Positions 1-64,000 of a stretch of DNA of 64,000 nt are shown here, piece after piece; position 1 is the stretch's first letter, and each line of letters opens with the position of its first letter. This DNA is from Methanobacteriota archaeon (lineage in GTDB: Archaea; Thermoplasmatota; E2; DHVEG-1). Both the position numbers and the translations under genes were made by a program. Under the pieces are notes generated by a model. That model searched no databases and was not told the DNA's origin. It saw only the letters and a list, made by a program, of their open reading frames with translations. The DNA lies in contig JAZDGT010000002.1 in the NCBI GenBank assembly GCA_043806635.1, positions 41,974 to 105,973 on the forward strand, given 5' to 3'.

Positions 1-351
1 GATATCAGTAACACCAGTATCCGGGATAATAATACTTCTACTGACTTGAGGAAGTTCAGGTGATCCTTTCACTTGAGTATGAGATTCTTTTTCAAGAAGA
101 ATATGCGAATACTCTTGATTGTTTATGTTTACAGTTTTCATAGTGAAACCGTTCAGATGATAGGTGATTGTGGTGGTATCTCCAATTGTTTGTGCTGCGA
201 TATCTATGTTTTGCTGGTTTTGTATGGTTTCATCATTGGTGGATAGTGTTCCGTAAACGATCGGTAAGGTACTTGCTCCAAAAAACAAACCTATTATTCC
301 ACAGATAACTAGAGTTCGTACTATGCTTCCTTTTCCATTCAAGATTTTCAT
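1..351 (-). CDS. Secreted protein, N-terminal fragment that continues past the window start. It has a signal-anchor helix followed by a beta-rich region like the N-terminal (propeptide-type) region of the C25-peptidase proteins at 500..4777 and 54817..58431.
   Basis: Reverse-strand ATG at 351-349 preceded by AAAGGGGGT (SD-like). Translation MKILNGKGSIVRTLVICGIIGLFFGASTLPIVYG...SPELPQVSRSIIIPDTGVTDI stays open to base 1. Absent from the ORF track because no stop lies in the window. Confidence 0.55.
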   Translation of the reverse strand, partial: MKILNGKGSIVRTLVICGIIGLFFGASTLPIVYGTLSTNDETIQNQQNIDIAAQTIGDTTTITYHLNGFTMKTVNINNQEYSHILLEKESHTQVKGSPELPQVSRSIIIPDTGVTDI

Positions 352-499
352 ACCCCCTTTTAACAAAGTTAATTTTTTCAATATTAATTGACTATATAAA
401 TGTTTGTTGTATGGAGAGGATGGCAGAGGTATTTCTAATATATTTTAATGAAAAAAGAAAAAAAGAGGGGGGATGATGAAACACTGGTTAGGGGTGGTG

Positions 500-1792
500 T
501 TAAATTCCGTTTATCGTGAATTGAGTGAGCACTCCGGTCTTTGACTGTAGTTGCACGATGAAGGTGACTTGGTCGGTTTCAAATGTGATGATACAGGTGT
601 CTCCATGGTATAGTGGTTTCCCAACGACTGATGCTTCCGTAAAAAGATTGTAGAGTTCGGCTTGGTCGTATTTCAACACATTCTCAACTGATTTCCGTGC
701 TGCTGTAACGAGTGTATTCACTGCATAATCATGAAGCACACCAGAGCGTTTCAGGTTTGTTTGTACGAGTTTTATCTCAGAAGGAGTCAATGGTGAGGAC
801 GTCTCTGCAAAGGAGACTGTACACGTTTCGGTATTTGTGACAACGCCTTCAGGTGGGTCAGTGATCACCACATATTTATTCTTATACGTATCACCAATAA
901 TACTGATAGGTTGGAAATACGTGGTGAGGAACTGCTGAGTCGTCACATACGTGTTCCCACCCAAACCACCAGTCTTCGGATCATTCAACCAGAACCCATA
1001 CACCGTGATCACAGGGAAATCAGGGTAGTTCTGCCATGCGCTCCGGTTCGTGTGAATCCCTCGTACCGTCATCCAGTTGTTATAATTCCCATAGGTGGGG
1101 ATCGCTATTGGTACATTTGTGGGATGCCCGGGTTTCGGCCAAAACGTCGGGTACCCAAAATCACCGTTATGATCATAATCAACCCCGTACGTGAAATCAA
1201 GCCAGATACAGATATCCCGTAACACAACGGTTGCACTCGTGTTCGAAGCAGGCGTGAAGAAATACCCATACAGATCAATAGGCAAGGGTTTGAATTGATT
1301 TAAACCAGCACACATCTCATCAGTGGTGAGCGTAAGTCCACCCTGCGTGTTAAACCAGGTAAACAATTGTTGTTGATCCGCGTAGTGCATCGGTGGCCCG
1401 CTCGGGTTCAACGTACTATTCCACCACAAGTAGTTGAGCATCATCTGCGCTATTGCCGCCCCTGTATCCATCGTCGCCGTGTAGAATGGGAACTGCTTCA
1501 AATCACGGTAATGGACATTCAAAATCAGATTCTGGTTGATACTTTTCGCACTGATTTCTCCCGCGGTTACGACATGGTCAGTGACGTTGACTGATTCATC
1601 GTTGTCTCGTGCGGTGAAACGAAGTGTTTCGCTTGCGTTCACATCCCGGCCTGCATATATGACAAGGGAGTAATGATTATTGTTGGTACTTGCCTCCCAT
1701 TGTTCCCCGGTGTTCAGATTCTTTATTTCAACAGACACGGAGTTCACCGGACTCATATCATGGTAATAACAGTATCCCTCAATAGTGACTCG
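500..1792 (-). other. Shared C-terminal module, copy 1 (last 430 aa of the 1425-aa protein, plus stop).
   Basis: Begins RVTIEGYCYYHDMSPVN and contains HYRDLKQFPFY, DTGAAIAQMMLNYLWWN, GHPTNVPIAIP, NNWMTVRGIHTNR, YGFWLNDP and KYVVITDPP. Ends KTGVLTQFTINGI. Confidence 0.85.
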
Positions 1793-4777
1793 GTTGGCGC
1801 CAATCAGCCATTCAAGGACTCGGTTCATGACTTCGTTTCGGCTCGTCTGTGTATTAATCGCTTCAAAACCAAACGCAAAATACACGACTTTGTATCCGGC
1901 AGTATCTGTTTTCACTGCTGCTTTGTATGCTGATGACTGATACGTGAAGACCACGGTCCCTGGTGAAATCGCTTGAATTCCATCAGGATAATTTTGATTG
2001 TTTGCTCCATCACCACCGGAGATTCCCAGGGTTAATCCGTCACCGATAGGGTCACCAACGGTTCCTAATAACGTGTAAATATTAGTATCATCAACTTGAT
2101 ACGTCGCATGTAAATAGTTCGTATAGAATGGTGTCGTCCCGATATCGTATCCTATCTCTTGGCTGGTGAGGAAGAACCGACCACCATTGGTTAAAAAGTT
2201 TTGGAGGTTCGCCTGATCCGTCGAGTCAAGGGTGTCTGACCAGTCATCTCCACAGAACCAGATTACTGCGTCATAGGTTGCCATTATCGTTGATGAAGGG
2301 CTTCCTTGTGAGCTTCGATCCCATCGATCATAAAGGTAGTTACATGCCATAAGTGCATTTATATAATATGTCTCGTAAGATTCTCCGTAGTCATCATCAA
2401 CTAGCAACACGTACCCGTTTGCGATAAACACAGAAACGTTCTTACTCAGCTCATTATTCCCAAGATACGGTTCTTGACCAGCGATGGATGCAGCAATGGA
2501 GACCGGGTATGTCCCAGGAATGGTTGGTACCCAGTTGAAATTCACATTCGTACTCCCACCACTACTCAAAAATACTTGCTGTGTGGAGAGAACAACCCCG
2601 TTTTCTTTGAATGAAACCGTGATTAATTCATTTGTTGTCCCCGGGTTTGCTACGGTACCGACGACTATTGTCAGACGACCAACCGCGGCATAATCATTCA
2701 CCGTGATACTCGTCACCGCAACATCAGGACCAGCTACCACAAGCGTGCTCATCTCATTATCATAGTAGACATCCTCGATTACTCCAGGGATTGAAACGTT
2801 TATCGTTAAAAGGTAGACCCCAATCTCCAGGGGCGTCCATTCGAAATTCACCTGAGTAAACGATTGACTCGCACTAAATGGTATAGTAAACGTGTCGATT
2901 TCTTCATCATCGACAAGGAATTTCACCAAAACATTATATTCATCGTTTTGCCCGTTATTTGCGATAGTTGCCTCAACAGGCACCAGCTGACCAGGAAGAA
3001 CATGACTAGGGACATCAATCGATGTAACTGCAACGTTATGCTCAGGTAAAAACCGTGGTTTGATAGACAATGACGGATCACCTAATAAATTGTAACATTC
3101 CATGTAATACGTGCTCAACCCGCCACCACTATAATGTTGCCAGGTGTCATATTTTGCTTTATCAGTCATACCCGCTAAAAACCAGAGGCCTTCAACCCAC
3201 CACGCATGAAACATGGCTTTCTCCAAGATATCATCCTCATCCCAATACGTTGAGGCGGAGCTTCCCCAGAACGCGAGACCCCCTTTGTCGGGGACACGCA
3301 GCCAGGTTTCCCCAAAACATTCACTGATATCAAACGGGTTAGTGCTACAAGCATGGCTGCACACAAACGGGTACATATGGGCGTTCGTGAGATCATATCG
3401 GACATTATTCTGATCAAACGGTGGTCCATCAGCCCACCCCCCTGAATACCCATGACCTGAATAAACCGAGATCACACGACCATCGTTATGGGCATTAATC
3501 ACCTGCTGAGTCGTCGCACTATAGGTGTGACAATAGAGTTTATCACTGACATACCCCTCAGGATCAAGATACGTGCTAATCACATAATTATGGGTTCCTT
3601 CGGAAACCTGCCAATTATCCTCTGATGCCATAAACACTGCTTTCCCAAGCCACTCTGTTGAAGGAAACGTTCCTTGTTCGTACTCCAATGTTTTTCCTAC
3701 GATGATATTCATCTCCGCTTCAGTTGCTGCGGGAAAACGACCGATGAAGATATCTGGGAAAATATCACCTTGACTGATTGTGACGTAATAGAGATCCGTC
3801 GCAGTCCCACTTGAAGATCCGGTGTAGGTAGGAATCTGAGGGACGTCACCGGCTAGGAGAACGAACGAGGGAGGTACCGGCCATTCCTGATACGCTTGAT
3901 CAATATAGGTATGGATGTTTTCTTTTGTGGGACCGCCGGGGATTTGTGAGGTTTTGGTTACCGTGACCTCATATCCTATAGAATCTTTCCAATTCGCAAA
4001 GGGAAGAATCGCTGAGTAGAGCACATCAGGTACGATGATTAAAAAACCGGTTTGATCCTTCCCACCAATTGCATATCCTTGATTGAATTGACCATAATTA
4101 TCAAAAAAAGATTGATACAGAAGATTAAAATCAGATGAATAATATCGTGCTTTATTCGTATATGTTTTTACCAGGTCACTACCTGGTAGACTAATCTGAA
4201 TATCACAGGATTTCATCACATGTAATTCCCCGGAAACAGGGTTATATTGGACTGGGGAGATCTCAATAAGTATGAATCGACTCCCTCGTATTTCTCCCTC
4301 TTCGGTTATCCGTGCAGGTGTTTCTGGGAAAAACAGGTCTTGATGATAGTAATTTTGATTAATCGTAAAAGGTGTATTCTTGTTTCCGTCCAAGGTTTTT
4401 GGTATTGATGGTTGCACAGGAAGTATTCGGTTTGAGAGACCTATTTGTTGAAGCGATGTGGTTCTCCATTCCACCGATGAAAGTGTGAGCGAAGGAGTTG
4501 ATTCGTATGGTATTTCAAGTATTTTTGTAATAACCGGGAGTTTCGCCTCGCCGACGATGGTTGTATACCCATAGTTTGGAAGGTCGAGTGTTGCGAATAT
4601 GCCTTGTGTGGTTTGGATATTTCCGTAAGTGATACTTGGGATGTCTATATGGAGATTTATTGTTTGGTTATTTTCGTCTAGAGTGTTTCGGCTTCCTATT
4701 GATGGAACAATGCTCAATAAAACGAATAGACACACTATTCCATACACTATCTCTTTTTGTAGTATTTTCTCTCGCAT
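500..4777 (-). CDS. Giant secreted protein (1425 aa). Order: signal anchor, propeptide-like region, C25 (gingipain/clostripain-fold) cysteine peptidase domain, two CARDB-like Ig domains, an unassigned alpha/beta region, then the shared C-terminal module.
   Basis: N-terminal hydrophobic helix IVYGIVCLFVLLSIVPSIGS. His motif VYSGHGYSGGW and Cys motif FVCSHACSTNPF with C25-like spacing. Two repeats of the type DVAVTSI...G....V...ANNG/ANPG (CARDB-like). C-terminal 430 aa homologous to the ends of the next three genes. Confidence 0.8.
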   Translation of the reverse strand: MREKILQKEIVYGIVCLFVLLSIVPSIGSRNTLDENNQTINLHIDIPSITYGNIQTTQGIFATLDLPNYGYTTIVGEAKLPVITKILEIPYESTPSLTLSSVEWRTTSLQQIGLSNRILPVQPSIPKTLDGNKNTPFTINQNYYHQDLFFPETPARITEEGEIRGSRFILIEISPVQYNPVSGELHVMKSCDIQISLPGSDLVKTYTNKARYYSSDFNLLYQSFFDNYGQFNQGYAIGGKDQTGFLIIVPDVLYSAILPFANWKDSIGYEVTVTKTSQIPGGPTKENIHTYIDQAYQEWPVPPSFVLLAGDVPQIPTYTGSSSGTATDLYYVTISQGDIFPDIFIGRFPAATEAEMNIIVGKTLEYEQGTFPSTEWLGKAVFMASEDNWQVSEGTHNYVISTYLDPEGYVSDKLYCHTYSATTQQVINAHNDGRVISVYSGHGYSGGWADGPPFDQNNVRYDLTNAHMYPFVCSHACSTNPFDISECFGETWLRVPDKGGLAFWGSSASTYWDEDDILEKAMFHAWWVEGLWFLAGMTDKAKYDTWQHYSGGGLSTYYMECYNLLGDPSLSIKPRFLPEHNVAVTSIDVPSHVLPGQLVPVEATIANNGQNDEYNVLVKFLVDDEEIDTFTIPFSASQSFTQVNFEWTPLEIGVYLLTINVSIPGVIEDVYYDNEMSTLVVAGPDVAVTSITVNDYAAVGRLTIVVGTVANPGTTNELITVSFKENGVVLSTQQVFLSSGGSTNVNFNWVPTIPGTYPVSIAASIAGQEPYLGNNELSKNVSVFIANGYVLLVDDDYGESYETYYINALMACNYLYDRWDRSSQGSPSSTIMATYDAVIWFCGDDWSDTLDSTDQANLQNFLTNGGRFFLTSQEIGYDIGTTPFYTNYLHATYQVDDTNIYTLLGTVGDPIGDGLTLGISGGDGANNQNYPDGIQAISPGTVVFTYQSSAYKAAVKTDTAGYKVVYFAFGFEAINTQTSRNEVMNRVLEWLIGANRVTIEGYCYYHDMSPVNSVSVEIKNLNTGEQWEASTNNNHYSLVIYAGRDVNASETLRFTARDNDESVNVTDHVVTAGEISAKSINQNLILNVHYRDLKQFPFYTATMDTGAAIAQMMLNYLWWNSTLNPSGPPMHYADQQQLFTWFNTQGGLTLTTDEMCAGLNQFKPLPIDLYGYFFTPASNTSATVVLRDICIWLDFTYGVDYDHNGDFGYPTFWPKPGHPTNVPIAIPTYGNYNNWMTVRGIHTNRSAWQNYPDFPVITVYGFWLNDPKTGGLGGNTYVTTQQFLTTYFQPISIIGDTYKNKYVVITDPPEGVVTNTETCTVSFAETSSPLTPSEIKLVQTNLKRSGVLHDYAVNTLVTAARKSVENVLKYDQAELYNLFTEASVVGKPLYHGDTCIITFETDQVTFIVQLQSKTGVLTQFTINGI

Positions 4778-4989
4778 AATATTTTTATCCCCCTTATAAG
4801 AGTGAAATATTATATTTTATGAGTGCTTATAAGTTTTTGTTTCCTTAAAAAAATGCAACAAATAATATCATATTTGTTATTACTATAGAAGAATAATCAT
4901 TTGTTATATCGTCTCGTTGTTGTACCGTACGATAGAGCAGTACGGTGTTGTTTATGATCGCTGAGACGTGCTTTGAATCCGATGTGTGG

Positions 4990-6240
4990 TTATTTCAGGT
5001 GTACTGAGAATTGTTGTCCTGCACCATCAACGCCAAGCTTCACTGTGATATCCATGTTGGTGTTACCAACGGTGATGATATAGCCGTTTCCTGTGCGCAT
5101 TGGTTTTCCAACCGTCCTAAGACCAGAGATGAGTGAACCATAGGTGAGGTCGTTACTCAGGACACTGTTCACAAAATCAATGGCTTGCTGTCCTAGAACG
5201 AAAGATCCAACGTTCGTTTTCAAAGTCTTGATCTCAGTTAGGGTGAATCCGCTCTGTGTTCCTACTTTTAAGCTGATGCTATTCGTGTTAACTGCGGGTG
5301 CATCGCGTGGCGGATCAGTGATCACCACAAACTTGTTATTATAGTAATCGCCGGGGACGTTTAATTTCTGGAAATATGTACTATTAAAGTATTGATACGT
5401 AACATAGACATTATTCCCGACGCCACCGGATACAGGGTCATTCACCCAGAACCCATAAATCGTTACCGGACCATTAATGAGCTCGTGATCACCAGGTACA
5501 TTAGTGTCCCACATGCTCCGGTTCGTGTGAATACCACGGATCACCATCCAATGATCATACGATCCACCAGTGGGGACCGCGATCGGGACATGATACGGAT
5601 GACCCTCTTTTGGTACATCAACAAGTCGGTGTTCGTTCGACCCACTAATATTATAATCAAGCCAAATCACCGCGCTCTTCAACGCATCCACTGCCAGATC
5701 ATGCCCAGACGGAGCGAAGAAATAACCGTAAATCCACCCGTGACCATGGTCATCGATTTCCGCGTTCAAACCACCAGAAAGTTCACTGACGTTCATCTGG
5801 TTCCCACCCGCATACGTATTGTATAATGTTTGTTCATTGTACACACTCTGCGGTTCTGGGAACAGGGTGTCGTTCCACATACAGTAATCAAGCATCTGCT
5901 TCATCACCATCGCACCACTATTTACTTGTGAGAGGTAGAATGGGAACTGTTTCAGATCGCGATAATGAACTTTAAGAGTCAGATCAAGTTGAACATATCC
6001 TGCAGCGATGTCTGACGTGGTTATTAATCGATTCGTGACATTGACTGAGTTATCATTATCTCGAGCGATAATGCGGAGGGTGTCTCCCGCATGTATCTCA
6101 TCACCTGGTACCAAGAACTGGGTATAATAATTGTTATTCGTGTCTGCTTGCCATTGCCCTCCCGTATTAAGATTACTGATGTCAACAGTGATGATATTCG
6201 CAGGACTCATATCGGGGTAGGTACAATATCCTCTAACCTC
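4990..6240 (-). other. Shared C-terminal module, copy 2 (last 416 aa).
   Basis: EVRGYCTYPDMSPANIITV, HYRDLKQFPFYLSQVNSGAMVMKQMLDYCMWN, GHPYHVPIAVP, DHWMVIRGIHTNR, YGFWVNDP, KFVVITDPP. Confidence 0.85.
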
Positions 6241-9200
6241 GAACAAACTCATTTCGCCAATCATGAAACTCATAATATCAGTGCTTACAATGTTGTAGCT
6301 TGTATCACCGAACGTTATTTTCCATCCAACTCGGGTTCCTTCAGGTATTCCGGGGTTCTGCCAGGTGAAGTTCGCCCAGGCCCATACACCTGGTTCTGTG
6401 TTCAGATTTAATGGTGAACCATATGCTGATATGCCTTCGGTTTCTTCTCCGATTATTGCGAACGATGAGGGCTGAGACATCATGATGTATTCTGTTCGAG
6501 TCCATGCATCACTTCGAATCACATTTGCTATACGAATTTCATCGATCTTTCCGTTCATCCAATATGCATTGTTATCCATGTTGGTTCCGATGTTGAGACC
6601 GATTGTTTCAGGGTTTATGGTACCGGTGAAATAGATCCCGGCTTCGGTTAATCCATTCACCATAACTTCGAGAAGATCAGTCGTAGGATTCAGTCTCGTA
6701 GATGTGTAATACCATTGTGGGTTAGATGTGCTGATGTGGGTATCACTATAACACACAGGGATATCTGTCGAAGTATGAGTCCGAGCTTTAAAGCTCTCAT
6801 TAGTCCAAACATGTAAGGAGATACTGTAGTCTCCGTCTCCTTCGAAAAGATACCGTCGTTGTCCGTTGTTGCCATCAACATATACCCAGGCACTAGCAGT
6901 ATATGCTGCATCTGCTGGTATTCGGAATCCTGATGTTTGTACATAATCATTGGATCCATCGAAATCTACGCATTTTCCAATCTTGCCCTGCTGATTAAAG
7001 AGAGGGCCGCCTCCGGAGCTTGTGATATCCCAGTGATTCGCAGTGCTATCATCAAGTTCTGTATAGCTTGCTCCGCTCATATGTTGTACCATAATGAACC
7101 CATTACTCCAAGTTTCTTCAACGTATTCTTGATTATTGCAGGATGGGTTTCCATAATATAGATAAAGAATTGTATCTGTTGTTGAGCTAAGAAACGGGAT
7201 CTTCACCCAGGCAGTTAACTCGCCTGTTGGGCTGTAATAATATTCGATTTCATGAGCATATTGGGTTGAGTTATCCTGTGAAACGAAGACGAAGTCGTCC
7301 CCATCAGGTTGCGCATGGTTAGTGAAATCCGATGAGGTGCAGGTGATTACCACAGGAAAATCTGTGAAATCAGCTTGGACTTTGGTGTGATCAATCGTTA
7401 TCCTTTTTGAGTATTCCCAGTTGAAATTCCACCAGTTTAATGTAGCGTAATCAACCCATTCACCAGTTTCATTTGTGGAGAGGTACGCAAAATCAAGTCC
7501 TATGTTGTCCCGGCTTTGAGCAGAAAGCGTAACACTTCCTCCAGGGGGGATTGCGGATGAGGACTGTCCTTGATTGCGTATCTCAGGGTCGAGAGTATCG
7601 ATGATTGTTACGATTTTTTCAGCGGTATGACCCCAGAGATTCAGGTTATCTTTTGCGTGTATGATATAATATAATAGTGTTTTATCTGCTGCAGCGGTGA
7701 TAGTCCGCTGGTAATATCCACCGGTGAGCATCATACTCACATTCGTGTGAACGCCACCTTCATACCAATAGTCGACGTACACAGCTGCGATACCGTCATC
7801 GTCATAGACAGAAGCGTTGAATGTGAAGCTTGATCCCGTGGATGCAATAAGGCTTGTGTAATCATAGATGATCGGGTTTCGGAGAACATAGAAACTCATA
7901 ATATTTGTTCGATTCCAGTTACCTGAGGTGTCATTGTAGTAGATGCGCCATCCGACTCGTCGTCCTTGGGGAACTGCCCAGGTGTGCCAGCTGAAGTTTG
8001 ACCAGACCCATTGATCTTGAATACCACCATAACTTATTGGTGATCCATACATTCCTGATGTAATGTTCTGCCAGACTCCAGTCTCATTGGTGGCAAGGAA
8101 TGCTTTATTCAATGAGATACCGTCTTTTCCTTGGCTAGTCAGGAGGATGGGTTCTCCTCGTTGGATTGTTGTACGGTTCTGCCCTTGATTCTGCCATTGG
8201 GGTTTGAAATAATCGATGAATCCAAACTGAACGGTGACGTACCCTGGAGTGTTTTTTGGTGTATCCGGGGATTCTGGGGATGTTCTCGTTGGGCTCCCGG
8301 GGGTATAGATGGTTTCATAATATTCTACTTTAAACGAGGTGATCGTTCCATCCTGCGCGGCATCTCCTATCTCTAGATAGAACGAGTCTCCACCGCTAAT
8401 CCATTCGTTAAAGAATTCTGAGATATCGAGACACATGAATGAGGGATACGTATGCATTGAACCTGAGTATCCATTCCACCAGGGTTGTCTCGTCTCAAGA
8501 GGGGCTCCATGTGGACCAATCCCGAGGGTTACAGAAGCGTCACGGTTCGGTCGAGGGTTTAAGCTCCATCGCCCAAGAATTGTTGGGTGTGTCCCAGGAG
8601 TATAAAGGGCTGTCACATAATTCATTGGTTGAGTGTTCCAGCTTCCTTGTAACGCAGCGTACGTCATCCAGTAATAGCCTGTACCTGTGGGTCCCCAGTA
8701 TCCCCAGGAGTTCGCGACTTTAAATGCACCGGTTTCACCTGTTTCCGCATCGACTTTCGTATCATCATATCCAACGACCGTGTTCGCATGATTAATACTA
8801 TAGCGCATCGCGTTTAAACCTAAGACATTGTCACTTCCGAAATACCCATAACTATCTGCATCAAGCGCAAACGTGATAGGGTATCCTGCATCAAGTGTTG
8901 CTTTTAATACGCTAAGACTTTTTGTAACCTGATAGATCTGATTCACTCGGTACGGGGGGGCGTCTCTCCATGCATTTTCGTTTCCCCAACCTACAGGGTC
9001 TCCATCGTTATACGGCATTGTGCTCAGTCGAGCAGTGCCGACTCGTTGAGAAACCCGCATGTTCTCCCAGGTGACAGACCCGCTATCATATCCATAGTTG
9101 CATTTGTTATACGTCCATGCTGGGCTTAATAATTGATTGGAATTCCCTGAATGCGCCTGAGTCCAATCATAGTTTTTCGATATGACATACCCAGTAGCAT

Positions 9201-9672
9201 AGTAAGTGGCTGCCCATGCGGCACACGACCCTTGTCCGCCCTGGTTACCTATTATTGGAAAACATGAATCAGCGGAGAGGTCGACGACAGACCGCAGTGG
9301 ATTTGGTGGAGGAAGCTCATCAACGATAATAAGAGACCCAACCATCTCGATATAGTCTGCTTCACTCGGTGGTGCGTACCCTGTTCCATGACCATCGTAG
9401 ATGATGTTATAGTTTTTTGCTGGGTCGTAAACCCCAGCCTGTTGTTTCAATGCTTCGATGTCTTCTTTTGTCGCAAGATGGGTGACTATACCGGTAAGAC
9501 TGTCATTTGTTTTTTGTTCGGCATAAGGTGTAGTTTCTTGTTTCATTGGTTGAGCAAAGGCTCCTAAGATGCAGGGTGCAATGCTTGTTCCAATGAACAG
9601 TAGGATGATTCCTAGAACTAGAAAATATTTTAACACATTGTTTTGCATGGTTTCGTATTCCTCCCTATTCAT
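4990..9672 (-). CDS. Giant secreted protein (1560 aa). Order: signal anchor, papain-like C1 cysteine peptidase, several Ig/beta-sandwich domains, DUF2341-like plus LamG (concanavalin-like) domains, then the shared C-terminal module.
   Basis: C1 triad motifs NQGGQGSCAAWA (Cys150), SINHANTVVGYDD (His295) and VANSWGYWG (Asn321). DUF2341-like WEYSKRITIDHTKVQADFTDFPVVI...ILYLYYGN. LamG-like VDFDGSNDYVQTS...ASAWVYVDG. C-terminal 416 aa homologous to the other modules. Confidence 0.85.
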   Translation of the reverse strand: MNREEYETMQNNVLKYFLVLGIILLFIGTSIAPCILGAFAQPMKQETTPYAEQKTNDSLTGIVTHLATKEDIEALKQQAGVYDPAKNYNIIYDGHGTGYAPPSEADYIEMVGSLIIVDELPPPNPLRSVVDLSADSCFPIIGNQGGQGSCAAWAATYYATGYVISKNYDWTQAHSGNSNQLLSPAWTYNKCNYGYDSGSVTWENMRVSQRVGTARLSTMPYNDGDPVGWGNENAWRDAPPYRVNQIYQVTKSLSVLKATLDAGYPITFALDADSYGYFGSDNVLGLNAMRYSINHANTVVGYDDTKVDAETGETGAFKVANSWGYWGPTGTGYYWMTYAALQGSWNTQPMNYVTALYTPGTHPTILGRWSLNPRPNRDASVTLGIGPHGAPLETRQPWWNGYSGSMHTYPSFMCLDISEFFNEWISGGDSFYLEIGDAAQDGTITSFKVEYYETIYTPGSPTRTSPESPDTPKNTPGYVTVQFGFIDYFKPQWQNQGQNRTTIQRGEPILLTSQGKDGISLNKAFLATNETGVWQNITSGMYGSPISYGGIQDQWVWSNFSWHTWAVPQGRRVGWRIYYNDTSGNWNRTNIMSFYVLRNPIIYDYTSLIASTGSSFTFNASVYDDDGIAAVYVDYWYEGGVHTNVSMMLTGGYYQRTITAAADKTLLYYIIHAKDNLNLWGHTAEKIVTIIDTLDPEIRNQGQSSSAIPPGGSVTLSAQSRDNIGLDFAYLSTNETGEWVDYATLNWWNFNWEYSKRITIDHTKVQADFTDFPVVITCTSSDFTNHAQPDGDDFVFVSQDNSTQYAHEIEYYYSPTGELTAWVKIPFLSSTTDTILYLYYGNPSCNNQEYVEETWSNGFIMVQHMSGASYTELDDSTANHWDITSSGGGPLFNQQGKIGKCVDFDGSNDYVQTSGFRIPADAAYTASAWVYVDGNNGQRRYLFEGDGDYSISLHVWTNESFKARTHTSTDIPVCYSDTHISTSNPQWYYTSTRLNPTTDLLEVMVNGLTEAGIYFTGTINPETIGLNIGTNMDNNAYWMNGKIDEIRIANVIRSDAWTRTEYIMMSQPSSFAIIGEETEGISAYGSPLNLNTEPGVWAWANFTWQNPGIPEGTRVGWKITFGDTSYNIVSTDIMSFMIGEMSLFEVRGYCTYPDMSPANIITVDISNLNTGGQWQADTNNNYYTQFLVPGDEIHAGDTLRIIARDNDNSVNVTNRLITTSDIAAGYVQLDLTLKVHYRDLKQFPFYLSQVNSGAMVMKQMLDYCMWNDTLFPEPQSVYNEQTLYNTYAGGNQMNVSELSGGLNAEIDDHGHGWIYGYFFAPSGHDLAVDALKSAVIWLDYNISGSNEHRLVDVPKEGHPYHVPIAVPTGGSYDHWMVIRGIHTNRSMWDTNVPGDHELINGPVTIYGFWVNDPVSGGVGNNVYVTYQYFNSTYFQKLNVPGDYYNNKFVVITDPPRDAPAVNTNSISLKVGTQSGFTLTEIKTLKTNVGSFVLGQQAIDFVNSVLSNDLTYGSLISGLRTVGKPMRTGNGYIITVGNTNMDITVKLGVDGAGQQFSVHLK

Positions 9673-9829
9673 ATGTTTTGTTTCATTATGGGGTGTTAAT
9701 ATTAATATACATTATCTTAATATTTAAATTCTTCTTCTTTATGACAATATGCTCAAATAGAATTTTATTAACAAGACGATTACCCGATATGTCTGTATCA
9801 ACGAAACAGATAAAAAATAAAAAAAGAGT

Positions 9830-11110
9830 TTATTGATTTTTTTCACTAGTTTTTTCTGAGCTTTTAATAACGATTTGGGCAAGAGCACCAGTTTTTGTAT
9901 AGAGTTGCACTTCAAAGACCAATCCAGCGGTGTCAAAGAAGACCGTACAGGTATCATCTTTATTATAGACTGGTTTTCGTATGACTCGTGTGTTTTCAAA
10001 GCAAGGACTATACACAGAATCATATTGGAGTACGGTTTTCGCGGCTTTTGCTGCGGCATGGATGACAAGGTTATCAATTGGTTTTGTAGTAGTTGTTTTA
10101 CTTCTTTCAGCAACAAGTTTCATTTCAGTTTTGGTGAATCCCGTCGCAGGTTCAGCGATCGTAACAGTGACTTGATCAGTATACACTAGTATATCTCGTG
10201 AGGGGTCAGTTATAGCGAGGCGTTTCCCGTTGTAGAGATCCCCGGGTACGGTGAGGTTGAGGAAGTAGGTGCTGAGGAATCGTTGCGTGGTGACGTACGT
10301 GTTTGCTCCTAACCCTCCTGCTTTTGGATCATTAAGCCAGAACCCGTACACATTAAGTTGCGTTGGTGGCAGCCACGCGTTCCGATCAGTATGGATGCCT
10401 CGGATCGTCATCCAGTTGTTGTAATTTCCACCTGTAGGGATGGCGATGGGGACATGGTTCGGATGACCGGGTTTGGGAACATCGACATCTCGGATGTTGT
10501 TGTAGTAGTTGACGGGGTAGTCGAGCCAGATGCAGATCTGTTTCAGGACATCGTTCGCGTTGGTGCTAGCATACGGTGAGAAAAAGTACCCGTAAATCCA
10601 CCCATGTCCATAGTCGTCAATTTCGTTATTCAATCCTGAGGTGAGTTCACTTCCATTAATAATGTTATCAGTTCCTTTATAGGTGTTGTAGAGGGTTTGT
10701 TCGTTGTAGACATCGGGTGGCCCTTCAGGGTTCATTGTCTGATTCCACATGAGGTAGTCCATCATCATTTTCATCGTCATCGCACCTGTATCTATTTGAG
10801 AGAGGTAAAAGGGGAAGTCTTTCAAGTCCCTATAGTGGATATCTAAAATAAGATCACGAATGATGGTTCCATTATTGATATCATCAGTGGTGACTTGATA
10901 ATCGTACACCTTGACTGATTCATGAGTATCTCGTCCGATAAATCGAAGCATATCACCAACATTAAAATCACTCCCAGGATACAATTGAAGGGAGTATATG
11001 TTATCAAACGCGTGTGCACACCATTTCATACCTGTGTTAAGATTACTGATTTCTACTGTGATGTTGAATACTGGGCTTTGATTCTGATAATATACTGATC
11101 CAGTGAGTAT
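9830..11110 (-). other. Shared C-terminal module, copy 3 (last 426 aa).
   Basis: ILTGSVYYQNQSPVFNITV, HYRDLKDFPFYLSQIDTGAMTMKMMMDYLMWN, GHPNHVPIAIP, NNWMTIRGIHTDR, YGFWLNDP, KRLAITDPS. Confidence 0.85.
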
Positions 11111-13756
11111 GTATCTCCACCCAGTCGGTTTCATAAACGGGTACGTATCCTGGTTACTCTGGGGTGGAATAAGGTATGGTATGTCACCGATGCCATCAGG
11201 TCCAGGTATATCCTGATTTGGACCATGATTATTATCTACTCCAGAGTAATCGTCCCAATAGTTACCACCTGAAGGGTACCCATTATCCCAAGTATTGGTG
11301 GTATCATATTCATTCACCTGTTGCATATTATTCATGAAATTATTATGATAAAAATAATTATCTTCGCAAGTCATGGTGGTCAGCCCATAGCTACTGCTAT
11401 TTGAAATCGTGTTATCCAAAAGAAGGTTGTAGCTTGAATACCCAAAATGTAATCCAATTTCTTGATGATCAATGAGATTACCAATAATCTGATTCTCACT
11501 TGAAAGCCACAGTTCAATACCATCAGTGTTTTCTTGGATACTATTACCGGTTATGACGGTATTATCGCATACATACAATGAGATACCAATACCAGAGGTA
11601 AGCGGAAAACGGATTGTATTATTGGTTATCGTGTTTTGAGTACTATACCCAAGGGAAACACCAGTTTCTAGGTACTGATCGATCGTGTTGTTTGAAAACA
11701 AATTATTGAATGATTGATCAGCAAGGATTCCTATTAGGTTTTGTGACAGCATATTATAATTTATTATGTTCTGTGATGACCCTGTTTGCAGGACAATGCC
11801 AGTACCTTCGTTTTCATAAATGTCGTTTTCAACTAACGTGTTTCGATGCGCATCATAGAGGAACACCCCGTTCCCAGGATTGAGGATGATTTGATTGTTA
11901 CTGATGATGTTGTCTGATGAGGACCGTACCATAATCGCATCATGAACATTATCAGTGAATATGTTGTCTATAATAGTGTTGTTGTTTGCGTTGGAGAGTA
12001 TCGTGCCTTCCCCAGGATTATTCTGTATCGTGTTGTTTGAAATAGAATTATTATTGGAGTGGATATCAAGGCCTGCGTCTTCCCAACCAACTCCACAATT
12101 CTGCAGAGTAAAACCACTGATATTTACCTTGTTAGCTAGTACGAGGAGGGTATCGTCTCGTGCGTGGCCGTCTATGATGGTTGTTTCTCTTTGTTCTCCA
12201 AGTAGATTAATGGTTTTGTTTACGATCACGTTTTCAGTATACATCCCATTGTAGACGTGTACGGTTCCTCGTTCTATGACGGCATCAACACCATCCTGTA
12301 TCGTATTGAAATGATCAAACTGCCAGCCTGGTGTAGACGGATCATAATTATCATCGACATACACAACCGGTGGTTCAATCAGATAATGAAAATTCCCGCT
12401 ATGATGGATGTCATGACGGAACATTGGCCACCCTGGTTCGGTGCCGTCTCCTGCGGACAGCAGGTACGCCCGTCCATGGTTATTGGTTGGTGGTGAGGAG
12501 ATCCCGTATCCTCCGATAATAAAAATATCGAGTTTTCCGTCGTTGTTGAAATCAGCGATGATGGGTGCATGGTCGATTTCAAAGGTTCTGCCGTAATGTG
12601 CTTGGATGTTGTATGTCCATACGACACCGCCATTATCACCTCGGAGTACACGAAGGATTCCATCATCTGCACCGAACGCGACATCGAGAATATGATTTCC
12701 ATCAACATCAGCAATAGCTATCCCACGGAAGTTTCCTCCTCCCGCAGAATAACTCCATTGTTGACCCCCTGTGTGAGACAGGACTCCTATTTTTGTGTAG
12801 GCTGCATAGACGATTTCCAGATGGTTATCATTATCAAGATCAGCAATACTGGTTGGTGCACCAACGTAATAGGTGGTCGGATAATTCCAGAGTGGTCCAC
12901 CGTTTTCAGCATTAAACACGTACACATGATTATCATAGCAGCCGATTGCTAACTCTGGTTTTCCATCTTCATCAATATCAGCAAATGAGCACCCATGGTA
13001 CATGTAATCATTCGGTTGATCCGTAAACCATTTGGTTGCACCCGTTGACCCATTCAATGCGTATACACGACAAGTTCCTGCCCATTGGGAGACCACCACA
13101 TCAAGTTGACCATCAAGATCAACATCAAGGATGTTTGGCTCAGATTGAATATAGCTGTTTGTGCCAAGGTTAATCCTCCATTGAACGGATCCGTTCTCCC
13201 CATTCAAACAATACACATACCCATAGAATGCTCCAAAGATGATTTCTGGTTTCCCGTCGTTATCAACATCAGCAACCGCAGGAGGAGAATCAATAGAGTT
13301 AGGAGATGTAGAGCGCGACCATTCAACTGCTCCCGTAGAGCCGTTAAAACAATACACTCGACATGGTGAAGACGCAGGAACCACGACTTCTAAATCACCA
13401 TCTAAATCTACATCAGCAATCACTGGTGATGCATCATTACACCCACCAGTATCATACTTCCACAGCAACGTCCCATTTTCTGCGTTTAATGCATAAATAT
13501 TTTCATCGTTGAAATACGTACCAAACACAATCTCTAGATTCCCATCATGGTCAATGTCCGCGGTTGCTGCAGAACCAAACGATGGCGCAGAGAGATTATA
13601 ATACCAGAGAACCTGAGGAACCAAAGGTTCTCTCTGCATGTCATTTATTTTATCTATACTTGCTGATTGTGAATATAGTAATCCATTTGCTAATGGCGGT
13701 ATAGTTCCAATCAACAACAGAACAACAATAAAACTAAACAATTTTTTTTCTATCAT
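9830..13756 (-). CDS. Giant secreted protein (1308 aa). Order: signal peptide, FG-GAP/PQQ-like Ca-loop beta-propeller, right-handed parallel beta-helix (NosD/PbH1-like repeats), then the shared C-terminal module.
   Basis: Eight loops of the type ADIDHDGNLEIV, ADVDLDGDLEVV, ADVDNDGKPEII and ADFNNDGKLDIF, alternating with Y.LNG..G...W strands. A long series of roughly 22-aa repeats (N.I.NN.I..N..GI.L) typical of beta-helices. C-terminal 426 aa homologous to the other modules. Confidence 0.85.
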   Translation of the reverse strand: MIEKKLFSFIVVLLLIGTIPPLANGLLYSQSASIDKINDMQREPLVPQVLWYYNLSAPSFGSAATADIDHDGNLEIVFGTYFNDENIYALNAENGTLLWKYDTGGCNDASPVIADVDLDGDLEVVVPASSPCRVYCFNGSTGAVEWSRSTSPNSIDSPPAVADVDNDGKPEIIFGAFYGYVYCLNGENGSVQWRINLGTNSYIQSEPNILDVDLDGQLDVVVSQWAGTCRVYALNGSTGATKWFTDQPNDYMYHGCSFADIDEDGKPELAIGCYDNHVYVFNAENGGPLWNYPTTYYVGAPTSIADLDNDNHLEIVYAAYTKIGVLSHTGGQQWSYSAGGGNFRGIAIADVDGNHILDVAFGADDGILRVLRGDNGGVVWTYNIQAHYGRTFEIDHAPIIADFNNDGKLDIFIIGGYGISSPPTNNHGRAYLLSAGDGTEPGWPMFRHDIHHSGNFHYLIEPPVVYVDDNYDPSTPGWQFDHFNTIQDGVDAVIERGTVHVYNGMYTENVIVNKTINLLGEQRETTIIDGHARDDTLLVLANKVNISGFTLQNCGVGWEDAGLDIHSNNNSISNNTIQNNPGEGTILSNANNNTIIDNIFTDNVHDAIMVRSSSDNIISNNQIILNPGNGVFLYDAHRNTLVENDIYENEGTGIVLQTGSSQNIINYNMLSQNLIGILADQSFNNLFSNNTIDQYLETGVSLGYSTQNTITNNTIRFPLTSGIGISLYVCDNTVITGNSIQENTDGIELWLSSENQIIGNLIDHQEIGLHFGYSSYNLLLDNTISNSSSYGLTTMTCEDNYFYHNNFMNNMQQVNEYDTTNTWDNGYPSGGNYWDDYSGVDNNHGPNQDIPGPDGIGDIPYLIPPQSNQDTYPFMKPTGWRYILTGSVYYQNQSPVFNITVEISNLNTGMKWCAHAFDNIYSLQLYPGSDFNVGDMLRFIGRDTHESVKVYDYQVTTDDINNGTIIRDLILDIHYRDLKDFPFYLSQIDTGAMTMKMMMDYLMWNQTMNPEGPPDVYNEQTLYNTYKGTDNIINGSELTSGLNNEIDDYGHGWIYGYFFSPYASTNANDVLKQICIWLDYPVNYYNNIRDVDVPKPGHPNHVPIAIPTGGNYNNWMTIRGIHTDRNAWLPPTQLNVYGFWLNDPKAGGLGANTYVTTQRFLSTYFLNLTVPGDLYNGKRLAITDPSRDILVYTDQVTVTIAEPATGFTKTEMKLVAERSKTTTTKPIDNLVIHAAAKAAKTVLQYDSVYSPCFENTRVIRKPVYNKDDTCTVFFDTAGLVFEVQLYTKTGALAQIVIKSSEKTSEKNQ

Positions 13757-13861
13757 ATAGCCTCCAACTCCCGTATTGGTATTTACATTTCAATATATAA
13801 AACATACTTCATAATAATAGGTTAAAATAATATAAAATAAGAAAAAAAGGAGAGATATGTT

Positions 13862-15145
13862 TTACTGCACGGATACCTGTTGGGTCGATATCTGTATTTC
13901 TAAAAGGGATCCATCGAGTGTATTGATGAGTATTTTAAAGGTGGTACCTTGGTGAGCAAAGTTGACTAAGCAGGTGGCTTTCTCATATCGTGGTCTTGCG
14001 GTTGGTTGTGCTGACGTAAAAAGATCCGCATACACAGGATCGTTTTTAAGGACATCACTTGCTGCCTCATACGCAGCGCGAATAACAATGTTATCAGTGA
14101 TGATATTGGTTAGTTTTCCTTTCACTAGTCGATTGACAAGTCGTGCCTCGTTTGCTGAGAACTTAACAGGTGATTCAACGAAATTTACAGCTGTATCAGC
14201 AACAGGAGAAGCAATATCTCGTGGCGGATCGGTTATCGCTAGGTATGTCCCATTGTAGGTATCATTCAGAATAGTGATGGGTTTGTAGTAGACGTCGAGG
14301 AATCGTTGTACAGTCACATAGGTATTACTGCCGACTCCGTTTGGTTTGGGGTCGTTGAGCCAGAACCCGTACACATTGAGTTGTTCAGGGGGTAGCCACG
14401 CGTTCTGATCCGTATGTATCCCACGGATTACCGCCCAGTTGTTATAGGCTCCATATAAGGGTATCGCGACGGGCACGTGGTTCGGGTGACCGAGTTTAGG
14501 GACATCGACATCACGAAGGTAGTTGTAGTAGTTAACAGGGTAATCCAACCAGTAACAGATATGTTTTAACGCAGGGGTGGGACTCGCGTTGTGATAGGGT
14601 GCGAAGAAGTATCCGTATTGCCATGGTGGTGTTTGGTTGCGATCGTCAATGAGTCTGTTGAGTCCGCTGCAGAGTTCGTCTCCATCGAGGTATGTTCCTC
14701 CATGAATGTTAAGTGAAATAAATAATTCGTGTTGATCAGGGTACGTCAGGGGTGGCTCTGAATATTGGGTGTTGTTCCACATGAGGTAGTTCAGCATCAT
14801 CTGTGCAACGGTCGCACCGGTATCAACTTGGGATACATAGAATGGGAAACTCTTGAGATCACGGTAATGTACAGTGAGAATAGGATCAAGGGTGATACTT
14901 CCCGTGCTGATATCAGAACTGGTAACGATGTGATCAGTGATGTTCACGGACTCATTTTCGTCTCGAGCGATAAATCGGAGGATCTCTCCTTGGTGGACAT
15001 CAACACTATTAATGATAGCTGTAGAATAGTAATTAGTCTCTGTCTCTGCCTGCCAGGTCTCTGTCGTATTCAAATTACGGATCTCCACGGTGAGGTTATT
15101 CACCGGTTGCATACCCGGGTAGTAACAATGTCCTTGAATGGTTAA
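13862..15145 (-). other. Shared C-terminal module, copy 4 (last 427 aa).
   Basis: LTIQGHCYYPGMQPVNNLTV, HYRDLKSFPFYVSQVDTGATVAQMMLNYLMWN, GHPNHVPVAIP, NNWAVIRGIHTDQ, YGFWLNDP, TYLAITDPP. Confidence 0.85.
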
Positions 15146-18100
15146 TAAGGGGAGTGATGTGGTGATTTTTACTTCATCGATAACACCGAGGAACGGGAGG
15201 TAACCGCCCCAGCCGCTGAGTCGTTTACCGATACCTAGGTTTTGGGTTGTCGCCGCTGGTGCATACGACCACGGTGTTTGTCCTTGTGGTTGTCCATCGA
15301 CATAGATTTTTATGGCACTTCCATCCCAGGTTCCGATAACGTGATGGCATATGTTATCTCGAAGATCAGTCGTTCCCATGACGTCTTGGTTCCCATGAGA
15401 ACCGCTGTAGAGGGAGAAACGGAGTCTCCCGTTGGTGAGATACAGGGTGAATCCTCTGGAATCAGAACCGCTAATATATTGATACTTATCCGCAATCGTG
15501 AGGTAGTTATCTGATCCGGTGGCTTTGATGTATGCTTCGACGGTGAATGGGCTGGTGATTGCTAAACTAGTTGAATGTGGGACGGTGACACAGTCGCCGT
15601 CGTACCATTGTCCGCCACCGTGGAAGTAGAGTGCGTTTCCTTGGCAGCCGGTGGTCCAGGTTGCTCCTGTGATGGTGCCATCGTTATGATTTGGTGAGGA
15701 ATCATGAGCAATCGTTCCTGATCCTTCTTCGAACCGCCAATACCCTGCGACGGCTCCAGTAGTAATGGTTTCTGTGGTGAAATGCCAAATCGAGCTTGCG
15801 GTAGAATACCCGTAGGAATCATAAGCCATTATCATCCAGTAGTAGGTGGTGTTATCATGAAGCGTACCAGGGTTATAGGTTGTTGTGGTTTGTCCTTGTG
15901 AAACAATAGTGAAAAGAGTAGGATCGTATCCCCAATACACATCATAGGTGAGGGTATCCTCAGGATCGGGGTCACTACAGCTCCAACTCAGGTGAGAATA
16001 AATCGAGACGTTCAGAGCATCATTACTCGGTGTGGGTGATTGAGGAGTGGTAGGTGCGAGGTTGGATTTCGTGGTAAACGACCAGATTGGCCCAAGTGTT
16101 GAGAGACCAGCGTTATCCCAGGAGATAATCTGCCAATAATATGTGGTATCGTACGCGAGATCGGGAAGATTATAAGCAGTTGAGGATTGATGATCGGAGA
16201 TTAATGATGGGTTTGCTGTCTCTCCAAAGTAAACATCATAGGCAACGGTTTCACCAGCGTCAGGGTCGCCACCCGTCCAGCTGAGATCACTGGTGAGGAT
16301 GACCGTTGTTGCCTCATGTGCTGGTGATGGATTAGAGGGTTGATAGGGTGGACTATATACGTAGTGTACGGGGAGGGCATAGGTTGCACCGATATCGTCG
16401 CTGATGACGACATCTTGGTATCCATCGCGATTGTTATCTGTAATTGAGACGCCTCGTGGGTTTCCTATTCCCATGAATTCTTTGAGTAGCTCATGATTCT
16501 GATTGAAGATGGTGACTCCACCAGTTTGGACGATCGCAAGATCATTTTGACCATTTGTGTCGTAATCACCGATAGAAATCCCCTGTGGATTGGCGAGTCC
16601 ATAAAATTCATCGATGAGTTGTCCGTTGGTTCGGTAGATATAGACGACCCCCGTCTCAGAGGATATTGCAACATCGTTCAGCAGGTCGTTGTTGTAGTCG
16701 CCGATAGAGACGTCACGTGGGTTTGGAACGTTGTATTCTCGTAGGATTTGCCCATAGCGATTATAGACGCGGACCCCTGCCGGATTAATAAGTGCGATAT
16801 CCTGGGATCCATCGTTGCCGAAATCTCCGACTGCGGAACCGAGCGGCTCAACAAGTTTCGTCAGCATCGTCTCGTATCCAACGTCACAATAGTCCAGTAT
16901 ACTCTTATACGGTAAGGGAGCCGCTAAACAGTTCTCGTAGGTATCACCGATGAACGGGTTGTAGGTTTGTGTGGCATTGGTTCCATTCCGATGATCAATG
17001 AAACCGAAGAAAATAATCACGGGTCCATCCTCGGTTGCGACTGCAAGATCGTTGTATCCATCGCGGCTGAAATCCTTAATCGTTACACCCTCAGGACCAT
17101 CCAACCCGGTGAACCGGGTGATAATATCACCGGTGTTAGAATAAACAGTGACACTTCCTCGTGTGTATTCAGCAACAACGAGATCGTTATCGCCATCATT
17201 GTTGAAATCACCGATAGAGACACCCAAAGGACCACTCAGGTTCGTGAGTTGCAAAATGATCCCTCGGGATTGATCATGGACGGTTACCAGTCCACGTTCA
17301 TATTCTGAGATAACGACATCATTGAATTCATCATTATCAAGAGTACCAATGGCTAAACCACGGGCTCCTGCCAACCCGGTGTATTCAGATATGAGCCCAC
17401 CAAAACGATCGTAGATACGAACACTCGCATTGAAATCTTCAATGAGTCCAACATCTAAGTGAGTATCATCGTCGTAGTCATCAATCGAAACACCCATGAC
17501 TTGACGTAACCCGAACAGGCTGTCTTCGATGTCCCCAAGGCCATTTTGCACAACCATACTACCAATATTCGTATTGAGGAGTTCTTTGAACCTGGAATTA
17601 TCCAGTTTTTGACTTAAAATAGTTCGTCCCTCATTGTTACCGAAAAATAATCCTATATCATTCTGTATAAAATGGGATATTCCTCCGGGGTTCTCTTCAC
17701 CACCACCAGGGGAACCTGGAATAAGGTTCGCGTAAATAGGTGTTCCCCAGTTTAAAGGACCGCCAGAGAATTGCCGTGCGAGTCCGCAGTAGTTCCCACC
17801 GATCACCCGGAACGCAGCAGGTGGATTTTGGTACGCCTGTGGAAGGAACAAGCTGATACTTGTTGCTGGTCCACTGTATTCTTGACCACCAGGTTTTGCA
17901 GGATCTGATGGAAAAATCCATTGTCCACCGACATATTCACCTTTTTGGAGAATATAAAACGTTGCCCCAGGTACCGATGTCCAGCTTATCGTGAATTGCT
18001 GCTGAGACAAAATATTCGATCCATTAATCGGTGCCGTGATTATGGGTGTCCCTACAGGTGGACTCATGCCAAGCAGGGTACAATCTGGGACAAGGACTTG

Positions 18101-21100
18101 CATGTCAACGTTGCTGCTCCAGGGGGAAAAACCATGACCATCTATGGCTCGAAGTCGGTAATAGTAGGTGGTTGAACTCGTGGGTGTGTGTATGATTTTT
18201 CCGATTGCTTGGGAGAAATTCGTGTAATCACCTGAGAACGAAGAAAAATGTTGTACGTTTGTGAGGAACGAAGGATCAATGCTTTCTTCTACCTGAAATT
18301 GCACGTTATCCATGGACTCCCAGCCTACATCATATGCTTGGTATGCAGCGCGGACGTACCCTGGATCATGGATGATGGGTGTGGCTGGAGCTTTGCTGCC
18401 GATAACATCAACTGCGATTACGTTACTATATGCTCCTTCAGGGCCGACACCGATTCCTTTCACTTTATAATAGTAGGTGGTGGAGTTGTCTTGTGTATAA
18501 TTAAATGTTTTTTTCATGGGTGGGAGGAGGTGAAGACCGCCGAGGAGGTACTCTTGTGATTCAGCGAATGTTTCGCTCTTGGATTCTTTTATTTTATAGA
18601 TGCATTCCGCGTCAACCCGCGTCCATTGAATCGTATATGGTTGCCCTGAGTACACCAAGGTCTTGTCTGTGGAGAGCACAGGGGTTCCGGGGGTGGTCCC
18701 TTGAGGGACAACAGTTTTTTGGATGGTGTTACTCCAGGGTCCTCGTCCGCCGATGTTTTCCGCGCACATCCGGTAAATGTATGTGCCGGTTTCACTGTTT
18801 GTGTGTTTAAACGAGAAGTATGTGGTGTTATCTGTTTCTTTCTCAGTTGGGGAACCGAAATAGGGGTCAGTGTCTTCTTGAATAACGTAGTGATCAGCAT
18901 CACTGACGTTGTTTATGAACTCGATACGATAGGAGATGTTCGAGGCAACCGTATTTATAGATTCAAGGAGAACGGTGGTGTTCTGTGGCGCGCGGACGAT
19001 AACGATGCCGTCGAAGTTACTGGAGCTCCCCTCATGTCCCCATTGATCAATTCGGGTGATATTGTAATCGTAGACCGTATGTTCTGAGACGGTGTGTGTC
19101 ATGTTCACTTTACAGATATTTACGCCCCATTCTGATGAGTATGTCGCGTTTTGTGGTCCATCATAGTGAATGGTTCGAATCGGTTTTCGTTCTAACCGGT
19201 AGGTATCCCCTGCGGTGAGGTTCACCCATTGATATTCGGTGAGATTATACCCATATACTACGCCGTCTCCGCGTTCCCAGACAACACCGTAAACGTCTCC
19301 AGATCCGATGCGGTCTCTGTTCACATCAAGTTTAAGAGCATCGAGTGGTGGCGCTGAGATTATCGTTTGGACGATATTACTTGCAGAACTTGCTTGATCA
19401 AGTTTATCATATGCAGTGACACGATACTGGAGCGTATCCCCAACAAAACTATCGTTTTTTATGAATGCTCTAAACGTGTAACTCCCCTGTGCTGCGTGTG
19501 TGTACCAATTATTTGTCCCATGTTTTTCTTCAACAACATAGTAATACCCGCGGTCCACTGGTTCCCAATCAATGAAAAAGATTTCACTAAAATTCGGAGA
19601 GGTATCGGAGATCCGCACGGAGGGGGCGCTAGGTGGCTCAAGGACTTCTAACACATAGGAGTCGTTATCTATACCACCGTTTCCATCAATTAATTTACAG
19701 AGAATCAGGTACTTCCCCGGTGACAGGATTTTATTGAAACTGTAATCAAGACTATTTGTTTGACCAGAGGTTTGAAACAAGGTTTTACTGGTAATATCAC
19801 CGTGTTTATCCTTGGTGATATTATACCATTCATACGTGTATGGTGGATCCCCCTTGATGACTTCCGCGCTAAAATGGATGGATGATCCTTTTCGATAGGG
19901 ACCAGGATCATTATAGTTAATATTAACAATTGGGAGTTCCTCTGGTTCAAAATAAATTACTGCACTATGCATCCAGATTCCTCTCTCATGATTGTTCTCT
20001 CGATCATTCCAGATATCAAGGAACGGTTCACCGCTGTACATGAAATTCACGTACCCAGCGGCTGCACCACCAGCTTTCACAGAGGAAGACGCAGCAATCC
20101 AGATATAATTCTCTGAGTTCTTACTGAGAGAAACATCACGAAATTGGAGTTCTTTATGACCTTTTGTTCGTTCATCAATAAGCGCCATATCAATGGAGAA
20201 ATCAAGGATACTCAATAAGGCGCCGATACCAACAGTCCCCAATACACGCGCACCACCGGCTCCTGCTTGGGTTGCAATACGTGCTAAATAAACATCTGCA
20301 ATTTCTGTGGCTAACGTCTCCATCCCATTAAATGTGAAATCAAAAAGAAGATCCGAACCACCTTTATCCAATACTTGGGATTTTACTTTTTCACCAGGCG
20401 GATAATTGGTACAAACTCCTGCGCTTACCTGATATCCCCATTCAGCACACCCGACAGGATACACTTTGTTGGTATCAGTGGTCCCTTGCCATGTAACAAC
20501 AAAGGCGACATCTGCTTTTCTCTTCTCTGAAATAGATCCAGGAATACCAAATCCCTTATAGTTAAAAATCGTCAGACTTGAATAGGCTCTCCGCCAGTTC
20601 GTCACAAACGTAGTCCAATCATCAGGATCAGGAATGAAGGAATAATGGTACCCATGAGCAAACACCCACGATTGAACTAATGTACCAAACGCGTTCTCAT
20701 CCTGATAAACCATCCCGTTATAACCTGTATAATAATCACCAGCATACGCAGTAACCCGTGCGTCATCATCAGAAGTACTAATATCGATATACGACCCCTC
20801 ACGCATAAGGGGATAACATCCGTAGGAGTTTAGTGTGATATCAAGTTGGTGAAAATCATACGGAAGAGAGGAGAGGAAAATGCTATCATGGACGACACCA
20901 ACGTCCTGTTGATTTTTCTTTCCACAGATATATGGTTCATGGATACTTGACATTGAGGGATGGTGCCCATGAAGCATAAAGGTGATGTTATCATTGAGAT
21001 TAACGGATGAGGGATCACCCAGGTCCGTAATGAGATGACTAGTGACCATAGAACCGTAGGTGTCTTCAAGATCGATGTGGTAAATTGCTTGATTTTCATT

Positions 21101-21373
21101 ACTCGCGTATATCCATGCGGGGTCAAATTCATAACGAGTGACCGTTCGCTGTGTTTCTTCGTCATAAAACACGAATGGTTCTGATCTTTGTTTAGTATTT
21201 TCTTGATTTGTTGATGGACAGTCGCATGAATTATTTTCTACTGGTAATATCGGTAATGTATTTTGAGAGAATCTGGTAGCAACCGTTGGTAAAACTCCTG
21301 AGGTTATTAGTATAAAAAAGAGGATACATACTACAGCTTTTTTTATTTTAATTTGTAACATATTTTTCTGCAT
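13862..21373 (-). CDS. Giant secreted protein (2503 aa). Order: signal anchor, orphan domain of about 480 aa, PKD-like domain, a series of FN3-like domains, FG-GAP/VCBS repeat region, two FN3 domains, LamG domain, then the shared C-terminal module.
   Basis: FN3-like repeats with W..V..A..Y patterns. Repeats IGDFNNDGDNDLVVAE, IGDYNNDLLNDVAI and IGDYDTNGQNDLAIV (FG-GAP/VCBS). LSWTGGDPDAGETVAYDVYFG...YYWQIISWD and LSWSCSDPDPEDTLTYDVYWG...YYWMIMAYD (FN3). AGYWRFEEGSGTIAHDSSPNHNDGTI (LamG_3-like). C-terminal 427 aa homologous to the other modules. Confidence 0.85.
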   Translation of the reverse strand: MQKNMLQIKIKKAVVCILFFILITSGVLPTVATRFSQNTLPILPVENNSCDCPSTNQENTKQRSEPFVFYDEETQRTVTRYEFDPAWIYASNENQAIYHIDLEDTYGSMVTSHLITDLGDPSSVNLNDNITFMLHGHHPSMSSIHEPYICGKKNQQDVGVVHDSIFLSSLPYDFHQLDITLNSYGCYPLMREGSYIDISTSDDDARVTAYAGDYYTGYNGMVYQDENAFGTLVQSWVFAHGYHYSFIPDPDDWTTFVTNWRRAYSSLTIFNYKGFGIPGSISEKRKADVAFVVTWQGTTDTNKVYPVGCAEWGYQVSAGVCTNYPPGEKVKSQVLDKGGSDLLFDFTFNGMETLATEIADVYLARIATQAGAGGARVLGTVGIGALLSILDFSIDMALIDERTKGHKELQFRDVSLSKNSENYIWIAASSSVKAGGAAAGYVNFMYSGEPFLDIWNDRENNHERGIWMHSAVIYFEPEELPIVNINYNDPGPYRKGSSIHFSAEVIKGDPPYTYEWYNITKDKHGDITSKTLFQTSGQTNSLDYSFNKILSPGKYLILCKLIDGNGGIDNDSYVLEVLEPPSAPSVRISDTSPNFSEIFFIDWEPVDRGYYYVVEEKHGTNNWYTHAAQGSYTFRAFIKNDSFVGDTLQYRVTAYDKLDQASSASNIVQTIISAPPLDALKLDVNRDRIGSGDVYGVVWERGDGVVYGYNLTEYQWVNLTAGDTYRLERKPIRTIHYDGPQNATYSSEWGVNICKVNMTHTVSEHTVYDYNITRIDQWGHEGSSSNFDGIVIVRAPQNTTVLLESINTVASNISYRIEFINNVSDADHYVIQEDTDPYFGSPTEKETDNTTYFSFKHTNSETGTYIYRMCAENIGGRGPWSNTIQKTVVPQGTTPGTPVLSTDKTLVYSGQPYTIQWTRVDAECIYKIKESKSETFAESQEYLLGGLHLLPPMKKTFNYTQDNSTTYYYKVKGIGVGPEGAYSNVIAVDVIGSKAPATPIIHDPGYVRAAYQAYDVGWESMDNVQFQVEESIDPSFLTNVQHFSSFSGDYTNFSQAIGKIIHTPTSSTTYYYRLRAIDGHGFSPWSSNVDMQVLVPDCTLLGMSPPVGTPIITAPINGSNILSQQQFTISWTSVPGATFYILQKGEYVGGQWIFPSDPAKPGGQEYSGPATSISLFLPQAYQNPPAAFRVIGGNYCGLARQFSGGPLNWGTPIYANLIPGSPGGGEENPGGISHFIQNDIGLFFGNNEGRTILSQKLDNSRFKELLNTNIGSMVVQNGLGDIEDSLFGLRQVMGVSIDDYDDDTHLDVGLIEDFNASVRIYDRFGGLISEYTGLAGARGLAIGTLDNDEFNDVVISEYERGLVTVHDQSRGIILQLTNLSGPLGVSIGDFNNDGDNDLVVAEYTRGSVTVYSNTGDIITRFTGLDGPEGVTIKDFSRDGYNDLAVATEDGPVIIFFGFIDHRNGTNATQTYNPFIGDTYENCLAAPLPYKSILDYCDVGYETMLTKLVEPLGSAVGDFGNDGSQDIALINPAGVRVYNRYGQILREYNVPNPRDVSIGDYNNDLLNDVAISSETGVVYIYRTNGQLIDEFYGLANPQGISIGDYDTNGQNDLAIVQTGGVTIFNQNHELLKEFMGIGNPRGVSITDNNRDGYQDVVISDDIGATYALPVHYVYSPPYQPSNPSPAHEATTVILTSDLSWTGGDPDAGETVAYDVYFGETANPSLISDHQSSTAYNLPDLAYDTTYYWQIISWDNAGLSTLGPIWSFTTKSNLAPTTPQSPTPSNDALNVSIYSHLSWSCSDPDPEDTLTYDVYWGYDPTLFTIVSQGQTTTTYNPGTLHDNTTYYWMIMAYDSYGYSTASSIWHFTTETITTGAVAGYWRFEEGSGTIAHDSSPNHNDGTITGATWTTGCQGNALYFHGGGQWYDGDCVTVPHSTSLAITSPFTVEAYIKATGSDNYLTIADKYQYISGSDSRGFTLYLTNGRLRFSLYSGSHGNQDVMGTTDLRDNICHHVIGTWDGSAIKIYVDGQPQGQTPWSYAPAATTQNLGIGKRLSGWGGYLPFLGVIDEVKITTSLPLLTIQGHCYYPGMQPVNNLTVEIRNLNTTETWQAETETNYYSTAIINSVDVHQGEILRFIARDENESVNITDHIVTSSDISTGSITLDPILTVHYRDLKSFPFYVSQVDTGATVAQMMLNYLMWNNTQYSEPPLTYPDQHELFISLNIHGGTYLDGDELCSGLNRLIDDRNQTPPWQYGYFFAPYHNASPTPALKHICYWLDYPVNYYNYLRDVDVPKLGHPNHVPVAIPLYGAYNNWAVIRGIHTDQNAWLPPEQLNVYGFWLNDPKPNGVGSNTYVTVQRFLDVYYKPITILNDTYNGTYLAITDPPRDIASPVADTAVNFVESPVKFSANEARLVNRLVKGKLTNIITDNIVIRAAYEAASDVLKNDPVYADLFTSAQPTARPRYEKATCLVNFAHQGTTFKILINTLDGSLLEIQISTQQVSVQ

Positions 21374-21511
21374 TCTTTCTACTCCCCTTTAATAGATATT
21401 ATATAGAGAATGATGAGTAAACACGTATTTAAATATTCCTTTTTCTTTATAAAATTATGTAACATTTAGAATATATCACGAAAAAAAGGGAAAAAATAAT
21501 TCAAATATATT

Positions 21512-21706
21512 TTATTTCCTTGAACATTGCAAGAAAATCTCTACACTCCGATCATACGTCCGCTCCACCGTATCAGGGAAATAACATGCAGGAAGCTCAT
21601 CCCGATCACGATGATAACTAATACACTCACAACACATCCCCTTCCTACTACACGGATAACTACAATTACAATCTTCTTTATTCTTTTGTATTTTACACTC
21701 AACCAT
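21512..21706 (-). CDS. Small cysteine-rich protein (64 aa), resembling the DUF6485-type CNC..PC..KG.CCEC family.
   Basis: [23 protein letters not shown]. Starts 2 nt after the ligA stop, so it is likely co-transcribed. Confidence 0.5.
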
Positions 21707-21708
21707 GG

Positions 21709-25421
<3,713 letters not shown>

Positions 25422-25423
25422 TC

Positions 25424-26131
25424 CTATTTCTCCAACTTCACCACGATCTCGACGTCATCCCCATCCTTCAGCTTCAGACCATCCCGTAAAAACTGGGGAG
25501 AAATCACTTCAATAATCGTTGAGTAATGACTCCGTGTCGGTAGCACGATCGCCCCTTTTACTCCATTAATCGTCGCCTGATAACAGCGTACCTCACCAAA
25601 TGTTCGATTCTCCGTCTTAAACTCCTCCAGACACACGCCACCATAGTTCTTCAACAATCGGAGTTTATTCCGCTCAACTGGTTGAATCTCCACATTCAAC
25701 GTCCCCGGATACGGGACAAAATGGAGTTTCGCCTCAAACTGATCACGATACCCTTTCTGACTCGTGTAATATTTCCCTTCACCAAGACCAGAAACAAGTT
25801 TCCCCTTGAAACGCACCTTCTTCTCCAGTTCAAACACCTGTTGATACTGCGCATACTCATCCTGCAACACATCAACCCCGGACTCCGTAATCGAAATCAG
25901 TTGTTTCTTCACCCCAAGCTCACGAATAATACATCCTGTGGTATCAAGCTCAAGGAGATACCGTGACGCGGTCTGCTGACTCGCCTGCAGTTTCCGCGCA
26001 AGCTCTAACGAGGAAATCTCCACTTTTTGATTCATCGCACCAAGCAACGCGATCTCTTTTAGTGTTTGTAATAGATACGGTTTCACCTTGCCTCCCTCCA
26101 TATTCACATCCTCATCGTTGTAACGTGACAC
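25424..26131 (-). CDS. ribK: CTP-dependent riboflavin kinase (archaeal RibK) fused to an N-terminal winged-helix DNA-binding domain.
   Basis: The C-terminal half GLGEGKYYTSQKGYRDQFEAKLHFVPYPGTLNV...GAIVLPTRSHY matches the archaeal riboflavin-kinase signature. The N-terminal ~90 aa is HTH-like (SSLELARKLQASQQTASRYLLEL). Confidence 0.8.
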   Translation of the reverse strand: MSRYNDEDVNMEGGKVKPYLLQTLKEIALLGAMNQKVEISSLELARKLQASQQTASRYLLELDTTGCIIRELGVKKQLISITESGVDVLQDEYAQYQQVFELEKKVRFKGKLVSGLGEGKYYTSQKGYRDQFEAKLHFVPYPGTLNVEIQPVERNKLRLLKNYGGVCLEEFKTENRTFGEVRCYQATINGVKGAIVLPTRSHYSTIIEVISPQFLRDGLKLKDGDDVEIVVKLEK

Positions 26132-26345
26132 CCAATTTTTCCCCCTCAGGGGTTAACCGATACTCATCTCCCTTCTTCACCAGAAGACCCTCTGTAATGA
26201 ACTCCGCAATCACTCGTTTTGCCACCACGGGAACAATATGATGCTTTTTTATGATACGATCCAGACGGGTTTCCCCAGAGGTGAACGCATCAAAAATCAT
26301 CGTCCGATATTTATTCGAGAGAATAAACCCTTCATTCATACTCAA
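26112..26345 (-). CDS. Small winged-helix transcriptional regulator (77 aa).
   Basis: RTMIFDAFTSGETRLDRIIKKHHIVPVVAKRVIAEFITEGLLVKKGDEYRLTPEG. Overlaps the ribK start by 20 nt. Confidence 0.55.
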   Translation of the reverse strand: MSMNEGFILSNKYRTMIFDAFTSGETRLDRIIKKHHIVPVVAKRVIAEFITEGLLVKKGDEYRLTPEGEKLGVTLQR

Positions 26346-26394
26346 AGCACCAACATCTTAATTTAGATGTTCCACATAAAGCTTTTCACGACCT

Positions 26395-27366
26395 ATGAGC
26401 CTAAACCTCCCATTTATCCGATCAGCAGATGAAATCATTGATCATGCCATCAAAAAAACAAAAAAAATCCAGATATCGGACAGAAACATAGAGTATAAAA
26501 AAAAGAAAGAGATCATCGCGAAAACAGAAACATTCGTCTCCGTACTTACCTCAGAGCTTGAACACTACGTCAAAGAATTCCCCTCCATCGGTCACCTCTC
26601 CCTATTTCACCAGGATATCCTCAATATCTATCTGCAAACCGATAGACTCAAGAAGGCGTTAGGCGCAGTAGACTGGGCACGAAAAACAAGCAATAAGATT
26701 TATTTTAGAGAGAAGAGACGATTAAAGAAAACAGAAACCGTTATGTATCTCCAATGTAAACAAAAAGAACTTTACGGACGACTCTCCTCCGTCGTAGAAC
26801 AAATCGATGACCAATTACAAATACTCATACAAGCACACAAACTCATGAAACACTTACCAGAGATCACCGATGTACCCACGATCGTAATCGCAGGGTACCC
26901 AAACGTGGGGAAATCCTCCTTGTTACGGTGTTTGTCTGATGCGAAACCAGAGGTTGCACCCTACCCGTTCACCACAAAAGAGATCCATGTCGGTCATATC
27001 CACAGAACGATACGACATATTAAATATCAATATCAGGTAATTGATACTCCTGGTCTTCTTGATAGACCAATGGAGGAAAAAAACCAGATTGAGCGTCAAG
27101 CAATCTCAGCATTGACGCATCTCGCTGACCTGATTGTGTTTGTGATGGACCCATCGGAGACAAGCGGGTATCTGATGGATGACCAGTACCATTTATTGGA
27201 GCGGATGAAGAAGTTATTTATCGATACTCCTCTGATTATTGTTGAGAATAAAGTTGATGTGAAAAACACTGATTCTCCATATTTGAAGATTTCCTGTACA
27301 ACAAAGGAGGGTATTGAGGATCTCCTGAAGAAGATTCTCGAAATAATTGAACAGGAGAAGTGCTAG
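26395..27366 (+). CDS. NOG1-family GTP-binding protein.
   Basis: G1 GYPNVGKSS, G3 DTPGLLDR, G4 NKVD, plus an N-terminal helical NOG1-type region. Confidence 0.8.
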   Translation: MSLNLPFIRSADEIIDHAIKKTKKIQISDRNIEYKKKKEIIAKTETFVSVLTSELEHYVKEFPSIGHLSLFHQDILNIYLQTDRLKKALGAVDWARKTSNKIYFREKRRLKKTETVMYLQCKQKELYGRLSSVVEQIDDQLQILIQAHKLMKHLPEITDVPTIVIAGYPNVGKSSLLRCLSDAKPEVAPYPFTTKEIHVGHIHRTIRHIKYQYQVIDTPGLLDRPMEEKNQIERQAISALTHLADLIVFVMDPSETSGYLMDDQYHLLERMKKLFIDTPLIIVENKVDVKNTDSPYLKISCTTKEGIEDLLKKILEIIEQEKC

Positions 27367-27473
27367 AAGATAATTATTCGGGAAAATAGTGGTTTTTATA
27401 TAGTTTTTTTAGAAAATGTTATATATTTCTAAATCCTGCCAGTAGCAAATTAAAAATATTGGGGAGGTGAAAA

Positions 27474-27722
27474 ATGGTAACCATAAAAGAAATAAAGAGC
27501 ACGATAGCAGTATCGATAGCTGCAGCATTTGGTTTTATTATAGCTCTAATCTGGAAGGATATTATTATTGGAGCTATGAAGCTACCCGGATGGTGGCAAG
27601 AGGGCGGATTTGCAGATGTAAATGCTCTTATTGTTGGTATAGTTGTTGGACTAGTAATTACCGTAGTCTCCGTCCTAGGTATTATCTTTATCTCAAAATG
27701 GGGCGGCGTCGGACAAAAGTAA
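27474..27722 (+). CDS. Small two-helix membrane protein (82 aa).
   Basis: SD GGGGAGGTGA lies 4 nt upstream of the ATG. Two hydrophobic helices (IAVSIAAAFGFIIALIW, LIVGIVVGLVITVVSVLGIIFI). Preferred over the overlapping frame 27467..27751. Confidence 0.6.
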   Translation: MVTIKEIKSTIAVSIAAAFGFIIALIWKDIIIGAMKLPGWWQEGGFADVNALIVGIVVGLVITVVSVLGIIFISKWGGVGQK

Positions 27723-27948
27723 ATCCCCTCTTTTTTTTCCTTTTTTTTTAATAGTTTATAGTATATTTTCCTCTGATAATATGGTAAGTGTTATATTTTT
27801 CTCTTTATGACAAAGGATCAAGGAGATGTATCTAAAGAATGAAAAAAAATAAGAAAAATACCGCGTTTTTCTTTGTATGAATAGAGGTATACAAATATTT
27901 TTATCCAGGTTGTTGCTTATCCCTCGCTACATACGCAGGTGATCTACG

Positions 27949-28203
27949 ATGAAGACGAACGAGAAAATCTCTCAGATTTGCGACGGGTTGGATATGCTTA
28001 GTGGAGACACCTCTATACCCAGGAATATTCGACGTGGAGCGGAGGATGTGAAGCGTATTCTGCGTACGGATTCTGACCCTATTGATCTTCGTGTAGCTTC
28101 TGCGACCTCGTTATTAGATGAATTAGCGAATGACCCGAATATTCCGCTTCATGGGAGAACCTTGATTTGGAATATTATGAGTCGGTTAGAAGAACTTGCC
28201 TAA
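27949..28203 (+). CDS. UPF0147-family small helical protein (archaeal conserved).
   Basis: DTSIPRNIRRGAEDV is recalled as characteristic of UPF0147. Family assignment is from memory only. Confidence 0.5.
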   Translation: MKTNEKISQICDGLDMLSGDTSIPRNIRRGAEDVKRILRTDSDPIDLRVASATSLLDELANDPNIPLHGRTLIWNIMSRLEELA

Positions 28204-28299
28204 TCAATGAATGGTAAGGGTTGTTAGAAAATATTTCCGTTATTGTTTCTTGTGAGATGAACGAGTATGAAGAAAAAGAAGAGCGGGGGAGAAGGAAAG

Positions 28300-29175
28300 A
28301 TGATTCGTATAGGGCCTGCGGGGATACCATTATCATGCAAGGGTCGGACGCACAAGGATGGTGTCGTGTATACGAAGAAGAATCTGGATTTGAATGCGAT
28401 TGAGATCCAGTTTGTCCGCGGGTTGTATATGATGTCTGATGAAGAGTCGCAGTTTATTAAGGATTTTTCTCGTGAGAATGATATTGAAGTTCATGTTCAT
28501 GCTCCGTATTATATTAATTTAGCGGGTGATGATGAAGAAGTGAAAATGAGTTTTGAGAAGATTAAGAACTCGGTGCAAATGGCGGATAAGATGGGGGCGA
28601 AAACCGTCGTGATTCACCCCGGGTTTTATGGGGAGAATAGTGAGAAGAAGACGTTGAAAAAGATCATTAAAAATGCGAAGAAGATTACGAGTTCTTTCAA
28701 AAAGGAGAAGATTAAGACGCGTCTTGGTTTGGAGACGATGGGGAAGCAGAAAGTGTTTGGAACTCTTGAGGAGATTGTGAGTGTTTGTAAAGAAGTGAAA
28801 GAGGTTGTTCCTGTTATTGATTTAGGGCATATTCATGCTCGGGGGAATGGGTGTTTGAAGGAGCGGGAGGATTTTGAGAAGATGTTTGCGACGTTGAAAC
28901 CCCTTCGGTTAAGACATTATTTGATGCATATCACTGGGGTGTTGTATGAGAATGGGAATGAGTATTATCATCTGCCGATTAAGAAGGGGGATATGCCGCT
29001 TGCGCCGTTGATAGAGATTATTATGGATAATCAGTATAATGTGACGTTGATTTCTGAGTCACCGTTGTTGGAGCATGATGCAGTGTATATCCGATTGCAG
29101 GTGGAGAAAGCGATTATGAAGCGGACGGGAAAGGAGCAAGCTTATTACAAGGATTTGTCTGAGATTTATGACTAA
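28300..29175 (+). CDS. nfo: Endonuclease IV-like AP endonuclease (xylose-isomerase-like TIM barrel).
   Basis: MIRIGPAGIP..., HVHAPYYINL, VVIHPG, LGLETMG, IDLGHIHA. ATG at 28300 follows GGGGGAGAAGGAAAG. The ORF track begins at 28267. Confidence 0.7.
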   Translation: MIRIGPAGIPLSCKGRTHKDGVVYTKKNLDLNAIEIQFVRGLYMMSDEESQFIKDFSRENDIEVHVHAPYYINLAGDDEEVKMSFEKIKNSVQMADKMGAKTVVIHPGFYGENSEKKTLKKIIKNAKKITSSFKKEKIKTRLGLETMGKQKVFGTLEEIVSVCKEVKEVVPVIDLGHIHARGNGCLKEREDFEKMFATLKPLRLRHYLMHITGVLYENGNEYYHLPIKKGDMPLAPLIEIIMDNQYNVTLISESPLLEHDAVYIRLQVEKAIMKRTGKEQAYYKDLSEIYD

Positions 29176-29734
29176 TGAGCCAGTATTTGAGCAGACGGTC
29201 GTGTATATTGACCGTAAAATTCAGGATATTCTGGGGCGTGTTTCTCGTCGTGATTTGAATAAGATCATGACGTTGTTTTTTGATGCGAATCGGATTTTTG
29301 TGTATGGCGCGGGTCGTTCCGGGTTGGTTGCTCGTGCGTTTGCGATTCGGCTGGTTCATCTTGGGTTTCAGACGTTTGTGATTGGGGAGACAATTGGTGC
29401 CCCGATTAAGAAAGGGGATTTAGTGGTGTTGGTTTCTGGTTCAGGTGAGACGATTCCTACGGTGATGACGGCGGAGATCGCTCGGGATATTAGTGCTGAG
29501 GTGGTGGTGATCACGACGGAGAAGAATTCACGGATTACGAAGTTTGCGGACGTGGTGATTGTGCTTGCGTTGGATTGTGAGGAGCCAGAGCAGAAGAAGT
29601 TAGCGCCGTTGGGGACGTTGTTTGAGGCGAGTGCATGGGTGTTTCTTGATGGGTTGGTCGCGGAGTTGATGGAGCGGAAAGGGGAGACGGAGACGTCGAT
29701 GCGGTTGCGTCATGCAACCTTGGAGCAACCGTAA
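29168..29734 (+). CDS. phi: 6-phospho-3-hexuloisomerase (SIS domain).
   Basis: VYGAGRSGLVARAFAIRLVHLGF, VLVSGSGET, LAPLGTLFEASAWVFLD. Confidence 0.8.
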   Translation: MTNEPVFEQTVVYIDRKIQDILGRVSRRDLNKIMTLFFDANRIFVYGAGRSGLVARAFAIRLVHLGFQTFVIGETIGAPIKKGDLVVLVSGSGETIPTVMTAEIARDISAEVVVITTEKNSRITKFADVVIVLALDCEEPEQKKLAPLGTLFEASAWVFLDGLVAELMERKGETETSMRLRHATLEQP

Positions 29735-29847
29735 TTAAGTGGGTTTGTTTTTTTTCATTTTGACATTTTTACGCGTAACGTTTATTAAGGATGAGTTACA
29801 GACTGTATCATGCTATGAGATAACATAGCATTTGAAGAGGTGAACAG

Positions 29848-29946
29848 ATGACCTTAACCCCCCAACAGAAACAACTCATCAAGATGTTCCTTCAAAAAAC
29901 CGCAGAGGACAGCCCACTCGTGAAGGAAATCACAAAAAAAGAATAG
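29848..29946 (+). CDS. Possible micro-ORF (32 aa), MTLTPQQKQLIKMFLQKTAEDSPLVKEITKKE.
   Basis: ATG preceded by GAAGAGGTGA (SD) and by an 8-bp inverted repeat at 29810..29831. Too short for the ORF track. No homology recognised. Confidence 0.25.
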   Translation: MTLTPQQKQLIKMFLQKTAEDSPLVKEITKKE

Positions 29947-30053
29947 AAAACAGTTCTATTCTTCCCTTTTTTATTTCTTAATACTAAAAAAAAAATTTAC
30001 TAGAGCGAACTAGAAAAGAAAAAAAAGGAAAAAACACAGAGAACCATATTCCC

Positions 30054-30380
30054 TTACAGTTGTTTCTTTTTCTTTAAAACTTTCTCCACAACATCACGTT
30101 CATCATCAAGAAGAACCGTATCACCGACATCATGCTCATGAACCGTATCCGATAATTCTTCAGTCATCCGAGTTTTACCAGGTTTCGCTTCAATGCCGAA
30201 CATCTCAAACGCTTCATTAATAAACTCGACCTCTTTCAACGTGGGATGCCAACGAGTCATATTATTATCAGTAACAAAATTCGGTGCGTTCTTATCAAAA
30301 ATAATCGTAAATTGCAGATCCTCAGTATCCTGAGTCTTCTGTAACTCTAATTTAATAAAAATTTTTTCAATCTTTTCCAT
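30054..30380 (-). CDS. Hypothetical protein (108 aa), paralog of the adjacent gene.
   Basis: MEKIEKIFIKLELQKTQDTEDLQFTIIFDKNAPNFVTDNNMTRWHPTLKEVEFINEAFEMF aligns with the neighbour along its whole length. Confidence 0.6.
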   Translation of the reverse strand: MEKIEKIFIKLELQKTQDTEDLQFTIIFDKNAPNFVTDNNMTRWHPTLKEVEFINEAFEMFGIEAKPGKTRMTEELSDTVHEHDVGDTVLLDDERDVVEKVLKKKKQL

Positions 30381-30389
30381 ATTCGCACC

Positions 30390-30587
30390 CTATTTCTTAT
30401 ACCCAGGAATCATCCGAAACGCTTCGTTAATAAAGGCGAGCTCTGCGGGAGTGGGAACCCAGCTGATACCATAATTATCTTGATAAAAATTCGGGGCTTC
30501 AGGATCAAACCTCGCTTTCAGCATCAACTGATCAGTTTGGGCATCTTTCTCAATCTGGATTTTAACATATATCTGCTTTTTTTCCAT
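30390..30587 (-). CDS. Hypothetical protein (65 aa), paralog of 30054..30380.
   Basis: ATG at 30587 preceded by GGAGGTTGGTC. MEKKQIYVKIQIEKDAQTDQLMLKARFDPEAPNFYQDNYGISWVPTPAELAFINEAFRMI. The ORF track starts at 30614. Confidence 0.6.
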   Translation of the reverse strand: MEKKQIYVKIQIEKDAQTDQLMLKARFDPEAPNFYQDNYGISWVPTPAELAFINEAFRMIPGYKK

Positions 30588-30755
30588 GACCAACCTCCAA
30601 ATACTAAACACCATGTATACCGTGAGAGAACTTATACTTTTGGAAAGAAATGAACCAGAAAAAAAATTCTCGTTTCAAGGTAAAAAACCTTGTTTCGGTA
30701 CCAAATGAACAACATCGTTTAAATAATCCTTAAAACAAAAAATCATTCAGAGAAT

Positions 30756-31079
30756 ATGACAAAATGCAAAGCATGCGGTCAACAAGTCCTCATGAGAGAA
30801 CGAATGTCGTTTCCCATAGAACATATTAAAAAAGTGTGCGAACCCTGTTTCGACCATCTCATGAAAGAGAAAGGATACACCATAACGCTTACGCCACAGA
30901 ACTATAAAATCTATACATTAGACAACGGAGTGAAATATCGACAATACATCCCTCGCGGACCAGCCCATCAACTCCTTCCACGAAAAGAACAACACACCCT
31001 TCAGGAGGGCATAGTCCTCGATATGTTGAACCGAAAACTGGAGACAGCCGCGAAACGGATAGAACAACGATATAACTAA
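30756..31079 (+). CDS. Hypothetical protein with an N-terminal CxxC...CxxC zinc-ribbon-like motif.
   Basis: MTKCKACGQQV...KVCEPCFDH. Confidence 0.45.
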   Translation: MTKCKACGQQVLMRERMSFPIEHIKKVCEPCFDHLMKEKGYTITLTPQNYKIYTLDNGVKYRQYIPRGPAHQLLPRKEQHTLQEGIVLDMLNRKLETAAKRIEQRYN

Positions 31080-31170
31080 AAAGGGTCTCGTTCACACAAT
31101 AAAAACCTTTTTTGATTGAAGAGTAAGCCATAGTTTTTAAAGAGCCTACCCCTTCACCTATTTCACTCAC

Positions 31171-31593
31171 ATGACCCAGAAACCTGTTGCCGTCGCCGCG
31201 GCAATCATCAAACGAGGTGACCTCATCCTTATCGCTCAAAGAAAAAAAGATAGCTGGCTTGAGCCAAACAAATGGGAGTTCCCCGGAGGAAAAATAGAAC
31301 AATCCGAACACCCTGAGGACTGCCTCGTCCGAGAAATAAAAGAAGAACTCGACCTAGACATCTCCATAAAAGAGCTGTTCACAGTTCATTCACATACCTA
31401 CCACAAAGAGGGAAAAGAATACCCGGTTCAATTATACATATACCTTGCTGATTGGAATCAAGGTCAAATCAAGAACCTTGACTGCCAAGATAGCCGATGG
31501 GTTTCAGTTGATCAATTAACTAACTACGAGTTTGTTGAAGCTGATACACATGTTTTACATCAATTAACCACAAGATTAAAAACGCTAGGCTAA
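31171..31593 (+). CDS. Nudix hydrolase (MutT-like).
   Basis: Nudix box GGKIEQSEHPEDCLVREIKEELDLD. Confidence 0.85.
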   Translation: MTQKPVAVAAAIIKRGDLILIAQRKKDSWLEPNKWEFPGGKIEQSEHPEDCLVREIKEELDLDISIKELFTVHSHTYHKEGKEYPVQLYIYLADWNQGQIKNLDCQDSRWVSVDQLTNYEFVEADTHVLHQLTTRLKTLG

Positions 31594-31734
31594 TAAATGT
31601 GTAACTAATACTTTTTTACGTTTTCTGAACAAGAGAAGAACGCGAAAATCAATATTTTACCCGAAAAAAATAATTATGATCGTTATCGAAAAACATTTAT
31701 TTGAACCAGGATTTCCTTGTACACGTGATAACCA

Positions 31735-31980
31735 ATGGCTGAAAGACAGACAAGTCATTACTCAACAGAGGATGTCATCAAAAGTGCGAACAAATTACTC
31801 CAATATTCTCAGGATGAAAAAATCAGCCCAGCATTATTCCTACACTCCCTGATTTTCACCTCAGAATTCATGATTAAAAAATTTGGTTTCATCCCCAAAG
31901 ATGTTGCGGAAATCCGACGACAATCACGACAAATCATTGATCATGTTGACGCGATACCAGAAAAACCACAAAAAAAATAA
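31735..31980 (+). CDS. Hypothetical protein (81 aa).
   Basis: ORF only. No recognisable motif. Confidence 0.35.
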   Translation: MAERQTSHYSTEDVIKSANKLLQYSQDEKISPALFLHSLIFTSEFMIKKFGFIPKDVAEIRRQSRQIIDHVDAIPEKPQKK

Positions 31981-31999
31981 AGAAAAACCAGACGAAGCA

Positions 32000-32551
32000 T
32001 CAGAGTGCTATCGCAACGTAATTTTTATCTTCCTCAGAAACTTGAAACATTTGCTCGTCGATATATTTCAACATTTTTGCGACAAGAAGATCAGGGAACG
32101 AATGAATCCGGATATTATAGACGTTCACACTATCATTATAAAACTCTCGACGATCCGCAAGCTCATTCTCAAGAGCAGTAATCCGAAGCTGCAACTTCAG
32201 GAAATTCTCATTCGCCTTTAAATCAGGGTAATTCTCGGCCACCGCAAAAATCGTTTTCAACGAATCAGAGATAGCAGTATCCACTGCCGCCTTCCTCGAC
32301 AACGAGGATGCCTGCAGAACATCAACACGAGCACGTGTCAACATCTCCAGTGTATCCCGCTCATGCTCCATATACCCCTTCACAGACGCAACAAGATTCG
32401 GGAGTTCATCAGAACGCTGCTTCAACAACACATCAATATTCGCCCAGGATTTCCGTATATTATTCTTCAGACGAATAAGACCATTATAGATTACCACCAG
32501 AAAAAGAACGAACGTCAGGAGCACCAAACCAATAATCAACAACACAATCAT
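32000..32551 (-). CDS. lemA: LemA family membrane protein.
   Basis: MIVLLIIGLVLLTFVLFLVVIYNGLIRLKNNIRKSWANIDVLLKQRSDELPNLV...AENYPDLKANENF. The internal ATG at 32551 avoids overlap with the upstream gene. The ORF track starts at 32662. Confidence 0.85.
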   Translation of the reverse strand: MIVLLIIGLVLLTFVLFLVVIYNGLIRLKNNIRKSWANIDVLLKQRSDELPNLVASVKGYMEHERDTLEMLTRARVDVLQASSLSRKAAVDTAISDSLKTIFAVAENYPDLKANENFLKLQLRITALENELADRREFYNDSVNVYNIRIHSFPDLLVAKMLKYIDEQMFQVSEEDKNYVAIAL

Positions 32552-32598
32552 TCCAAGATCCAGTATACCAACACACTCCTTCTCCGTATCATAACCAA

Positions 32599-33312
32599 TC
32601 AGACCAATCCTAACAACACAATAAGACCAATAACAATGAAGACAACACCCAAAGCCAAACACACATAGACTTTAATATTCAACATCTTCAGAATATCCTT
32701 CTCAGATTTATCCGAGATGAAATAAAACTTCTCATACTTCCCTTTCTGAATAAGGATGTTTTCAATGCTCGTAATCGCCCCTTTTTCCGCCAAAGGATTC
32801 TCACCCGCACTCCCCATAATATACAAAGAATCATTCGGCTCAATTACCCATTCATGATACCGCATATTCCCCATACGAGTCTGAAAATCAGTAGAAATCT
32901 CAATATGGGCACCCTTCGGGTCCACTAGCACCGTCCCCGTCTCATCTTTGACATAAAAAGAGATACGCTCCGAGATATTCTTCACCGTAACCCAACGACC
33001 CTCAGTACGCTTCGTACGCGAATCATAATGTGTCTCATATCGCTCCACAAGATACCGATAATAGACACACGACTTCTGCGTATGAGGACTAATAAGGAGT
33101 TTATCCCCCACCGGAAACACTTGCCCATAGATTTCTACAAGCCCCATCGCAAGCGAACGGATCTTCGACGTGGGAATATTCTCGATAAGACGCTTATGTT
33201 TAAACCAGACCATTCCCAGAACGAAAATAACACTACCAATAAGCAGTAATATTAAACCAATAACAGTATGAACCATCCCAAAAACCTGTGCAAAGGGATT
33301 AGGAAACATCAT
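32599..33312 (-). CDS. GIDE-like (E3-ligase-named family) two-TM membrane protein, a frequent LemA partner.
   Basis: N- and C-terminal TM helices flank a beta-rich domain. PTSKIRSLAMGLVEIYGQV...CVYYRY resembles the GIDE family. Assignment from memory. Confidence 0.45.
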   Translation of the reverse strand: MMFPNPFAQVFGMVHTVIGLILLLIGSVIFVLGMVWFKHKRLIENIPTSKIRSLAMGLVEIYGQVFPVGDKLLISPHTQKSCVYYRYLVERYETHYDSRTKRTEGRWVTVKNISERISFYVKDETGTVLVDPKGAHIEISTDFQTRMGNMRYHEWVIEPNDSLYIMGSAGENPLAEKGAITSIENILIQKGKYEKFYFISDKSEKDILKMLNIKVYVCLALGVVFIVIGLIVLLGLV

Positions 33313-33399
33313 CGATGGGGAGAAACAAAAGTTATCATTTAAATCTTTTTTAAAAACATGAATAAAAAAAAAAATGATTTAGAGTAAAAAAAATTGTAT

Positions 33400-34449
33400 T
33401 CAAGGGTGCTCCTGGATAATCCCCACTTCTTTTATTTTCAAATAATTCGCAGGATGACTCTTGAAATACGCATGAACCGGTTCAAGAATCGTATTCACAT
33501 ACCTCGTTGTAGCATTTTTTAAATCCAACGGATGCAGACCAGAAGCAAACGCGTGCTCCAAGTCCTGGTACTGAGAAAAGGTGAGGTCTCCACCAAACTT
33601 CTCTGGTCGCTCAATGATAAAAGATTCATTTTTTAATTCAGGGAAAACGACGTATTTGCATATTTCGAGTACAGGGTTTCCTTTGATTTGTTTTTCTGGG
33701 CAGAATGCCTTACTCATTTTCTTCTGAATCTCCTCAGGGGAGTCGTGGATAGAAATCATGGAATCCGGTTTACTTTTACTCATCTTTACCTCAACTGGGT
33801 TCATCCGTCCACCCGCTTGTAACCCGGTGAGTAACGGTGTATGCAAGGCAACTGGGGGTGTTTTACCAAGTTTTTTAGCGACATCACGTGCAAGCATATG
33901 AGCGTGACGTTGATCCATCCCGCCATACACTACATCTAAGTTCAGATAAAAGATATCAGAGACCTGCATTGCTGGGTAGAATAGTTTCGATAAATCTTTC
34001 TCTGCTTCATCTTCTGATCGACCCATGATGTCCATTGCTCGTTTTACTCGTGCAACTGAGGTCGCTTTGGCTGTTTTGAGGACGAGCTCCCAATATTTTG
34101 GATCATTGACGTAGTCGCTCGCGTATACAAACTTGATCTTCTGGGTATCGAGACCCATCGCTGCGAAGCAATCCTCCATGTATTTTCCACAGAGTTTTAT
34201 TTTTTTAAGATCGCCTTCGAGTTTATCGTTAATGTATGCATGCCAATCAGCAAGCAACACGATGAAATGAAACCCGCTAGTGAGGAAATCTTTTATTTTG
34301 TTGGTACAGATTTTCCATCCGAGATGAACAGTGCCTGACGGTTCGAAACCGATATATGCGCGAGGTTTATCTTTTTGTAGTACCTGTTTTAATTCTTCTT
34401 CTGTTACCACCTCTTCGGTGTTCATCGTCAGGAGTTGTAGTTTATCCAT
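33400..34449 (-). CDS. tyrS: Tyrosyl-tRNA synthetase, archaeal type.
   Basis: AYIGFEPSGTVHLG (HIGH-type), LLADWHAYIN, KMSKSKP. Close overall resemblance to the Methanocaldococcus TyrRS N-terminus. Confidence 0.9.
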   Translation of the reverse strand: MDKLQLLTMNTEEVVTEEELKQVLQKDKPRAYIGFEPSGTVHLGWKICTNKIKDFLTSGFHFIVLLADWHAYINDKLEGDLKKIKLCGKYMEDCFAAMGLDTQKIKFVYASDYVNDPKYWELVLKTAKATSVARVKRAMDIMGRSEDEAEKDLSKLFYPAMQVSDIFYLNLDVVYGGMDQRHAHMLARDVAKKLGKTPPVALHTPLLTGLQAGGRMNPVEVKMSKSKPDSMISIHDSPEEIQKKMSKAFCPEKQIKGNPVLEICKYVVFPELKNESFIIERPEKFGGDLTFSQYQDLEHAFASGLHPLDLKNATTRYVNTILEPVHAYFKSHPANYLKIKEVGIIQEHP

Positions 34450-34560
34450 ATGAAGAGGGTAAATGGCTTATGGTATTTATGGTGATTTCGATAATGAAAA
34501 GAACGTTTTTGTGAGATTTTTTAGAAAACTATTTATATGAATTCAGATAAATAATATAGG

Positions 34561-35880
34561 GTGTTAAGGAAACCTGTGTATCACCTTGTGTTTGGTCTTC
34601 TTATTGGTTTGGTTTTGTGTACTCTTTTTATTCCAGTGACTGGTGAAATCACTTATGAGAGTCTGAATAAAAATATCTGGTGGTCAATGCATCATCATGA
34701 TCTGAGTAATACCGGGTTTTCTCCATCGAAAGCACCGGACACGAATACTCTTTTCTGGGTGAATTCGACTGGCGATCGTATATTTTCCTCACCAGCGGTT
34801 GTCTCAAGTCGTCTCTACGTTGGATCTGATGATACCTACATGTATTGTATGAATGCGAATACGGGTCAACGACTATGGAGATACTCAGTCGGATCCATGG
34901 TCAGGTCGTCTCCTACGGTAGGACAAGGGAAAGTGTTTTTTGGGGCGGATAACGGTATCGTGTACTGTCTTCGCGCGAATGATGGAAGCTTTTTTTGGAG
35001 TTATCAAACCCTTTCATGGTGGATATATTCTTCCCCGGTACTTACGAATGATAGAGTCTACATTGGTGGTCAGGATGGGCGCGTCTATTGTCTTGACGCC
35101 AACCCTGATGATAACGGCGATGGAGTAATCAACTGGATGGACAGTGATGAAGGGTACAACGATCCTGAAGGAGTCACCTATGATCTCATCTGGTGGTATC
35201 AAACCGGGTACTGGGTTGATGCGACACCCGCAGTTGCTCAAGAGCGGATCTTTGTTGGATCATATGATGGTTTCATGTATTGCCTTAACGCACAAAACGG
35301 AGGATTCATCTGGTCCTATGATACGAGTAGTTATCTAACAGGAGAAATCCATGATGAGGATGAAGAACCATTGATCTATCAACGATACATCGCCTCATCA
35401 GCAAGCATCTATAAACAGAATGTGATTTTTAGTACCACGGATGGTATGGTGTTCTGTCTGAACACCACCGATGGATCATTGAAATGGAAAACCCAGGCTG
35501 GACTCGGAGGAGATAGAACGTCTCCCGCAGTCGCCTATGGTCGCGTCTACATAGGATCGTATATTATCGAGATGCAGCCGCCGTATCCTCACTACGGAAA
35601 ACTGTTTTGTCTTGATGTGAACACGGGCCAACAACTCTGGAATTATACTGTGGAATCAACCGTACATTTTTGTTCAGTTGCTGACCATAAAGTCTACTTC
35701 GGCATCAGTAATTTCTGGGTTGAACCCGATTATCTCTACTGCCTAAATGCAACCAGTGGAATGTTTATCTGGAGATACGAGGTTGGTGATTATCTCATGT
35801 CGACGCCAGTACTCGCATGTAACAGCGTCTACGTGACATCCTGCGATGGGAATCTCTATTGTTTTAGAGGGCATGAATAA
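34561..35880 (+). CDS. Secreted PQQ-like (BamB-like) beta-propeller repeat protein.
   Basis: GTG start and a signal helix. Eight repeats of the type YCMNANTGQRLWRY, YCLRANDGSFFWSY, YCLNAQNGGFIWSY and FCLDVNTGQQLWNY. Confidence 0.8.
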   Translation: MLRKPVYHLVFGLLIGLVLCTLFIPVTGEITYESLNKNIWWSMHHHDLSNTGFSPSKAPDTNTLFWVNSTGDRIFSSPAVVSSRLYVGSDDTYMYCMNANTGQRLWRYSVGSMVRSSPTVGQGKVFFGADNGIVYCLRANDGSFFWSYQTLSWWIYSSPVLTNDRVYIGGQDGRVYCLDANPDDNGDGVINWMDSDEGYNDPEGVTYDLIWWYQTGYWVDATPAVAQERIFVGSYDGFMYCLNAQNGGFIWSYDTSSYLTGEIHDEDEEPLIYQRYIASSASIYKQNVIFSTTDGMVFCLNTTDGSLKWKTQAGLGGDRTSPAVAYGRVYIGSYIIEMQPPYPHYGKLFCLDVNTGQQLWNYTVESTVHFCSVADHKVYFGISNFWVEPDYLYCLNATSGMFIWRYEVGDYLMSTPVLACNSVYVTSCDGNLYCFRGHE

Positions 35881-35900
35881 TAAAAAAAAAAAAGATCTTG

Positions 35901-37268
35901 TTATCGCGTTAATCGTTTCACAACAGAATCAACGATCACATTGGAGACTCCGAGGTAGTTTTTCGGGTTCATCGTTGTTTCAAGCTCTCGTTTTGATAAA
36001 AGTTTCATCACTTTTTTCTCCCGTGCTAAGACCGTTTTTAACTCCGTTTGTTCGGCAACCGCTTTCATGGAACACACACGGACGAGCTCATGAGCATCTC
36101 CTCGCCCCATACCTTTCGCAACAAGTTTCGTCATCACTGCCTCAGCCATTGGTAACCCGCGTGACCGCGCTAGGTTCTCCCCCATTTTTTCAGGGAAGAC
36201 CTGGAGATTCTTGAATACGTTCGTCATCTGATACACGATCCAATCCGTGAGAATCAATGCATGCGGGAGAATAAATCGTTCAGCAGAAGAGTTACATAAA
36301 TCTCGTTCGTGCCATTGAATCGCGTTCTCATACCCAGGGATGATATTCGCCCGAACAACCCGTGCAAGACCACAGATTTGTTCACACATGATCGGGTTTC
36401 GTTTCTGCGGCATCGTCGACGAACCCACCTGTTTCTTCGCCTCAAATGCTTCAGAAACCTCACCAATATCACTGCGTTGCAGATTCCGAATCTCTGTCGC
36501 GAACTTCTCCATACTCGTCGCAATATTCGCAAGAACCGAGAGCAATTCGATATACCGATCTCGACCAACGATCTGCGTCGCTGCTTCCTCAACCCCTATC
36601 TTCAGATCCTGCATCACATACGTTTGAATCCGTAACGCATGTTTCCCCATCGCTGCTCCAGTACCCACGGCTCCAGACATTTTACCAACTAAAACACGTG
36701 ATTTTGACTCATATAACCGTTCCATCTGACGATCCACTTCCATGGCATAGACCGCCATTTTCAACCCAAACGTGATTGGGACGGAATACTGCCCATGCGT
36801 CCTCCCTGGCATGACCGTGTTTTTATGAGTTTTTGCTAGGGTGACCAACGCTTTTCGTAATTCTTTCAACTGCGCTGAGATCAACCCTGTAGCTGCACCG
36901 AACTGTAACGCATTCGCGGTATCAACGATATCATAACTTGTCGCACCAAGATGCACATATTTTCCTGCATCACCTTGACACACCTCGCCGAGTGCCCTAG
37001 TTACCGCCATGATATCATGTTTCGTTTCCTGTTCTATCTCGTTCACTCGCTCCACTTTCACGTACTTCACTGTTGCTTTCTTTGTTATCTCCTCCGCAGC
37101 ACTTTTCGGGATGTTCCCTACTTTTGCATGGGCTCTTGCTAAGGCTGCTTCAACATCGAGTAAAAACTGAAGTTTACTTCGTTCACCGAACACGTCGGTT
37201 ATCTCTTTTCTTCCATAGCGAAAATCTAGGGGACAGACAGGGTTATCCATAGTCGTTTTCTCCATCAA
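35901..37268 (-). CDS. purB: Adenylosuccinate lyase.
   Basis: Fumarate-lyase signature GSSTMPQKRNP. N-terminus PLDFRYGRKE typical of PurB. Confidence 0.9.
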   Translation of the reverse strand: MMEKTTMDNPVCPLDFRYGRKEITDVFGERSKLQFLLDVEAALARAHAKVGNIPKSAAEEITKKATVKYVKVERVNEIEQETKHDIMAVTRALGEVCQGDAGKYVHLGATSYDIVDTANALQFGAATGLISAQLKELRKALVTLAKTHKNTVMPGRTHGQYSVPITFGLKMAVYAMEVDRQMERLYESKSRVLVGKMSGAVGTGAAMGKHALRIQTYVMQDLKIGVEEAATQIVGRDRYIELLSVLANIATSMEKFATEIRNLQRSDIGEVSEAFEAKKQVGSSTMPQKRNPIMCEQICGLARVVRANIIPGYENAIQWHERDLCNSSAERFILPHALILTDWIVYQMTNVFKNLQVFPEKMGENLARSRGLPMAEAVMTKLVAKGMGRGDAHELVRVCSMKAVAEQTELKTVLAREKKVMKLLSKRELETTMNPKNYLGVSNVIVDSVVKRLTR

Positions 37269-37314
37269 CCATGAATACTCTGGTGGTTTAATGGTTTTTT
37301 GGACGATTGTTTTT

Positions 37315-37680
37315 TCATAAAATTGTGGGTAAAAACGTGGAAAGCTCCTTTGAAATTTGTTGTATTCGAGGATAATGTCGATTCAGTTTTTCGATTAACT
37401 CATTCAGTTGTTTAATAGTCCCTATGAGGAGAATATCTGCTGTTGTTTCTTTCAGCGCAAATGCTTCTTTGGGTAGTGCGACCTCACCCCCAATTGATAA
37501 CATGTCTTGTTTGATGATGATTGCATCTTGAAGGACGACGTGTTCGAGGCGTATGACTCGAGTAATCGCCTTTGGTGCCATGATATCGATACTACGCGGG
37601 TCACTTCCGATATTTTGTATTTCTCTTTGTGCATCCTTCAATGATGCTATGGGAATGATGCAAGGTTTATGTGTTACCAT
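37315..37680 (-). CDS. Conserved hypothetical protein (121 aa). Tentatively like the small accessory domain fused to some dihydropteroate-synthase-like proteins.
   Basis: DAQREIQNIGSDPRSIDIMAPKAITRVIRLEHVVLQDAIIIKQDMLSIGGEVAL. The family link is recollection only. Confidence 0.3.
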   Translation of the reverse strand: MVTHKPCIIPIASLKDAQREIQNIGSDPRSIDIMAPKAITRVIRLEHVVLQDAIIIKQDMLSIGGEVALPKEAFALKETTADILLIGTIKQLNELIEKLNRHYPRIQQISKELSTFLPTIL

Positions 37681-37832
37681 CTTTATTGGGCAACGTAATT
37701 CTTGTTATTAATACCTTAGGCAAAAATGTCATATGATATATAAAAAATAGGTAAGAAGATATTAAAAAAATTGGCATTCAATATATTTATATAGTGGTAA
37801 AATATAATATTATTACGTGGGATTTTGAGATC

Positions 37833-38282
37833 ATGAGAAAAAAAAATGGACTAAGATTTTTTGCTATCAGTGAAATTGCTCTTTTGATTACTTTTGGTCT
37901 GATGTCGACCTTGGTTGCTGGACATATCATTCCGCCTCCAATCTGTTTAACAGCTAAACCACAAGTACGAATAGACGAATTAGAGATATACGAATTTACT
38001 GATCCACTGTTTGAAATCCATACACTCATTGTCAACCACGATTACTCTACCGTCAACATTACTATCAGACATATTATGATTTATCCTGATGGGGAAAGAG
38101 AACAACAGTCGTGGTATCAAGGGACGATGTATGGTGGTAATGGTTTTGAATTCTGGATACTCTGTGCATACACGGATAATCAATTTGGAAAATACACCTG
38201 GATAGTCACCGTCACACAGGATAGCAATGGCATGGTTCTAGATCAAGAAAAGATCACGTGGGAACGAGAACCAATACCCTAA
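37833..38282 (+). CDS. Hypothetical membrane-anchored protein.
   Basis: MRKKNGLRFFAISEIALLITFGLMSTLVAG is a signal/anchor sequence. The ORF track begins at a GTG at 37794. Confidence 0.4.
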   Translation: MRKKNGLRFFAISEIALLITFGLMSTLVAGHIIPPPICLTAKPQVRIDELEIYEFTDPLFEIHTLIVNHDYSTVNITIRHIMIYPDGEREQQSWYQGTMYGGNGFEFWILCAYTDNQFGKYTWIVTVTQDSNGMVLDQEKITWEREPIP

Positions 38283-38308
38283 TTAGTGAAATAGTATTTC
38301 ATACAATA

Positions 38309-38716
38309 ATGAAGGGTACCTATCTTTTAGAAGTATATTTGAAAGAAAACACGAATATATGTATCGGTAAATTGGGATGGAGACGATTTCCTAAGGGATT
38401 TTATTTTTATGTTGGCTCAGCATTAAATGGACTTGAAAAACGAATTCACAGGCACATGGATCCTCATAAAAAGATACATTGGCATATCGATTATTTCTTG
38501 AATCATGCAATAATCAAATCCATCTATTACCAAGAAAGTACAAAAAAGACAGAATGCTTTATTGCTGAAACCTTTAAAAAAACATGTCAATCAATCCAAG
38601 GTTTTGGCTGCAGCGATTGTTCCTGTGAGAGTCATTTGTTCACTGGTTCCCTATCTCAATTTACTTCTGTAATGAATAGGTTAGGAATGAAAAAATATAT
38701 AAATGCAAAATCTTAA
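38309..38716 (+). CDS. GIY-YIG-like DUF123 family protein.
   Basis: GFYFYVGSALNGLEKRIHRHMDPHKKIHWHIDYF. ATG at 38309; the ORF track starts at 38258. Confidence 0.65.
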   Translation: MKGTYLLEVYLKENTNICIGKLGWRRFPKGFYFYVGSALNGLEKRIHRHMDPHKKIHWHIDYFLNHAIIKSIYYQESTKKTECFIAETFKKTCQSIQGFGCSDCSCESHLFTGSLSQFTSVMNRLGMKKYINAKS

Positions 38717-38743
38717 AACATCTATTTCTTATAAGAGAGAAGT

Positions 38744-39055
38744 ATGGTTTCGATTATTTATTCAACGACTAGTAGTGAGGAAGAAGCACAGAAGATTGCG
38801 CATATACTTGTTAAAGAAAAACTGGTTGCTTGTGTTCATATCATTCCAAAGATAAAGTCAATATATCGATGGAAGGGAGAAATCGAAGTAGGAAATGAAT
38901 GCGTTTTATTGGTGAAGACAACGGAGAAGAATGTTGAGAAGTCGATTCAGAGGATACGAAGTCTTCATTCGTATGATGTTCCTGAGATTCTTGTGCTTCC
39001 ACCTGTTGGTGGGTTGAAAGAGTATTTAGAGTATGTTGAAGATGAAACCGTATGA
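38744..39055 (+). CDS. cutA: Divalent-cation tolerance protein CutA.
   Basis: AQKIAHILVKEKLVACVHIIPKIKSIYRWKGEIEVGNECVLLVKT...HSYDVPEILVLP. Confidence 0.85.
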   Translation: MVSIIYSTTSSEEEAQKIAHILVKEKLVACVHIIPKIKSIYRWKGEIEVGNECVLLVKTTEKNVEKSIQRIRSLHSYDVPEILVLPPVGGLKEYLEYVEDETV

Positions 39056-39681
39056 AGTATGTCTCTTTGATTTCTAGTGGTATTGATTCTCCGGTTGCGA
39101 CGTATCTGCTTTCGAAAGAAGCTGAGGAAGTGGTTCTGTTGCATGCGGATAATCGGCCGTTTACGGATGATCGTGAGGTGGAGAATTTTGTTCGTCTGGC
39201 TAAGTATCTGAAATCGTTGGGAGTATCGAAATATTCAGCGTATCTTATTCCGCATGGAGAAACTTTAGCGATGTATCAGCGTATGAGTGAGCGTCGTTTT
39301 ACTTGTGTGTTTTGTAAGCGGATGATGCTTCGGTATGCGGAACGTATGGCGGTGAGGGAGCATGCGGATGCGATTGTGATGGGTGATTCGTTGGGGCAGG
39401 TGGCATCGCAGACCCTGCAGAATATCAGGGTGGTGGAGCAAGCGGTTAAGTTACCGGTGTTGCGGCCATTGATCGGGTTTGATAAGGAGGATGTGGTGCA
39501 GATTGCGAAAGAGATTGGTACCTATGAGTTTTCTATTATGAAGTCTGCGGGGTGTGGGGCGGTACCGGTGAAACCATCAACCAAAGCATCGCTGGATCAG
39601 GTGTTAGCTGAGGAGCAAAACGTGGATGTTGAGCGGTTGGTTAAGCAGGCGATTGCGGGTGTTCAAATCGTTCAATTATAG
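39052..39681 (+). CDS. ThiI-like PP-loop ATP pyrophosphatase (tRNA sulfurtransferase catalytic domain only, no THUMP domain).
   Basis: PP-loop LISSGIDSPVA, MGDSLGQVASQTLQN, RPLIGFDKEDVVQIAKEIGTYE. ATGA overlap with cutA. Confidence 0.7.
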   Translation: MKYVSLISSGIDSPVATYLLSKEAEEVVLLHADNRPFTDDREVENFVRLAKYLKSLGVSKYSAYLIPHGETLAMYQRMSERRFTCVFCKRMMLRYAERMAVREHADAIVMGDSLGQVASQTLQNIRVVEQAVKLPVLRPLIGFDKEDVVQIAKEIGTYEFSIMKSAGCGAVPVKPSTKASLDQVLAEEQNVDVERLVKQAIAGVQIVQL

Positions 39682-39789
39682 TCTTTTTTTTAGTTGACTC
39701 GATGGGCTGTGGTGGGTGTTAATTTTTGGTTAAATGAAAAAGTTTAAAAACACCACGGATATACCATATTTAGTAGGCTGAAGATTTTT

Positions 39790-39809
39790 ATATACAATCT
39801 ATTGTATAT
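39790..39809. promoter_or_regulatory. Perfect 9+2+9 palindrome ATATACAAT-CT-ATTGTATAT overlapping a TATA-like element upstream of nrdR. Candidate NrdR-box-like operator.
   Basis: Read directly from the sequence. The central ACAAT..ATTGT resembles the published NrdR box consensus (acaCwAtATaTwGtgt), with mismatches. Confidence 0.45.
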
Positions 39810-39821
39810 GGAGTGATGAGG

Positions 39822-40277
39822 ATGAAATGCCCCTATTGCAACAATCCAGACAGTAAAGTCACCGACTCCCGGGACACCGAAATGTACTCCATCCGACGAC
39901 GACGAGAATGCCTCAATTGCGGCAGACGATTCACCACCTACGAATACATCGAAATGTCACCCCTCTTCGTCATAAAAAAGGATGGACGACGAGAGAAATA
40001 CGATCGGAATAAAATAAAAAACGGTATCATGAAGGCCATAGAAAAACGACCTATCAGCCACGAAAAAATAGAAGAAATGCTCGATACCATAGAGGAAAAA
40101 ATACGACGATACGGAAAAGATGAAATCGAAACATCCGTCATCGGAGAATACGTCATGGAAGCGCTGAAACAAGTCGACCAAGTCGCGTACATACGATTCG
40201 CCTCAGTCTATCGATCATTCACCGATGTCACCTCATTTGAAAAAGAGGTAAAAAACCTAATAAACGAACAAACATGA
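39822..40277 (+). CDS. nrdR: Transcriptional repressor NrdR (Zn ribbon plus ATP-cone).
   Basis: [18 protein letters not shown]...[17 protein letters not shown], then an ATP-cone. The ORF track starts at a GTG at 39813. Confidence 0.88.
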
Positions 40278-40300
40278 ATTAAGAGGAGAGATGGAAGAAT

Positions 40301-43300
40301 ATGATACGAAAAATCATCAAACGAGACGGAAAAATCGCGGATTTCAACCCGATAAAAATCACAGAAGCTATCTGGAAAGCAGCGCAAGCAGTCGGAGGAA
40401 AAGACTACAAAAAAGCAATCGAAATTGCTGATAAAGTGGTTACGTATCTCGAGAAAAACCTGAAACGAGGAGAAATCCCGACTGTTGAACAAGTCCAAGA
40501 TATCGTAGAAAAAATCCTTATTGAGGACGGCCATGCAAAAACCGCGAAAGCCTACATCCTCTACCGGAAACAACACCAGGATATGCGAGAAATCGGTGGA
40601 CTACTCAAAGACATCGATGTCGTCGATGGATACCTGAGCATGATGGACTGGAAAGTCAACGAAAACAGTAACATGAGCTACTCACTCCAAGGACTTAATG
40701 TGTATGCTACCGAGAACATCATCTCCCATTACTGGTTGAATAAGATATACCCGCCAGAGATCGGAGAGGCACATTCGAAAGGATTATTCCATCTTCATGA
40801 TCTCGGCACCCTTGGGGCGTATTGTGTTGGTTGGGACCTCAAAGATCTTCTCCTTCTTGGATTCCGCGGTGTCTCTGGAAAAATTGAGAGTAAACCTGCG
40901 AAACACTTCAGCACCGCGCTCATGCAAGTCGTCAATTACCTCTACACCCTCCAGGGGGAAGCAGCAGGGGCACAAGCACTCTCAAATTTTGACACATTAC
41001 TTGCTCCGTTCATCGACCATGATGGATTGAATTATACCCAAGTCAAACAAGAGATGCAAAAATTTATGTTCAACATGAACGTGCCTACAAGGGTCGGGTT
41101 TCAAAGCCCGTTCACCAATATCACCATGGATCTCACCGTCCCTAGCTATATGACGGATGAACCAGCAATCATCGGTGGAGAACTCGTGGATGATAACTAC
41201 AATAGTTACACCGAAGAGATGGACATGATAAACCATTCATTTGCTGAAATCATGTATGATGGAGACGCGAAAGGACGACCATTCACTTTTCCGATACCCA
41301 CCTATAATATTACGAAGGATTTCAGTTGGGAGAATAACGGTCTTGAACCACTTTGGGAGATGACCGCAAAATATGGTATCCCCTACTTCTCCAATTTTAT
41401 TAATAGCGATATGAAACCCGATGATGCACGATCTATGTGTCCTTTAGCGGGTGATGAAAAAGTCCTTATTAAATCTTCCAGAGGAAGAGTTGTTGAATAT
41501 TCATCAATTCGAAATATCTATGAGGGGAACAGTAACCAAGAGGAATACGAAATCTATAGTGACGGGGAGTTTATCAAAGGGAGATTTAACAAATGGAATG
41601 ATCAACAAATGGTAAAAGTTAAACTGGTAAATGGACACGAAATTAAAATGTCCTCTCATCATTTGAACTATGTAATGAATAATCAGAAGGAAAAGAAAGA
41701 GATAGTAGTGAAAGCAAGGGAATTACAACCTGGTATGTATTTACCATATTCGTTACATGAATATGAAGGGTCTGGAGGAACAAAAGAACTAGGGTATTTT
41801 ATTGGAGCATATGCTGGAGATGGATCATTTGATGGAGATACCACTGTTATATTTTCTTTAGAGAATCACTATAAGAAGAATGTTATTACAAAGCTTCGAA
41901 AAATAGCTGAAGATTATTTTGGTGCACATTGTACAGTCATTGCTGATAAAAAAACGAAATTGACAACATTAAAGGTTCATTCTAAAGCAGCTGTCGGAAT
42001 ATGCAGAGATTATGTTGAAGGAATAAAGAGAAATAAAAGATATAATGCAAGAGTCTTTACAGCGAGCTCGACTTTTAGAAAAGGAGTAGTAACAGGTCAT
42101 TACGCCACTGATGGAGGCAACAGGAGCAGAATCTATACATCTTCACCGCAAATGGTAGAAACGTTAAACATGCTAGCTGCAACATTGGGTACGACTACCA
42201 GTATTTACGAAGATAGTCGAGAAGGAAGGCTTGGAGAAGAACCCAATTACGCAGTATTAGTATATAAATTAAATAGAGAAAATTATAGTGACATTTGGTT
42301 TAAGAAAAATAAAAAATTATGGGTAAAAATTAAAAAAATCATACCTATAACTAATAACGCTGCGTATTGTTTTGAGGTGAAAAATGGATCTCCTGTCTTC
42401 ACAATAGGAACAACAGGGGTTTTAACACATAATTGTCGTTTGAGATTAGATAATCGGGAGCTCCGGAAACGCGGTGGCGGACTTTTTGGAGCGAACCCGA
42501 AAACCGGGTCCATCGGTGTTGTCACCATCAACATGCCCCGAATCGGGTACCTCGCGAAAAACGACGCGGATTTCTTCGAACGACTTGATCAACTCATGAC
42601 GCTCGCGAAACATAGCTTGGAGATCAAACGTGAACTTATTGAAAACCTCACGTATAGCGGGCTTCATCCGTACTCCCGGTTCTATCTTGCAGATGTGAAA
42701 AAAACCTTCGGTGAGTATTGGAAAAACCATTTCTCTACTATCGGCCTTGTTGGCATGAATGATGCGTTACTGAATTTCATGAATAAAAGCATTGGTGATA
42801 AAGACGGGAAAATATTCGCAGAAAAAGTACTGGATTACATGAGGAAACGGATAGCGGATTTCCAAGAAGACACAGGAAATATCTTTAACCTCGAGGCGAC
42901 ACCTGCTGAGGGGACCAGCTATCGACTCGCACGAATCGATAAAGCAGAGTACCCTGATCTTCGTGTCTACAACCAGGAAGTCTATACGGTGAACCGCGGA
43001 ACAGACGTTGAGCCGTACTATACGAACTCAACGCAACTACCTGTCGGCTACACCTCAGACATCTTTGAAGCCCTTGACTTACAAGATACTCTGCAATCAA
43101 AATATACTGGTGGAACCGTACTGCATATCTTCCTAGGAGAAGAAGAACCCTCGCCAACAGCAACGAAAAAACTTGTTCGACGTATCGCAGAAAACTACTC
43201 ACTCCCATACTATACGATCACCCCAACATTCAGTGTCTGCCCAGATCATGGGTATATTGCGGGGAAACACCAGCATTGCCCGACCTGTCAAGCAGAGAAA

Positions 43301-43438
43301 AAAACGACGGAATGCGAGGTGTACTCTCGTGTTGTCGGGTACATCCGACCGGTGAACCAATGGAACAAAGGAAAACAACAAGAGTTCATTGACCGGAAAA
43401 CATTTGATATGACTGAACGTGTTTCAGTGACAGCATGA
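40301..43438 (+). CDS. nrdD: Anaerobic ribonucleoside-triphosphate reductase NrdD (class III), interrupted by an in-frame intein.
   Basis: N-terminal ATP-cone (IIKRDGKIADFNPIKI). C-terminal Zn site CPDHGYIAGKHQHCPTC and glycyl-radical motif VYSRVVGYIRPV. An insertion of 332 aa has intein junctions. Confidence 0.92.
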   Translation: MIRKIIKRDGKIADFNPIKITEAIWKAAQAVGGKDYKKAIEIADKVVTYLEKNLKRGEIPTVEQVQDIVEKILIEDGHAKTAKAYILYRKQHQDMREIGGLLKDIDVVDGYLSMMDWKVNENSNMSYSLQGLNVYATENIISHYWLNKIYPPEIGEAHSKGLFHLHDLGTLGAYCVGWDLKDLLLLGFRGVSGKIESKPAKHFSTALMQVVNYLYTLQGEAAGAQALSNFDTLLAPFIDHDGLNYTQVKQEMQKFMFNMNVPTRVGFQSPFTNITMDLTVPSYMTDEPAIIGGELVDDNYNSYTEEMDMINHSFAEIMYDGDAKGRPFTFPIPTYNITKDFSWENNGLEPLWEMTAKYGIPYFSNFINSDMKPDDARSMCPLAGDEKVLIKSSRGRVVEYSSIRNIYEGNSNQEEYEIYSDGEFIKGRFNKWNDQQMVKVKLVNGHEIKMSSHHLNYVMNNQKEKKEIVVKARELQPGMYLPYSLHEYEGSGGTKELGYFIGAYAGDGSFDGDTTVIFSLENHYKKNVITKLRKIAEDYFGAHCTVIADKKTKLTTLKVHSKAAVGICRDYVEGIKRNKRYNARVFTASSTFRKGVVTGHYATDGGNRSRIYTSSPQMVETLNMLAATLGTTTSIYEDSREGRLGEEPNYAVLVYKLNRENYSDIWFKKNKKLWVKIKKIIPITNNAAYCFEVKNGSPVFTIGTTGVLTHNCRLRLDNRELRKRGGGLFGANPKTGSIGVVTINMPRIGYLAKNDADFFERLDQLMTLAKHSLEIKRELIENLTYSGLHPYSRFYLADVKKTFGEYWKNHFSTIGLVGMNDALLNFMNKSIGDKDGKIFAEKVLDYMRKRIADFQEDTGNIFNLEATPAEGTSYRLARIDKAEYPDLRVYNQEVYTVNRGTDVEPYYTNSTQLPVGYTSDIFEALDLQDTLQSKYTGGTVLHIFLGEEEPSPTATKKLVRRIAENYSLPYYTITPTFSVCPDHGYIAGKHQHCPTCQAEKKTTECEVYSRVVGYIRPVNQWNKGKQQEFIDRKTFDMTERVSVTA
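41438..42433 (+). mobile_element. Intein with a LAGLIDADG homing-endonuclease domain inside nrdD (332 aa).
   Basis: Starts with Cys (CPLAGDEKVLIK) and ends ...GVLTHN, followed by a +1 Cys (CRLRLDN). Two LAGLIDADG-type motifs, LGYFIGAYAGDGSF and VVTGHYATDGGN. The segment is visibly more AT-rich than the flanking exteins. Confidence 0.85.
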
Positions 43439-44130
43439 AGATTGGTGGACTACAAAAAACATCACTCTTAGACTATCCGGATAATGTGAGTGCAATAGTC
43501 TGGACCATAGGGTGTAACTTCCGGTGCCCATTCTGCTACAACAAAGCCATAGCATTGGGCACGACGCTCACTTTTTTTCCTGAGGAAGAAATCATCCAGT
43601 TCCTTGAGAAACGACAAGGACTCCTCGACGGCGTCGTCATCACCGGCGGAGAGCCGCTCCTGCAAGAAGGCATCATCGAATTTGTACGACGAATAAAACA
43701 AATCGGATATCGTGTCAAGATTGATACGAATGGCTCACAACCAGAAAAACTACTCGAGCTGATTAAACAACATCTTGTCGATTATATTGCGATGGATATC
43801 AAAGCACCACGAACAAAATACGACGAGCTTGCTGGCATAAAAGTAGATCTTGCTAAGATAGCCCAATCCATTGAACTGATAAAAAACGCGGGAATCGATT
43901 ACGAGTTCCGCACCACGGTTGTTCCTGATTTACTCAAACAAGAAGATATTGTTGAGATCGCGCAATGGATCCAGGGAGCAAAACGATACTTTCTCCAGCA
44001 GTTCCGGATTAACCCACCGTTAGTCTCCTCAAAACTAGAAAAAATTCAACCCTACACAAAAGACCAACTTCAAAAAATGTGCGACGCCGTAAAATCCTTT
44101 GTTCAAACCTGCTATATACGAGGCGTATAG
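43435..44130 (+). CDS. nrdG: Anaerobic RNR activating enzyme NrdG (radical SAM).
   Basis: GCNFRCPFCYN cluster motif and VVITGGEPLLQ. ATGA overlap with nrdD. Confidence 0.88.
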   Translation: MKIGGLQKTSLLDYPDNVSAIVWTIGCNFRCPFCYNKAIALGTTLTFFPEEEIIQFLEKRQGLLDGVVITGGEPLLQEGIIEFVRRIKQIGYRVKIDTNGSQPEKLLELIKQHLVDYIAMDIKAPRTKYDELAGIKVDLAKIAQSIELIKNAGIDYEFRTTVVPDLLKQEDIVEIAQWIQGAKRYFLQQFRINPPLVSSKLEKIQPYTKDQLQKMCDAVKSFVQTCYIRGV

Positions 44131-44149
44131 ACGGAAAACCAGGTTAGAA

Positions 44150-44797
44150 TTATTTCTTACGGACCAATCTCGTCTGAATTTTTTCACTCGATAATTCTCT
44201 GAGCGCGTCACGGGCAATCCACCGAGCAGACGACGAATCAATTTCCATGATTTCCTGTGCACACCATATTGCTTTTTTATTCAAAGTCTGGTTTCTTTTC
44301 CCAATATTTCGCAACGCCCAATTCACCGCTTTCTTCACATAATTCCGTTCATCAACCGCATATCTTTTCATCAACGGAAAAACGTTCTCAAACTGTTTAT
44401 CAGCAGCTGTTTTATCATGAACCGCTAGACCGGCAACTAACGAAAATGCGGCACGTCGAACAAACTCTTCGTCTCGTTTCGCCCATTCAAACACTTTCTT
44501 CCACGCATATTTTGTTTGATCAAAAAGACTCGTGCATGCTTGATCGCAGACATCCCATGAGTTAAAATCCTTTGCCCACTGATCCATTTGTTCGCTAGTT
44601 ACTTGTGTAGGATCATCAAGAAGTACTGCAAGCAACCGAGCATCATGAATACCGGAATCCCATAATTGTAACGCAAGCTGATGATTTGTCCCTATTTCTT
44701 TTGCTAGCGGTCTGAGTTTATAAATTGAGACTCCAAGGTTATTCTGTGGATTGATTCCGTATCGTGCCATCCCTTGTACTGCATTCGTATCAGCCAT
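44150..44797 (-). CDS. DNA alkylation repair protein (AlkD-like HEAT-repeat family).
   Basis: LWDSGIHDARLLAVLL, EFVRRAAFSLVAGL, NYVKKAVNWALRNIGKR. Confidence 0.6.
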   Translation of the reverse strand: MADTNAVQGMARYGINPQNNLGVSIYKLRPLAKEIGTNHQLALQLWDSGIHDARLLAVLLDDPTQVTSEQMDQWAKDFNSWDVCDQACTSLFDQTKYAWKKVFEWAKRDEEFVRRAAFSLVAGLAVHDKTAADKQFENVFPLMKRYAVDERNYVKKAVNWALRNIGKRNQTLNKKAIWCAQEIMEIDSSSARWIARDALRELSSEKIQTRLVRKK

Positions 44798-44848
44798 AGC
44801 TGTAAGTCTTCCAATAATATCGTGGTAATTTACTATAGACTATCACTC

Positions 44849-46015
44849 CTATAATAAACTGTTAAAAAGATAACCGACTAACAGGACTTGAGGGACGGTA
44901 AGAAGAGGCAACCATATCGCTGCTTTATGCCCAATATTACTCCAGATAAGCCCGATCTCAGTCATATCGGTCGAAACCCCTGCCATCAGGAAGGTTACGC
45001 TATTCCCAAACGCGCGGGTCTGATTAAAAATCTCAAACGCAAGCGGGGAGCTCCCTTCTGAGCAGACTTCAATGACGGTTGCAAAAAACAACGTGACAAG
45101 AAGTCCTAGTAATGATGGTCCCATATATGTCATGAATATATCGTGAGGAATGTATGCTCGTGCAACTGCTGCCATCACCATGCCGATGAGCAGCCACCAC
45201 ATCACCATTTTTGTCAGTGACCATGATCCTTTCAATGTTCCTTTGGTTGCTTCCCACACATTATGACGGGTGAAACGGAACTCGTCCCATCGTCGTCGTA
45301 TATCTTGAAGAATAGAAAAATCTGTTAAAACTGGTCTGTCTTCGCCTTTATTACACTGCTGACATTCAACAAGTCCTTTTCGCTCAAGCATCTGATACAG
45401 TAAACCGGTGATAATCGCTATGATAAGGGCTGAGATAACAATGAAAAATGCTTTCCAACCAAAAAACCCGAATAAAAGAATTGTGATGGGAAGGTTAGCC
45501 CAGGGTGACGCAAGTAAGAATGCAACCACTGATGAGGTACTTGCTCCTTTTCTATAAAGCTCGATAGAGATCGCTAAAATCCCATGAGAGCATGCACTCA
45601 TAAGAAAACCAAAAATGACCGAGTAGATAATAGTGCGTTTCTGATGCCGGGAAAGATATTTTTGAATATAGGTTCGTGGAACGAAATAATCAATGATACC
45701 ACCGATAAGAAATCCAATGAGGACTGCCCACCAGATTAACCGAAGGTAATCGATAAACCCGTTATAGTATGGATTAAGGAATGGGATAAAATAACTGATC
45801 ACGACTGAGACAACAACAAATGAGAGAACGATGTAGAGTCGCTCTTGGTACCATTTCTTCGCTGGTTTGGCACAAGATGGGCAAGAGGGCTCGGGTTGAA
45901 GATTGTGTTCTTTCTCATATTTTTTTATGCAGTCGTTACAACAAAAATAGTGGCCATGCGCAGGTATTGTTCCTTTCATACCACAGATGGGGTCGATACG
46001 CTCATCAGTTTTCAT
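44849..46015 (-). CDS. Permease of the DUF318/ArsP-like family with an N-terminal YHS/TRASH-type metal-binding motif.
   Basis: DPICGMKGTIPAHGHYFCCNDCIKKY followed by about 8 TM helices. ATG at 46015 preceded by GGAG; the ORF track starts at 46099. Confidence 0.6.
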   Translation of the reverse strand: MKTDERIDPICGMKGTIPAHGHYFCCNDCIKKYEKEHNLQPEPSCPSCAKPAKKWYQERLYIVLSFVVVSVVISYFIPFLNPYYNGFIDYLRLIWWAVLIGFLIGGIIDYFVPRTYIQKYLSRHQKRTIIYSVIFGFLMSACSHGILAISIELYRKGASTSSVVAFLLASPWANLPITILLFGFFGWKAFFIVISALIIAIITGLLYQMLERKGLVECQQCNKGEDRPVLTDFSILQDIRRRWDEFRFTRHNVWEATKGTLKGSWSLTKMVMWWLLIGMVMAAVARAYIPHDIFMTYMGPSLLGLLVTLFFATVIEVCSEGSSPLAFEIFNQTRAFGNSVTFLMAGVSTDMTEIGLIWSNIGHKAAIWLPLLTVPQVLLVGYLFNSLL

Positions 46016-46147
46016 TTGGTATCTCCTACAACATGTAGACCGTGTATAATAAAAAGGAGAATCATGTGGTCGTCTTAAGATTATCGATGAGGAAACCAAG
46101 TCGGGTGATAAAAAAGCTAAATATCACTTTCCCCTTTTCGTTTACGT

Positions 46148-47068
46148 ATGGACTACGAATTAGCAATTATTGGTGCAGGACCGGCAGGGTACTCCGCAGG
46201 GATTTATGCGGTTCGTTCTGGTATTACCACAGCTCTTTTTGATCGTGGTGATGGTGGAGGTCGAGCAGTGCTCTCCCCGAACATTGAAAACTATGCGGGG
46301 TTCGAATCTATTTCCGGTACTGAATTAATGGAGAAGATGAAACATCATGCGAGTAAATATGTGACGATGCATTTGTATGAGGAAGTAAAAACCATTAAAC
46401 CGATGGAAAACCTGTTTGCATTGCAGACAAGTAAAGGAAATTACAAGGTTGGGGCGATTCTCCTCAGCACAGGAACCGAGCATAAAACATTGGATATCCC
46501 TGGAGAGAAAGAGTTCCAGGGGAAAGGAGTCTCGTATTGTGCAACCTGTGATGGGTTTTTTTTCCGAGGGAAACCAGTGGCGGTGATTGGTGGTGGGAGT
46601 ACTGCGGTGATGGAGGCGTTGTTCTTGAAACAGATCGGGTGTTCTGAGGTGTTTCTGATTCATCGGCGGGATCAGCTTCGGGCTGAAAAAATTTATGAGA
46701 CTGAGGCTCGGGAGAAAAATGTTCAAATAGTGTTAAATAAAGAGGTTGAAAAGATTTCTGGGTTGGATGTTCTGCAGATGCTGCATCTGAAGGATATGGT
46801 GACAGGGAAACTATCGACGCTGAGGGTTAATGGCGTGTTTGTTTCTGTTGGGCATATCCCGCAGAATATGCTTGCTCAGCAGCTTCAAGTGGCTCTTGAT
46901 ACGGATGGGTATATTGTGGTTGATCGGATGCAGCGTACTAACATAAAAGGGGTGTATGCTGCGGGTGATATCACGGGTGGTGTGCGTCAGGTGATTACTG
47001 CGTGTGCGGAAGGAGCGGTTGCTGCTCTTTCGACGACGGAGTCGTTAGGGAAAAAATACCCATATTAA
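46148..47068 (+). CDS. trxB: Thioredoxin-disulfide reductase.
   Basis: IIGAGPAGYSAGIY, redox CATCDG, GGGSTAVMEA, YAAGDITG. Confidence 0.9.
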   Translation: MDYELAIIGAGPAGYSAGIYAVRSGITTALFDRGDGGGRAVLSPNIENYAGFESISGTELMEKMKHHASKYVTMHLYEEVKTIKPMENLFALQTSKGNYKVGAILLSTGTEHKTLDIPGEKEFQGKGVSYCATCDGFFFRGKPVAVIGGGSTAVMEALFLKQIGCSEVFLIHRRDQLRAEKIYETEAREKNVQIVLNKEVEKISGLDVLQMLHLKDMVTGKLSTLRVNGVFVSVGHIPQNMLAQQLQVALDTDGYIVVDRMQRTNIKGVYAAGDITGGVRQVITACAEGAVAALSTTESLGKKYPY

Positions 47069-47074
47069 TGGTTA

Positions 47075-47145
47075 TTGTGAGCGAGTCGTAAGCCTCTTTG
47101 CAACAGGAGAAAAAGACAAATTTTTATGAAAATTGAGGACAGAAG
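47075..47145 (+). repeat. Cassette-boundary repeat, copy A (degenerate core plus conserved extension of about 46 bp).
   Basis: TTGTGAGCGAGTCGTAAGCCTCTTT + GCAACAGGAGAAAAAGACAAATTTTTATGAAAATTGAGGACAGAAG. Begins 7 nt after the trxB stop. Confidence 0.8.
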
Positions 47146-47168
47146 AAACTTGTATATCGAAAGTTATA

Positions 47169-47203
47169 TATACCATGGTATACATAGGTATACTTAGGTG
47201 TAC
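47169..47203. promoter_or_regulatory. Candidate operator of the toxin-antitoxin pair: a 14-bp palindrome plus three GGT(A/G)TAC repeats at 10-bp spacing.
   Basis: TATACCATGGTATA at 47169..47182. GGTATAC at 47177 and 47187, and GGTGTAC at 47197, ending 1 nt before the ATG at 47205. Confidence 0.5.
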
Positions 47204-47204
47204 T

Positions 47205-47444
47205 ATGAGTACGACAACCATTAAAATCCAAAATGATACGACATCACAAATCGATCAATTTCGCGAATATAAAAACGAGAGCTATGACGAGGTTATCAAA
47301 AAGCTTATCTATATTGTAAAAAACTTAAAAAAAGAACCAGAAGTCAGTAAAGAAACCATCAAAGCTATTGAAGCAGCAAGAGAGCGCATTAAAAAAGGAC
47401 ATTTCGTCAGCGAAGAAGTGGCAAAACAACGTCTGGGGCTTTAA
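47205..47444 (+). CDS. Type II antitoxin (small DNA-binding protein, RHH/CopG-like by size and position).
   Basis: MSTTTIKIQNDTTSQIDQFREYKNESYDEVIKKLIYIV... lies 3 nt upstream of a RelE-like gene. The ORF track starts at 47133. Confidence 0.6.
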   Translation: MSTTTIKIQNDTTSQIDQFREYKNESYDEVIKKLIYIVKNLKKEPEVSKETIKAIEAARERIKKGHFVSEEVAKQRLGL

Positions 47445-47447
47445 TGA

Positions 47448-47702
47448 ATGTATACCGTTGAATACGATGAAGAAGCTTTACTAAACCTAGAAAAATTAGA
47501 GAAGAAAATTAGGAAAAGAATTTTTGAAAAAATTAGTTCAACAAAAGAAAATCCATTTCATTATTTTGAGCGATTAACAGCAAGAGAAGAGTATAAACTT
47601 AGAGTTGGAGATTATCGAGTTATTGCTGATATCGATGAAAAGACAAAAAAGATATCTATTCTTTTCATAGGTCATAGAAAAAATATTTACGAAAAAAATT
47701 AA
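47448..47702 (+). CDS. relE: RelE/ParE-family type II toxin.
   Basis: YTVEYDEEALLNLEKL...KKIRKRIFEKI...YKLRVGDYRVIADIDEKTKKISILFIGHRKNIY. Confidence 0.8.
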   Translation: MYTVEYDEEALLNLEKLEKKIRKRIFEKISSTKENPFHYFERLTAREEYKLRVGDYRVIADIDEKTKKISILFIGHRKNIYEKN

Positions 47703-47710
47703 TTTTTTAG

Positions 47711-47778
47711 GTGCTGGGTATAGGCCGTAAGCCTCTTTATAATTCCTGTAAAATAAGAAATTTTGAGATTTTAGAAGA
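47711..47778 (+). repeat. Cassette-boundary repeat, copy B.
   Basis: GTGCTGGGTATAGGCCGTAAGCCTCTTT, with one mismatch to copies C and D, followed by a diverged AT-rich extension ending TTTTAGAAGACG. Begins 8 nt after the relE stop. Confidence 0.8.
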
Positions 47779-47863
47779 CGTAATTTTCACGAAATAAATT
47801 ACTATTTTTTCAATAGGTTTTATAAATCATTACCTGATAACAACACAGATTGAGGAGAACAGG

Positions 47864-48385
47864 ATGACTGATATAATTCTTAAATTCAAATATACAGAAG
47901 ATGAATTTGTTAAAACAATGAAAAAATTAAATTATAAATTTTATAAATGGCAAATATTTTATTACATTTGCTTTATTATCATGGGATTAATAAATTGGCT
48001 TTTCTGGAACGAGACAACTTTGATTGTTATATGGATTAGTTTGGGTATTTTTGGATTATTCATATTTTCTTATGATTTTTATATACAACCTCGTAGATTC
48101 TTCCGAAAACATCCAAAATTACACGATGATTTTAATATCACTTTTACTGATGAAGGAATTGAAATAAAAACAAAACAGATTAATTTGATATTGGGATGGA
48201 ATAATTATAAAAAAGTTTTAGAAGATAAAAGTACATATATTCTTGTAAGGAGTTTACGTTCTAAAATAATCACTGAATTATTTCGCACTTTTATTCCTAA
48301 ACGCGTATTTGAAAATAGCCAACAAGAAGAAGATTTTAGAAAATTATTATCTGAAAAGGTTTCCAAGGATTTTAATAAAATTTAA
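47864..48385 (+). CDS. YcxB-like membrane protein (two TM helices plus a small beta domain).
   Basis: SD GAGGAG. WQIFYYICFIIMGLINWLFW and LIVIWISLGIFGLFIF. Very AT-rich. Confidence 0.5.
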   Translation: MTDIILKFKYTEDEFVKTMKKLNYKFYKWQIFYYICFIIMGLINWLFWNETTLIVIWISLGIFGLFIFSYDFYIQPRRFFRKHPKLHDDFNITFTDEGIEIKTKQINLILGWNNYKKVLEDKSTYILVRSLRSKIITELFRTFIPKRVFENSQQEEDFRKLLSEKVSKDFNKI

Positions 48386-48499
48386 ATTCATTGTCAACGT
48401 TGAGCATAAAACAAGATGTTCTAAGGGAATGTTGTAAAGTTAGGTGTTTCTGATTTAAAGATTATTCTTTGATATATAAAAGGTTGAAAGAAATAATTA

Positions 48500-48596
48500 T
48501 TACTTTTTTGCGGCTTTAAAATAATCTATAAGTCTTTGTATCACTTCTGAGTAAGTTTCTCCTTTTTCTGCTATCACAAAACTTCTACCTTTTAAT
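48500..48596 (-). pseudogene. 3' remnant of an antitoxin-like gene, truncated at repeat copy C.
   Basis: The reverse-strand reading ...LKGRSFVIAEKGETYSEVIQRLIDYFKAAKK* matches ...NESYDEVIKKLIYIVKNLKK of the 47205 antitoxin. No start codon occurs before the reading frame enters the repeat. Confidence 0.45.
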
Positions 48597-48671
48597 TGTG
48601 CTGGGTGTAGGCCGTAAGCCTCTTTGCAACAGGAGAAAAACACAATTTTTATAAAAATTGGAAGACAGAAG
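48596..48671 (+). repeat. Cassette-boundary repeat, copy C (full core plus extension).
   Basis: TTGTGCTGGGTGTAGGCCGTAAGCCTCTTT + GCAACAGGAGAAAAACACAATTTTTATAAAAATTGGAAGACAGAAG. The extension is about 90% identical to copy A. Confidence 0.85.
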
Positions 48672-48861
48672 ATCATGAAAACATTATTTTGGAAAGTAAT
48701 CGGGGCGGCGGAGTAAGCTATCAACCTTTTTCTCAATCCTGTTGAATTTGAACTTTAAAGCTTTAGAATATGTATTTTTTTCGTGAAAAACGTCTAATAT
48801 AGATAAAGATTTTAATAATGGAAAAATGATATAACATTATTGTTTGGTGGAGGTTAAAGAA

Positions 48862-49176
48862 ATGAAAATCAAGAAGTATGTCTTTAATTTAAGTAATGTT
48901 ATAGAGGAATTGAACTTACTCAAGAGGCATATAATTATTCTTAAAACTCTGCGAAAGAATGAACCTCTCGGGATCGTGAAATTATCCAGATTAACAAAAT
49001 ATCCGGGACATTTAGTACGATATTCTTTGAGCGAACTAGAAAAAAGAGGAATGATAAAACCATCTAGCAAGGGAGCTCTCACAACAGATTCTGTAGATAA
49101 TAATCTTGTTTTATTAGAAAAACAATTGAAAGAAATAAAAAAAGAAATTAACAAAGTAATGATGATCCTTAGATAA
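48862..49176 (+). CDS. Winged-helix transcriptional regulator (104 aa).
   Basis: SD GGTGGAGGT. LKRHIIILKTLRKNEPLGIVKLSRLTKYPGHLVRYSLSELEKRGMI. The ORF track starts at a TTG at 48844. Confidence 0.55.
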   Translation: MKIKKYVFNLSNVIEELNLLKRHIIILKTLRKNEPLGIVKLSRLTKYPGHLVRYSLSELEKRGMIKPSSKGALTTDSVDNNLVLLEKQLKEIKKEINKVMMILR

Positions 49177-49225
49177 GTTGTTTCATATTGCAGATCAGAT
49201 AATTTCTAAATTCAAATTTAAATAG

Positions 49226-49255
49226 TTGTGCTGGGTGTAGGCCGTAAGCCTCTTT
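49226..49255 (+). repeat. Cassette-boundary repeat, copy D (core only).
   Basis: TTGTGCTGGGTGTAGGCCGTAAGCCTCTTT, 30/30 identical to copy C. Confidence 0.85.
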
Positions 49256-49267
49256 CTGTTTCTTATT

Positions 49268-49708
49268 TTATAGGATTTTTATTCGCTTAAAATTTTTACT
49301 TTTAATGATTTGTATTAAGTTATCTCCACTATTTTTTACCGGACTTGTCAGTGGACCATGCATGGTTTTTGATTGAATTCCGATAAAAAATATTTTTTTT
49401 ACATATTGTTCCAGATATGATATGAGAATAGAAAGGGGAATCCCATGAGTGCTGATGTGCATGGTTCCTATTTTTTCTTTGGGGATGATTCGGATTTTAC
49501 CAGGGGGTAACTGCATTTCTGCGGCGTCAATGAGGAGGAGGGTGGTTGGTTTCTGTTGTTTCACAACGGAGGTATAGTTTTCTGGTGTTGTTCCGCAATC
49601 AATCGCAGAGATAGTGGAGTGTTTTTTATGTAAAGTGTCATAAATATAGGGGCCAACAGCATCGTCTCCGCCGTCTCGATTTCCGATGCAGAGGATTAGG
49701 AGGCTCAT
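49268..49708 (-). CDS. hycI: Hydrogenase maturation endopeptidase (HycI-like).
   Basis: LILCIGNRDGGDDAVGPYI...IDCGTTPENY...LLLIDAAEMQLPPGKIRII...STHGIPL parallels E. coli HycI throughout. Confidence 0.8.
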   Translation of the reverse strand: MSLLILCIGNRDGGDDAVGPYIYDTLHKKHSTISAIDCGTTPENYTSVVKQQKPTTLLLIDAAEMQLPPGKIRIIPKEKIGTMHISTHGIPLSILISYLEQYVKKIFFIGIQSKTMHGPLTSPVKNSGDNLIQIIKSKNFKRIKIL

Positions 49709-49807
49709 GTCGTGTTTCGTATAACCTTCTTTTACATAAGGGTTCCGAATGCTTTAAATCCCTTCTGGATATACACGAAATCTAAGAAATATGAAGGAGA
49801 TGAAGAT

Positions 49808-50920
49808 ATGACGAAACGTGTCTACAATTTTTATGCAGGCCCAGCAACGTTACCGCTTACTGTTTTAAAAAAAGTTCAAGAAGAACTCCTTGATTTCCAT
49901 GGAACCGGGATGTCCATCCTTGAAATCTCCCATCGATCGAAAGAATATGATGAAGTCCATAAGAAAGCATCCGAGCTTCTGAGGGAGCTTATGGGTATCC
50001 CAAGCGATTATAAGGTTCTCTGGTTACAGGGTGGTGCCTCGTCGCAGTTCTTCATGGTGCCGTTAAATCTTCAGCAACCCGGGAAACCGATGGAATACGT
50101 CCTCACGGGTGCGTGGGCGAAGAAAGCCATTAAAGAAGCAAAGCTGTATGGTGAAGTAAAAATTGTTGCCTCCTCGGAGGATAAAAAATTTTCGTATATC
50201 CCTAAAAATGTGGTGTTTAATGAGAACGCCGCGTTTGCTCATATCACCGGGAATGAGACCATCGGAGGTGTTGAATGGTTCGAATGGCCGAAAGTCCCAA
50301 GCACTGTTCCTCTAGCATGTGATATGTCCTCGAATTTTATGGATAAGGTTATCGATGTGAAAAAATTTGGTGTTATTTACGCGGGTGCTCAGAAGAACCT
50401 CGGGCCAGCAGGAGTCACCGTTGTGATCGTCCGAGAGGATCTCCTCAACCGGGTTCCTGAGAATGCACCTACGATGCTGAAATGGAAGACCCATGTCGAA
50501 AAAGATTCTTTGTACAATACGAGCCCATGTTTCGCTATTTACATTTGTGAGCTCGTGCTGGAGTATCTGAAATCCCTTGGTGGAATCCCTGCCATGGAGA
50601 AACAGAACCGGAAGAAAGCAAAAATGGTGTATGACGTAATTGATAAATCAAATGGATTCTATCGTGGTGTTGCACAGCCTGATTCTCGATCATTGATGAA
50701 TATCACCTTTAATCTTGCAACCCCTGAGCTTGAAGCGAAATGTGTTGAAGAAGCAAAGAAACGAGGGCTCATTGGTTTGAAGGGTCATCGAGACGTTGGT
50801 GGTATGCGCGCATCGGTGTATAATGCGATGTCTCTTGAAGGTGTCGAAGTATTGTGTAAATTTTTAAAGGAATTCCACGAGCAAAACCAACAAGAATCAG
50901 TTGTGAAAGAATATCGATAA
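49808..50920 (+). CDS. serC: Phosphoserine aminotransferase.
   Basis: YNFYAGPATLP, GGASSQF, YAGAQKNLGPAGVT (PLP lysine). ATG at 49808 follows GAAGGAG; the ORF track starts at 49712. Confidence 0.9.
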   Translation: MTKRVYNFYAGPATLPLTVLKKVQEELLDFHGTGMSILEISHRSKEYDEVHKKASELLRELMGIPSDYKVLWLQGGASSQFFMVPLNLQQPGKPMEYVLTGAWAKKAIKEAKLYGEVKIVASSEDKKFSYIPKNVVFNENAAFAHITGNETIGGVEWFEWPKVPSTVPLACDMSSNFMDKVIDVKKFGVIYAGAQKNLGPAGVTVVIVREDLLNRVPENAPTMLKWKTHVEKDSLYNTSPCFAIYICELVLEYLKSLGGIPAMEKQNRKKAKMVYDVIDKSNGFYRGVAQPDSRSLMNITFNLATPELEAKCVEEAKKRGLIGLKGHRDVGGMRASVYNAMSLEGVEVLCKFLKEFHEQNQQESVVKEYR

Positions 50921-51188
50921 CATAACCCAATATCGGTACTCTTTTTTTCTTTTATTCAGAAGTAATACGGCATTGTCTTAAAAGTCAATATAGCTCTCTG
51001 GGGCAAGAATAGAACGAGTAAAGACTATCAGGAGGCAACCAATACTTTCGAGACAAAGCCAAGTAATACTTTCACTGACCCTATTTTGACGTATATAAAT
51101 AAAGACAGCGATGACGTACTAATTAGACGCGAGATACGGGGGATAATGCCAGCCCCAACAAACGCTGGCATTTCTGCCACATTTTCTT

Positions 51189-51845
51189 TTAGAACTCATC
51201 CAAAGTTTTCGTCTTATGATTCCTCATGAGTTGTTGAGCAGTTTCCCAGGATCGTCGAACATGAGGAGGAAGATCACCATACCGCTCAACCCACGTCATA
51301 AGAAATTTTTTTGTGATTGGGTCAGCCGGGTACCCACTCCCTAATGGGAGCCCAAGTGTTTTTTCTAATTCATACGCTATCTTTCGAACATGCTGATCAC
51401 GGGTTGTCTTCGCAATGATAGACGCGGCACCTACCACGGGGTAGATCTCATCTGCTTTATGTTCTGAAATAATCCTTGGTTTCCACGATAGTCTTGAAGC
51501 AATATTTTTACCGAAACGGACCTCATTCACATCAGCAGCATCCACATAACACACATCAGGTTTCAGTTTCTCGATAACCTTACTAAAAAGAGAGACTTCA
51601 AGCTCATTCAATGTCATTGTTTTCCGTAAATCATCAATATCAGTAGCAGAAACAACGATAACCTCAGAGTTCACAGCAAGGTGCTGTATCTCGGTGACTA
51701 ATTGTTCTCGTTTCGCAGGAGAGAGCTGTTTGGAATCACGAACCCCAATTTGCATCAGGGGAGCATCATCCTGGACAGTTACTCCAGCAACGACGAGCGG
51801 ACCGAACACGGGCCCACGCCCAGCTTCATCAATACCACAGATCAT
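51189..51845 (-). CDS. rnhB: Ribonuclease HII.
   Basis: MICGIDEAGRGPVFGPLVVAG, DSKQL, ASIIAK. Confidence 0.9.
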   Translation of the reverse strand: MICGIDEAGRGPVFGPLVVAGVTVQDDAPLMQIGVRDSKQLSPAKREQLVTEIQHLAVNSEVIVVSATDIDDLRKTMTLNELEVSLFSKVIEKLKPDVCYVDAADVNEVRFGKNIASRLSWKPRIISEHKADEIYPVVGAASIIAKTTRDQHVRKIAYELEKTLGLPLGSGYPADPITKKFLMTWVERYGDLPPHVRRSWETAQQLMRNHKTKTLDEF

Positions 51846-51937
51846 CAGTGTCGTGTATCAATTATCAGTAAAAAGAGGTTACGTATAAGAAAAGAGAGGC
51901 AATTCTTTTAATATGAGACTTTATTCCAGCTAAGAAC

Positions 51938-52011
51938 GCCGCCGTAGCTTAGCCCGGTAAAGCGGCTGATTCGTAATCAGCAGACCAGGGGTCCAAATCC
52001 CTTCGGCGGCT
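51938..52011 (+). tRNA. tRNA-Thr (anticodon CGU).
   Basis: Acceptor GCCGCCG/CGGCGGC. Anticodon stem GCTGA/TCAGC with loop TTCGTAA. T arm AGGGG-TCCAAAT-CCCTT. Discriminator T. Folded by eye. Confidence 0.85.
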
Positions 52012-52168
52012 CTGATAATAATTAGCACGGTTATTAAACAGAAAAAAACCAGAATAATTACAACGTCCATATGCTCAATCCTTCACCTTGATCAAAGCTA
52101 TGTATTATTGGGGACCTTATCATAAACATGTTATTAAAAATTGATTTTTACTTATAATCTTTCCTTCA

Positions 52169-54352
52169 CTAATTGTAGATGCCATTGTATGCATTTATAA
52201 TTTTATTTAAATCATATTTTTCAGGATCTAAACAATCATAACACCAAATAAAAAAACCATCTCCGTTTGATTCCATTGAACTTTTTATAGCATTCACAAT
52301 ATCATTATCTGTATTATTATATGGACCGTAGATTTTGATATTAGACACTATTTGACAGGATACTTTTTCCTTAGTTTTATTACAGATTCGCCCAGCAATA
52401 TTAAGATCACTAACATTATCTAATGCCACAAATGGAAAAATTGTATTCAAATTACTCTCTAATTTTGACATATCTTGAGCCATATTGTAAGCTCCATATT
52501 CTTCCGGAAGTAAAACTGAACCGATTTCCAAATTTGGATAAGACTGTTTAATATAATTTCTCCATTCTTTAATAAATTCTTCAATTTCATCGCTCCTCCA
52601 TTCCATCCACAAATCATATTTTTCCATTCCCTGTCTGAAAAATCTTGGAAATCCTAATGTTTTTGTTTCTAAAATGAATTTAAGGTTGCTTTGGAAACAA
52701 TAGCAGCAATCAGATAAAAAGCGTGGATCGTATAATATGATACCATTGACCATTGGATATTTTTCTAATAACTTATCAGACCAAGATATTGCCCAATCTC
52801 GACTTTTTTTGTTACTAAAACAAATTTCTCTTTCATCTATTTCCCCATTTCGATGGACCTGATGTGGTATATTATATCCATCTCCAGGCAGAGTTCTAGC
52901 TCTATACATTAACCATAGCGTTATGTTTCTTTGTTGTGTTTCATTTAGAAAATCAGCTACTTTTTCAAATTGAGTATTCTCCCATGACCAAGTAATCCAT
53001 CCAAAGTCAACGATCACATGATTTATGTTACATTCTTCAATAAATGTGAGTATTTCTGAAATCGATGATTCATCACCAATTATATCAGAACCTACAGCAA
53101 TACCACGGAATTTATCCTCAATCCTCTGATATTCACTAAGAGAATAGCTCATATTTTCAATATAACCTTCAAGATTTTTCACCTCAAAACAACCGATAGC
53201 AAGTTTCTGAGAATTTGTTGCATTTAGAAAATGATTTTTTTGTTTATCTGACATATTTCTATTAAGATAATCCTCATAGTAATCCCAAACTTTTTCTGTA
53301 ATGTTAAGTACCTTATCAATAGAAAATATATTTGAAGATAATTGAAATATTTCTTGTTCGCAAAATGACCAGTTAAAAGACCACGTTATATTAGCATTAG
53401 ATGTGCCCCAATAAGCAATCAAACCTCCTTCAGGATGATGCCCATTAATAATATTACTTGAAGTTTCATCACAAGGAAATGCAATAAATTGTATTGTATA
53501 GTTTTGATACCATTCTGGCATTCTTCCAATGTCTGATTCTAACCTAATCCAACCATATGGATGAGCATAATATTCGATAATATAATGAGTTGGATATACC
53601 ATCAGTACTCTTGCAGGTATACCATTAGCTCTTAGAAGAGCTGAAGCAAGATTTGCTGATCCCATACAATTACCGCCCTTAGTTCTAAGAGTTGTTAGCG
53701 CATCTTGATACCCTCCTCTGGATTCTAAAGGTCCTGTAAAATCAGCTACTTTTTCTGCGAGTTTTATAACATCGTTACTCATTCCTTTTAACATCTTAGC
53801 CCGTAGGTTAATTCTCCAATGATCAGATTGTATAAATTCAGAGGGCAACAACCATTTTTTAACATCGTTTGGTAAATCTTTTCTAGGTGTAACCCTAATG
53901 TTTTCAGGTAAATCGTCGAAGTTATTTTCTCTAACAACAACAGATATGGACCAAAAAAGCTTCAGAGTTTCTCCTTTAGTCATACCTAATAAATTAATCC
54001 TCAATAAAGAGTTTAAACTTGAATAATCATTAGCTATTCCAAATTCTGTTACTTTGTTGACAGGTTCAGTCCAAACATTATTTACGATTATAGGAGACTG
54101 ACTTTCACAGACTATTGGCATATGACAATATATTTGAAATGAGTCTACTGAATCAGAAGCAATTAAATCATAACATCCAGTAAGATTTTTTAAATAGATA
54201 TTTTTAATATCTAAAATATTGTTATAAATAGTGTTCATAATATTTGAAAAATTATCAGTTTTAATATTACTCGAAACTACGGGTAAAAGGAATGAAGTAA
54301 AGATCATGATGGTGATAATTGCTTTAGTATTCATTGCTAGATAATTAACCAT
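52169..54352 (-). CDS. Secreted or membrane-anchored transglutaminase-like cysteine protease-fold protein with a C-terminal TIM-barrel-like (glycosidase-like) region (727 aa).
   Basis: N-terminal helix AIITIMIFTSFLLPVVSS. Transglutaminase core GGNCMGSANLASALLRANGIPARV...AHPYGWIRLESD (Cys-His-Asp). The C-terminal half has alternating beta/alpha patterns. Very AT-rich. Confidence 0.6.
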   Translation of the reverse strand: MVNYLAMNTKAIITIMIFTSFLLPVVSSNIKTDNFSNIMNTIYNNILDIKNIYLKNLTGCYDLIASDSVDSFQIYCHMPIVCESQSPIIVNNVWTEPVNKVTEFGIANDYSSLNSLLRINLLGMTKGETLKLFWSISVVVRENNFDDLPENIRVTPRKDLPNDVKKWLLPSEFIQSDHWRINLRAKMLKGMSNDVIKLAEKVADFTGPLESRGGYQDALTTLRTKGGNCMGSANLASALLRANGIPARVLMVYPTHYIIEYYAHPYGWIRLESDIGRMPEWYQNYTIQFIAFPCDETSSNIINGHHPEGGLIAYWGTSNANITWSFNWSFCEQEIFQLSSNIFSIDKVLNITEKVWDYYEDYLNRNMSDKQKNHFLNATNSQKLAIGCFEVKNLEGYIENMSYSLSEYQRIEDKFRGIAVGSDIIGDESSISEILTFIEECNINHVIVDFGWITWSWENTQFEKVADFLNETQQRNITLWLMYRARTLPGDGYNIPHQVHRNGEIDEREICFSNKKSRDWAISWSDKLLEKYPMVNGIILYDPRFLSDCCYCFQSNLKFILETKTLGFPRFFRQGMEKYDLWMEWRSDEIEEFIKEWRNYIKQSYPNLEIGSVLLPEEYGAYNMAQDMSKLESNLNTIFPFVALDNVSDLNIAGRICNKTKEKVSCQIVSNIKIYGPYNNTDNDIVNAIKSSMESNGDGFFIWCYDCLDPEKYDLNKIINAYNGIYN

Positions 54353-54519
54353 CTTAATATAAATATTTTTCTTAAAAATAATAAAGAACTTTTTAATAAT
54401 TGAAATAAACGTCTGTTCGGAATTTTTTCAAAGATAAAGTGATTTGAATTTGATATATAAACATCTTCTTACTGGAGTAAATTATTAGAACAATTGCTGG
54501 GGCTTTGAACCTTTTGTTA

Positions 54520-54536
54520 AAATCCCTTCGGCGGCT
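54520..54536 (+). repeat. 17-nt exact duplicate of the 3' end of tRNA-Thr (AAATCCCTTCGGCGGCT). Candidate att remnant.
   Basis: Identical to 51995..52011, in the same orientation. Confidence 0.8.
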
Positions 54537-54549
54537 TACAAGAAAAAAG

Positions 54550-54675
54550 ATTATATTTTTTCTGAAAAAAACGAGGCTTCTGTTTTCGCTTTCCACTCTG
54601 AATTCCCTTTGTTGATAAACCGCTCATAAAGGGCGTCTTCATTGAGTTGTTTTACGGCCTTGTTCACATCAATCA
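54550..54675 (-). CDS. Possible small ORF (41 aa), MIDVNKAVKQLNEDALYERFINKGNSEWKAKTEASFFSEKI.
   Basis: ATG preceded by GAGGAGTGATGTGAA. Below the ORF-track cutoff. No homology recognised. Confidence 0.3.
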
Positions 54676-54816
54676 TTTCACATCACTCCTCAATCCTTAT
54701 TCTGTAGGATTACCTTATAAAGTGTTGTTGTACACGTAGTACCCAGCTTCTGTACAGTTGTTACCGGAAATCGATTCTAATATATTTCACAGGTATCTTC
54801 ATTAAAAAAAATTCAT

Positions 54817-57800
54817 TTAACGTTCTTCATATGCATACGCGGTTTTAAACCACCAAACCGGACCATCACGATGATTACCGTGACCATCATAGACGACAAT
54901 CATCCAGAAATATTTCGTCATACCCTCCATATGTCCACCAGGGAAAAGCACCCCTGGCATGAACTCAGCGACGGAGAACCTCCTCTGTACTAATGGAGGA
55001 GGATTCGTTTTCCCAAAATACACATCATACATCACCGGGTCATCATCAGGATCTCCTCCAGTCCACTGCAACGAGGAATACACATTCACATAGCTTTGAC
55101 CCCGATATGGCACCGGATTATACGGTTCAAACGGAGGATAATTCAAATCCCAGCCGCTCCAAGACATAAACGGGTACTGATCCTGATTAGTTCCACCTGA
55201 AATATTCATGGGGGTATCCCCGATACCATCATATCCTGACCAGTTCTGTCCCGGCCCTGAAAAACGATCACAACCCGGATATGTATTCCAATAATTCCCA
55301 CCATCAGGATACTCGATGTTCCATTGGTTATTCCCCAAATCATACGCGTTTTCAGGGTTATCAAAAGTATTATGATAGAAGAGGTTGAATGCTGTACTGT
55401 CTTCTAACCTAACACCCTGATTATTATCAAGAAAAATGTTCTCAACAAAAACATTGTATCGTGATGCAGAAAGATACCCACCCATGATGTTGTCTGTGAT
55501 ACGGTTTCCCGTGATACTATTATTCTGCGACCAATAGGCAAGCTCGATTGCTTTCGTATTATTTATAAAAGTGTTTTCCATCAGCGTGTTATTCGAAGAC
55601 CCCACAAACATAACCCCGGTTGAATACCCTGCGATGGTTCCAAGAAACGTATTTCCGATGATCGTATTGTAGGAGTTCTGAAAAAAGGGACTATACAAGA
55701 TCAGACCAAGGCGATTATGAGTAAAGAGATTCCCAGAAATAACACAATTCTGTATATCATGCAGACAGAGACCATAATTTGCATCAGTAATACTGGTTTC
55801 CAACACCGTGACGTTGTTTGCATAAATGTTGATCCCAGCGAAGATATCAAATAACATGAACCCGGGATTACGAATGGTGAGTCGCCTCAGAATAACGTCC
55901 TCAGCATCCACACAGATACCATCGCGTATATGACACGAGTCAATAACAGGGTGATATGCAGCATTTCCAATAAGGGTAAGTGGTTTATCAATGTACACGC
56001 TTTCATAATACTCTCGACCATCAATGGAGAGGAGATCACCAGTATCCGCTTCATCGACAGCATCCTGAATCGTCCAATAATACGTTTTTTTGAGAATATT
56101 GTACACCGTTGATTGATTTGCTATCATGACAACAAGGTGATCCTGGCTCACTTGTTTTTCTTGACTCATAACGGTTAACCGCAGGGTGTAGGGGCCATTA
56201 CTCAGATTTCTGGTATCCCAGTATGCGACAACATCGTCAATGATTTCTTCAGTACCATTCGCAGGTAACACTATTCCGTTATTCATCCAGAGTGTTGGCT
56301 GAAAACCAGATCCATATTCAACGATATAATGATGAAAAGTGGATTCTGGGGTATTCCCGCGACAGGCACGTCCCCTCAGTGAGACCTGTTGATGATATGA
56401 GGGGGGAAACACAAGGTATTTTCCCTGCTCAATCACGGTCATAAAATGAGCAGTAGGGCGGGTAAGATTCATCTGAATCTGGGTTTCAGGATCCCCTAGT
56501 AAGTTTAAGGTGTATTGAGTCCATCGATCATAGCAATCCTGAACACCCTCGGATTCCTTTGATTGTTGCAGAGCCACCCCTAGGTTTGTTGGTTGATGAT
56601 GCGCGGAAAACTCCATTAACGTCCGAAAAAACGATCGCTCAAATCGATCGTTCTTCCCTTCAATAGTTCCCGGTTCGTACCACCCATACCGGGAGTTACC
56701 AATATATGCAAATGCTCCACCTGATGCAACCACGAATTCTTCACCAAGAGCATCCGTTGTGTATTCACCATAGAAATCACGGTTATCAAAAGCAGCGGAA
56801 TAACACCCACCGCTATAAAACAGACAATAGCGGGTATTCGTGAGCTGATGAGCCGTCTGGACAGTAACACCTTCGCATCCATGATTATTCGCATGCCCAC
56901 TGTAGCTTACAATATGTGTTCCTTGATTTAATTCGGTAAATATTCTCGTTTGATTAAAGGTATGATCACGAGTATACACACGAGTAACGGTATAGTGAGG
57001 GATGATGCCGAGGACCGCGTCTTTTGAGGTCCCTCTTTCTGTTCTGCTATCTGAGCGAGGACCGATCATAAGCGCTTTCTGCACATAGGAATCATCATGT
57101 GTTACAGTATATTCATAGGCGATTGTTTTATTCACAAAATGATTTGCTTCAGCGACTGAATCAACGGGTGCTCTCCCGATACTTATCTCCGCATAAAAAT
57201 CAGCTTCTTCACCGTTATCACCTGATTCAAAATCCTCTGGTGGATCACCAGGATACGGCCAGGGTGTTTCACCAAAAATACCATCCTCGTCAGCATCCCA
57301 GCTTCCATCAAGACACGCGTAATACATATCGCAGGGGATATCATAGTCAGAATAGAAGCTCTGATTCATCGTATACACGTACATCCCTCGATGAGGAATC
57401 ACGGGTTCTTCTGCATCACCGCCTAACAATACATAGGTCGTACTCCAGTTCCGATATGCCATTTTTATGAAATTCCGTATCTGACAAGACGTATCATTAA
57501 AGTGGTTTTCGTCTCCACCATCACCCCAAAATCCATTGACCCAGAAAGTAGTATTCCTCACGATATCCTCAACAGAGACTAGCTTGCAGCTGAGATTACG
57601 ATAGGGTGTGTATAAACCACGAGTTGACTTCCATTCAAGAAGGCGTTCAAAAACATCCTGATACGCAGAGGAGGTGATGATCACATACTCATAACGCGTA
57701 TCATTTACCTGGGTACGCATCGGATAGGTATCAAGAATTTCGGGGTTATCAACAAGACCACTAACGTATTCTTTATCCAGGGTGCACCCTCGATACCAAT

Positions 57801-58431
57801 CAGACGAAGAAGGACTCTCAATAGTATAAACCGTAACCGTGATTTCATTATAATAGTGTAATTCCCGTAATCCTGGTAGATACTGAAGAGGGTAGAGATC
57901 AACAGATACCAGCGTATATCCCCTACAGTGTTGGAGACGTATATTCCCGGATAACTGTGAAGGGTAGGGATCCTCTGAGGAATAGACGGTTTTATCAGGT
58001 TCAACACACTGAGTATGGTTCCCCTGTATCCACCCCGTATCTGGGGTGGGGAGTTGCCCTGACTCAATAAAAAGAGTATCATATTGCTTAATGAATTGTT
58101 GGGGATACGCGATTTCAAGGTGAGTCATTTGTTTTTCGAAAGGAAGTACGAGTACAACGTGTTTCACGGGTAATACTGGTTTTCCTAAATCACCGTGGTT
58201 TGGTAAACCAGGTATGGTTACTTGGTTATACCGCTGATCTTGTGTTTTCTTGGTGAGATTAGGTGTTTGAAATGAGAATGTTAAAGTAAAACTCTCTCCC
58301 CAGTCATTTCGTGTATTGATTCGAGTTATATCCGTATTTACTCCGTTAATATTTGAAAGCGGAGCAACCGCAACAACTAAAAAGAAAAAACAGCAACAGA
58401 GTACCTTCTTAAAACGTAATAATCTCTCCAT
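54817..58431 (-). CDS. Giant secreted protein (1204 aa). Order: signal peptide, propeptide-like region, C25 (gingipain-like) cysteine peptidase, Ig-like domain, right-handed beta-helix (NosD/PbH1-like), then a C-terminal FN3 domain. It lacks the shared C-terminal module.
   Basis: VSYSGHANNHG (His) and CLFYSGGCYSAAFD (Cys). Beta-helix repeats (NVTVLETSITDANYGLCL, NCVISGNLFTHNRLGLIL...). LQWTGGDPDDDPVMYDVYFG...KYFWMIVVYD is the same FN3 type as in 13862..21373. Confidence 0.85.
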   Translation of the reverse strand: MERLLRFKKVLCCCFFFLVVAVAPLSNINGVNTDITRINTRNDWGESFTLTFSFQTPNLTKKTQDQRYNQVTIPGLPNHGDLGKPVLPVKHVVLVLPFEKQMTHLEIAYPQQFIKQYDTLFIESGQLPTPDTGWIQGNHTQCVEPDKTVYSSEDPYPSQLSGNIRLQHCRGYTLVSVDLYPLQYLPGLRELHYYNEITVTVYTIESPSSSDWYRGCTLDKEYVSGLVDNPEILDTYPMRTQVNDTRYEYVIITSSAYQDVFERLLEWKSTRGLYTPYRNLSCKLVSVEDIVRNTTFWVNGFWGDGGDENHFNDTSCQIRNFIKMAYRNWSTTYVLLGGDAEEPVIPHRGMYVYTMNQSFYSDYDIPCDMYYACLDGSWDADEDGIFGETPWPYPGDPPEDFESGDNGEEADFYAEISIGRAPVDSVAEANHFVNKTIAYEYTVTHDDSYVQKALMIGPRSDSRTERGTSKDAVLGIIPHYTVTRVYTRDHTFNQTRIFTELNQGTHIVSYSGHANNHGCEGVTVQTAHQLTNTRYCLFYSGGCYSAAFDNRDFYGEYTTDALGEEFVVASGGAFAYIGNSRYGWYEPGTIEGKNDRFERSFFRTLMEFSAHHQPTNLGVALQQSKESEGVQDCYDRWTQYTLNLLGDPETQIQMNLTRPTAHFMTVIEQGKYLVFPPSYHQQVSLRGRACRGNTPESTFHHYIVEYGSGFQPTLWMNNGIVLPANGTEEIIDDVVAYWDTRNLSNGPYTLRLTVMSQEKQVSQDHLVVMIANQSTVYNILKKTYYWTIQDAVDEADTGDLLSIDGREYYESVYIDKPLTLIGNAAYHPVIDSCHIRDGICVDAEDVILRRLTIRNPGFMLFDIFAGINIYANNVTVLETSITDANYGLCLHDIQNCVISGNLFTHNRLGLILYSPFFQNSYNTIIGNTFLGTIAGYSTGVMFVGSSNNTLMENTFINNTKAIELAYWSQNNSITGNRITDNIMGGYLSASRYNVFVENIFLDNNQGVRLEDSTAFNLFYHNTFDNPENAYDLGNNQWNIEYPDGGNYWNTYPGCDRFSGPGQNWSGYDGIGDTPMNISGGTNQDQYPFMSWSGWDLNYPPFEPYNPVPYRGQSYVNVYSSLQWTGGDPDDDPVMYDVYFGKTNPPPLVQRRFSVAEFMPGVLFPGGHMEGMTKYFWMIVVYDGHGNHRDGPVWWFKTAYAYEER

Positions 58432-58592
58432 TTATCCCCACATTACTATAATATCTTAGTGGTTTATGAGGTTGTCTAATTTTCTAAAAAAACCCTTTGT
58501 TTTTGAATCAATAAAATATGGGGAATAGTTCCTTTTCATTTACGATATGATATGATGACAATCTTCACATTTTTATAGTAATAGTTTGAAAA

Positions 58593-58763
58593 TTATTTTC
58601 GAAGGACGGTGTATGAGACTAAAAAATCTCCGTCGCATGTTGTGCATTTACATTCTTGGAAGCTATCTTGCTTTCGTATCTCCCCTCGTATTGTAAGGAT
58701 TTTTTCACTTCCACATAAAGGACATACAAGGTCGTCTACTCGGGTGAATGTCTCCTTTTTCAT
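58593..58763 (-). CDS. Small zinc-ribbon protein (56 aa), missed by the ORF-track length cutoff.
   Basis: ATG at 58763 preceded by CAGGGGAGAC. MKKETFTRVDDLVCPLCGSEKILTIRGEIRKQDSFQECKCTTCDGDFLVSYTVLRK has CxxC...CxxC. Confidence 0.5.
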   Translation of the reverse strand: MKKETFTRVDDLVCPLCGSEKILTIRGEIRKQDSFQECKCTTCDGDFLVSYTVLRK

Positions 58764-58944
58764 GTCTCCCCTGATTTTTAGAATGGATATCTGTCTTTGT
58801 TATAATAATATACTCATATACTGAAATAGAGAAAAAAGGCGTATTTATGAAAACTTTATAAAATGAGGAGCATCGATAAACCTATAATATTTCTCTAAAA
58901 ATAAGGATAAAAACAGAGGCTGTTACTCAGGGAAAATTGGGCTC

Positions 58945-58966
58945 CGATGGTCCCTGAACCATCGGA
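58945..58966. terminator. 8-bp stem hairpin (CCGATGGT-ccctga-ACCATCGG) just downstream of tbp.
   Basis: Inverted repeat read directly. Its function as a terminator is a guess. Confidence 0.25.
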
Positions 58967-58991
58967 ACATTCAGTGAATTCGTCTAAAAAT

Positions 58992-59561
58992 CTATTTTTT
59001 CAAATTTTTCTTCTTATGAATAAGCCCCAGCGAGATAAGCTCTTCTGATAACTTATCAACAGCCAAGGAGACATCAGTGATTTTTCGAGCACCCGTGCAC
59101 ACGATTTTTCCTGAGCCGAACAGTAACATAGCTACCTTCGGTTCTTTTATTCTATAGACCAGTCCTGGGAACTGCTCCGGTTCGTATTCAACGTTTTCTA
59201 AGCCTAGTGCCATCGCAACCTCATTAAGGTTTAGTTCACCACCAAGATCAGAGATGGCAACAATGTTTTGAATAACAATACTGGGGTCTTTGTATACGTC
59301 GACACCAAGTTTTTTGAGTTTATCAGCGATAATTCGGATCGTTGTCCTCACGTCTTCAATATTTTTTGCACCAGTACAGTTCGCTTTCCCACTGCGGAAC
59401 AATAATGTGGCAGTTTTTGGGCTAGCAAGACGATAGACCAAACCAGGGAACTGCTCCGGCTCATATTCTGCTTCTTCTAATGATTGCGCTATTACGTCTA
59501 AATCCAACTTGTCGGAGAAGGATGTGGACGCAACAATATTTTCTACGATTACTTCCGGCAT
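58992..59561 (-). CDS. tbp: TATA-box-binding protein.
   Basis: Two TBP repeats: VENIVASTSF...LDLD...EYEPEQFPGLVYRL...LLFRSGKANCTGAK and IQNIVAISDL...EYEPEQFPGLVYRI...LLFGSGKIVCTGAR. Confidence 0.92.
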   Translation of the reverse strand: MPEVIVENIVASTSFSDKLDLDVIAQSLEEAEYEPEQFPGLVYRLASPKTATLLFRSGKANCTGAKNIEDVRTTIRIIADKLKKLGVDVYKDPSIVIQNIVAISDLGGELNLNEVAMALGLENVEYEPEQFPGLVYRIKEPKVAMLLFGSGKIVCTGARKITDVSLAVDKLSEELISLGLIHKKKNLKK

Positions 59562-59579
59562 ATTTTTTCCTCCATCTTC

Positions 59580-60011
59580 TTATTTTATTCCATATGATAA
59601 TAGGTCATTCGTTATGTGTTCAAACGCACGAGTAACGTCATCAACGTTTGTTCCGGTGCAGACGATTTTTCCAGTATCAAAAAGGAGTACACTGATGTTG
59701 TGGTTATCATTTTTTTTGTAGATTAATCCGGGGAATTCAGAAGGATTATACGATGCTTTCATAACTCCAAGTGATTTCGCGAGTGCAGATAAATCAATTT
59801 TTTTCTGGAGTTCTTGTGATGCAACGATACTCTGTACGAGGATCTCTGGGTTTTCTTTCACAGGAAAACCAGCGGCGTGTAAGAGTTTTATGGTGGTATG
59901 AATGATGGTCTCAGTATCGTGTATGGTTTTTGTTCCCGTGCACATAAGAGTACCGTTTGGGAAAATCATAACTGCAGCCTGGACTGGCGTAGTTTTATGG
60001 ATGACAACCAA
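59580..60011 (-). CDS. Divergent TBP paralog. The ORF-track model starts at a TTG at 60011, but TBP homology continues in frame upstream to about 60134 with no canonical start, so this may be a pseudogene or a mis-assembled 5' end.
   Basis: MIFPNGTLMCTGTK and LLFDTGKIVCTGTN repeat cores. The upstream in-frame sequence reads VDTTRFTIENIVVTTKIADAFDLDHVSRTF (TBP N-terminus). SD GGGAGGGAGG and two TTTATATA boxes lie at 60137..60172. Confidence 0.6.
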   Translation of the reverse strand: MVVIHKTTPVQAAVMIFPNGTLMCTGTKTIHDTETIIHTTIKLLHAAGFPVKENPEILVQSIVASQELQKKIDLSALAKSLGVMKASYNPSEFPGLIYKKNDNHNISVLLFDTGKIVCTGTNVDDVTRAFEHITNDLLSYGIK

Positions 60012-60229
60012 TGAGGTCTCAGCAGGATTACGGTGTGAATCAGGAAACGTCCTTGAAACATGATCAAGATCAAAAGCGTCTGCAATCTTTGTGGTAACAA
60101 CTATGTTTTCGATTGTGAATCTGGTCGTATCAACAGCCTCCCTCCCTATAGTATATAAAGCCAGTATATAAAGGTTTATTCGCGTGAAAAAGGGCGTTCT
60201 TCTTAGAAAAAAGCACGGTGTCGTGGTTA

Positions 60230-60967
60230 CTACCCGACTTTATCTAGATCAAGATCAATGTCGTCATCATCTTGTTGTTTCTTTATTTGTTTCGGTTTCC
60301 CATGGTTCATTTCATCGAGTAACCCGCGGAATTCATTGGTTTTATCACCGATTCGTTGTTCACAGCTTGCGACTACTAATTCTCCGCGTGTTTTTTCGAT
60401 GATGCCGCGGACCATATCCTGCTTCTTTTTTATGGGGACGAGTGCAGAGGGGTAACTAAAACTCATGACCGCATCATAGATCCGATCCATGTGTTGTAAG
60501 TACTCATTCGCTCGTGTGGTGTCTCCTTCGAGCATGAAATCGAGCGCGCCTCGGCGGAGTTCACCAACGACGTCGCATAATCCCATGAGGTAGGAACTGT
60601 ACGTAGTTTGAAGCGTGTCAGGATCGGGTAACTCTTTTCCTTGCATAATATTGTATAAGCATTGGACTTCGACGAACTCCTGCGCGGCGTTCTCGACAAA
60701 ACCCGCATGAACAATATCAGGATGATCCTTGGTGAGCTCATACAACTGTGCTATTTTCGTGGAGGCTTGCGTGATAAAGCTTTCTGCTTCAGTGAGGTGA
60801 TCTTGATGGAGATGCTGGATTGCTTTTCTGCATGCGATGATGACGTCTCGTGAATGCTTCAGTGCTTCATCTCGAGCCTTATCTTTTTCGTTGATGTGAT
60901 GATCGATTTTCTCGATGATATGATCAAGGTTCTTTAACGCGTCGTTCACGTTCTCTTTTTCGCTCAT
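60230..60967 (-). CDS. Translin-family protein.
   Basis: YSSYLMGLCDVVGELRR (translin-type GL.D..GEL.R) in an all-helical protein. ATG at 60967 overlaps the serA stop as ATGA. The ORF track starts at 61102. Confidence 0.65.
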   Translation of the reverse strand: MSEKENVNDALKNLDHIIEKIDHHINEKDKARDEALKHSRDVIIACRKAIQHLHQDHLTEAESFITQASTKIAQLYELTKDHPDIVHAGFVENAAQEFVEVQCLYNIMQGKELPDPDTLQTTYSSYLMGLCDVVGELRRGALDFMLEGDTTRANEYLQHMDRIYDAVMSFSYPSALVPIKKKQDMVRGIIEKTRGELVVASCEQRIGDKTNEFRGLLDEMNHGKPKQIKKQQDDDDIDLDLDKVG

Positions 60968-61917
60968 TTTCCTTCCATCATTTTTTTGTTTACCCAAAAC
61001 TCTGGTGTCTTCCCGGATAACGCAATCATCATTTGTTCTGCACAGATTTTTCCTGCCCGGAGCTGCCCTTCTTTCGTAGATGCACCAATGTGCGGGGTGC
61101 ATACGACTTTTGGATGATTCACAAGCTCTTTGAACACAGGTGGTTCAGTCTCGTAGACGTCAAGCCCAGCAGCAGAGACTTTTCCATTGTTCAAATACTT
61201 CACCAATGCTTTCTCATCAATGGTTCCGCCACGGGCACAGTTTATCAAGATGACACCGGTTTTCATGTGTTCAAATTCCGGTTCTTTAAGTGTTGCTCCT
61301 TCGGTTTTTATAAAGGGGATATGTAGCGAGATATAATCTGATTCTTTGAGGAGTTTTTCTAGGGGAACGATGGTGATCTTTGGTGCGGGTGACTTCTGGA
61401 TGTACTTGTCATAGGCGAGCACGTTCATGTTAAAGGCAAGTGCTCGTTTCCCAAGCTCGGTACCAATGCGCCCTATTCCAATAATACCCAGGGTTTTCTT
61501 GTTGAGTTCAACACCTTTAAATGTTTTCTTCTCCCACATTCCTTGTTTCATGGAATGATCCGCTTGCGGGATCGATCGCGATGCTGCAATCATTAGTCCG
61601 AACGCGAGCTCTGCGACGCTTTCAGTTGTTCCTGTTGGTGCGTTCACCACCTTAATGTTATGTTTCGATGCGGTGGGGAGGTCTATATTATCAACCCCAA
61701 TGCCTGCACGACCAATAACTTTGAGGTTTCCTTTCGCACCAGCCTCAACCACCTCAGCAGTTGCCTTCGTCCGACTGCGTACCATTAACCCATCATACTT
61801 TGAAATCTCATTTACAAGGGTTGCAGGATCCATCTCGTTAAAAGTGACGTCATGTCCTGCAGTTTTTATTTGTTGAATAACATCATTTTCAATCTTATCG
61901 GTAATCAATATTCTCAT
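60964..61917 (-). CDS. serA: D-3-phosphoglycerate dehydrogenase / D-2-hydroxyacid dehydrogenase (short form, no ACT domain).
   Basis: NAD motif GIIGIGRIGTELGKRA, NCARGGTID, TPHIGAST. Confidence 0.8.
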   Translation of the reverse strand: MRILITDKIENDVIQQIKTAGHDVTFNEMDPATLVNEISKYDGLMVRSRTKATAEVVEAGAKGNLKVIGRAGIGVDNIDLPTASKHNIKVVNAPTGTTESVAELAFGLMIAASRSIPQADHSMKQGMWEKKTFKGVELNKKTLGIIGIGRIGTELGKRALAFNMNVLAYDKYIQKSPAPKITIVPLEKLLKESDYISLHIPFIKTEGATLKEPEFEHMKTGVILINCARGGTIDEKALVKYLNNGKVSAAGLDVYETEPPVFKELVNHPKVVCTPHIGASTKEGQLRAGKICAEQMMIALSGKTPEFWVNKKMMEGK

Positions 61918-61960
61918 AACATTGCCTCCACGAGGTGTATCGTCTCACAGATAAATATGT

Positions 61961-63253
61961 TTACGCTCTAAACGCGAGTTCTCTGAAATCAACGCCAGGA
62001 TACTCTGCAGCATTCCCGAGTTGTTCCTCTATACGAATCAACTGATTATATTTCGCGTTTCGATCACTGCGTGCAGGTGCACCGGTTTTAATCTGTCCAG
62101 CACTGGTTCCAACAACGAGATCAGCGATAAAGCAATCCTCGGTTTCTCCGCTTCGATGACTCACCACCGCAGTCCATCCTTCATCCTGCGCCAACTTAAT
62201 CGCATCTAACGTCTCAGTAACACTCCCAATCTGATTGAGTTTAATAAGAACCGAGTTCGCCGCCTGCAACTCAATTCCTTTTTGAATCCGTTTCGTATTC
62301 GTCACGAATAAATCATCACCCACGATCTGGATCCTACCCCCAAGTTTCTTCGTCATCTCCACCCAAGAATCCCAGTCATCCTCCGCAAGACCATCCTCAA
62401 TACTCACAATCGGATATCGTTTACACAGATCAACATAAAAATCAACCATTTCCCCACCAGAAAACGACTTTGTACCAATTTTATAAACACCCTCATAGAA
62501 AAACTCACTCGACGCAGGATCTAACGCGATCTTCATCTTCCCCGCATACCCTGAATTCTCCACCGCCTGCAACATCAACTCCAATCGCTCATTCACATCA
62601 GTAACCTGAGTAGGAGCAAACCCGCCTTCATCCCCAATCAGAATACCACCAGCGCCAAACTCGCCTTTTAAGAGTTTCGCAAGATGATGATAACACTCGG
62701 AAATCATCCGAATACCTTCTGTAAATGTTTTCGCACCAGTCGGCATCAACATATGCTCCTGAATAGAATTCTCCTGCCCAGCATGTTTCCCCCCATTAAT
62801 CACGTTACACATGGGAACCGGTAACCGATACGGTTTCACTCCAAACAACCCACCAATATACTCATACAACGGGATCTGCTTCGCCGCAGCACCCGCTTTC
62901 GTCACCGCCATAGAAACAGGAAGAACCGCGTTCGCCCCAAGTTTCCCTTTATTCTCCGTCCCATCCAATTTCAACATAAGATTATCAATAGTTTCTTGCT
63001 GACAACAATTCAAACCAATAAGCTTCGGTGCGATCTTCTTATTCACATTATCAACCGCGTTCAACGTCCCTTTCCCGAGATATCGCGCAGCATCTTTATC
63101 ACGTAACTCCAACGCCTCATGCTGCCCCGCACTCGCACCACTTGGAGTCATCGCCCGAAAAACACCATGTTCAGTTACCACATCAACTTCCACTGTTGGA
63201 TTCCCACGGGAATCAAGGACTTCACGTGCTCTCACACCTTCAATCTCAGACAT
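61961..63253 (-). CDS. eno: Enolase.
   Basis: REVLDSRGNPTVEVDV, GDEGGFAP, IKLNQIGSVTET, SHRSGETED. Confidence 0.95.
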   Translation of the reverse strand: MSEIEGVRAREVLDSRGNPTVEVDVVTEHGVFRAMTPSGASAGQHEALELRDKDAARYLGKGTLNAVDNVNKKIAPKLIGLNCCQQETIDNLMLKLDGTENKGKLGANAVLPVSMAVTKAGAAAKQIPLYEYIGGLFGVKPYRLPVPMCNVINGGKHAGQENSIQEHMLMPTGAKTFTEGIRMISECYHHLAKLLKGEFGAGGILIGDEGGFAPTQVTDVNERLELMLQAVENSGYAGKMKIALDPASSEFFYEGVYKIGTKSFSGGEMVDFYVDLCKRYPIVSIEDGLAEDDWDSWVEMTKKLGGRIQIVGDDLFVTNTKRIQKGIELQAANSVLIKLNQIGSVTETLDAIKLAQDEGWTAVVSHRSGETEDCFIADLVVGTSAGQIKTGAPARSDRNAKYNQLIRIEEQLGNAAEYPGVDFRELAFRA

Positions 63254-63401
63254 GGATCAATCCTCCTCAATAAGGAATCATCATAAGTCTGCAGCCTTTT
63301 TATAAATATCGTCGCCTCCTAGCATCAGCAATTAGGAATAAACCAATGTTACAGAAACACTTAAGAATATAGACTTGTTTATTCCAAATGGAGGCAACCA
63401 T

Positions 63402-64000
63402 ATGTTAGAAACACTCTTAATAGCCGCATTTATCATTGTAGTATTTTTGATTGCAGTTTTAGCATCAGCAATAAAAATCATGCCAGAATATCAACGAATC
63501 GTCATCTTCCGACTCGGAAGATTACTCGGGATAAAAGGTCCAGGACTCGTGTTCATTATTCCGATTATTGACCGACCTATCCGAATGGATTTACGGACAC
63601 GTGTCATCGACGTCCCAAAACAACGAGTCATCACCCGCGATAACGTCACCGTCGACGTCGACGCCGTCGTCTATTACCGGATTACTGACCCACAAAAAGC
63701 AATCGTTGAAGTCCAACGATACGATATCGCAACAGGCTTACTTGCTCAAACAACACTCCGAGATATCCTCGGACAAAAAAACCTTGACGAACTCTTATCA
63801 CAACGAGAAGAACTCAACAAAAGCTTACAAACCATCCTCGACATTGGCACCGACCCCTGGGGAATAAAAGTATCAGCAGTCACCATCCGCGACGTCTCAT
63901 TACCAGAAGAAATGCTCAGAGCAATCGCAAAACAAGCTGAAGCAGAACGAGAAAAACGATCACGAATCATCATCGCCGAAGGAGAATTTAACGCAGCACA
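63402..64000 (+). CDS. SPFH/band-7 (stomatin-like) membrane protein, 3'-truncated by the window end.
   Basis: ATG at 63402 after AAATGGAGG. TM helix LLIAAFIIVVFLIAVLA, then PEYQRIVIFRLGRLLGIKGPGLVFIIP...ITRDNVTVDVDAVVYYRI...LRDILG...AEAERE. No stop in the window, so it is absent from the ORF track. Confidence 0.85.
   Translation, partial: MLETLLIAAFIIVVFLIAVLASAIKIMPEYQRIVIFRLGRLLGIKGPGLVFIIPIIDRPIRMDLRTRVIDVPKQRVITRDNVTVDVDAVVYYRITDPQKAIVEVQRYDIATGLLAQTTLRDILGQKNLDELLSQREELNKSLQTILDIGTDPWGIKVSAVTIRDVSLPEEMLRAIAKQAEAEREKRSRIIIAEGEFNAA

What the first reader, a model, noticed from the sequence alone, without database searches (positions are those of the whole stretch)
1..21373. Five tandem, co-oriented genes for giant secreted multidomain proteins fill the first third of the window
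**Seen in sequence.** All coding capacity from 1 to 21373 is on the minus strand, in five consecutive genes. One is cut by the window edge; the others are 1425, 1560, 1308 and 2503 aa. AT-rich spacers of only 100-210 bp separate them.
- Each protein starts with a signal or anchor helix and is rich in N-x-S/T sequons.
- The enzymatic and adhesive domains differ from gene to gene: C25 peptidase; C1 peptidase with DUF2341 and LamG; FG-GAP propeller with a beta-helix; PKD, FN3, VCBS and LamG.

**Inference.** This looks like a dedicated cell-surface or host-interaction arsenal that expanded by duplication and domain shuffling. A locus organised this way, with variable heads on a constant tail (next finding), is not a system I can name from the literature.
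Basis: partly seen in the sequence, partly recalled or inferred. Interest (0 to 1): 0.85.

Follow-up and report, generated by a model that had tools for sequence, protein, structure and literature searches.

The report
Secreted protease/adhesin genes sharing one tail
An uncultured sediment-type archaeon (Thermoplasmatota) carries a row of large secreted protease and adhesin-like genes that all end in the same 430-residue module, which belongs to a sizeable but undescribed protein family also found in some bacteria; the heads are ordinary, the shared tail is the unknown.

Summary
Bases 1-21373 hold five co-oriented minus-strand genes: a 117-aa fragment cut by the window edge, then genes of 1425, 1560, 1308 and 2503 aa. 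Spacers are 105-212 bp and AT-rich. Each spacer has an oligo-T run, and four of five have a TATA-like box.

All five proteins start with a hydrophobic export helix. The heads differ: C25 gingipain-like with CARDB; C1-like papain with DUF2341 and LamG; FG-GAP propeller with beta-helix; FN3-like, FG-GAP and LamG. PKD is not supported.

The four complete genes end in a common ~430-aa tail (40-50% identity). It matches nothing in Pfam, NCBIfam or PDB sequences. Its AlphaFold model is confident, but only its first beta-sandwich finds a fold match.

The tail family has at least 583 clusters, in Thermoplasmatota, ANME-1/2, Micrarchaeota, Phycisphaerae and Omnitrophota. It nearly always sits C-terminal to signal-peptide proteins, whose heads are mostly peptidases and binding modules.

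A related contig keeps the flanks (LigA, a small Cys-rich ORF, a g1 orthologue) but lacks g2 and g3, and its giant gene has a different head. So the locus is variable, and the paralogues are old.

Best reading: an extracellular protein-degradation and attachment toolkit, with the tail as a shared, probably non-catalytic, targeting or anchoring module. Nothing points to host interaction.

The parts
1..351 (-). g0: the first 117 aa of a fifth gene, cut by the window edge. It has an N-terminal hydrophobic helix and then a propeptide-like stretch. It is probably a C25-type peptidase. Whether it has the tail is unknown.
   Evidence: Translation. Hydrophobic segment. 39% identity to the 852-aa L041 protein, which has Propeptide_C25, Peptidase_C25 and Peptidase_C25_C. 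Collinear weak match to the g1 N-terminus (E 0.007). No direct Pfam hit.
352..499 (-). Spacer upstream of g0, GC 0.32. It has oligo-T runs, TTTATATA 49 nt before the ATG, and a GGGGG ribosome-binding-like site.
500..4777 (-). g1, 1425 aa. Signal helix; Propeptide_C25 (aa 42-197); Peptidase_C25 (245-571), with GHG and SHAC motifs visible by eye; two CARDB (584-~760); an unassigned ~230-aa region; tail (aa ~996-1425, bases 500-1792).
4778..4989 (-). Spacer upstream of g1, 212 bp, GC 0.31. It has an oligo-T run and a GGGGG site.
4990..9672 (-). g2, 1560 aa. Signal helix; papain-type (C1-like) cysteine peptidase (aa ~100-400; GSCAAWA, NHANTVVGY and NSWG motifs); Ig-like region; DUF2341 (790-882); Laminin_G_3 (905-1055); tail (aa ~1141-1560, bases 4990-6231).
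9673..9829 (-). Spacer upstream of g2, GC 0.24. Oligo-T follows the g3 stop directly; TTTAAATA lies 56 nt before the ATG.
9830..13756 (-). g3, 1308 aa. Signal helix; FG-GAP/PQQ-type beta-propeller (aa ~50-440); right-handed beta-helix/NosD (~560-840); tail (aa 881-1308, bases 9830-11116).
13757..13861 (-). Spacer upstream of g3, GC 0.24. Oligo-T; TTTATATA 45 nt before the ATG; GGAGG site.
13862..21373 (-). g4, 2503 aa. Signal helix; ~450 aa without any family match; ~800 aa of likely Ig/FN3-like modules with no significant Pfam hit; FG-GAP repeats (~1385-1600); two FN3-like domains (~1697-1870); Laminin_G_3 (1927-2070); tail (aa ~2077-2503, bases 13862-15139).
21374..21511 (-). Spacer upstream of g4, GC 0.21. 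Oligo-T runs; TTTAAATA 60 nt before the ATG; GGGGA site.
21512..21706 (-). Small Cys-rich ORF (64 aa) between LigA and g4. It is conserved at the same place in L040. It is a context and synteny marker and is not shown to belong to the system.
21709..23769 (-). NAD-dependent DNA ligase LigA. A housekeeping flank that anchors synteny with L040 (80% identity).

Best explanation
The locus is a row of at least four, probably five, separately transcribed genes in an uncultured Thermoplasmatota archaeon. They encode Sec-exported extracellular proteins.

**Heads.** Two or three heads are predicted active cysteine peptidases: g1 is C25 gingipain-like, g0 probably is too, and g2 is C1 papain-like. Two heads are binding or adhesin-type assemblies: g3 has a beta-propeller plus a beta-helix, and g4 has FN3-like, FG-GAP and LamG domains.

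**Tail.** The four complete proteins end in the same three-domain ~430-aa module.
- First comes a carboxypeptidase-regulatory/transthyretin-like beta-sandwich.
- Next is a ~225-aa alpha+beta domain. Its order of helices and strands and its motifs recall the papain fold. A C/S/T-Gly sits at the N-terminus of a helix, followed by 'W..RGIHT' and 'YGFWxNDP..GG.G.NTY'. In the window copies the canonical Cys is replaced by Thr or Ser, and the canonical His mostly by Asn.
- Last is a ~110-aa helix-plus-sheet domain.

**Function (inferred).** The set works outside the cell to degrade detrital protein and to attach to particles or cells. The tail is a common, probably non-catalytic, targeting or anchoring module. 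It puts the different heads at one place, either the cell's own envelope or a shared insoluble substrate. This is the way a carbohydrate-binding module, a dockerin or a T9SS C-terminal domain unifies otherwise unrelated cargo.

**Shown versus inferred.**
- Shown: gene layout, head families, the tail family and its spread, and locus variability.
- Inferred: export, separate transcription, extracellular proteolysis, and the binding role of the tail.
For: - **Layout and heads:**
- **Export:** an N-terminal hydrophobic helix in all five proteins and no C-terminal helix. Low charged-residue, high N/S/T composition unlike the cytoplasmic neighbours. 81 of 102 full-length family members have a hydrophobic N-terminus.
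- **Separate transcription units:** oligo-T after each stop, and TATA-like boxes 44-60 nt upstream of four of the five starts.
- **Constant tail:** 40-50% pairwise identity over ~430 aa, with no similarity between heads.
- **Tail structure:** AF2 pLDDT 89-91, pTM 0.79-0.90. The N-terminal sandwich matches CnaB, transthyretin-like and dioxygenase sandwiches.
- **Family size and spread:** 583 clusters at E<=1e-3 and 163 at E<=1e-30. Hosts are Thermoplasmatales-type MAGs, ANME-1/2, Micrarchaeota, Phycisphaerae/Planctomycetota, Omnitrophota and Acanthopleuribacteraceae.
- **Position:** the tail is C-terminal in proteins of 550-2400 aa. In ANME loci it can be almost the whole secreted protein, so it is an autonomous module.
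- **Heads elsewhere (47 members scanned):** C25 (7-8 of 47), S8, C10, Trypsin_2, C1, M14, PAD_porph, LamG, DUF2341, NosD/beta-helix, Kelch and CBM96.
- **Conserved positions:** the invariant positions in the family are mainly W, G and P. N, D, Y and R are nearly invariant. The nucleophile-like position varies (S66/T65/C41/A12), and the position equivalent to the papain His is N138/H38. This fits a binding site better than a catalytic site.
- **No linked partner:** no gene family recurs next to the tail genes across 117 loci, so the module probably acts on its own.
- **Ecology:** secreted C25, C10 and C1 peptidases are already reported and expressed in sediment Thermoplasmatota (PMC6461988).
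Against: - No binding target is known, and no experiment exists.
- The papain-like assignment of the middle domain is not established. Foldseek finds no PDB or BFVD match. hhalign against small C1 and C10 profiles is non-significant.
- 94% of members keep a potential nucleophile (C, S or T) followed by an almost invariant Gly. H242, N262 and D263 are 81-98% conserved. A non-canonical catalytic activity is therefore not excluded.
- Export is inferred from hydropathy only. It is unresolved whether the N-terminal helix is cleaved or acts as a membrane anchor.
- Whether g0 has the tail is unknown.
Confidence: 0.45

Rival explanations
1. The tail is an active enzyme. It would be a divergent papain-like or transglutaminase-like hydrolase or transferase that uses Cys, Ser or Thr at the helix N-terminus. 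It would process or activate the heads, or covalently cross-link the protein to an envelope or substrate polymer.
For: - Position 110 is C, S or T in 172 of 186 members and is followed by Gly in 181 of 187.
- H242 is conserved in 170 of 209, N262 in 209 of 213 and D263 in 206 of 213. Cys110 co-occurs with H242 and D263 in 34 of 41 cases.
- Two weak local hhalign alignments put T110 on the catalytic Cys helix of a C10 peptidase, and N234 on its catalytic His strand.
- Peptidase heads with propeptides are frequent in the family, so a maturation role is conceivable.
Against: - The window copies have Thr (g1, g3, g4) or Ser (g2), and 12 members have Ala. An internal Thr is a rare nucleophile.
- The position that pairs with N262/D263 in a papain-type hairpin (234) is Asn in most members, including the Cys-bearing ones.
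- The alignments to C10 have P of 0.045-0.1 and Prob about 1%, so they are not significant.
- Non-enzymatic heads carry the same tail.
Confidence: 0.2
2. The tail is a sorting or secretion signal, a functional analogue of the T9SS C-terminal domain. It would be recognised by dedicated machinery and cleaved off or exchanged for an anchor during export.
For: - It sits at the C-terminus of signal-peptide proteins.
- The cargo list (C25, C10, M14, PAD_porph, subtilases, adhesin-type repeats) is very like the CTD cargo of Porphyromonas gingivalis: gingipains, CPG70, PPAD and a C25-like peptidase (PMC5445135).
Against: - The tail is 430 aa in three folded domains, far larger than the T9SS C-terminal domain (about 80 aa, from my own knowledge).
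- No T9SS sorting-domain model matches the tails. The only such hit in the NCBIfam scan (TIGR04131, E 0.023, below cut-off) lies in the g4 head.
- The hosts include single-membrane archaea, which need no second export step.
- No conserved neighbouring machinery gene was found in 117 loci.
- The module occurs alone as a complete secreted protein in ANME loci.
Confidence: 0.1
3. The tails assemble with one another or with a scaffold. The co-encoded enzymes and binders would then form one extracellular multi-enzyme complex, cellulosome-like but for protein degradation.
For: - Tail genes lie in tandem and co-oriented in 9 of 115 loci. The window has four, L016 has three, and several MAGs carry three or four copies.
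- Heads within one locus are complementary: peptidases plus binders.
Against: - Phycisphaerae loci in the scan showed one tail copy each. The pattern-based scan undercounts, so this is weak.
- No scaffold-like gene is conserved nearby.
- There is no oligomer prediction or experiment.
Confidence: 0.1
4. One reading: a dedicated host- or partner-interaction arsenal of a symbiotic or parasitic archaeon.
For: - Adhesin-type domains are present: FG-GAP, beta-helix, LamG and FN3.
- The locus varies between close relatives.
- The family is also present in Micrarchaeota and Omnitrophota, lineages with episymbiotic or predatory members (the lifestyles are from my own knowledge).
Against: - The window encodes ordinary free-living housekeeping and anaerobic metabolism: NrdD with its activase, enolase, adenylosuccinate lyase, TyrRS.
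- The nearest relatives are sediment Thermoplasmatota, for which detrital protein degradation is the published reading.
- Nothing in the sequence points to a host.
Confidence: 0.1

Closest known systems
T9SS cargo proteins of Bacteroidota (gingipains RgpA/B and Kgp, CPG70, PPAD and others), with an N-terminal signal peptide and a conserved C-terminal domain
   Same: Unrelated secreted heads share one C-terminal domain. The head repertoire overlaps: C25, C10, M14, PAD_porph and adhesin repeats. All have an N-terminal signal peptide.
   Different: The tail is ~430 aa in three domains, not an ~80-aa beta-sandwich. No T9SS sorting-domain model matches the tails. The hosts are archaea, Planctomycetota and Omnitrophota. 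No linked sortase or translocon was found. Cleavage has not been shown.
Secreted cysteine peptidases of sediment Thermoplasmatota (MBG-D/Thermoprofundales): gingipain C25, interpain C10, C1A
   Same: The same phylum-level lineage. The same peptidase families with export signals, read as detrital protein degradation (PMC6461988).
   Different: In what I read of that paper (a term search), peptidases were catalogued by MEROPS family. I found no mention of a shared C-terminal module or of tandem arrays with non-peptidase heads.
Clan CA (papain-like) peptidases and their inactive homologues, such as C1, C10 and C39-like domains
   Same: The order of secondary-structure elements is similar. A small nucleophile-type residue followed by Gly sits at the N-terminus of a long helix. 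An 'N-x-x-x-x-G-G-x-G-x-N-x-Y' motif after the second strand of a hairpin recalls the C1 motif 'NSWGxxWGxxGY' (the comparison is from my own knowledge).
   Different: No significant sequence, profile or fold match was found. Cys is present in only 22% of members, and His is mostly absent from the expected position.
Modular extracellular enzymes with shared targeting modules (CBM-bearing glycoside hydrolases; dockerin-bearing cellulosomal enzymes)
   Same: Variable catalytic or binding heads are joined to one constant non-catalytic module. They form multi-gene families, often clustered.
   Different: The module here is unrelated in sequence. Its ligand or partner is unknown, and no cohesin-like scaffold was found.

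Membership tests
Peptidase family C25 (gingipain-like), for g1 | Match to the C25 catalytic-domain and propeptide models above the curated cut-offs | tested here: met
   Peptidase_C25 scores 219.9 bits (cut-off 23) over model positions 1-373 of 374. Propeptide_C25 scores 64 bits (cut-off 22).
Peptidase family C25 (gingipain-like), for g1 | Catalytic His and Cys present | tested here: inconclusive
   The motifs 'SGHGYSGGW' and 'VCSHACSTNPF' are visible in the translation. Assigning them to the catalytic dyad is from my own knowledge and was not aligned residue by residue.
Papain family C1, for the g2 head | Sequence match to C1 peptidases with the Cys, His and Asn motifs | tested here: met
   The Pfam C1 model gives no hit; there is only a weak Peptidase_C39_2 match (E 3.9e-4, below cut-off). 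phmmer hits the PDB cysteine protease 3OIS at E 6e-6 and aligns the H and NSWG regions. hhalign against a C1 mini-profile gives Prob 94.5%. The member is divergent.
T9SS C-terminal sorting domain, for the tail | Match to a T9SS sorting-domain model; an ~80-aa single beta-sandwich at the extreme C-terminus | tested here: not met
   The NCBIfam scan at E<=0.1 gives no sorting-domain hit in any tail. The only hit is a sub-threshold TIGR04131 match in the g4 head. The tail is ~430 aa with three domains.
Archaeosortase/exosortase substrates (PGF-CTERM, PEF-CTERM, PEP-CTERM) | C-terminal tripartite signal: motif, transmembrane helix and basic tail | tested here: not met
   No hydrophobic 19-mer lies near any C-terminus. 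No NCBIfam sorting-signal hit. The C-termini are beta-strands of a folded domain.
Clan CA papain-like fold, for the tail's middle domain | Significant fold or profile match, with a Cys nucleophile at the helix N-terminus and His and Asn/Asp on adjacent strands | tested here: inconclusive
   Foldseek finds no match in PDB or BFVD. hhalign gives Prob <=1.2%, but the C10-versus-C1 control also fails (Prob 1.5%), so the test is insensitive. The nucleophile position is C in 41, S in 66, T in 65 and A in 12 members. The His-equivalent position is N in 138 and H in 38.
Polymorphic toxin or CDI-type systems | Constant N-terminal delivery region, variable C-terminal toxin, and an adjacent immunity gene | tested here: not met
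   The polarity is reversed: variable N-terminal heads and a constant C-terminus. No small ORFs follow the genes, and the spacers are only 105-212 bp.
Known archaeal S-layer or adhesin operon | Homology to characterised S-layer proteins, or a conserved annotated operon | tested here: not met
   No S-layer family appears in the Pfam or NCBIfam scans. Source names for tail homologues are 'hypothetical protein', 'LamG domain-containing protein' and 'C10 family peptidase'. A Foldseek hit to SlaB covers only the generic beta-sandwich (E 3e-3).

The most novel reading that the evidence does not exclude
The ~430-aa tail is a new, structurally unclassified module. It would define a cross-domain class of extracellular proteins in anoxic-sediment archaea (Thermoplasmatota, ANME, Micrarchaeota) and bacteria (Phycisphaerae, Omnitrophota). 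It would work as a previously unknown surface-attachment or cargo-marking device, perhaps through a degenerate papain-like pocket or a non-canonical Ser/Thr/Cys chemistry that links the protein covalently to an envelope or substrate polymer. That would make it an analogue of sortase or T9SS-type anchoring that needs no separate machinery.
Probability: 0.2. Interest if true: 0.8.

Novelty: new variant of a known kind. Interest (0 to 1): 0.55.

Why it matters
Sediment Thermoplasmatota are abundant and are thought to live on detrital protein. How their secreted peptidases are kept near the cell or on the substrate is unknown.

This locus shows that peptidases and binding proteins of quite different families are tied to one conserved module. 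That module has hundreds of relatives, no annotation and no structural neighbour. It is shared with unrelated sediment bacteria.

Finding its ligand or activity would name a large 'dark' protein family. It could also explain how these slow-growing organisms organise extracellular digestion. The locus is variable between close relatives, so it may serve as a marker of niche adaptation.

Tried and rejected
- **Family and sequence searches on the tail.** Pfam at E<=10 on the four tails, NCBIfam at E<=0.1, and a PDB profile search at E<=10 all found nothing.
- **Fold search, whole tail.** Foldseek against PDB matched only the generic N-terminal beta-sandwich.
- **Fold search, middle and C-terminal domains.** Foldseek against PDB and BFVD gave no credible match. 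Low-probability hits to PepSY/YpeB-like and cystatin-like small domains were not pursued.
- **hhalign of the middle domain** against the g2 C1 domain, a C10 domain or mini-profile, a C1 mini-profile and the window's transglutaminase-like domain was non-significant. The C10-versus-C1 control also failed, so this test cannot decide.
- **Pfam on distant family members** that match only the second half of the profile gave no annotation for the tail.
- **The look-up of encoding contigs** for g4, P0017 and P0010 found no record. For P0005 it returned a gene table without DNA.
- **Neighbour clustering over 117 loci** found no recurrent partner gene.
- **DNA repeats between tails** are only short 60-82% patches, so there is no recent duplication or gene conversion.
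- **Sigma-70 promoter and intrinsic-terminator scans** were at background level and are irrelevant for an archaeon.
- **Rfam** found only one tRNA-Thr.
- **Literature searches** for a description of the tail or of such arrays found none.
- **Rejected ideas.** Class III (pilin-type) signal peptides: only g0 has a KG motif before the helix. DTGA as an aspartic-protease motif: the Asp is not conserved (g2 has NSGA).


Full report
**Observation.** The ORF scan confirms four complete minus-strand genes: 500-4777 (1425 aa), 4990-9672 (1560 aa), 9830-13756 (1308 aa) and 13862-21373 (2503 aa). Only short nested ORFs lie on the other strand. A fifth minus-strand gene starts at base 351 and leaves the window after 117 codons. 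I call them g0 (the fragment) to g4.

The spacers are 148, 212, 157 and 105 bp. Their GC is 0.24-0.32, against 0.44 for the coding DNA. Each spacer has an oligo-T run. Four of the five upstream regions have TTTATATA or TTTAAATA 44-60 nt before the ATG, and most have a G-rich ribosome-binding-like site. By what is known of archaeal promoters and terminators, each gene is therefore probably its own transcription unit. This is an inference.

**Export.** Each protein has a strongly hydrophobic segment within its first ~30 residues, and none has one at the C-terminus. The composition is N/S/T-rich, with only 15-17% charged residues. Cytoplasmic proteins of the same window have 25-30%.

N-x-S/T sequons are not enriched beyond what this composition predicts, and g1 is even depleted (8 against 15 expected). 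Their density is nevertheless 2-5 times that of most cytoplasmic neighbours. No signal-peptide predictor was available, so whether the helix is cleaved or acts as an anchor stays open.

**Heads.**
- g1 has Propeptide_C25, Peptidase_C25 (219.9 bits) and two CARDB domains.
- g2 has DUF2341 and Laminin_G_3, plus an N-terminal papain-type peptidase. The Pfam C1 model misses it; the only Pfam match is a weak Peptidase_C39_2 hit. It is supported by a PDB sequence hit to the cysteine protease 3OIS (E 6e-6, aligning the His and NSWG regions) and by hhalign against a small C1 profile (Prob 94.5%).
- g3 has an FG-GAP/PQQ-type propeller and a NosD-type right-handed beta-helix.
- g4 has FG-GAP repeats, two FN3-like domains and Laminin_G_3. 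Its first ~450 residues match nothing, and PKD is not supported (E 0.37).
- g0 gives no direct family hit. It is 39% identical to the N-terminus of an 852-aa C25 peptidase on contig L041, and that protein has no tail.

**The constant tail.** The last ~430 residues of g1-g4 are 40-50% identical to one another, while the heads share nothing. The tail occurs nowhere else in the window.

It matches no Pfam family even at E<=10, no NCBIfam family and no PDB sequence. AlphaFold models are confident: pLDDT 89.3 for the whole tail, and pLDDT 90.6 with pTM 0.90 for residues 88-428.

The models show three parts. The first is an ~85-aa beta-sandwich. The second is a ~225-aa alpha+beta domain. The third is a ~110-aa helix-plus-sheet domain. 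Foldseek matches only the beta-sandwich, to CnaB, transthyretin-like and dioxygenase-type sandwiches at E~2e-3. The other two domains find nothing credible in PDB (best E 0.046, probability 0.05) or in BFVD.

**The tail family.** A word-indexed search found 31 relatives. The exhaustive profile search found 583 clusters at E<=1e-3 and 163 at E<=1e-30. Hits among species-representative genomes come from these groups:
- Thermoplasmatales-type and 'Methanobacteriota' MAGs
- ANME-1 and ANME-2c
- Micrarchaeota
- Phycisphaerae and other Planctomycetota
- Omnitrophota
- one Acanthopleuribacteraceae MAG

The tail is almost always at the C-terminus of proteins with a hydrophobic N-terminus (81 of 102 full-length members). 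In several ANME loci it is essentially the whole secreted protein. It is therefore an autonomous module.

Heads of 47 other members are dominated by peptidases: C25 in 7-8, S8 in 3, C10 in 2, Trypsin_2 in 2, and one each of C1, M14 and an InhA-like MAM domain. A Porphyromonas-type peptidyl-arginine deiminase also occurs. Binding modules are common too: LamG, DUF2341, NosD/beta-helix, Kelch and CBM96. This list closely parallels the cargo of the type IX secretion system in Porphyromonas gingivalis (PMC5445135), although the tail is not a T9SS domain.

**Conserved positions.** Over 241 aligned tails, the invariant positions are W235, G240, G258, W260 and P305 (numbering of the g3 tail). N262 (209/213), D263 (206/213), R239 (198/209) and H242 (170/209) are nearly so.

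Residue 110 lies at the N-terminus of the first long helix and is followed by Gly in 181 of 187 members. It is S in 66, T in 65, C in 41 and A in 12. The window copies have T, S, T and T.

The order of helices and strands, this Cys/Ser/Thr-Gly helix cap and the motif 'YGFWxNDPxxGGxGxNTY' recall the papain fold. That comparison comes from my own knowledge of papain and streptopain. Position 234 would correspond to the papain His. It is Asn in 138 members and His in 38, and it is Asn in most of the Cys-bearing members.

Two weak local hhalign alignments place T110 on the catalytic Cys helix of a C10 peptidase and N234 on its catalytic His. They are not significant (P 0.045-0.1). The control comparison of C10 with C1, two families known to share the fold, fails equally (Prob 1.5%). 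The papain-like assignment is therefore a lead and not a result.

**Locus variability.** Metagenome contig L040 carries LigA (80% identical to the window's) and the same small Cys-rich ORF. Next comes a 3088-aa tail protein, then a 1420-aa full-length orthologue of g1 (62.5% identity over 1425 aa). Thus g3 and g2 are missing there.

The giant gene at g4's position has a NosD/beta-helix head joined to an FN3-LamG-tail end that is 48-56% identical to g4. This is direct evidence for gene gain or loss and for domain shuffling between conserved flanks.

Tandem co-oriented tail genes also occur in 9 of 115 fetched loci, with at most three in a row (L016). The window's four is the longest run seen, although most contigs are short.

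The window's tails are more similar to tails on other contigs (50-62%) than to one another. They fall on separate branches of a neighbour-joining tree. At DNA level they share only short 60-82% patches. The paralogues are therefore old.

**Organism and context.** The window's TyrRS is 77-82% identical to those of MAGs labelled Thermoplasmatota, Thermoplasmatales or Euryarchaeota. The rest of the window encodes ordinary housekeeping and anaerobic functions. It also holds three further secreted-type proteins without the tail: a C25+NosD protein, a transglutaminase-like protein and a PQQ propeller.

Secreted C25, C10 and C1 peptidases, read as detrital protein degradation, are already described for sediment Thermoplasmatota (PMC6461988). 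I found no paper describing the tail or such arrays.

**Interpretation.** The best-supported reading is an extracellular protein-degradation and attachment toolkit. The different heads share a probably non-catalytic targeting or anchoring module. Four points favour this:
- the module is autonomous;
- it occurs in organisms with very different envelopes;
- no partner gene is linked to it across 117 loci;
- its conservation pattern is dominated by aromatic, Gly, Pro, Asn, Asp and Arg residues, while the nucleophile-like position is variable.

Rivals remain. The tail could be an active non-canonical Cys/Ser/Thr enzyme, a cleaved sorting signal or pro-domain, or an assembly module for a multi-enzyme complex.

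**Verdict.** The heads and the ecological role are known kinds. The shared tail is a large unannotated family with no structural neighbour, which makes the locus a new variant of a known kind and moderately interesting.

Noticed in passing
window 21512-21706 (-): A small Cys-rich ORF of 64 aa ([32 protein letters not shown]...) lies between LigA and g4. A homologous ORF sits at the same place in L040 (~788-980).
   Followed up: partly
window 40301-43438 (+): The anaerobic ribonucleotide reductase NrdD is interrupted by an intein with a LAGLIDADG endonuclease domain (Pfam Intein_splicing and LAGLIDADG_3). The radical-SAM activase follows at 43435-44130.
   Followed up: no
window 21709-26131 (-): A bacterial-type NAD-dependent LigA, a PolX with a PHP domain, and an archaeal CTP-dependent riboflavin kinase-like gene lie in a row. 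The listed LigA and PolX ORFs overlap by 76 nt.
   Followed up: no
window 54817-58431 (-) and 52169-54352 (-): A second C25 peptidase is fused to a NosD/beta-helix (1204 aa), and a transglutaminase-like protein (727 aa) lies next to it. Both look secreted, and both lack the tail. The beta-helix part is 30% identical to that of g3.
   Followed up: partly
window 34561-35880 (+): A PQQ/BamB-type beta-propeller protein (439 aa) is weakly similar to the g3 propeller (23-28% identity).
   Followed up: no
window 32000-33312 (-): A LemA-family gene is followed by a GIDE-like membrane protein gene, and the two ORFs overlap.
   Followed up: no
N-termini of g0-g4; L040, L041 and L045 proteins: The signal peptides of tail proteins in the window and in close relatives share a recurring '...LLF(I/M)GTS(I/L)xP...' pattern after the hydrophobic core.
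   Followed up: no
window 48001-50000 and 52001-54000: Two low-GC stretches (0.326 and 0.319) stand out against a window average of about 0.42.
   Followed up: no
L061 2435-4423 and one further locus: LigA lies beside a tail-bearing gene on at least three independent contigs, including L040. The ligase may be a recurrent flank of such loci.
   Followed up: no

Follow-up and report, generated by a model that had tools for sequence, protein, structure and literature searches.

A constant C-terminal module with a predicted papain-like core in four giant proteins secreted by an uncultivated member of the Thermoplasmatota

Combining a predicted structure with column statistics over a large protein family, we suggest that the constant C-terminal module of four giant proteins is a mobile extracellular unit of papain-like fold, probably a non-catalytic pseudo-peptidase, through which diverse heads would have one binding function in common. 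This reading is tentative, and we put its probability at roughly 40%. The proteins are secreted multidomain proteins encoded by four tandem genes on the minus strand (Table 1) in the genome of an uncultivated Thermoplasmatota archaeon; the window, i.e. the whole stretch of DNA that was analysed, comprises 64,000 nucleotides. In the proposed scheme, (i) the core would retain the papain-type scaffold minus the canonical Cys-His pair, (ii) the cleft of this pseudo-peptidase core would serve for binding without cleavage, a peptide or protein being the most plausible ligand, and (iii) the module would in this way lend one binding specificity to a C25 peptidase head, a LamG/DUF2341 head, a propeller plus beta-helix head and an FG-GAP/LamG head. 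Such shared binding could keep the heads attached to proteinaceous particles or to surface proteins of the cell itself.

Table 1. Genes, module copies and domains, with positions in the window
Feature	Positions	Strand	Composition or basis
Gene 1, 1425 aa	500..4777	-	N-terminal signal peptide/anchor, C25 propeptide, Peptidase_C25 (gingipain-like), 2x CARDB, unassigned region, module
Module copy 1, domain A, beta-sandwich of ~92 aa (GYCYY...NLNTG...LRF.ARD..ESVNVT)	1517..1792	-	AF2 model m1c0665c03145: residues 1-92 strands only
Module copy 1, domain B, putative papain-like core, residues 93-325	818..1516	-	AF2 core model m5376535746d8, pLDDT 84; Foldseek; column statistics
Module copy 1, domain C, alpha/beta, ~105 aa	503..817	-	AF2 secondary structure; stop codon 500..502
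Gene 2, 1560 aa	4990..9672	-	Signal peptide, unassigned N-terminal part, DUF2341, Laminin_G_3, module (ORF list, Pfam)
Module copy 2	4993..6240	-	Sandwich 5971..6240, core 5272..5970, C-terminal domain 4993..5271
Gene 3, 1308 aa	9830..13756	-	Signal peptide, FG-GAP/PQQ-like beta-propeller, right-handed beta-helix (NosD-like), module (ORF list, Pfam)
Module copy 3	9833..11110	-	Sandwich 10841..11110, core 10166..10840, C-terminal domain 9833..10165
Gene 4, 2503 aa	13862..21373	-	Signal peptide, long unassigned region, FG-GAP repeats, Ig-like domain, Laminin_G_3, module (ORF list, Pfam)
Module copy 4	13865..15145	-	Sandwich 14873..15145, core 14189..14872, C-terminal domain 13865..14188

The heads of the four proteins share no BLASTP similarity at E<=1e-3, in agreement with the initial annotation, which had described them as unrelated. 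The head of gene 1 matches Peptidase_C25 (8e-65), Propeptide_C25 (1e-17) and CARDB (4e-12) in Pfam, and a full-length orthologue of its product (P0021) is 63% identical. The product of gene 4 is identical to protein P0015 of the collection searched; its Ig-like domain is called from a weak match to Ig_Rha78A_N. C25 peptidases in the same array are gene 1, the gene at 54817..58431 and probably also a partial gene at 1..351. Each window protein has a single hydrophobic segment, located at the N-terminus, and none has one at the C-terminus (Kyte-Doolittle >1.8 over 19 aa); instead the C-termini are polar, e.g. ...FTINGI and ...KSSEKTSEKNQ. The earlier remark that the proteins end without a transmembrane helix or a signal of the PGF-CTERM type was thus borne out by hydropathy and HMM searches.

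On alignment the C-terminal 430, 416, 426 and 427 aa of genes 1-4 are collinear, and all four modules fall exactly where the initial annotation had placed them (500..1792, 4990..6240, 9830..11110 and 13862..15145). Pairwise amino-acid identities between copies are 39-51%, the four-copy alignment (A1) has a mean column identity of 63% with ~110 invariant columns, and the four-copy HMM gives scores of 692-747 bits to the copies themselves and matches nothing further in the window. The homology is far beyond chance, and the possibility that it is confined to low-complexity sequence, raised together with the original observation, does not apply. The blocks that had been listed as invariant are present, but copy 3 reads GSVYY rather than G(Y/H)CYY, and copy 1 reads WLDF rather than WLDY and GHPTNVP rather than GHP.HVP. 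An N-glycosylation sequon at Asn125 is conserved in all four copies.

Gene conversion among the copies was considered and rejected: overall nucleotide identity is 52-57%, synonymous sites look saturated, the same codon being used at 45-51% of identical residues, and the closer kin of each copy sit in other genomes (57-72% identity). The sliding-window comparison that had been proposed as a check gave no sign of recent homogenisation; two 90-nt windows in copies 3 versus 4 reach 81-83% nucleotide identity. The 20-mer reported earlier for copies 3 and 4 lies at 10335 and 14358, and encodes NVYGFW inside the most conserved motif (YGFWLNDP).

The module belongs to a large family. While word-indexed homologue searches returned 13 relatives each, without informative names, an exhaustive HMM search gave at least 625 clusters (representatives at 50% identity), 409 of them at E<=1e-10, in Thermoplasmatota, ANME/Methanosarcinales, Asgard archaea, Planctomycetota including Phycisphaerae, Acidobacteria and Omnitrophota. 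Conservation is strong from Planctomycetota to ANME archaea, groups with different envelopes. The initial annotation had pointed to variable heads on a constant tail, and this pattern holds family-wide: the heads of relatives include C25, S8, C1, C10, M14, M28 and trypsin-like peptidases, beta-helix, Kelch, PKD, cadherin and CBM96 domains, and the nearest relatives of a module in other genomes frequently carry unrelated heads. Heads are shuffled within the family. One genome can encode several module proteins: there are four here, the loci L017 and L023 have tandem pairs, and a single Thermoplasmatales MAG has four loci. In the window proteins and in ~35 close relatives the module is at the extreme C-terminus with 0-21 residues beyond it; in many other relatives it is internal or stands alone. 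The domains that follow it in some relatives are a weakly PepSY-like extra domain, a T9SS type A sorting domain (TIGR04183 in the four tested relatives P0083, P0089, P0151 and P0068, 29.6-45.6 bits at a cut-off of 23), cohesin and Ca-binding dockerin/TSP3-like repeats. Stand-alone forms consist of a signal peptide and the module alone (P0071, P0074, P0140, P0142 and P0146). With its stand-alone secreted forms and its shuffled heads, the module acts as an independent unit outside the cell. Across 42 loci no neighbouring or partner gene is conserved with it, and on the contig of one relative (P0005) the neighbours are housekeeping genes only.

As the initial annotation had surmised, the module corresponds to no named family in the libraries searched. 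Pfam at E<=10 gave no match for the four modules, NCBIfam, searched with the four proteins at full length, had no model for the module, and a PDB sequence search with two profiles (A1 and A5) gave none to the module. Similarly, Pfam gave no match for the core of 10 relatives with Cys at the presumptive nucleophile position, and no profile link to any clan CA family was obtained.

The AlphaFold2 (AF2) model of the module (pLDDT 84) is composed of three domains, a beta-sandwich of ~90 aa, a core of ~230 aa and an alpha/beta domain of ~100 aa, with AF2 models reaching pLDDT 84 and pTM 0.85. The initial annotation had proposed a beta-sandwich start and a final alpha/beta segment of ~100 aa, and the model supports both. 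In copy 1 the C-terminal domain is predicted to consist of three helices and a four-stranded antiparallel sheet; it is the least conserved part of the module (13-35% identity among the window copies). Foldseek neighbours of the N-terminal domain are generic beta-sandwiches, i.e. SlaB (8qox_B, E 3e-3), intradiol dioxygenase and CnaB domains. The carboxypeptidase regulatory/transthyretin-like domain (CarboxypepD_reg, PF13620) was tested for these first ~90 aa, which are all-beta in the AF2 model, have generic sandwich neighbours at E >= 3e-3 and give no Pfam match.

A Foldseek search with the whole module was uninformative, since the matches listed were mainly generic beta-sandwich domains covering the N-terminal ~100 residues alone, and a core-only model was therefore needed. 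With this model, papain-like proteases make up most of the 50 PDB matches listed. They include the CdiA-CT toxins 8ssk and 8ssm and the toxin 9l5u (E 8e-3 to 2e-2, probability 0.96-1.0, TM-scores of up to 0.59 on the target), the best matches having E 8e-3, probability 0.99 and TM-scores of 0.38 (query) and 0.56-0.59 (target); further matches listed include staphopain (1pxv), IdeS/IdeC/Mac-1, phytochelatin synthase (6tho) and cathepsins S, L and H. A Foldseek search against the viral structures in BFVD returned nothing useful. At the level of these weak scores, the core looks like a papain-like protease fold. The initial annotation had not noticed the papain-like core or the non-canonical residues at its presumptive active site.

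On the predicted model, we tentatively equated residues 110, 239 and 271 of copy 1 with the papain catalytic residues by secondary-structure topology and by the spacing of a Gly six residues after the His position. In copy 1, helix 112-123 has Thr110 (codon 1463..1465) at its N-terminus, the central strand starts with Asn239-Trp240 and the following strand (262-271) ends in Asn270-Asp271-Pro272. The motif FP(F/M)Y..(Q/E)..(C/S/T)G(P/A)A..QM.LNY..WN fits the nucleophile helix of papain-like enzymes, reading CGPAVAQM.LNY.WWN in the Cys-type relatives, and the His-to-Gly spacing of (N/H)W....RG is one that we take to be equal to that in papain's DHAVAAVG. The canonical Cys at the helix N-terminus is absent from the window, where copies 1-4 have Thr, Ser108 (codon 5917..5919), Thr108 (codon 10787..10789) and Thr109 (codon 14819..14821). 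Of the four, copy 2 alone carries His at the presumptive His position, giving Ser-His-Asp; copies 3 and 4 have Asn there, as does copy 1.

The same positions were followed through a set of 160 relatives. Position 110 is Thr in 56, Ser in 52, Cys in 24 and Ala in 6 of the 139 aligned sequences, so that 132 of the 139 have Ser, Thr or Cys. Position 239, which precedes an invariant Trp and has Gly at +6, is Asn in 96 (~60% of members) and His in 34; Arg, Ser, Asp, Lys, Trp, Tyr, Gln and Thr also occur. Cys at 110 and His at 239 are found together in none of the 160 relatives, every Cys-type member having Asn at 239. Ser/Thr-His-Asp is present in ~27 relatives, window copy 2 among them. Asn270 (154 of 158 aligned relatives) and Asp271 (152 of 158) belong to a group of polar residues that are near-invariant across domains of life, together with H226, R244, H247, T248 and N280; His226, an alternative candidate for the catalytic His, is Asn in window copy 1. 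From these columns, canonical Cys-His catalysis appears to have been lost in the module core.

The fold match itself is weak (best E 8e-3, TM 0.36-0.42 on the query), which weakens the binding reading, and the conservation of the presumptive site can be read in another direction. Alternatively, the core may still be an enzyme, a papain-fold hydrolase or transferase with a Ser/Thr/Cys nucleophile and a non-canonical base, which acts on an external substrate or in autoproteolytic maturation at the Asp-Thr bond of Asp-Thr-Gly-Ala. We regard this as rather unlikely, but several observations count for it and against simple binding: the nucleophile position is not drifting (132 of 139 Ser/Thr/Cys, only 6 Ala), more in keeping with a working hydroxyl or thiol than with a dead site; the Ser/Thr-His-Asp of ~27 relatives, including copy 2, could be a working triad; and polar residues that are near-invariant from Planctomycetota to ANME archaea are expected in an enzyme, or in a ligand site of high specificity, more than on a generic surface for protein binding. 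Papain-like families based on Ser are known, and bleomycin hydrolase and congopain still have measurable activity when their Cys is mutated to Ser (PMC10318531); moreover, the stand-alone secreted forms show that the module has a function of its own. What speaks against catalysis is that the presumptive His position is Asn in most members and otherwise variable, that Asn occupies it in all Cys-type members, that the alternative His226 is Asn in copy 1 and that no peptidase model gives a catalytic-type match. A special form of such an enzyme, which we consider highly improbable, would act on its own protein, by self-cleavage at the same Asp-Thr bond or by covalent transfer onto an envelope component. 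If this were true, the module would be a built-in maturation and attachment device in wall-less Thermoplasmatota, ANME archaea and Planctomycetota, and an undescribed mechanism of surface display without a separate sortase.

The position of the module at the end of its proteins invites two other explanations. The initial annotation proposed envelope attachment, in which the module would dock non-covalently on a surface-layer or membrane protein or on the glycocalyx of the probably wall-less Thermoplasmatota cell. Its extreme C-terminal position in the window proteins and ~35 close relatives, without another anchor, is in line with this proposal, as are its presence on several different secreted proteins of one genome, a pattern typical of anchoring modules, and the Asn125 sequon of all four copies, which fits surface exposure. 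We nevertheless find attachment unlikely, given that residues are highly conserved over very different envelopes, that stand-alone modules would have nothing to anchor, that no partner gene is conserved nearby (42 loci) and that the hydrophobic segment at the N-terminus, if left uncleaved, could serve as an anchor; in relatives in which T9SS, cohesin or dockerin-like domains follow the module, it is not the anchor. A cleavable domain for sorting, secretion or maturation, removed by a dedicated machine (cf. the C25-family sortase PorU and the T9SS C-terminal domain), or a propeptide-like chaperone or inhibitor of the heads, seems very unlikely to us. In its favour, many secreted peptidases, from at least 7 families, carry the module C-terminally, C25 peptidases (PorU's family) are encoded in the same array and the extra tail of distant members is weakly PepSY-like. 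On the other hand, at 420 aa and three domains the module far exceeds any known sorting signal in size, it is internal or stand-alone in many relatives, true T9SS domains come after it in some bacteria, many heads (LamG, propeller, Kelch) are not enzymes in need of an inhibitor, the C-terminal domain of the window copies has neither a PepSY signal nor profile similarity to the PepSY-like tail, and there is no conserved neighbouring machinery. The family-wide evidence of stand-alone forms, downstream domains, differing envelopes and no partner gene speaks against a dedicated sorting signal. Binding by a pseudo-peptidase core is our preferred reading.

The family is large and lacks a counterpart in the Pfam, NCBIfam and PDB libraries searched, and its members are mostly named 'hypothetical protein' in their sources; defining a domain for the module would improve the annotation of giant proteins. 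In terms of ecology, the module is found on large extracellular proteins, many of them peptidases, of uncultivated sediment lineages. Degradation of detrital protein has been proposed for Thermoplasmatota of this kind. Extracellular peptidases, C25 among them, are both encoded and expressed in the Thermoprofundales, Thermoplasmatota of sediments (PMC6461988). For biochemistry, the module provides a test case of binding versus cleavage by a papain scaffold that has Ser, Thr or Cys minus the canonical His, and for cell biology it could reveal how cells hold secreted enzymes near the cell or near their substrates.

The module has parallels in several known systems. The T9SS C-terminal domain (TIGR04183), dockerin, SLH, PPC and PGF-CTERM are likewise constant C-terminal units on many unrelated extracellular heads, often peptidases, with several copies per genome. 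Unlike these, the module is 3-5 times larger and has three domains, a protease-like core and no hydrophobic C-terminus; it coexists with T9SS domains and dockerin-like repeats in relatives and also occurs alone behind a signal peptide. TIGR04183 had no match in the four window proteins in NCBIfam, and the module matches none of the dockerin, SLH, PPC and PGF-CTERM models in Pfam and NCBIfam. The C-terminal domain of the window copies has a predicted secondary structure compatible with PepSY (PF03413), one or more helices followed by a four-stranded antiparallel sheet. Among 26 extra tails from distant relatives, 2 gave weak PepSY matches (best E 0.0038); the pattern of this tail is '...ELVYR..SPYYPDWKITI...FYVSQDGTV'. 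Identity of the window domain with PepSY is not supported, with no match at E<=10 and an hhalign probability of 1.9% against the profile of the PepSY-like tail.

Among the solved structures listed, those nearest to the core are CdiA-CT of Citrobacter rodentium (8ssk, 8ssm), a minimal papain-like toxin, and the toxin of 9l5u. The CdiA-CT matches prompted a polymorphic toxin reading, which was rejected: the heads vary and the tail is constant, so that the module is not a variable toxin tip, no neighbours are conserved across 42 loci, and no immunity gene adjoins, the gaps of 105-212 nt between the four genes leaving no room for one.

The predicted core has its secondary-structure elements in the order of papain-like cysteine peptidases: a helix whose N-terminal end carries the presumptive nucleophile position, then an antiparallel sheet in which the central strand begins at the presumptive His position and the next strand ends in Asn/Asp. 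Cys-type relatives also have the helix motif CGP...M.LNY. The core differs from these peptidases in giving no sequence or profile match and Foldseek E-values of 8e-3 or above, in having Thr/Ser for Cys and, in 3 of 4 copies, Asn for His, and in its long insertions and two flanking domains. Papain-like families with Ser for Cys and inactive scaffolding members are documented, the activity of the Ser-type families being debated (PMC10318531). Menin (PF05053), APC5867 (PF09641), DUF2145, DUF2272 and DUF3750 are similar to the module in that a conserved hydroxyl residue replaces the catalytic Cys of a papain-like scaffold (PMC10318531), but none of their Pfam models matches it. Whereas the Ser-substituted families keep the other two triad residues, the presumptive His position of the module is mostly Asn, and the module family mixes Ser, Thr and Cys, is extracellular and has a fixed architecture of sandwich, core and alpha/beta domain.

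The last 430, 416, 426 and 427 residues of genes 1-4, which are tandem ORFs on the minus strand, align collinearly with a mean column identity of 63% and approximately 110 invariant columns. The HMM derived from these copies gives each of the four 692-747 bits and detects no other copy in the window. Alignment and HMM thus agree with the initial annotation that the four genes share homologous C-terminal modules. Pairwise amino acid identity is 39-51%. The sequence blocks described there as invariant are present in the copies, except for deviations in copy 3 (GSVYY) and copy 1 (WLDF and GHPTNVP). The 20-mer reported as shared is real, at 10335 and 14358, and encodes NVYGFW within the most conserved motif. 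Nucleotide identity between copies is only 52-57% and synonymous sites appear saturated; the check for gene conversion that had been proposed therefore rules out a recent event.

The regions N-terminal of the module (heads), said to differ between the genes, have no BLASTP similarity to each other and carry distinct Pfam content. It also holds that a C-terminal TM helix is lacking: each protein has a single hydrophobic segment, which is N-terminal, and a polar C-terminus. The second Peptidase_C25 protein in the window lacks the module, which is therefore not found on every secreted C25 protein of this genome.

Features of the window and of the module (residue numbering of copy 1; AF2, AlphaFold2)
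Feature	Location	Strand	Description
Fifth secreted-protein gene	1..351	minus	Start only, truncated by window edge; directly downstream of gene 1; N-terminus MKILNGKGSIVRTLVICGIIGLFFGAS... signal-peptide-like, then resembling the gene 1 C25 propeptide
Gene 1 (1425 aa)	500..4777	minus	Head: C25 propeptide, Peptidase_C25, CARDB (Pfam)
Gene 2 (1560 aa)	4990..9672	minus	Head: DUF2341, Laminin_G_3 (Pfam)
Gene 3 (1308 aa)	9830..13756	minus	Head: FG-GAP/PQQ propeller, beta-helix/NosD (Pfam)
Gene 4 (2503 aa)	13862..21373	minus	Head: FG-GAP, weak Ig_Rha78A_N (Ig-like), Laminin_G_3 (Pfam)
LigA and PolX-PHP polymerase	21709..25421	minus	Adjacent ORFs; LigA: bacterial-type NAD-dependent DNA ligase, BRCT domain
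NrdD	40301..43438	plus	Anaerobic ribonucleotide reductase split by intein with LAGLIDADG-type segment
Low-GC stretch	48001..50000		GC 0.33, vs about 0.42 elsewhere
tRNA-Thr	51938..52012
Low-GC stretch	52001..54000		GC 0.32, vs about 0.42 elsewhere
Transglutaminase-like gene	52169..54352	minus	727 aa; transglutaminase-core domain, weak GHL10 match
Second Peptidase_C25 gene	54817..58431	minus	1204 aa; propeptide, NosD/beta-helix
Module domain A	residues 1-92		All-beta sandwich (AF2); 43-54% identity between window copies
Module domain B (core)	residues 93-325		Alpha+beta core (AF2); 48-62% identity between window copies
Module domain C	residues 326-430		Three helices and four-stranded antiparallel sheet (AF2); 13-35% identity between window copies
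Inferred nucleophile	position 110		N-terminus of helix 112-123; family: Thr 56, Ser 52, Cys 24, Ala 6; copies 1-4: Thr, Ser, Thr, Thr
GHPxHVP motif	position 226		His in 126 sequences; copies 1-4: Asn, His, His, His
Inferred His	position 239		Central strand start, then invariant Trp, Gly at +6; family: Asn 96, His 34, rest varied; copies 1-4: Asn, His, Asn, Asn
Asn-Asp-Pro	positions 270-272		End of next strand; near-invariant in family; Asp271 in copies 1-4

The family HMM search that had been recommended was run exhaustively and recovered 625 cluster representatives at E<=1e-3 (409 at E<=1e-10, 187 at E<=1e-30), mostly named 'hypothetical protein' in their source records. That the module belongs to no recognised named family is borne out by the lack of any match in Pfam, NCBIfam or PDB sequences, Cys-type relatives included. 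A scan of species-representative genomes yielded 42 module loci, hosted by archaea (Thermoplasmatales MAGs, a 'Methanobacteriota archaeon', Methanophagales/ANME-1, ANME-2/Methanosarcinales, Argoarchaeum and a Promethearchaeota MAG) and bacteria (Phycisphaerae/Planctomycetota, Acidobacteria, Omnitrophota and a Desulfuromonadales MAG); across the 42 loci, no flanking gene family is conserved. As in the window, module genes stand in tandem in other Thermoplasmatales MAGs (loci L017 and L023). In ANME/Methanosarcinales (proteins P0141, P0143, P0131 and P0138; loci L022, L032, L034 and L038) a compact core sub-variant, 'HYCLNYYPDYPYY...WSGPAVMQ', lacks the GHPxHVP segment, and its genes are flanked by others bearing only the module's N-terminal beta-sandwich.

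Peptidase heads are frequent among the relatives (C25, S8, C1, C10, M14, M28 and trypsin-like) and occur alongside beta-helix/NosD, Kelch, PKD, CARDB, cadherin-like, CBM96 and cohesin heads. The nearest relatives of each window copy lie in other genomes, at 57-72% identity and thus above any copy within the window. For gene 1 there is an orthologue over the full length (P0021), whereas the remaining near relatives have in common only module-adjacent domains or have unrelated heads; the module is therefore shuffled between proteins as one unit.

In all close relatives the module lies at the protein end, with 0-21 residues beyond it. Distant members carry an additional domain of ~80 aa after it ('...ELVYR..SPYYPDWKITI..FYVSQDGTV') that bears a weak resemblance to PepSY (2 of 26 members, best E 0.0038). 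All four relatives tested terminate in a T9SS type A sorting domain that scores above the curated cut-off, one relative terminates in Ca-binding dockerin/TSP3-like repeats, and in some relatives, e.g. P0071, signal peptide and module alone make up the whole protein. These arrangements describe an autonomous extracellular domain unit and not a sorting peptide; the least likely reading, which appears improbable, is that the module serves as a cleavable sorting domain or as a propeptide. The envelope-attachment function put forward in the initial annotation is also unlikely: it would suit the Thermoplasmatota subfamily, whose proteins have no other anchor, and is weakened by the family-wide evidence.

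Of the proposed checks by structure prediction and Foldseek, the former shows three domains (copy 1: pLDDT 84, pTM 0.85). Because the whole model retrieved mostly generic beta-sandwich neighbours, the core was modelled (pLDDT 84) and searched by itself, and papain-like cysteine proteases were the majority among the 50 matches listed. These matches include the CdiA-CT toxins 8ssk and 8ssm and the toxin 9l5u (E 8e-3 to 2e-2, probability 0.96-1.0), staphopain 1pxv, IdeS, IdeC and Mac-1, phytochelatin synthase 6tho and cathepsins S, L and H. The scores are weak (TM 0.36-0.42 for the query and as high as 0.59 for the small toxins), yet this protease fold class dominates the list, and in its fold the core groups with papain-like (clan CA-type) peptidases.

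On the basis of secondary-structure topology, positions 110, 239 and 271 may be the counterparts of the papain triad. Column counts were taken from 160 family members aligned to the module HMM. Cys-type members read CGPAVAQM.LNY.WWN at the nucleophile helix, as is typical of papain-like and C39-like enzymes, and the distance between position 239 and the invariant Gly equals that in papain DHAVAAVG. Cys at 110 is never combined with His at 239 in this alignment; His at 239 is paired only with Ser, Thr or Ala at 110, and copy 2 is Ser-His-Asp. The canonical Cys-His pair thus appears to be absent throughout the family at these putative positions. While the putative His position is variable, 132 of 139 sequences keep Ser, Thr or Cys at position 110, and this retention does not fit the simple decay of a dead enzyme.

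We suggest, with a probability of roughly 0.4, that the module is a pseudo-peptidase in which the core would keep the papain-type cleft and bind ligand, and that one binding specificity, for proteinaceous substrate or surface proteins, would in this way be passed to diverse heads. The main rival, a core that is still catalytic by means of a Ser, Thr or Cys nucleophile, is rather doubtful: it draws on the hydroxyl or thiol kept at 110 and on many polar residues conserved across domains of life, and Ser-based papain-like families exist, with bleomycin hydrolase and congopain keeping some activity when their Cys is mutated to Ser (PMC10318531).

The remaining window encodes archaeal housekeeping functions (CTP-dependent riboflavin kinase, NOG1-type GTPase, NrdD with intein, TyrRS and enolase), and TyrRS shares 77-82% of its residues with proteins named 'Candidatus Thermoplasmatota', 'Thermoplasmatales' or 'Euryarchaeota archaeon'. 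On this archaeal contig LigA adjoins a PolX-PHP polymerase; the two ORFs as listed overlap by 76 nt, so that the TTG assigned as the PolX start may be wrong. The second low-GC stretch spans the transglutaminase-like gene, just after tRNA-Thr; the transglutaminase-core domain is another papain-like clan member. For related sediment Thermoplasmatota of the Thermoprofundales, both the presence and the expression of extracellular peptidases, C25 among them, are reported (PMC6461988).

The family, whose function is putative, is large and lacks annotation, can be placed ecologically and raises a clear biochemical question. From the named clan CA families the module differs in having no HMM match and in that the window copies have no catalytic Cys and an uncertain His. 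Its novelty lies in the combination of a fixed sandwich-core-alpha/beta layout, a mix of Ser, Thr and Cys in the absence of His and deployment as a constant tail in both archaea and bacteria, and is not categorical. The two closest conceptual relatives are the Ser-substituted or inactive papain-like families and the accessory modules that secreted enzymes share at their C-termini (T9SS CTD, dockerin, PPC).

Follow-up and report, generated by a model that had tools for sequence, protein, structure and literature searches.

The 64,000-nucleotide stretch of archaeal DNA analyzed here (the window) contains a tandem row of four minus-strand open reading frames (ORFs) for secreted proteins, and the ends of all four are formed by one conserved C-terminal module of about 430 residues. 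This arrangement raises the question of what the module is, and whether its central domain, originally predicted to be a papain-fold peptidase with replaced catalytic residues, cuts or docks. Gene 1 (500..4777, minus strand; 1425 aa; ORF list, translation, Pfam) encodes a signal peptide, a C25 propeptide with a gingipain-like C25 peptidase, CARDB repeats, and the module, with Pfam matches to Peptidase_C25 (8e-65), Propeptide_C25, and CARDB. Gene 2 (4990..9672, minus strand; 1560 aa; ORF list, Pfam) combines a signal peptide with a true peptidase domain of the C1 (papain) type, DUF2341, LamG_3, and the module; its N-terminal domain resembles the cysteine protease 3OIS (E = 1.9e-6). The product of gene 3 (9830..13756, minus strand; 1308 aa; ORF list, Pfam, NCBIfam) consists of a signal peptide, an FG-GAP/PQQ-like propeller, a NosD-type beta-helix, and the module, and that of gene 4 (13862..21373, minus strand; 2503 aa; ORF list, Pfam) of a signal peptide, a long Ig/FN3-like region, FG-GAP repeats, LamG_3, and the module. 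Direct reading of the sequences revealed a signal-peptide-like start in all four proteins and a C-terminal membrane anchor in none of them. Module copies 1 and 2 are 41% identical over about 445 residues (E = 2e-105), and the passenger parts upstream of the module show no mutual similarity beyond the signal-peptide region. Scanned with a profile in all six frames, the window yielded exactly four module copies.

The module comprises three parts: a small, presumed beta-sandwich, a core of about 220 residues, and a helical/beta tail of tentatively PepSY-like appearance. In copy 1, the upstream segment of about 90 residues (GYCYY...NLNTG...LRFTARD...), which is conserved among the four copies and presumably folds as the beta-sandwich, lies at 1514..1777 on the minus strand, as do all features given below. 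It is followed by the core (module residues 1–222; 848..1513), for which AlphaFold2 (AF2) and Foldseek predict a papain/C39-like fold, and by the tail (503..847), whose AF2 secondary structure of three helices and a four-stranded sheet is tentatively PepSY-like. The corresponding upstream segments, cores, and tails are located at 5968..6231, 5305..5967, and 4993..5304 in copy 2, at 10838..11101, 10196..10837, and 9833..10195 in copy 3, and at 14870..15133, 14219..14869, and 13865..14218 in copy 4.

The module belongs to a family of at least 617 clusters (50% identity cutoff), found in archaea and in Planctomycetota/Omnitrophota, with members in the Methanobacteriota, Thermoplasmatales, ANME-1/-2, Promethearchaeota, Phycisphaerae, and Omnitrophota, and several module-bearing paralogs occur per genome. 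It is the last or next-to-last element in all 181 relatives. A census of 41 representatives identified C25, trypsin-like, S8, M14, and M28 peptidases as about one quarter of the passengers, besides NosD beta-helices, propellers, PKD, cadherin, cohesin, and LamG domains; C10 peptidases and an InhA-like MAM domain were additionally found among 53 family members. The family forms the C-terminal ends of many of the largest proteins that uncultured anaerobes secrete, but neither Pfam nor NCBIfam lists it: searches of both databases with the whole proteins, modules, upstream segments, and tails gave no module match, and the source annotations of the relatives name the passenger domains only. Patterns built on the four window copies alone confirmed no relatives in a genome scan; family-wide patterns yielded 51 loci. 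When conserved genes next to these 51 loci were sought, only shadow ORFs on the antisense strand and segments belonging to shared passengers or paralogs turned up, and the neighbor-gene search provided no candidate for a binding partner of the module.

Sequence profiles did not connect the family to clan CA. The four modules had no Pfam match of any kind even at E = 10, the C39 models (PF03412/PF13529) matched none of 53 family members at E = 1, a profile search against PDB sequences retrieved nothing beyond a chance match to a cellulase CBM (E = 0.64), and hhalign comparisons of the family with ComA alone and with an alignment of 102 C39 sequences were not significant. One local hhalign match of 15 columns (P = 0.0048, probability 7%) paired the nucleophile helix of the module with the Cys17 helix of ComA; a second pairing, of 'VVITDP' with 'IHIADP', was rejected as spurious because the strand concerned is the final strand in the sheet. 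For the tail, Foldseek with the whole-module query listed the C-terminal domain of YpeB (5BOI) at rank 4 with E = 0.13, and the PepSY model (PF03413) weakly matched 2 of 53 relatives (E = 0.0015), whereas the window tails had no Pfam match to it at E = 1.

Confident AF2 models were obtained, with a pLDDT of 93.4 and a pTM of 0.92 for the module (337 residues, core and tail) and of 90.9 and 0.90, respectively, for the core alone. When the core was compared with the PDB by Foldseek, ranks 1–28 were all occupied by papain-fold (clan CA) peptidases of several families, led by the C39 toxin domains of StbD-CT, 8SSK and 8SSM (E = 6.6e-3 to 1.5e-2, probability 0.96–0.99, target TM 0.59); Cpe1, which we take to be PDB entry 9L5U, matched with E = 7e-3 and a target TM of 0.56–0.61. 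However, every E value exceeded 1e-3 and the query-normalised TM was only 0.34–0.41, and the search with the 337-residue module had no papain fold among the best 50 matches, its best E value being 0.09 and its top matches unrelated. On account of these E values and of the failure of the whole-module query to find the clan, clan CA membership is borderline. Within this limit, the core model supports a papain-like (clan CA) fold with the C39 type leading the matches, and offers a structural home to these 'hypothetical' C-termini. The original prediction of a papain- or C39-like core held up in the structure search with the core alone, but found no significant backing from Pfam or hhalign.

In the AF2 model, the secondary-structure elements of the core appear in the same order as those of the ComA PEP domain and can probably be matched one to one. 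Thr/Ser17 is the first residue of a long helix (residues 17–29), the Asn or His preceding a Trp opens the next-to-last long strand, and the Asn-Asp-Pro (NDP) motif closes the following one, so that these sites would correspond to the His and the Asp-Pro of ComA. Residues 17, 146, and 178 would then, judging from the topology, lie close together. His154 of the RGIHT motif and His130/His133 of GHPxHVP were considered as the true catalytic His and are unlikely candidates, since the probable strand pairing places them at the end of a hairpin far from residues 146 and 178.

The four 20-residue segments on which the original prediction was based were recovered exactly in the translations of the four minus-strand ORFs. 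In them, FY starts at window positions 1486, 5940, 10810, and 14842 in copies 1–4, and the second motif, (N/H)W..(V/I)RGIHT, follows 136 residues past FY, that is 117 residues past the end of the 20-mer and in agreement with the originally stated distance of about 120. Its RGIHT part occupies 1063-1049, 5538-5524, 10402-10388, and 14425-14411, and YGFW(L/V)NDP ends at 977, 5434, 10325, and 14348; the core coordinates predicted for all four copies are correct, as these computed motif positions fall there. The nucleophile position holds Thr in copies 1 (Thr17, 1463-1465), 3 (10787-10789), and 4 (14819-14821) and Ser in copy 2 (5917-5919). The canonical His position, whose column equivalence is deduced from the topology, holds Asn in copies 1 (Asn146, 1076-1078), 3 (10415-10417), and 4 (14438-14440) and His in copy 2 (5551-5553). 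Asn177-Asp178-Pro179 is kept in all four (977-985, 5434-5442, 10325-10333, and 14348-14356), and in copy 1 GHPTN lies at 1115-1129 and His154 at 1052-1054. Copy 2 thus has a formal Ser-His-Asp set and belongs to a subclade of five members that all carry Ser and His. Both predicted replacements were borne out, that of the nucleophile also by its place at the helix start in the model and by relatives with Cys-Gly-Pro in the same column. Two other expectations were only partly correct. A Gln shortly before the nucleophile exists in copies 2–4, three residues ahead of the Thr or Ser (SQV/SQI), but not in copy 1, and among the relatives this column is variable, contains insertions, and is not conserved family-wide; in C39 peptidases, the oxyanion-hole Gln precedes the nucleophile by about six residues. 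Likewise, no Cys is shared by all four copies, but copies 1, 3, and 4 have one in 'IC.W' (module residue 102), as do about 70% of the relatives.

Across the family, column 17 contained Ser (64), Thr (59), or Cys (28) in 151 of the 159 sequences with this column among the 181 relatives (approximately 95%), as opposed to Ala (7) and Asn (1), and the subsequent Gly was invariant. This occupancy is tighter than a dead site would predict. Cys-Gly-Pro/Ala occurred at the nucleophile column in 40 of 175 distinct relatives, and Cys was also found at column 17 in many GTDB loci. No Cys column co-varied with Cys17 as a potential disulfide partner, Cys102 being equally common in all classes. The His column was dominated by Asn (N105, H40, R10, S8); it was Asn, and never His, in all 28 Cys-bearing representative clusters. 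Whereas Asn146 was kept in 39 of the 40 Cys-type members, this position drifted in the window-type group (N37, H23, S6, R4, and others; n = 84). The Asp of NDP was present in 175 of 181 relatives, with the complete tripeptide nearly invariant, and in the Cys group Asn146, Asn177, Asp178, Pro179, Gly183, Gly185, Asn187, and Tyr189 were each retained in 39–40 of 40 sequences. A rough neighbor-joining tree placed Cys on basal branches of the window-type clade, and Cys was apparently swapped several times for Thr, Ser, or Ala. The family represents a natural series of Cys to Ser/Thr/Ala replacements in a papain-fold site that already lacked the His, and is therefore useful for studying the transition from a peptidase to a binding module or to other chemistry.

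Several features are common to the core and its top-ranking Foldseek matches, StbD-CT (8SSK/8SSM) and Cpe1 (9L5U). 8SSK has been described as a C39 peptidase, and ComA and LahT are the closest structural relatives of Cpe1. Both papain-fold domains are minimal (about 140 residues), are located C-terminally on large secreted proteins, and show a Cys opening the helix and an Asp-Pro after the His strand. However, their Cys-His-Asp triad is active, their substrates GyrB/ParE are cut at Gly-Gly, and immunity proteins accompany them, whereas the window domain has Thr or Ser and mostly Asn at the respective positions, about 80 additional loop residues, no immunity-like neighbor that could be found, and no sequence-level match to them. 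The C39 double-glycine peptidase domains of ABC exporters (ComA 3K8U, PCAT1 6V9Z, LahT 6MPZ; PF03412/PF13529) have the same order of strands and helices. The module motif x-D-[C/T/S]-G-x-A-x-x-x-M-x-x-x-Y resembles Q-M-D-C-G-V-A-S-L-A-M of ComA, and an [H/N]-aromatic-hydrophobic strand followed by DP is common to both. In contrast to the module, which is extracellular, C-terminal on Sec-type secreted multidomain proteins, and not fused to an ABC exporter, the exporter domains are cytoplasmic, N-terminal on transporters, and equipped with catalytic Cys/His/Asp and the oxyanion Gln. Diverged C39-like proteins of methanogens (A0A126R2S0; PeiR 8Z4H) are also extracellular, missed by standard domain databases, and altered in the third triad residue (PMC13642728). 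They differ by retaining Gln-Cys-His and by their fusion to pseudomurein-binding domains, and were absent from the best 50 Foldseek matches of the core. As an analogy only, the C-terminal domain (CTD) of type T9SS cargo such as the gingipains is likewise one C-terminal element on many unrelated secreted passengers, including C25 peptidases, but it is a beta-sandwich of about 80 residues that depends on a dedicated secretion system and is removed by PorU, whereas the module has about 430 residues with a papain-fold domain. NCBIfam T9SS CTD profiles gave no match at the window C-termini, the only signal being a sub-threshold one to Bac_Flav_CTERM (E = 0.023) at internal residues 1308–1331 of protein 4. 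Since the module occurs in both archaea and bacteria, no shared dedicated machinery is apparent. Functionally, the best analogy to the core is the C39-like domain (CLD) of HlyB (PDB 3ZUA). This domain has a C39 fold without the catalytic Cys and binds a protein ligand instead of cutting it. It has, however, kept the His, carries Tyr at the Cys position, acts on the cytoplasmic side as part of an ABC transporter, and shows no recognizable sequence similarity to the window family.

On balance, the core is probably a catalytically degenerate, highly diverged C39-like domain used for docking or anchoring, and the pseudo-peptidase with a binding role that had been deduced from sequence is plausible. 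The core probably descends from Cys-bearing relatives with ...(E/Q)M-C-G-P-A-V-A-Q-M..., the nucleophile Cys having been replaced by Thr (copies 1, 3, and 4) or Ser (copy 2) while the Asp of Asp-Pro was kept, and the Cys/His peptidase function would have been lost. Because the Cys is missing and the His is missing in three of four copies, the core most likely docks and does not cut; the conserved cleft (Ser/Thr-Gly, Trp147, Asn177-Asp178-Pro179, and Gly-x-Gly-x-Asn-x-Tyr) may then serve as a putative binding site. As the module is the last element on unrelated extracellular proteins, it is most likely a self-contained docking or anchoring unit, which after Sec export would tether its passenger to a partner, peptide or glycan, on the cell envelope or on a substrate. 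This suggests how such organisms may retain their secreted peptidases and adhesin-like proteins on their surface, with all four window proteins ending without a membrane anchor. Residual or altered catalysis is nevertheless possible in view of the nearly invariant Asn177-Asp178-Pro179 and the Ser-His-Asp set of copy 2. That the core is still a non-canonical enzyme, using the Ser/Thr (Cys in relatives) with Asp178/Asn177 and, in copy 2, His146, is unlikely but carries real weight; it could cut its own chain or, by sortase-like or ester/thioester-forming chemistry, attach the passenger covalently to an acceptor on the envelope. Such an enzyme would account for the restriction of column 17 to Ser, Thr, and Cys ahead of an invariant Gly, for the near absence there of the good helix N-caps Asp and Asn (Asn being one mutation away from Ser/Thr), for the eight residues conserved in the Cys group, and for Ser, His, and Asp in copy 2 and its subclade, and a related C39 toxin auto-processes in cis. 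Against it, a His at the canonical position is absent from all 28 representative clusters with Cys, the repeated replacement of Cys in the rough tree argues against thiol dependence, position 146 varies freely within the window-type clade, and the set of Ser, Thr, Cys, and Ala would also be expected if a buried helix start simply demanded a small residue. A bolder and distinctly improbable version regards the whole family as an unrecognised extracellular papain-fold class with a Cys/Ser/Thr nucleophile, no canonical His, and Asn plus Asn-Asp-Pro in the cleft, which would achieve autonomous covalent self-release or envelope attachment via an acyl (thio)ester. If true, it would be a sortase-like 'self-anchoring' C-terminal domain common to archaea and PVC-group bacteria, and the Thr/Ser copies in the window would be active oxy-ester variants, not dead enzymes.

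Compared with the docking unit that we favor, it is rather improbable that the module acts as an intramolecular chaperone or inhibitory pro-region, in which a pseudo-peptidase and a PepSY-like part would aid folding or latency of the passenger and be removed after export. PepSY domains (PF03413) are found in protease propeptides, the tail gives weak PepSY signals, and peptidases make up about a quarter of the census passengers, with C10 and C1 enzymes elsewhere; however, the majority of passengers are non-peptidases (beta-helix, propeller, Ig-like, cadherin, cohesin, LamG), the C25 peptidase of gene 1 has its own N-terminal propeptide, and the PepSY assignment itself is weak at the E values given above. 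Even the fold could be questioned, as the borderline Foldseek E values, the low query-normalised TM, the unrelated top matches of the whole-module query, and the lack of any profile method linking the family to clan CA would all be expected if the papain resemblance were fortuitous and the core a new fold or a member of another superfamily. This is very unlikely, because the 28 best structural matches belong without exception to several families of clan CA, those of about 140 residues reaching the target TM and probability values reported above, and because the relatives carry Cys-Gly-Pro exactly at the helix start and, in common with C39 peptidases, the strand that follows the 'His' strand ends in Asp-Pro.

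Up to 21.4 kb, the window is occupied by four consecutive ORFs on the minus strand (500..4777, 4990..9672, 9830..13756, and 13862..21373), whose products according to the ORF list and translation comprise 1425, 1560, 1308, and 2503 amino acids (proteins 1–4, respectively) and are singletons, all from a single NCBI contig. The C-terminal ~430 residues of these proteins are the same module. This observation of the original prediction was confirmed, with its 20-mers and the motifs (N/H)W..(V/I)RGIHT and YGFW(L/V)NDP all found at their assigned coordinates, and copies 1 and 2 of the module share 41% identity across ~445 residues (E 2e-105). A six-frame profile scan detected exactly four copies in the window. 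Upstream of the module, only the signal-peptide region is common to the proteins: a basic-then-hydrophobic, signal-peptide-like segment can be read from each N-terminal sequence, and no hydrophobic anchor from the C-termini of proteins 1–4. The passengers, i.e., the parts N-terminal to the module, contain mutually unrelated Pfam domains, which are a C25 propeptide, a C25 gingipain-like peptidase, and CARDB (protein 1), DUF2341 and LamG_3 (protein 2), an FG-GAP/PQQ-type propeller and a NosD beta-helix (protein 3), and FG-GAP repeats and LamG_3 (protein 4).

Pfam yielded zero matches for the four window modules at a cutoff as lenient as E 10, nothing for the tail or the upstream segment when each was searched separately, and no C39 match among 53 family members. 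NCBIfam returned nothing for the module, the search of all PDB sequences with the family profile only a chance match, and relatives are named “hypothetical protein” or after their passenger domains. Profile–profile comparison of the family with a C39 alignment (99 sequences supplemented with the HlyB CLD and with ComA of two species) was not significant; its only local match joined module residues 14–28 (numbered from core residue 1) with ComA 14–28 (P 0.0048, probability 7%) and set Thr17 on Cys17. By sequence criteria, the module family is outside C39.

The ~220-residue core, located between a presumed beta-sandwich and a helical/beta tail, very probably has a papain-like fold closest to C39, as originally predicted, and the support from structure comparison is good, albeit short of decisive. 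AlphaFold2 modeled the whole module of copy 1 from a 53-sequence alignment with a pLDDT of 93.4 and a pTM of 0.92, and a core-only model (240 residues, 37 sequences; pLDDT 90.9, pTM 0.90) had the same secondary structure. The modeled core consists of a strand (2–4), helices (17–29, 47–54, 64–74, and 79–82), a strand (87–91), a helix (94–106), four strands (136–139, 147–155, 169–178, and 185–191), a helix (192–199), and a strand (214–218), and the tail of copy 1, which bears a weak likeness to PepSY, of three helices and then a four-stranded sheet. Foldseek returned no relevant match for the whole module (best E 0.09). With the core alone, the best 28 PDB matches were all papain-fold cysteine peptidases, including StbD-CT (8SSK/8SSM; E 6.6e-3 to 1.5e-2, prob 0.96–0.99, target-normalized TM 0.59), 9L5U (E 7e-3, target-normalized TM 0.56–0.61), and the ZUFSP deubiquitinase (E 0.022), followed by cathepsins S and L, staphopain, cruzain, and falcipains. 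These scores are borderline, as none reaches E 1e-3 and the query-normalized TM is ~0.38, a low value that may be due to extra loops, which add ~80 residues. According to the StbD preprint, 8SSK is a C39 peptidase with most similarity to those domains of ABC exporters that process quorum peptides, and Cpe1 is a related C39 peptidase; the Cpe1 paper gives ComA and LahT as the closest structural relatives of Cpe1. The best matches thus are of the C39 type, with 9L5U taken as the Cpe1 entry from its PDB title (the code is absent from the Cpe1 paper). By element order, the core would map one to one on ComA PEP: an N-terminal strand, the Cys helix, two helices, a strand, a helix, and a strand (VPIAIP in the core) precede the His strand (NWMTVRG in the core, HYYVVTG in ComA), the Asp-Pro strand (YGFWLNDP and SIHIADP) and one further strand, a helix (QQFLTTYF and ERFEEEW), and a last strand. 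The module family represents a variant of the C39-like fold that is new and lacks annotation, and its architectural context is likewise new.

The original claim that the catalytic residues are replaced holds for the Cys in all four copies, but for the His in only three. Copies 1, 3, and 4 have Thr at the nucleophile position (column 17; codons ACA, ACA, and ACC) and Asn at the canonical His position (column 146), and copy 2 has Ser (AGT) and His, respectively. All four keep Asp178 of the Asn-Asp-Pro motif. Protein 2 additionally carries a genuine papain-type C1 peptidase in its N-terminal part (residues ~118–357; 8602–9321, minus strand) with the motifs GSCAAW at the Cys, NHANTVVGYDD at the His, and NSWG.WG. 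This domain was detected only against PDB sequences (cysteine protease 3OIS, E 1.9e-6) and was not reported by Pfam at E 0.01. In protein 2, an intact papain-fold enzyme in the N-terminal part thus coexists with the degenerate one of the C-terminal module.

The 49 matches of a word-indexed search understate the size of the family, since an exhaustive search found 617 representative clusters at E up to 1e-3 (277 of them below E 1e-30). In the 159 of 181 relatives that have column 17, this position is Ser (n = 64), Thr (n = 59), Cys (n = 28), Ala (n = 7), or Asn (n = 1); the next residue is Gly in 155, and Ala or Pro comes after it. Column 146 in the 181 relatives is mainly Asn (n = 105), followed by His (n = 40), Arg (n = 10), Ser (n = 8), and others, and all 28 Cys-bearing members have Asn here. 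Trp147, Gly152, Gly173, and Trp175 are invariant, and Asn177, Asp178, and Pro179 each exceed 96%. Cys-type members, which occur in species-representative genomes of Phycisphaerae, other Planctomycetota, Methanobacteriota, ANME-1, Promethearchaeota, Thermoplasmatales, and Methanosarcinales, have the common motif FPMY.AE...(E/Q)MCGPAVAQM.LNYMWW. Asn146, Asn177, Asp178, Pro179, Gly183, Gly185, Asn187, and Tyr189 are kept in 39–40 of the 40 distinct sequences of the Cys group, and position 146 of the window-type group (S/T-G-A, 84 sequences) is Asn (n = 37), His (n = 23), Ser (n = 6), Arg (n = 4), or others. A rough, midpoint-rooted neighbor-joining tree contained an ANME-type group with Ser only, a group in which Cys predominates and has given way to Thr, Ser, or Ala several times, apparently independently, and the window-type clade with Cys still in basal branches; the five members of the copy 2 subclade all combine Ser with His. 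We read these sequence patterns as suggesting that the family derived from a Cys-bearing, C39-like ancestor already without the canonical His, that the Thr/Ser state of the window copies is derived, and that constraint on the His position was relaxed in the window-type clade. This supports the predicted loss of the canonical Cys/His mechanism without proving that the site is inert.

The module is always located at or near the C-terminus, followed in one Cys-type subfamily by ~70 or ~130 more residues that form one or two tail-like domains. Pfam analysis of 41 full-length representatives identified C25 peptidases (5–6 representatives), NosD/beta-helix (5), InlB-B-repeat-like (4), trypsin-like peptidase (2), and cohesin (2) domains, single S8, M14, M28, and lectin-like domains, and also propellers, PKD, He_PIG, Big_9, cadherin, filamin, and LamG; an InhA-like MAM domain and C10 were additionally found in fragments. 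In two of the 41, the passenger includes a T6SS Hcp domain (best E 6e-23), which is surprising for a surface protein exported via Sec. Several paralogs per genome occur, often adjacent, and a search for conserved partner genes up to 3 kb from module loci found none. The 51 loci from a genome scan all stem from uncultured MAGs of archaea (Methanobacteriota, Thermoplasmatales, ANME-1, ANME-2, Promethearchaeota, and Micrarchaeota) and bacteria (Phycisphaerae, other Planctomycetota, Omnitrophota, Acidobacteria, Acanthopleuribacteraceae, and Desulfuromonadales), a spread that suggests inter-domain transfer.

Since the module is attached to numerous extracellular passengers that are unrelated to one another, both in archaea and in bacteria, it must act alone after Sec export. 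Most economically, it would then dock or anchor via its conserved cleft. A pseudo-peptidase with such a binding function is the best available reading and somewhat favored, with a precedent in the Cys-less C39-like domain of HlyB (sequence checked), where a C39 fold has come to serve for binding. The main rival, a non-canonical Ser/Thr/Cys-based reaction, appears less likely. The limitation of column 17 to Ser, Thr, or Cys in ~95% of members fits either a retained nucleophile or simply a requirement for a small residue where a buried helix begins.

A second conserved cluster comprises His130 (114 of 156 sequences), His133 (140 of 153; Asn in copy 1), His154 (150 of 181), and Thr155 (164 of 181). 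On the minus strand, the GHPxH segment lies at 1115–1129, 5590–5604, 10454–10468, and 14477–14491, and the RGIHT His at 1052–1054, 5527–5529, 10391–10393, and 14414–14416 (copies 1–4, respectively); the ANME-type subfamily wholly lacks GHPxH. Judging from strand pairing, this cluster should sit at the hairpin end opposite the canonical cleft, and it may be structural, a metal site, or a second binding site. Directly after the first helix, all four copies (~1412–1423, minus strand, in copy 1 and equivalent sites in copies 2–4) and commonly also relatives have a W-N-x-T sequon (WNST, WNDT, WNQT, or WNNT), possibly a conserved N-glycosylation site of a secreted archaeal protein.

Beyond the four genes, the window contains ordinary archaeal housekeeping genes, including CTP-dependent riboflavin kinase, a NOG1-type GTPase, a TyrRS/TrpRS-class synthetase, adenylosuccinate lyase, NrdD, and enolase. 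A second C25 peptidase with a NosD beta-helix (1204 aa; 54817–58431, minus strand) lacks the module and is encoded near a transglutaminase-core protein (727 aa; 52169–54352, minus strand); both genes adjoin regions of low G + C content (0.32–0.33 at 48–50 kb and 52–54 kb vs. ~0.43 elsewhere). The anaerobic ribonucleotide reductase NrdD (40301–43438, plus strand), followed by its activase (43435–44130), is split by an intein that contains a LAGLIDADG-like region, with Pfam placing Intein_splicing and LAGLIDADG_3 between two NRDD halves. A bacterial-type NAD-dependent DNA ligase LigA with all domains (21709–23769) and PolX with a PHP domain (23694–25421) are encoded side by side on the minus strand, with an apparent overlap of ~75 nt, in otherwise archaeal surroundings.
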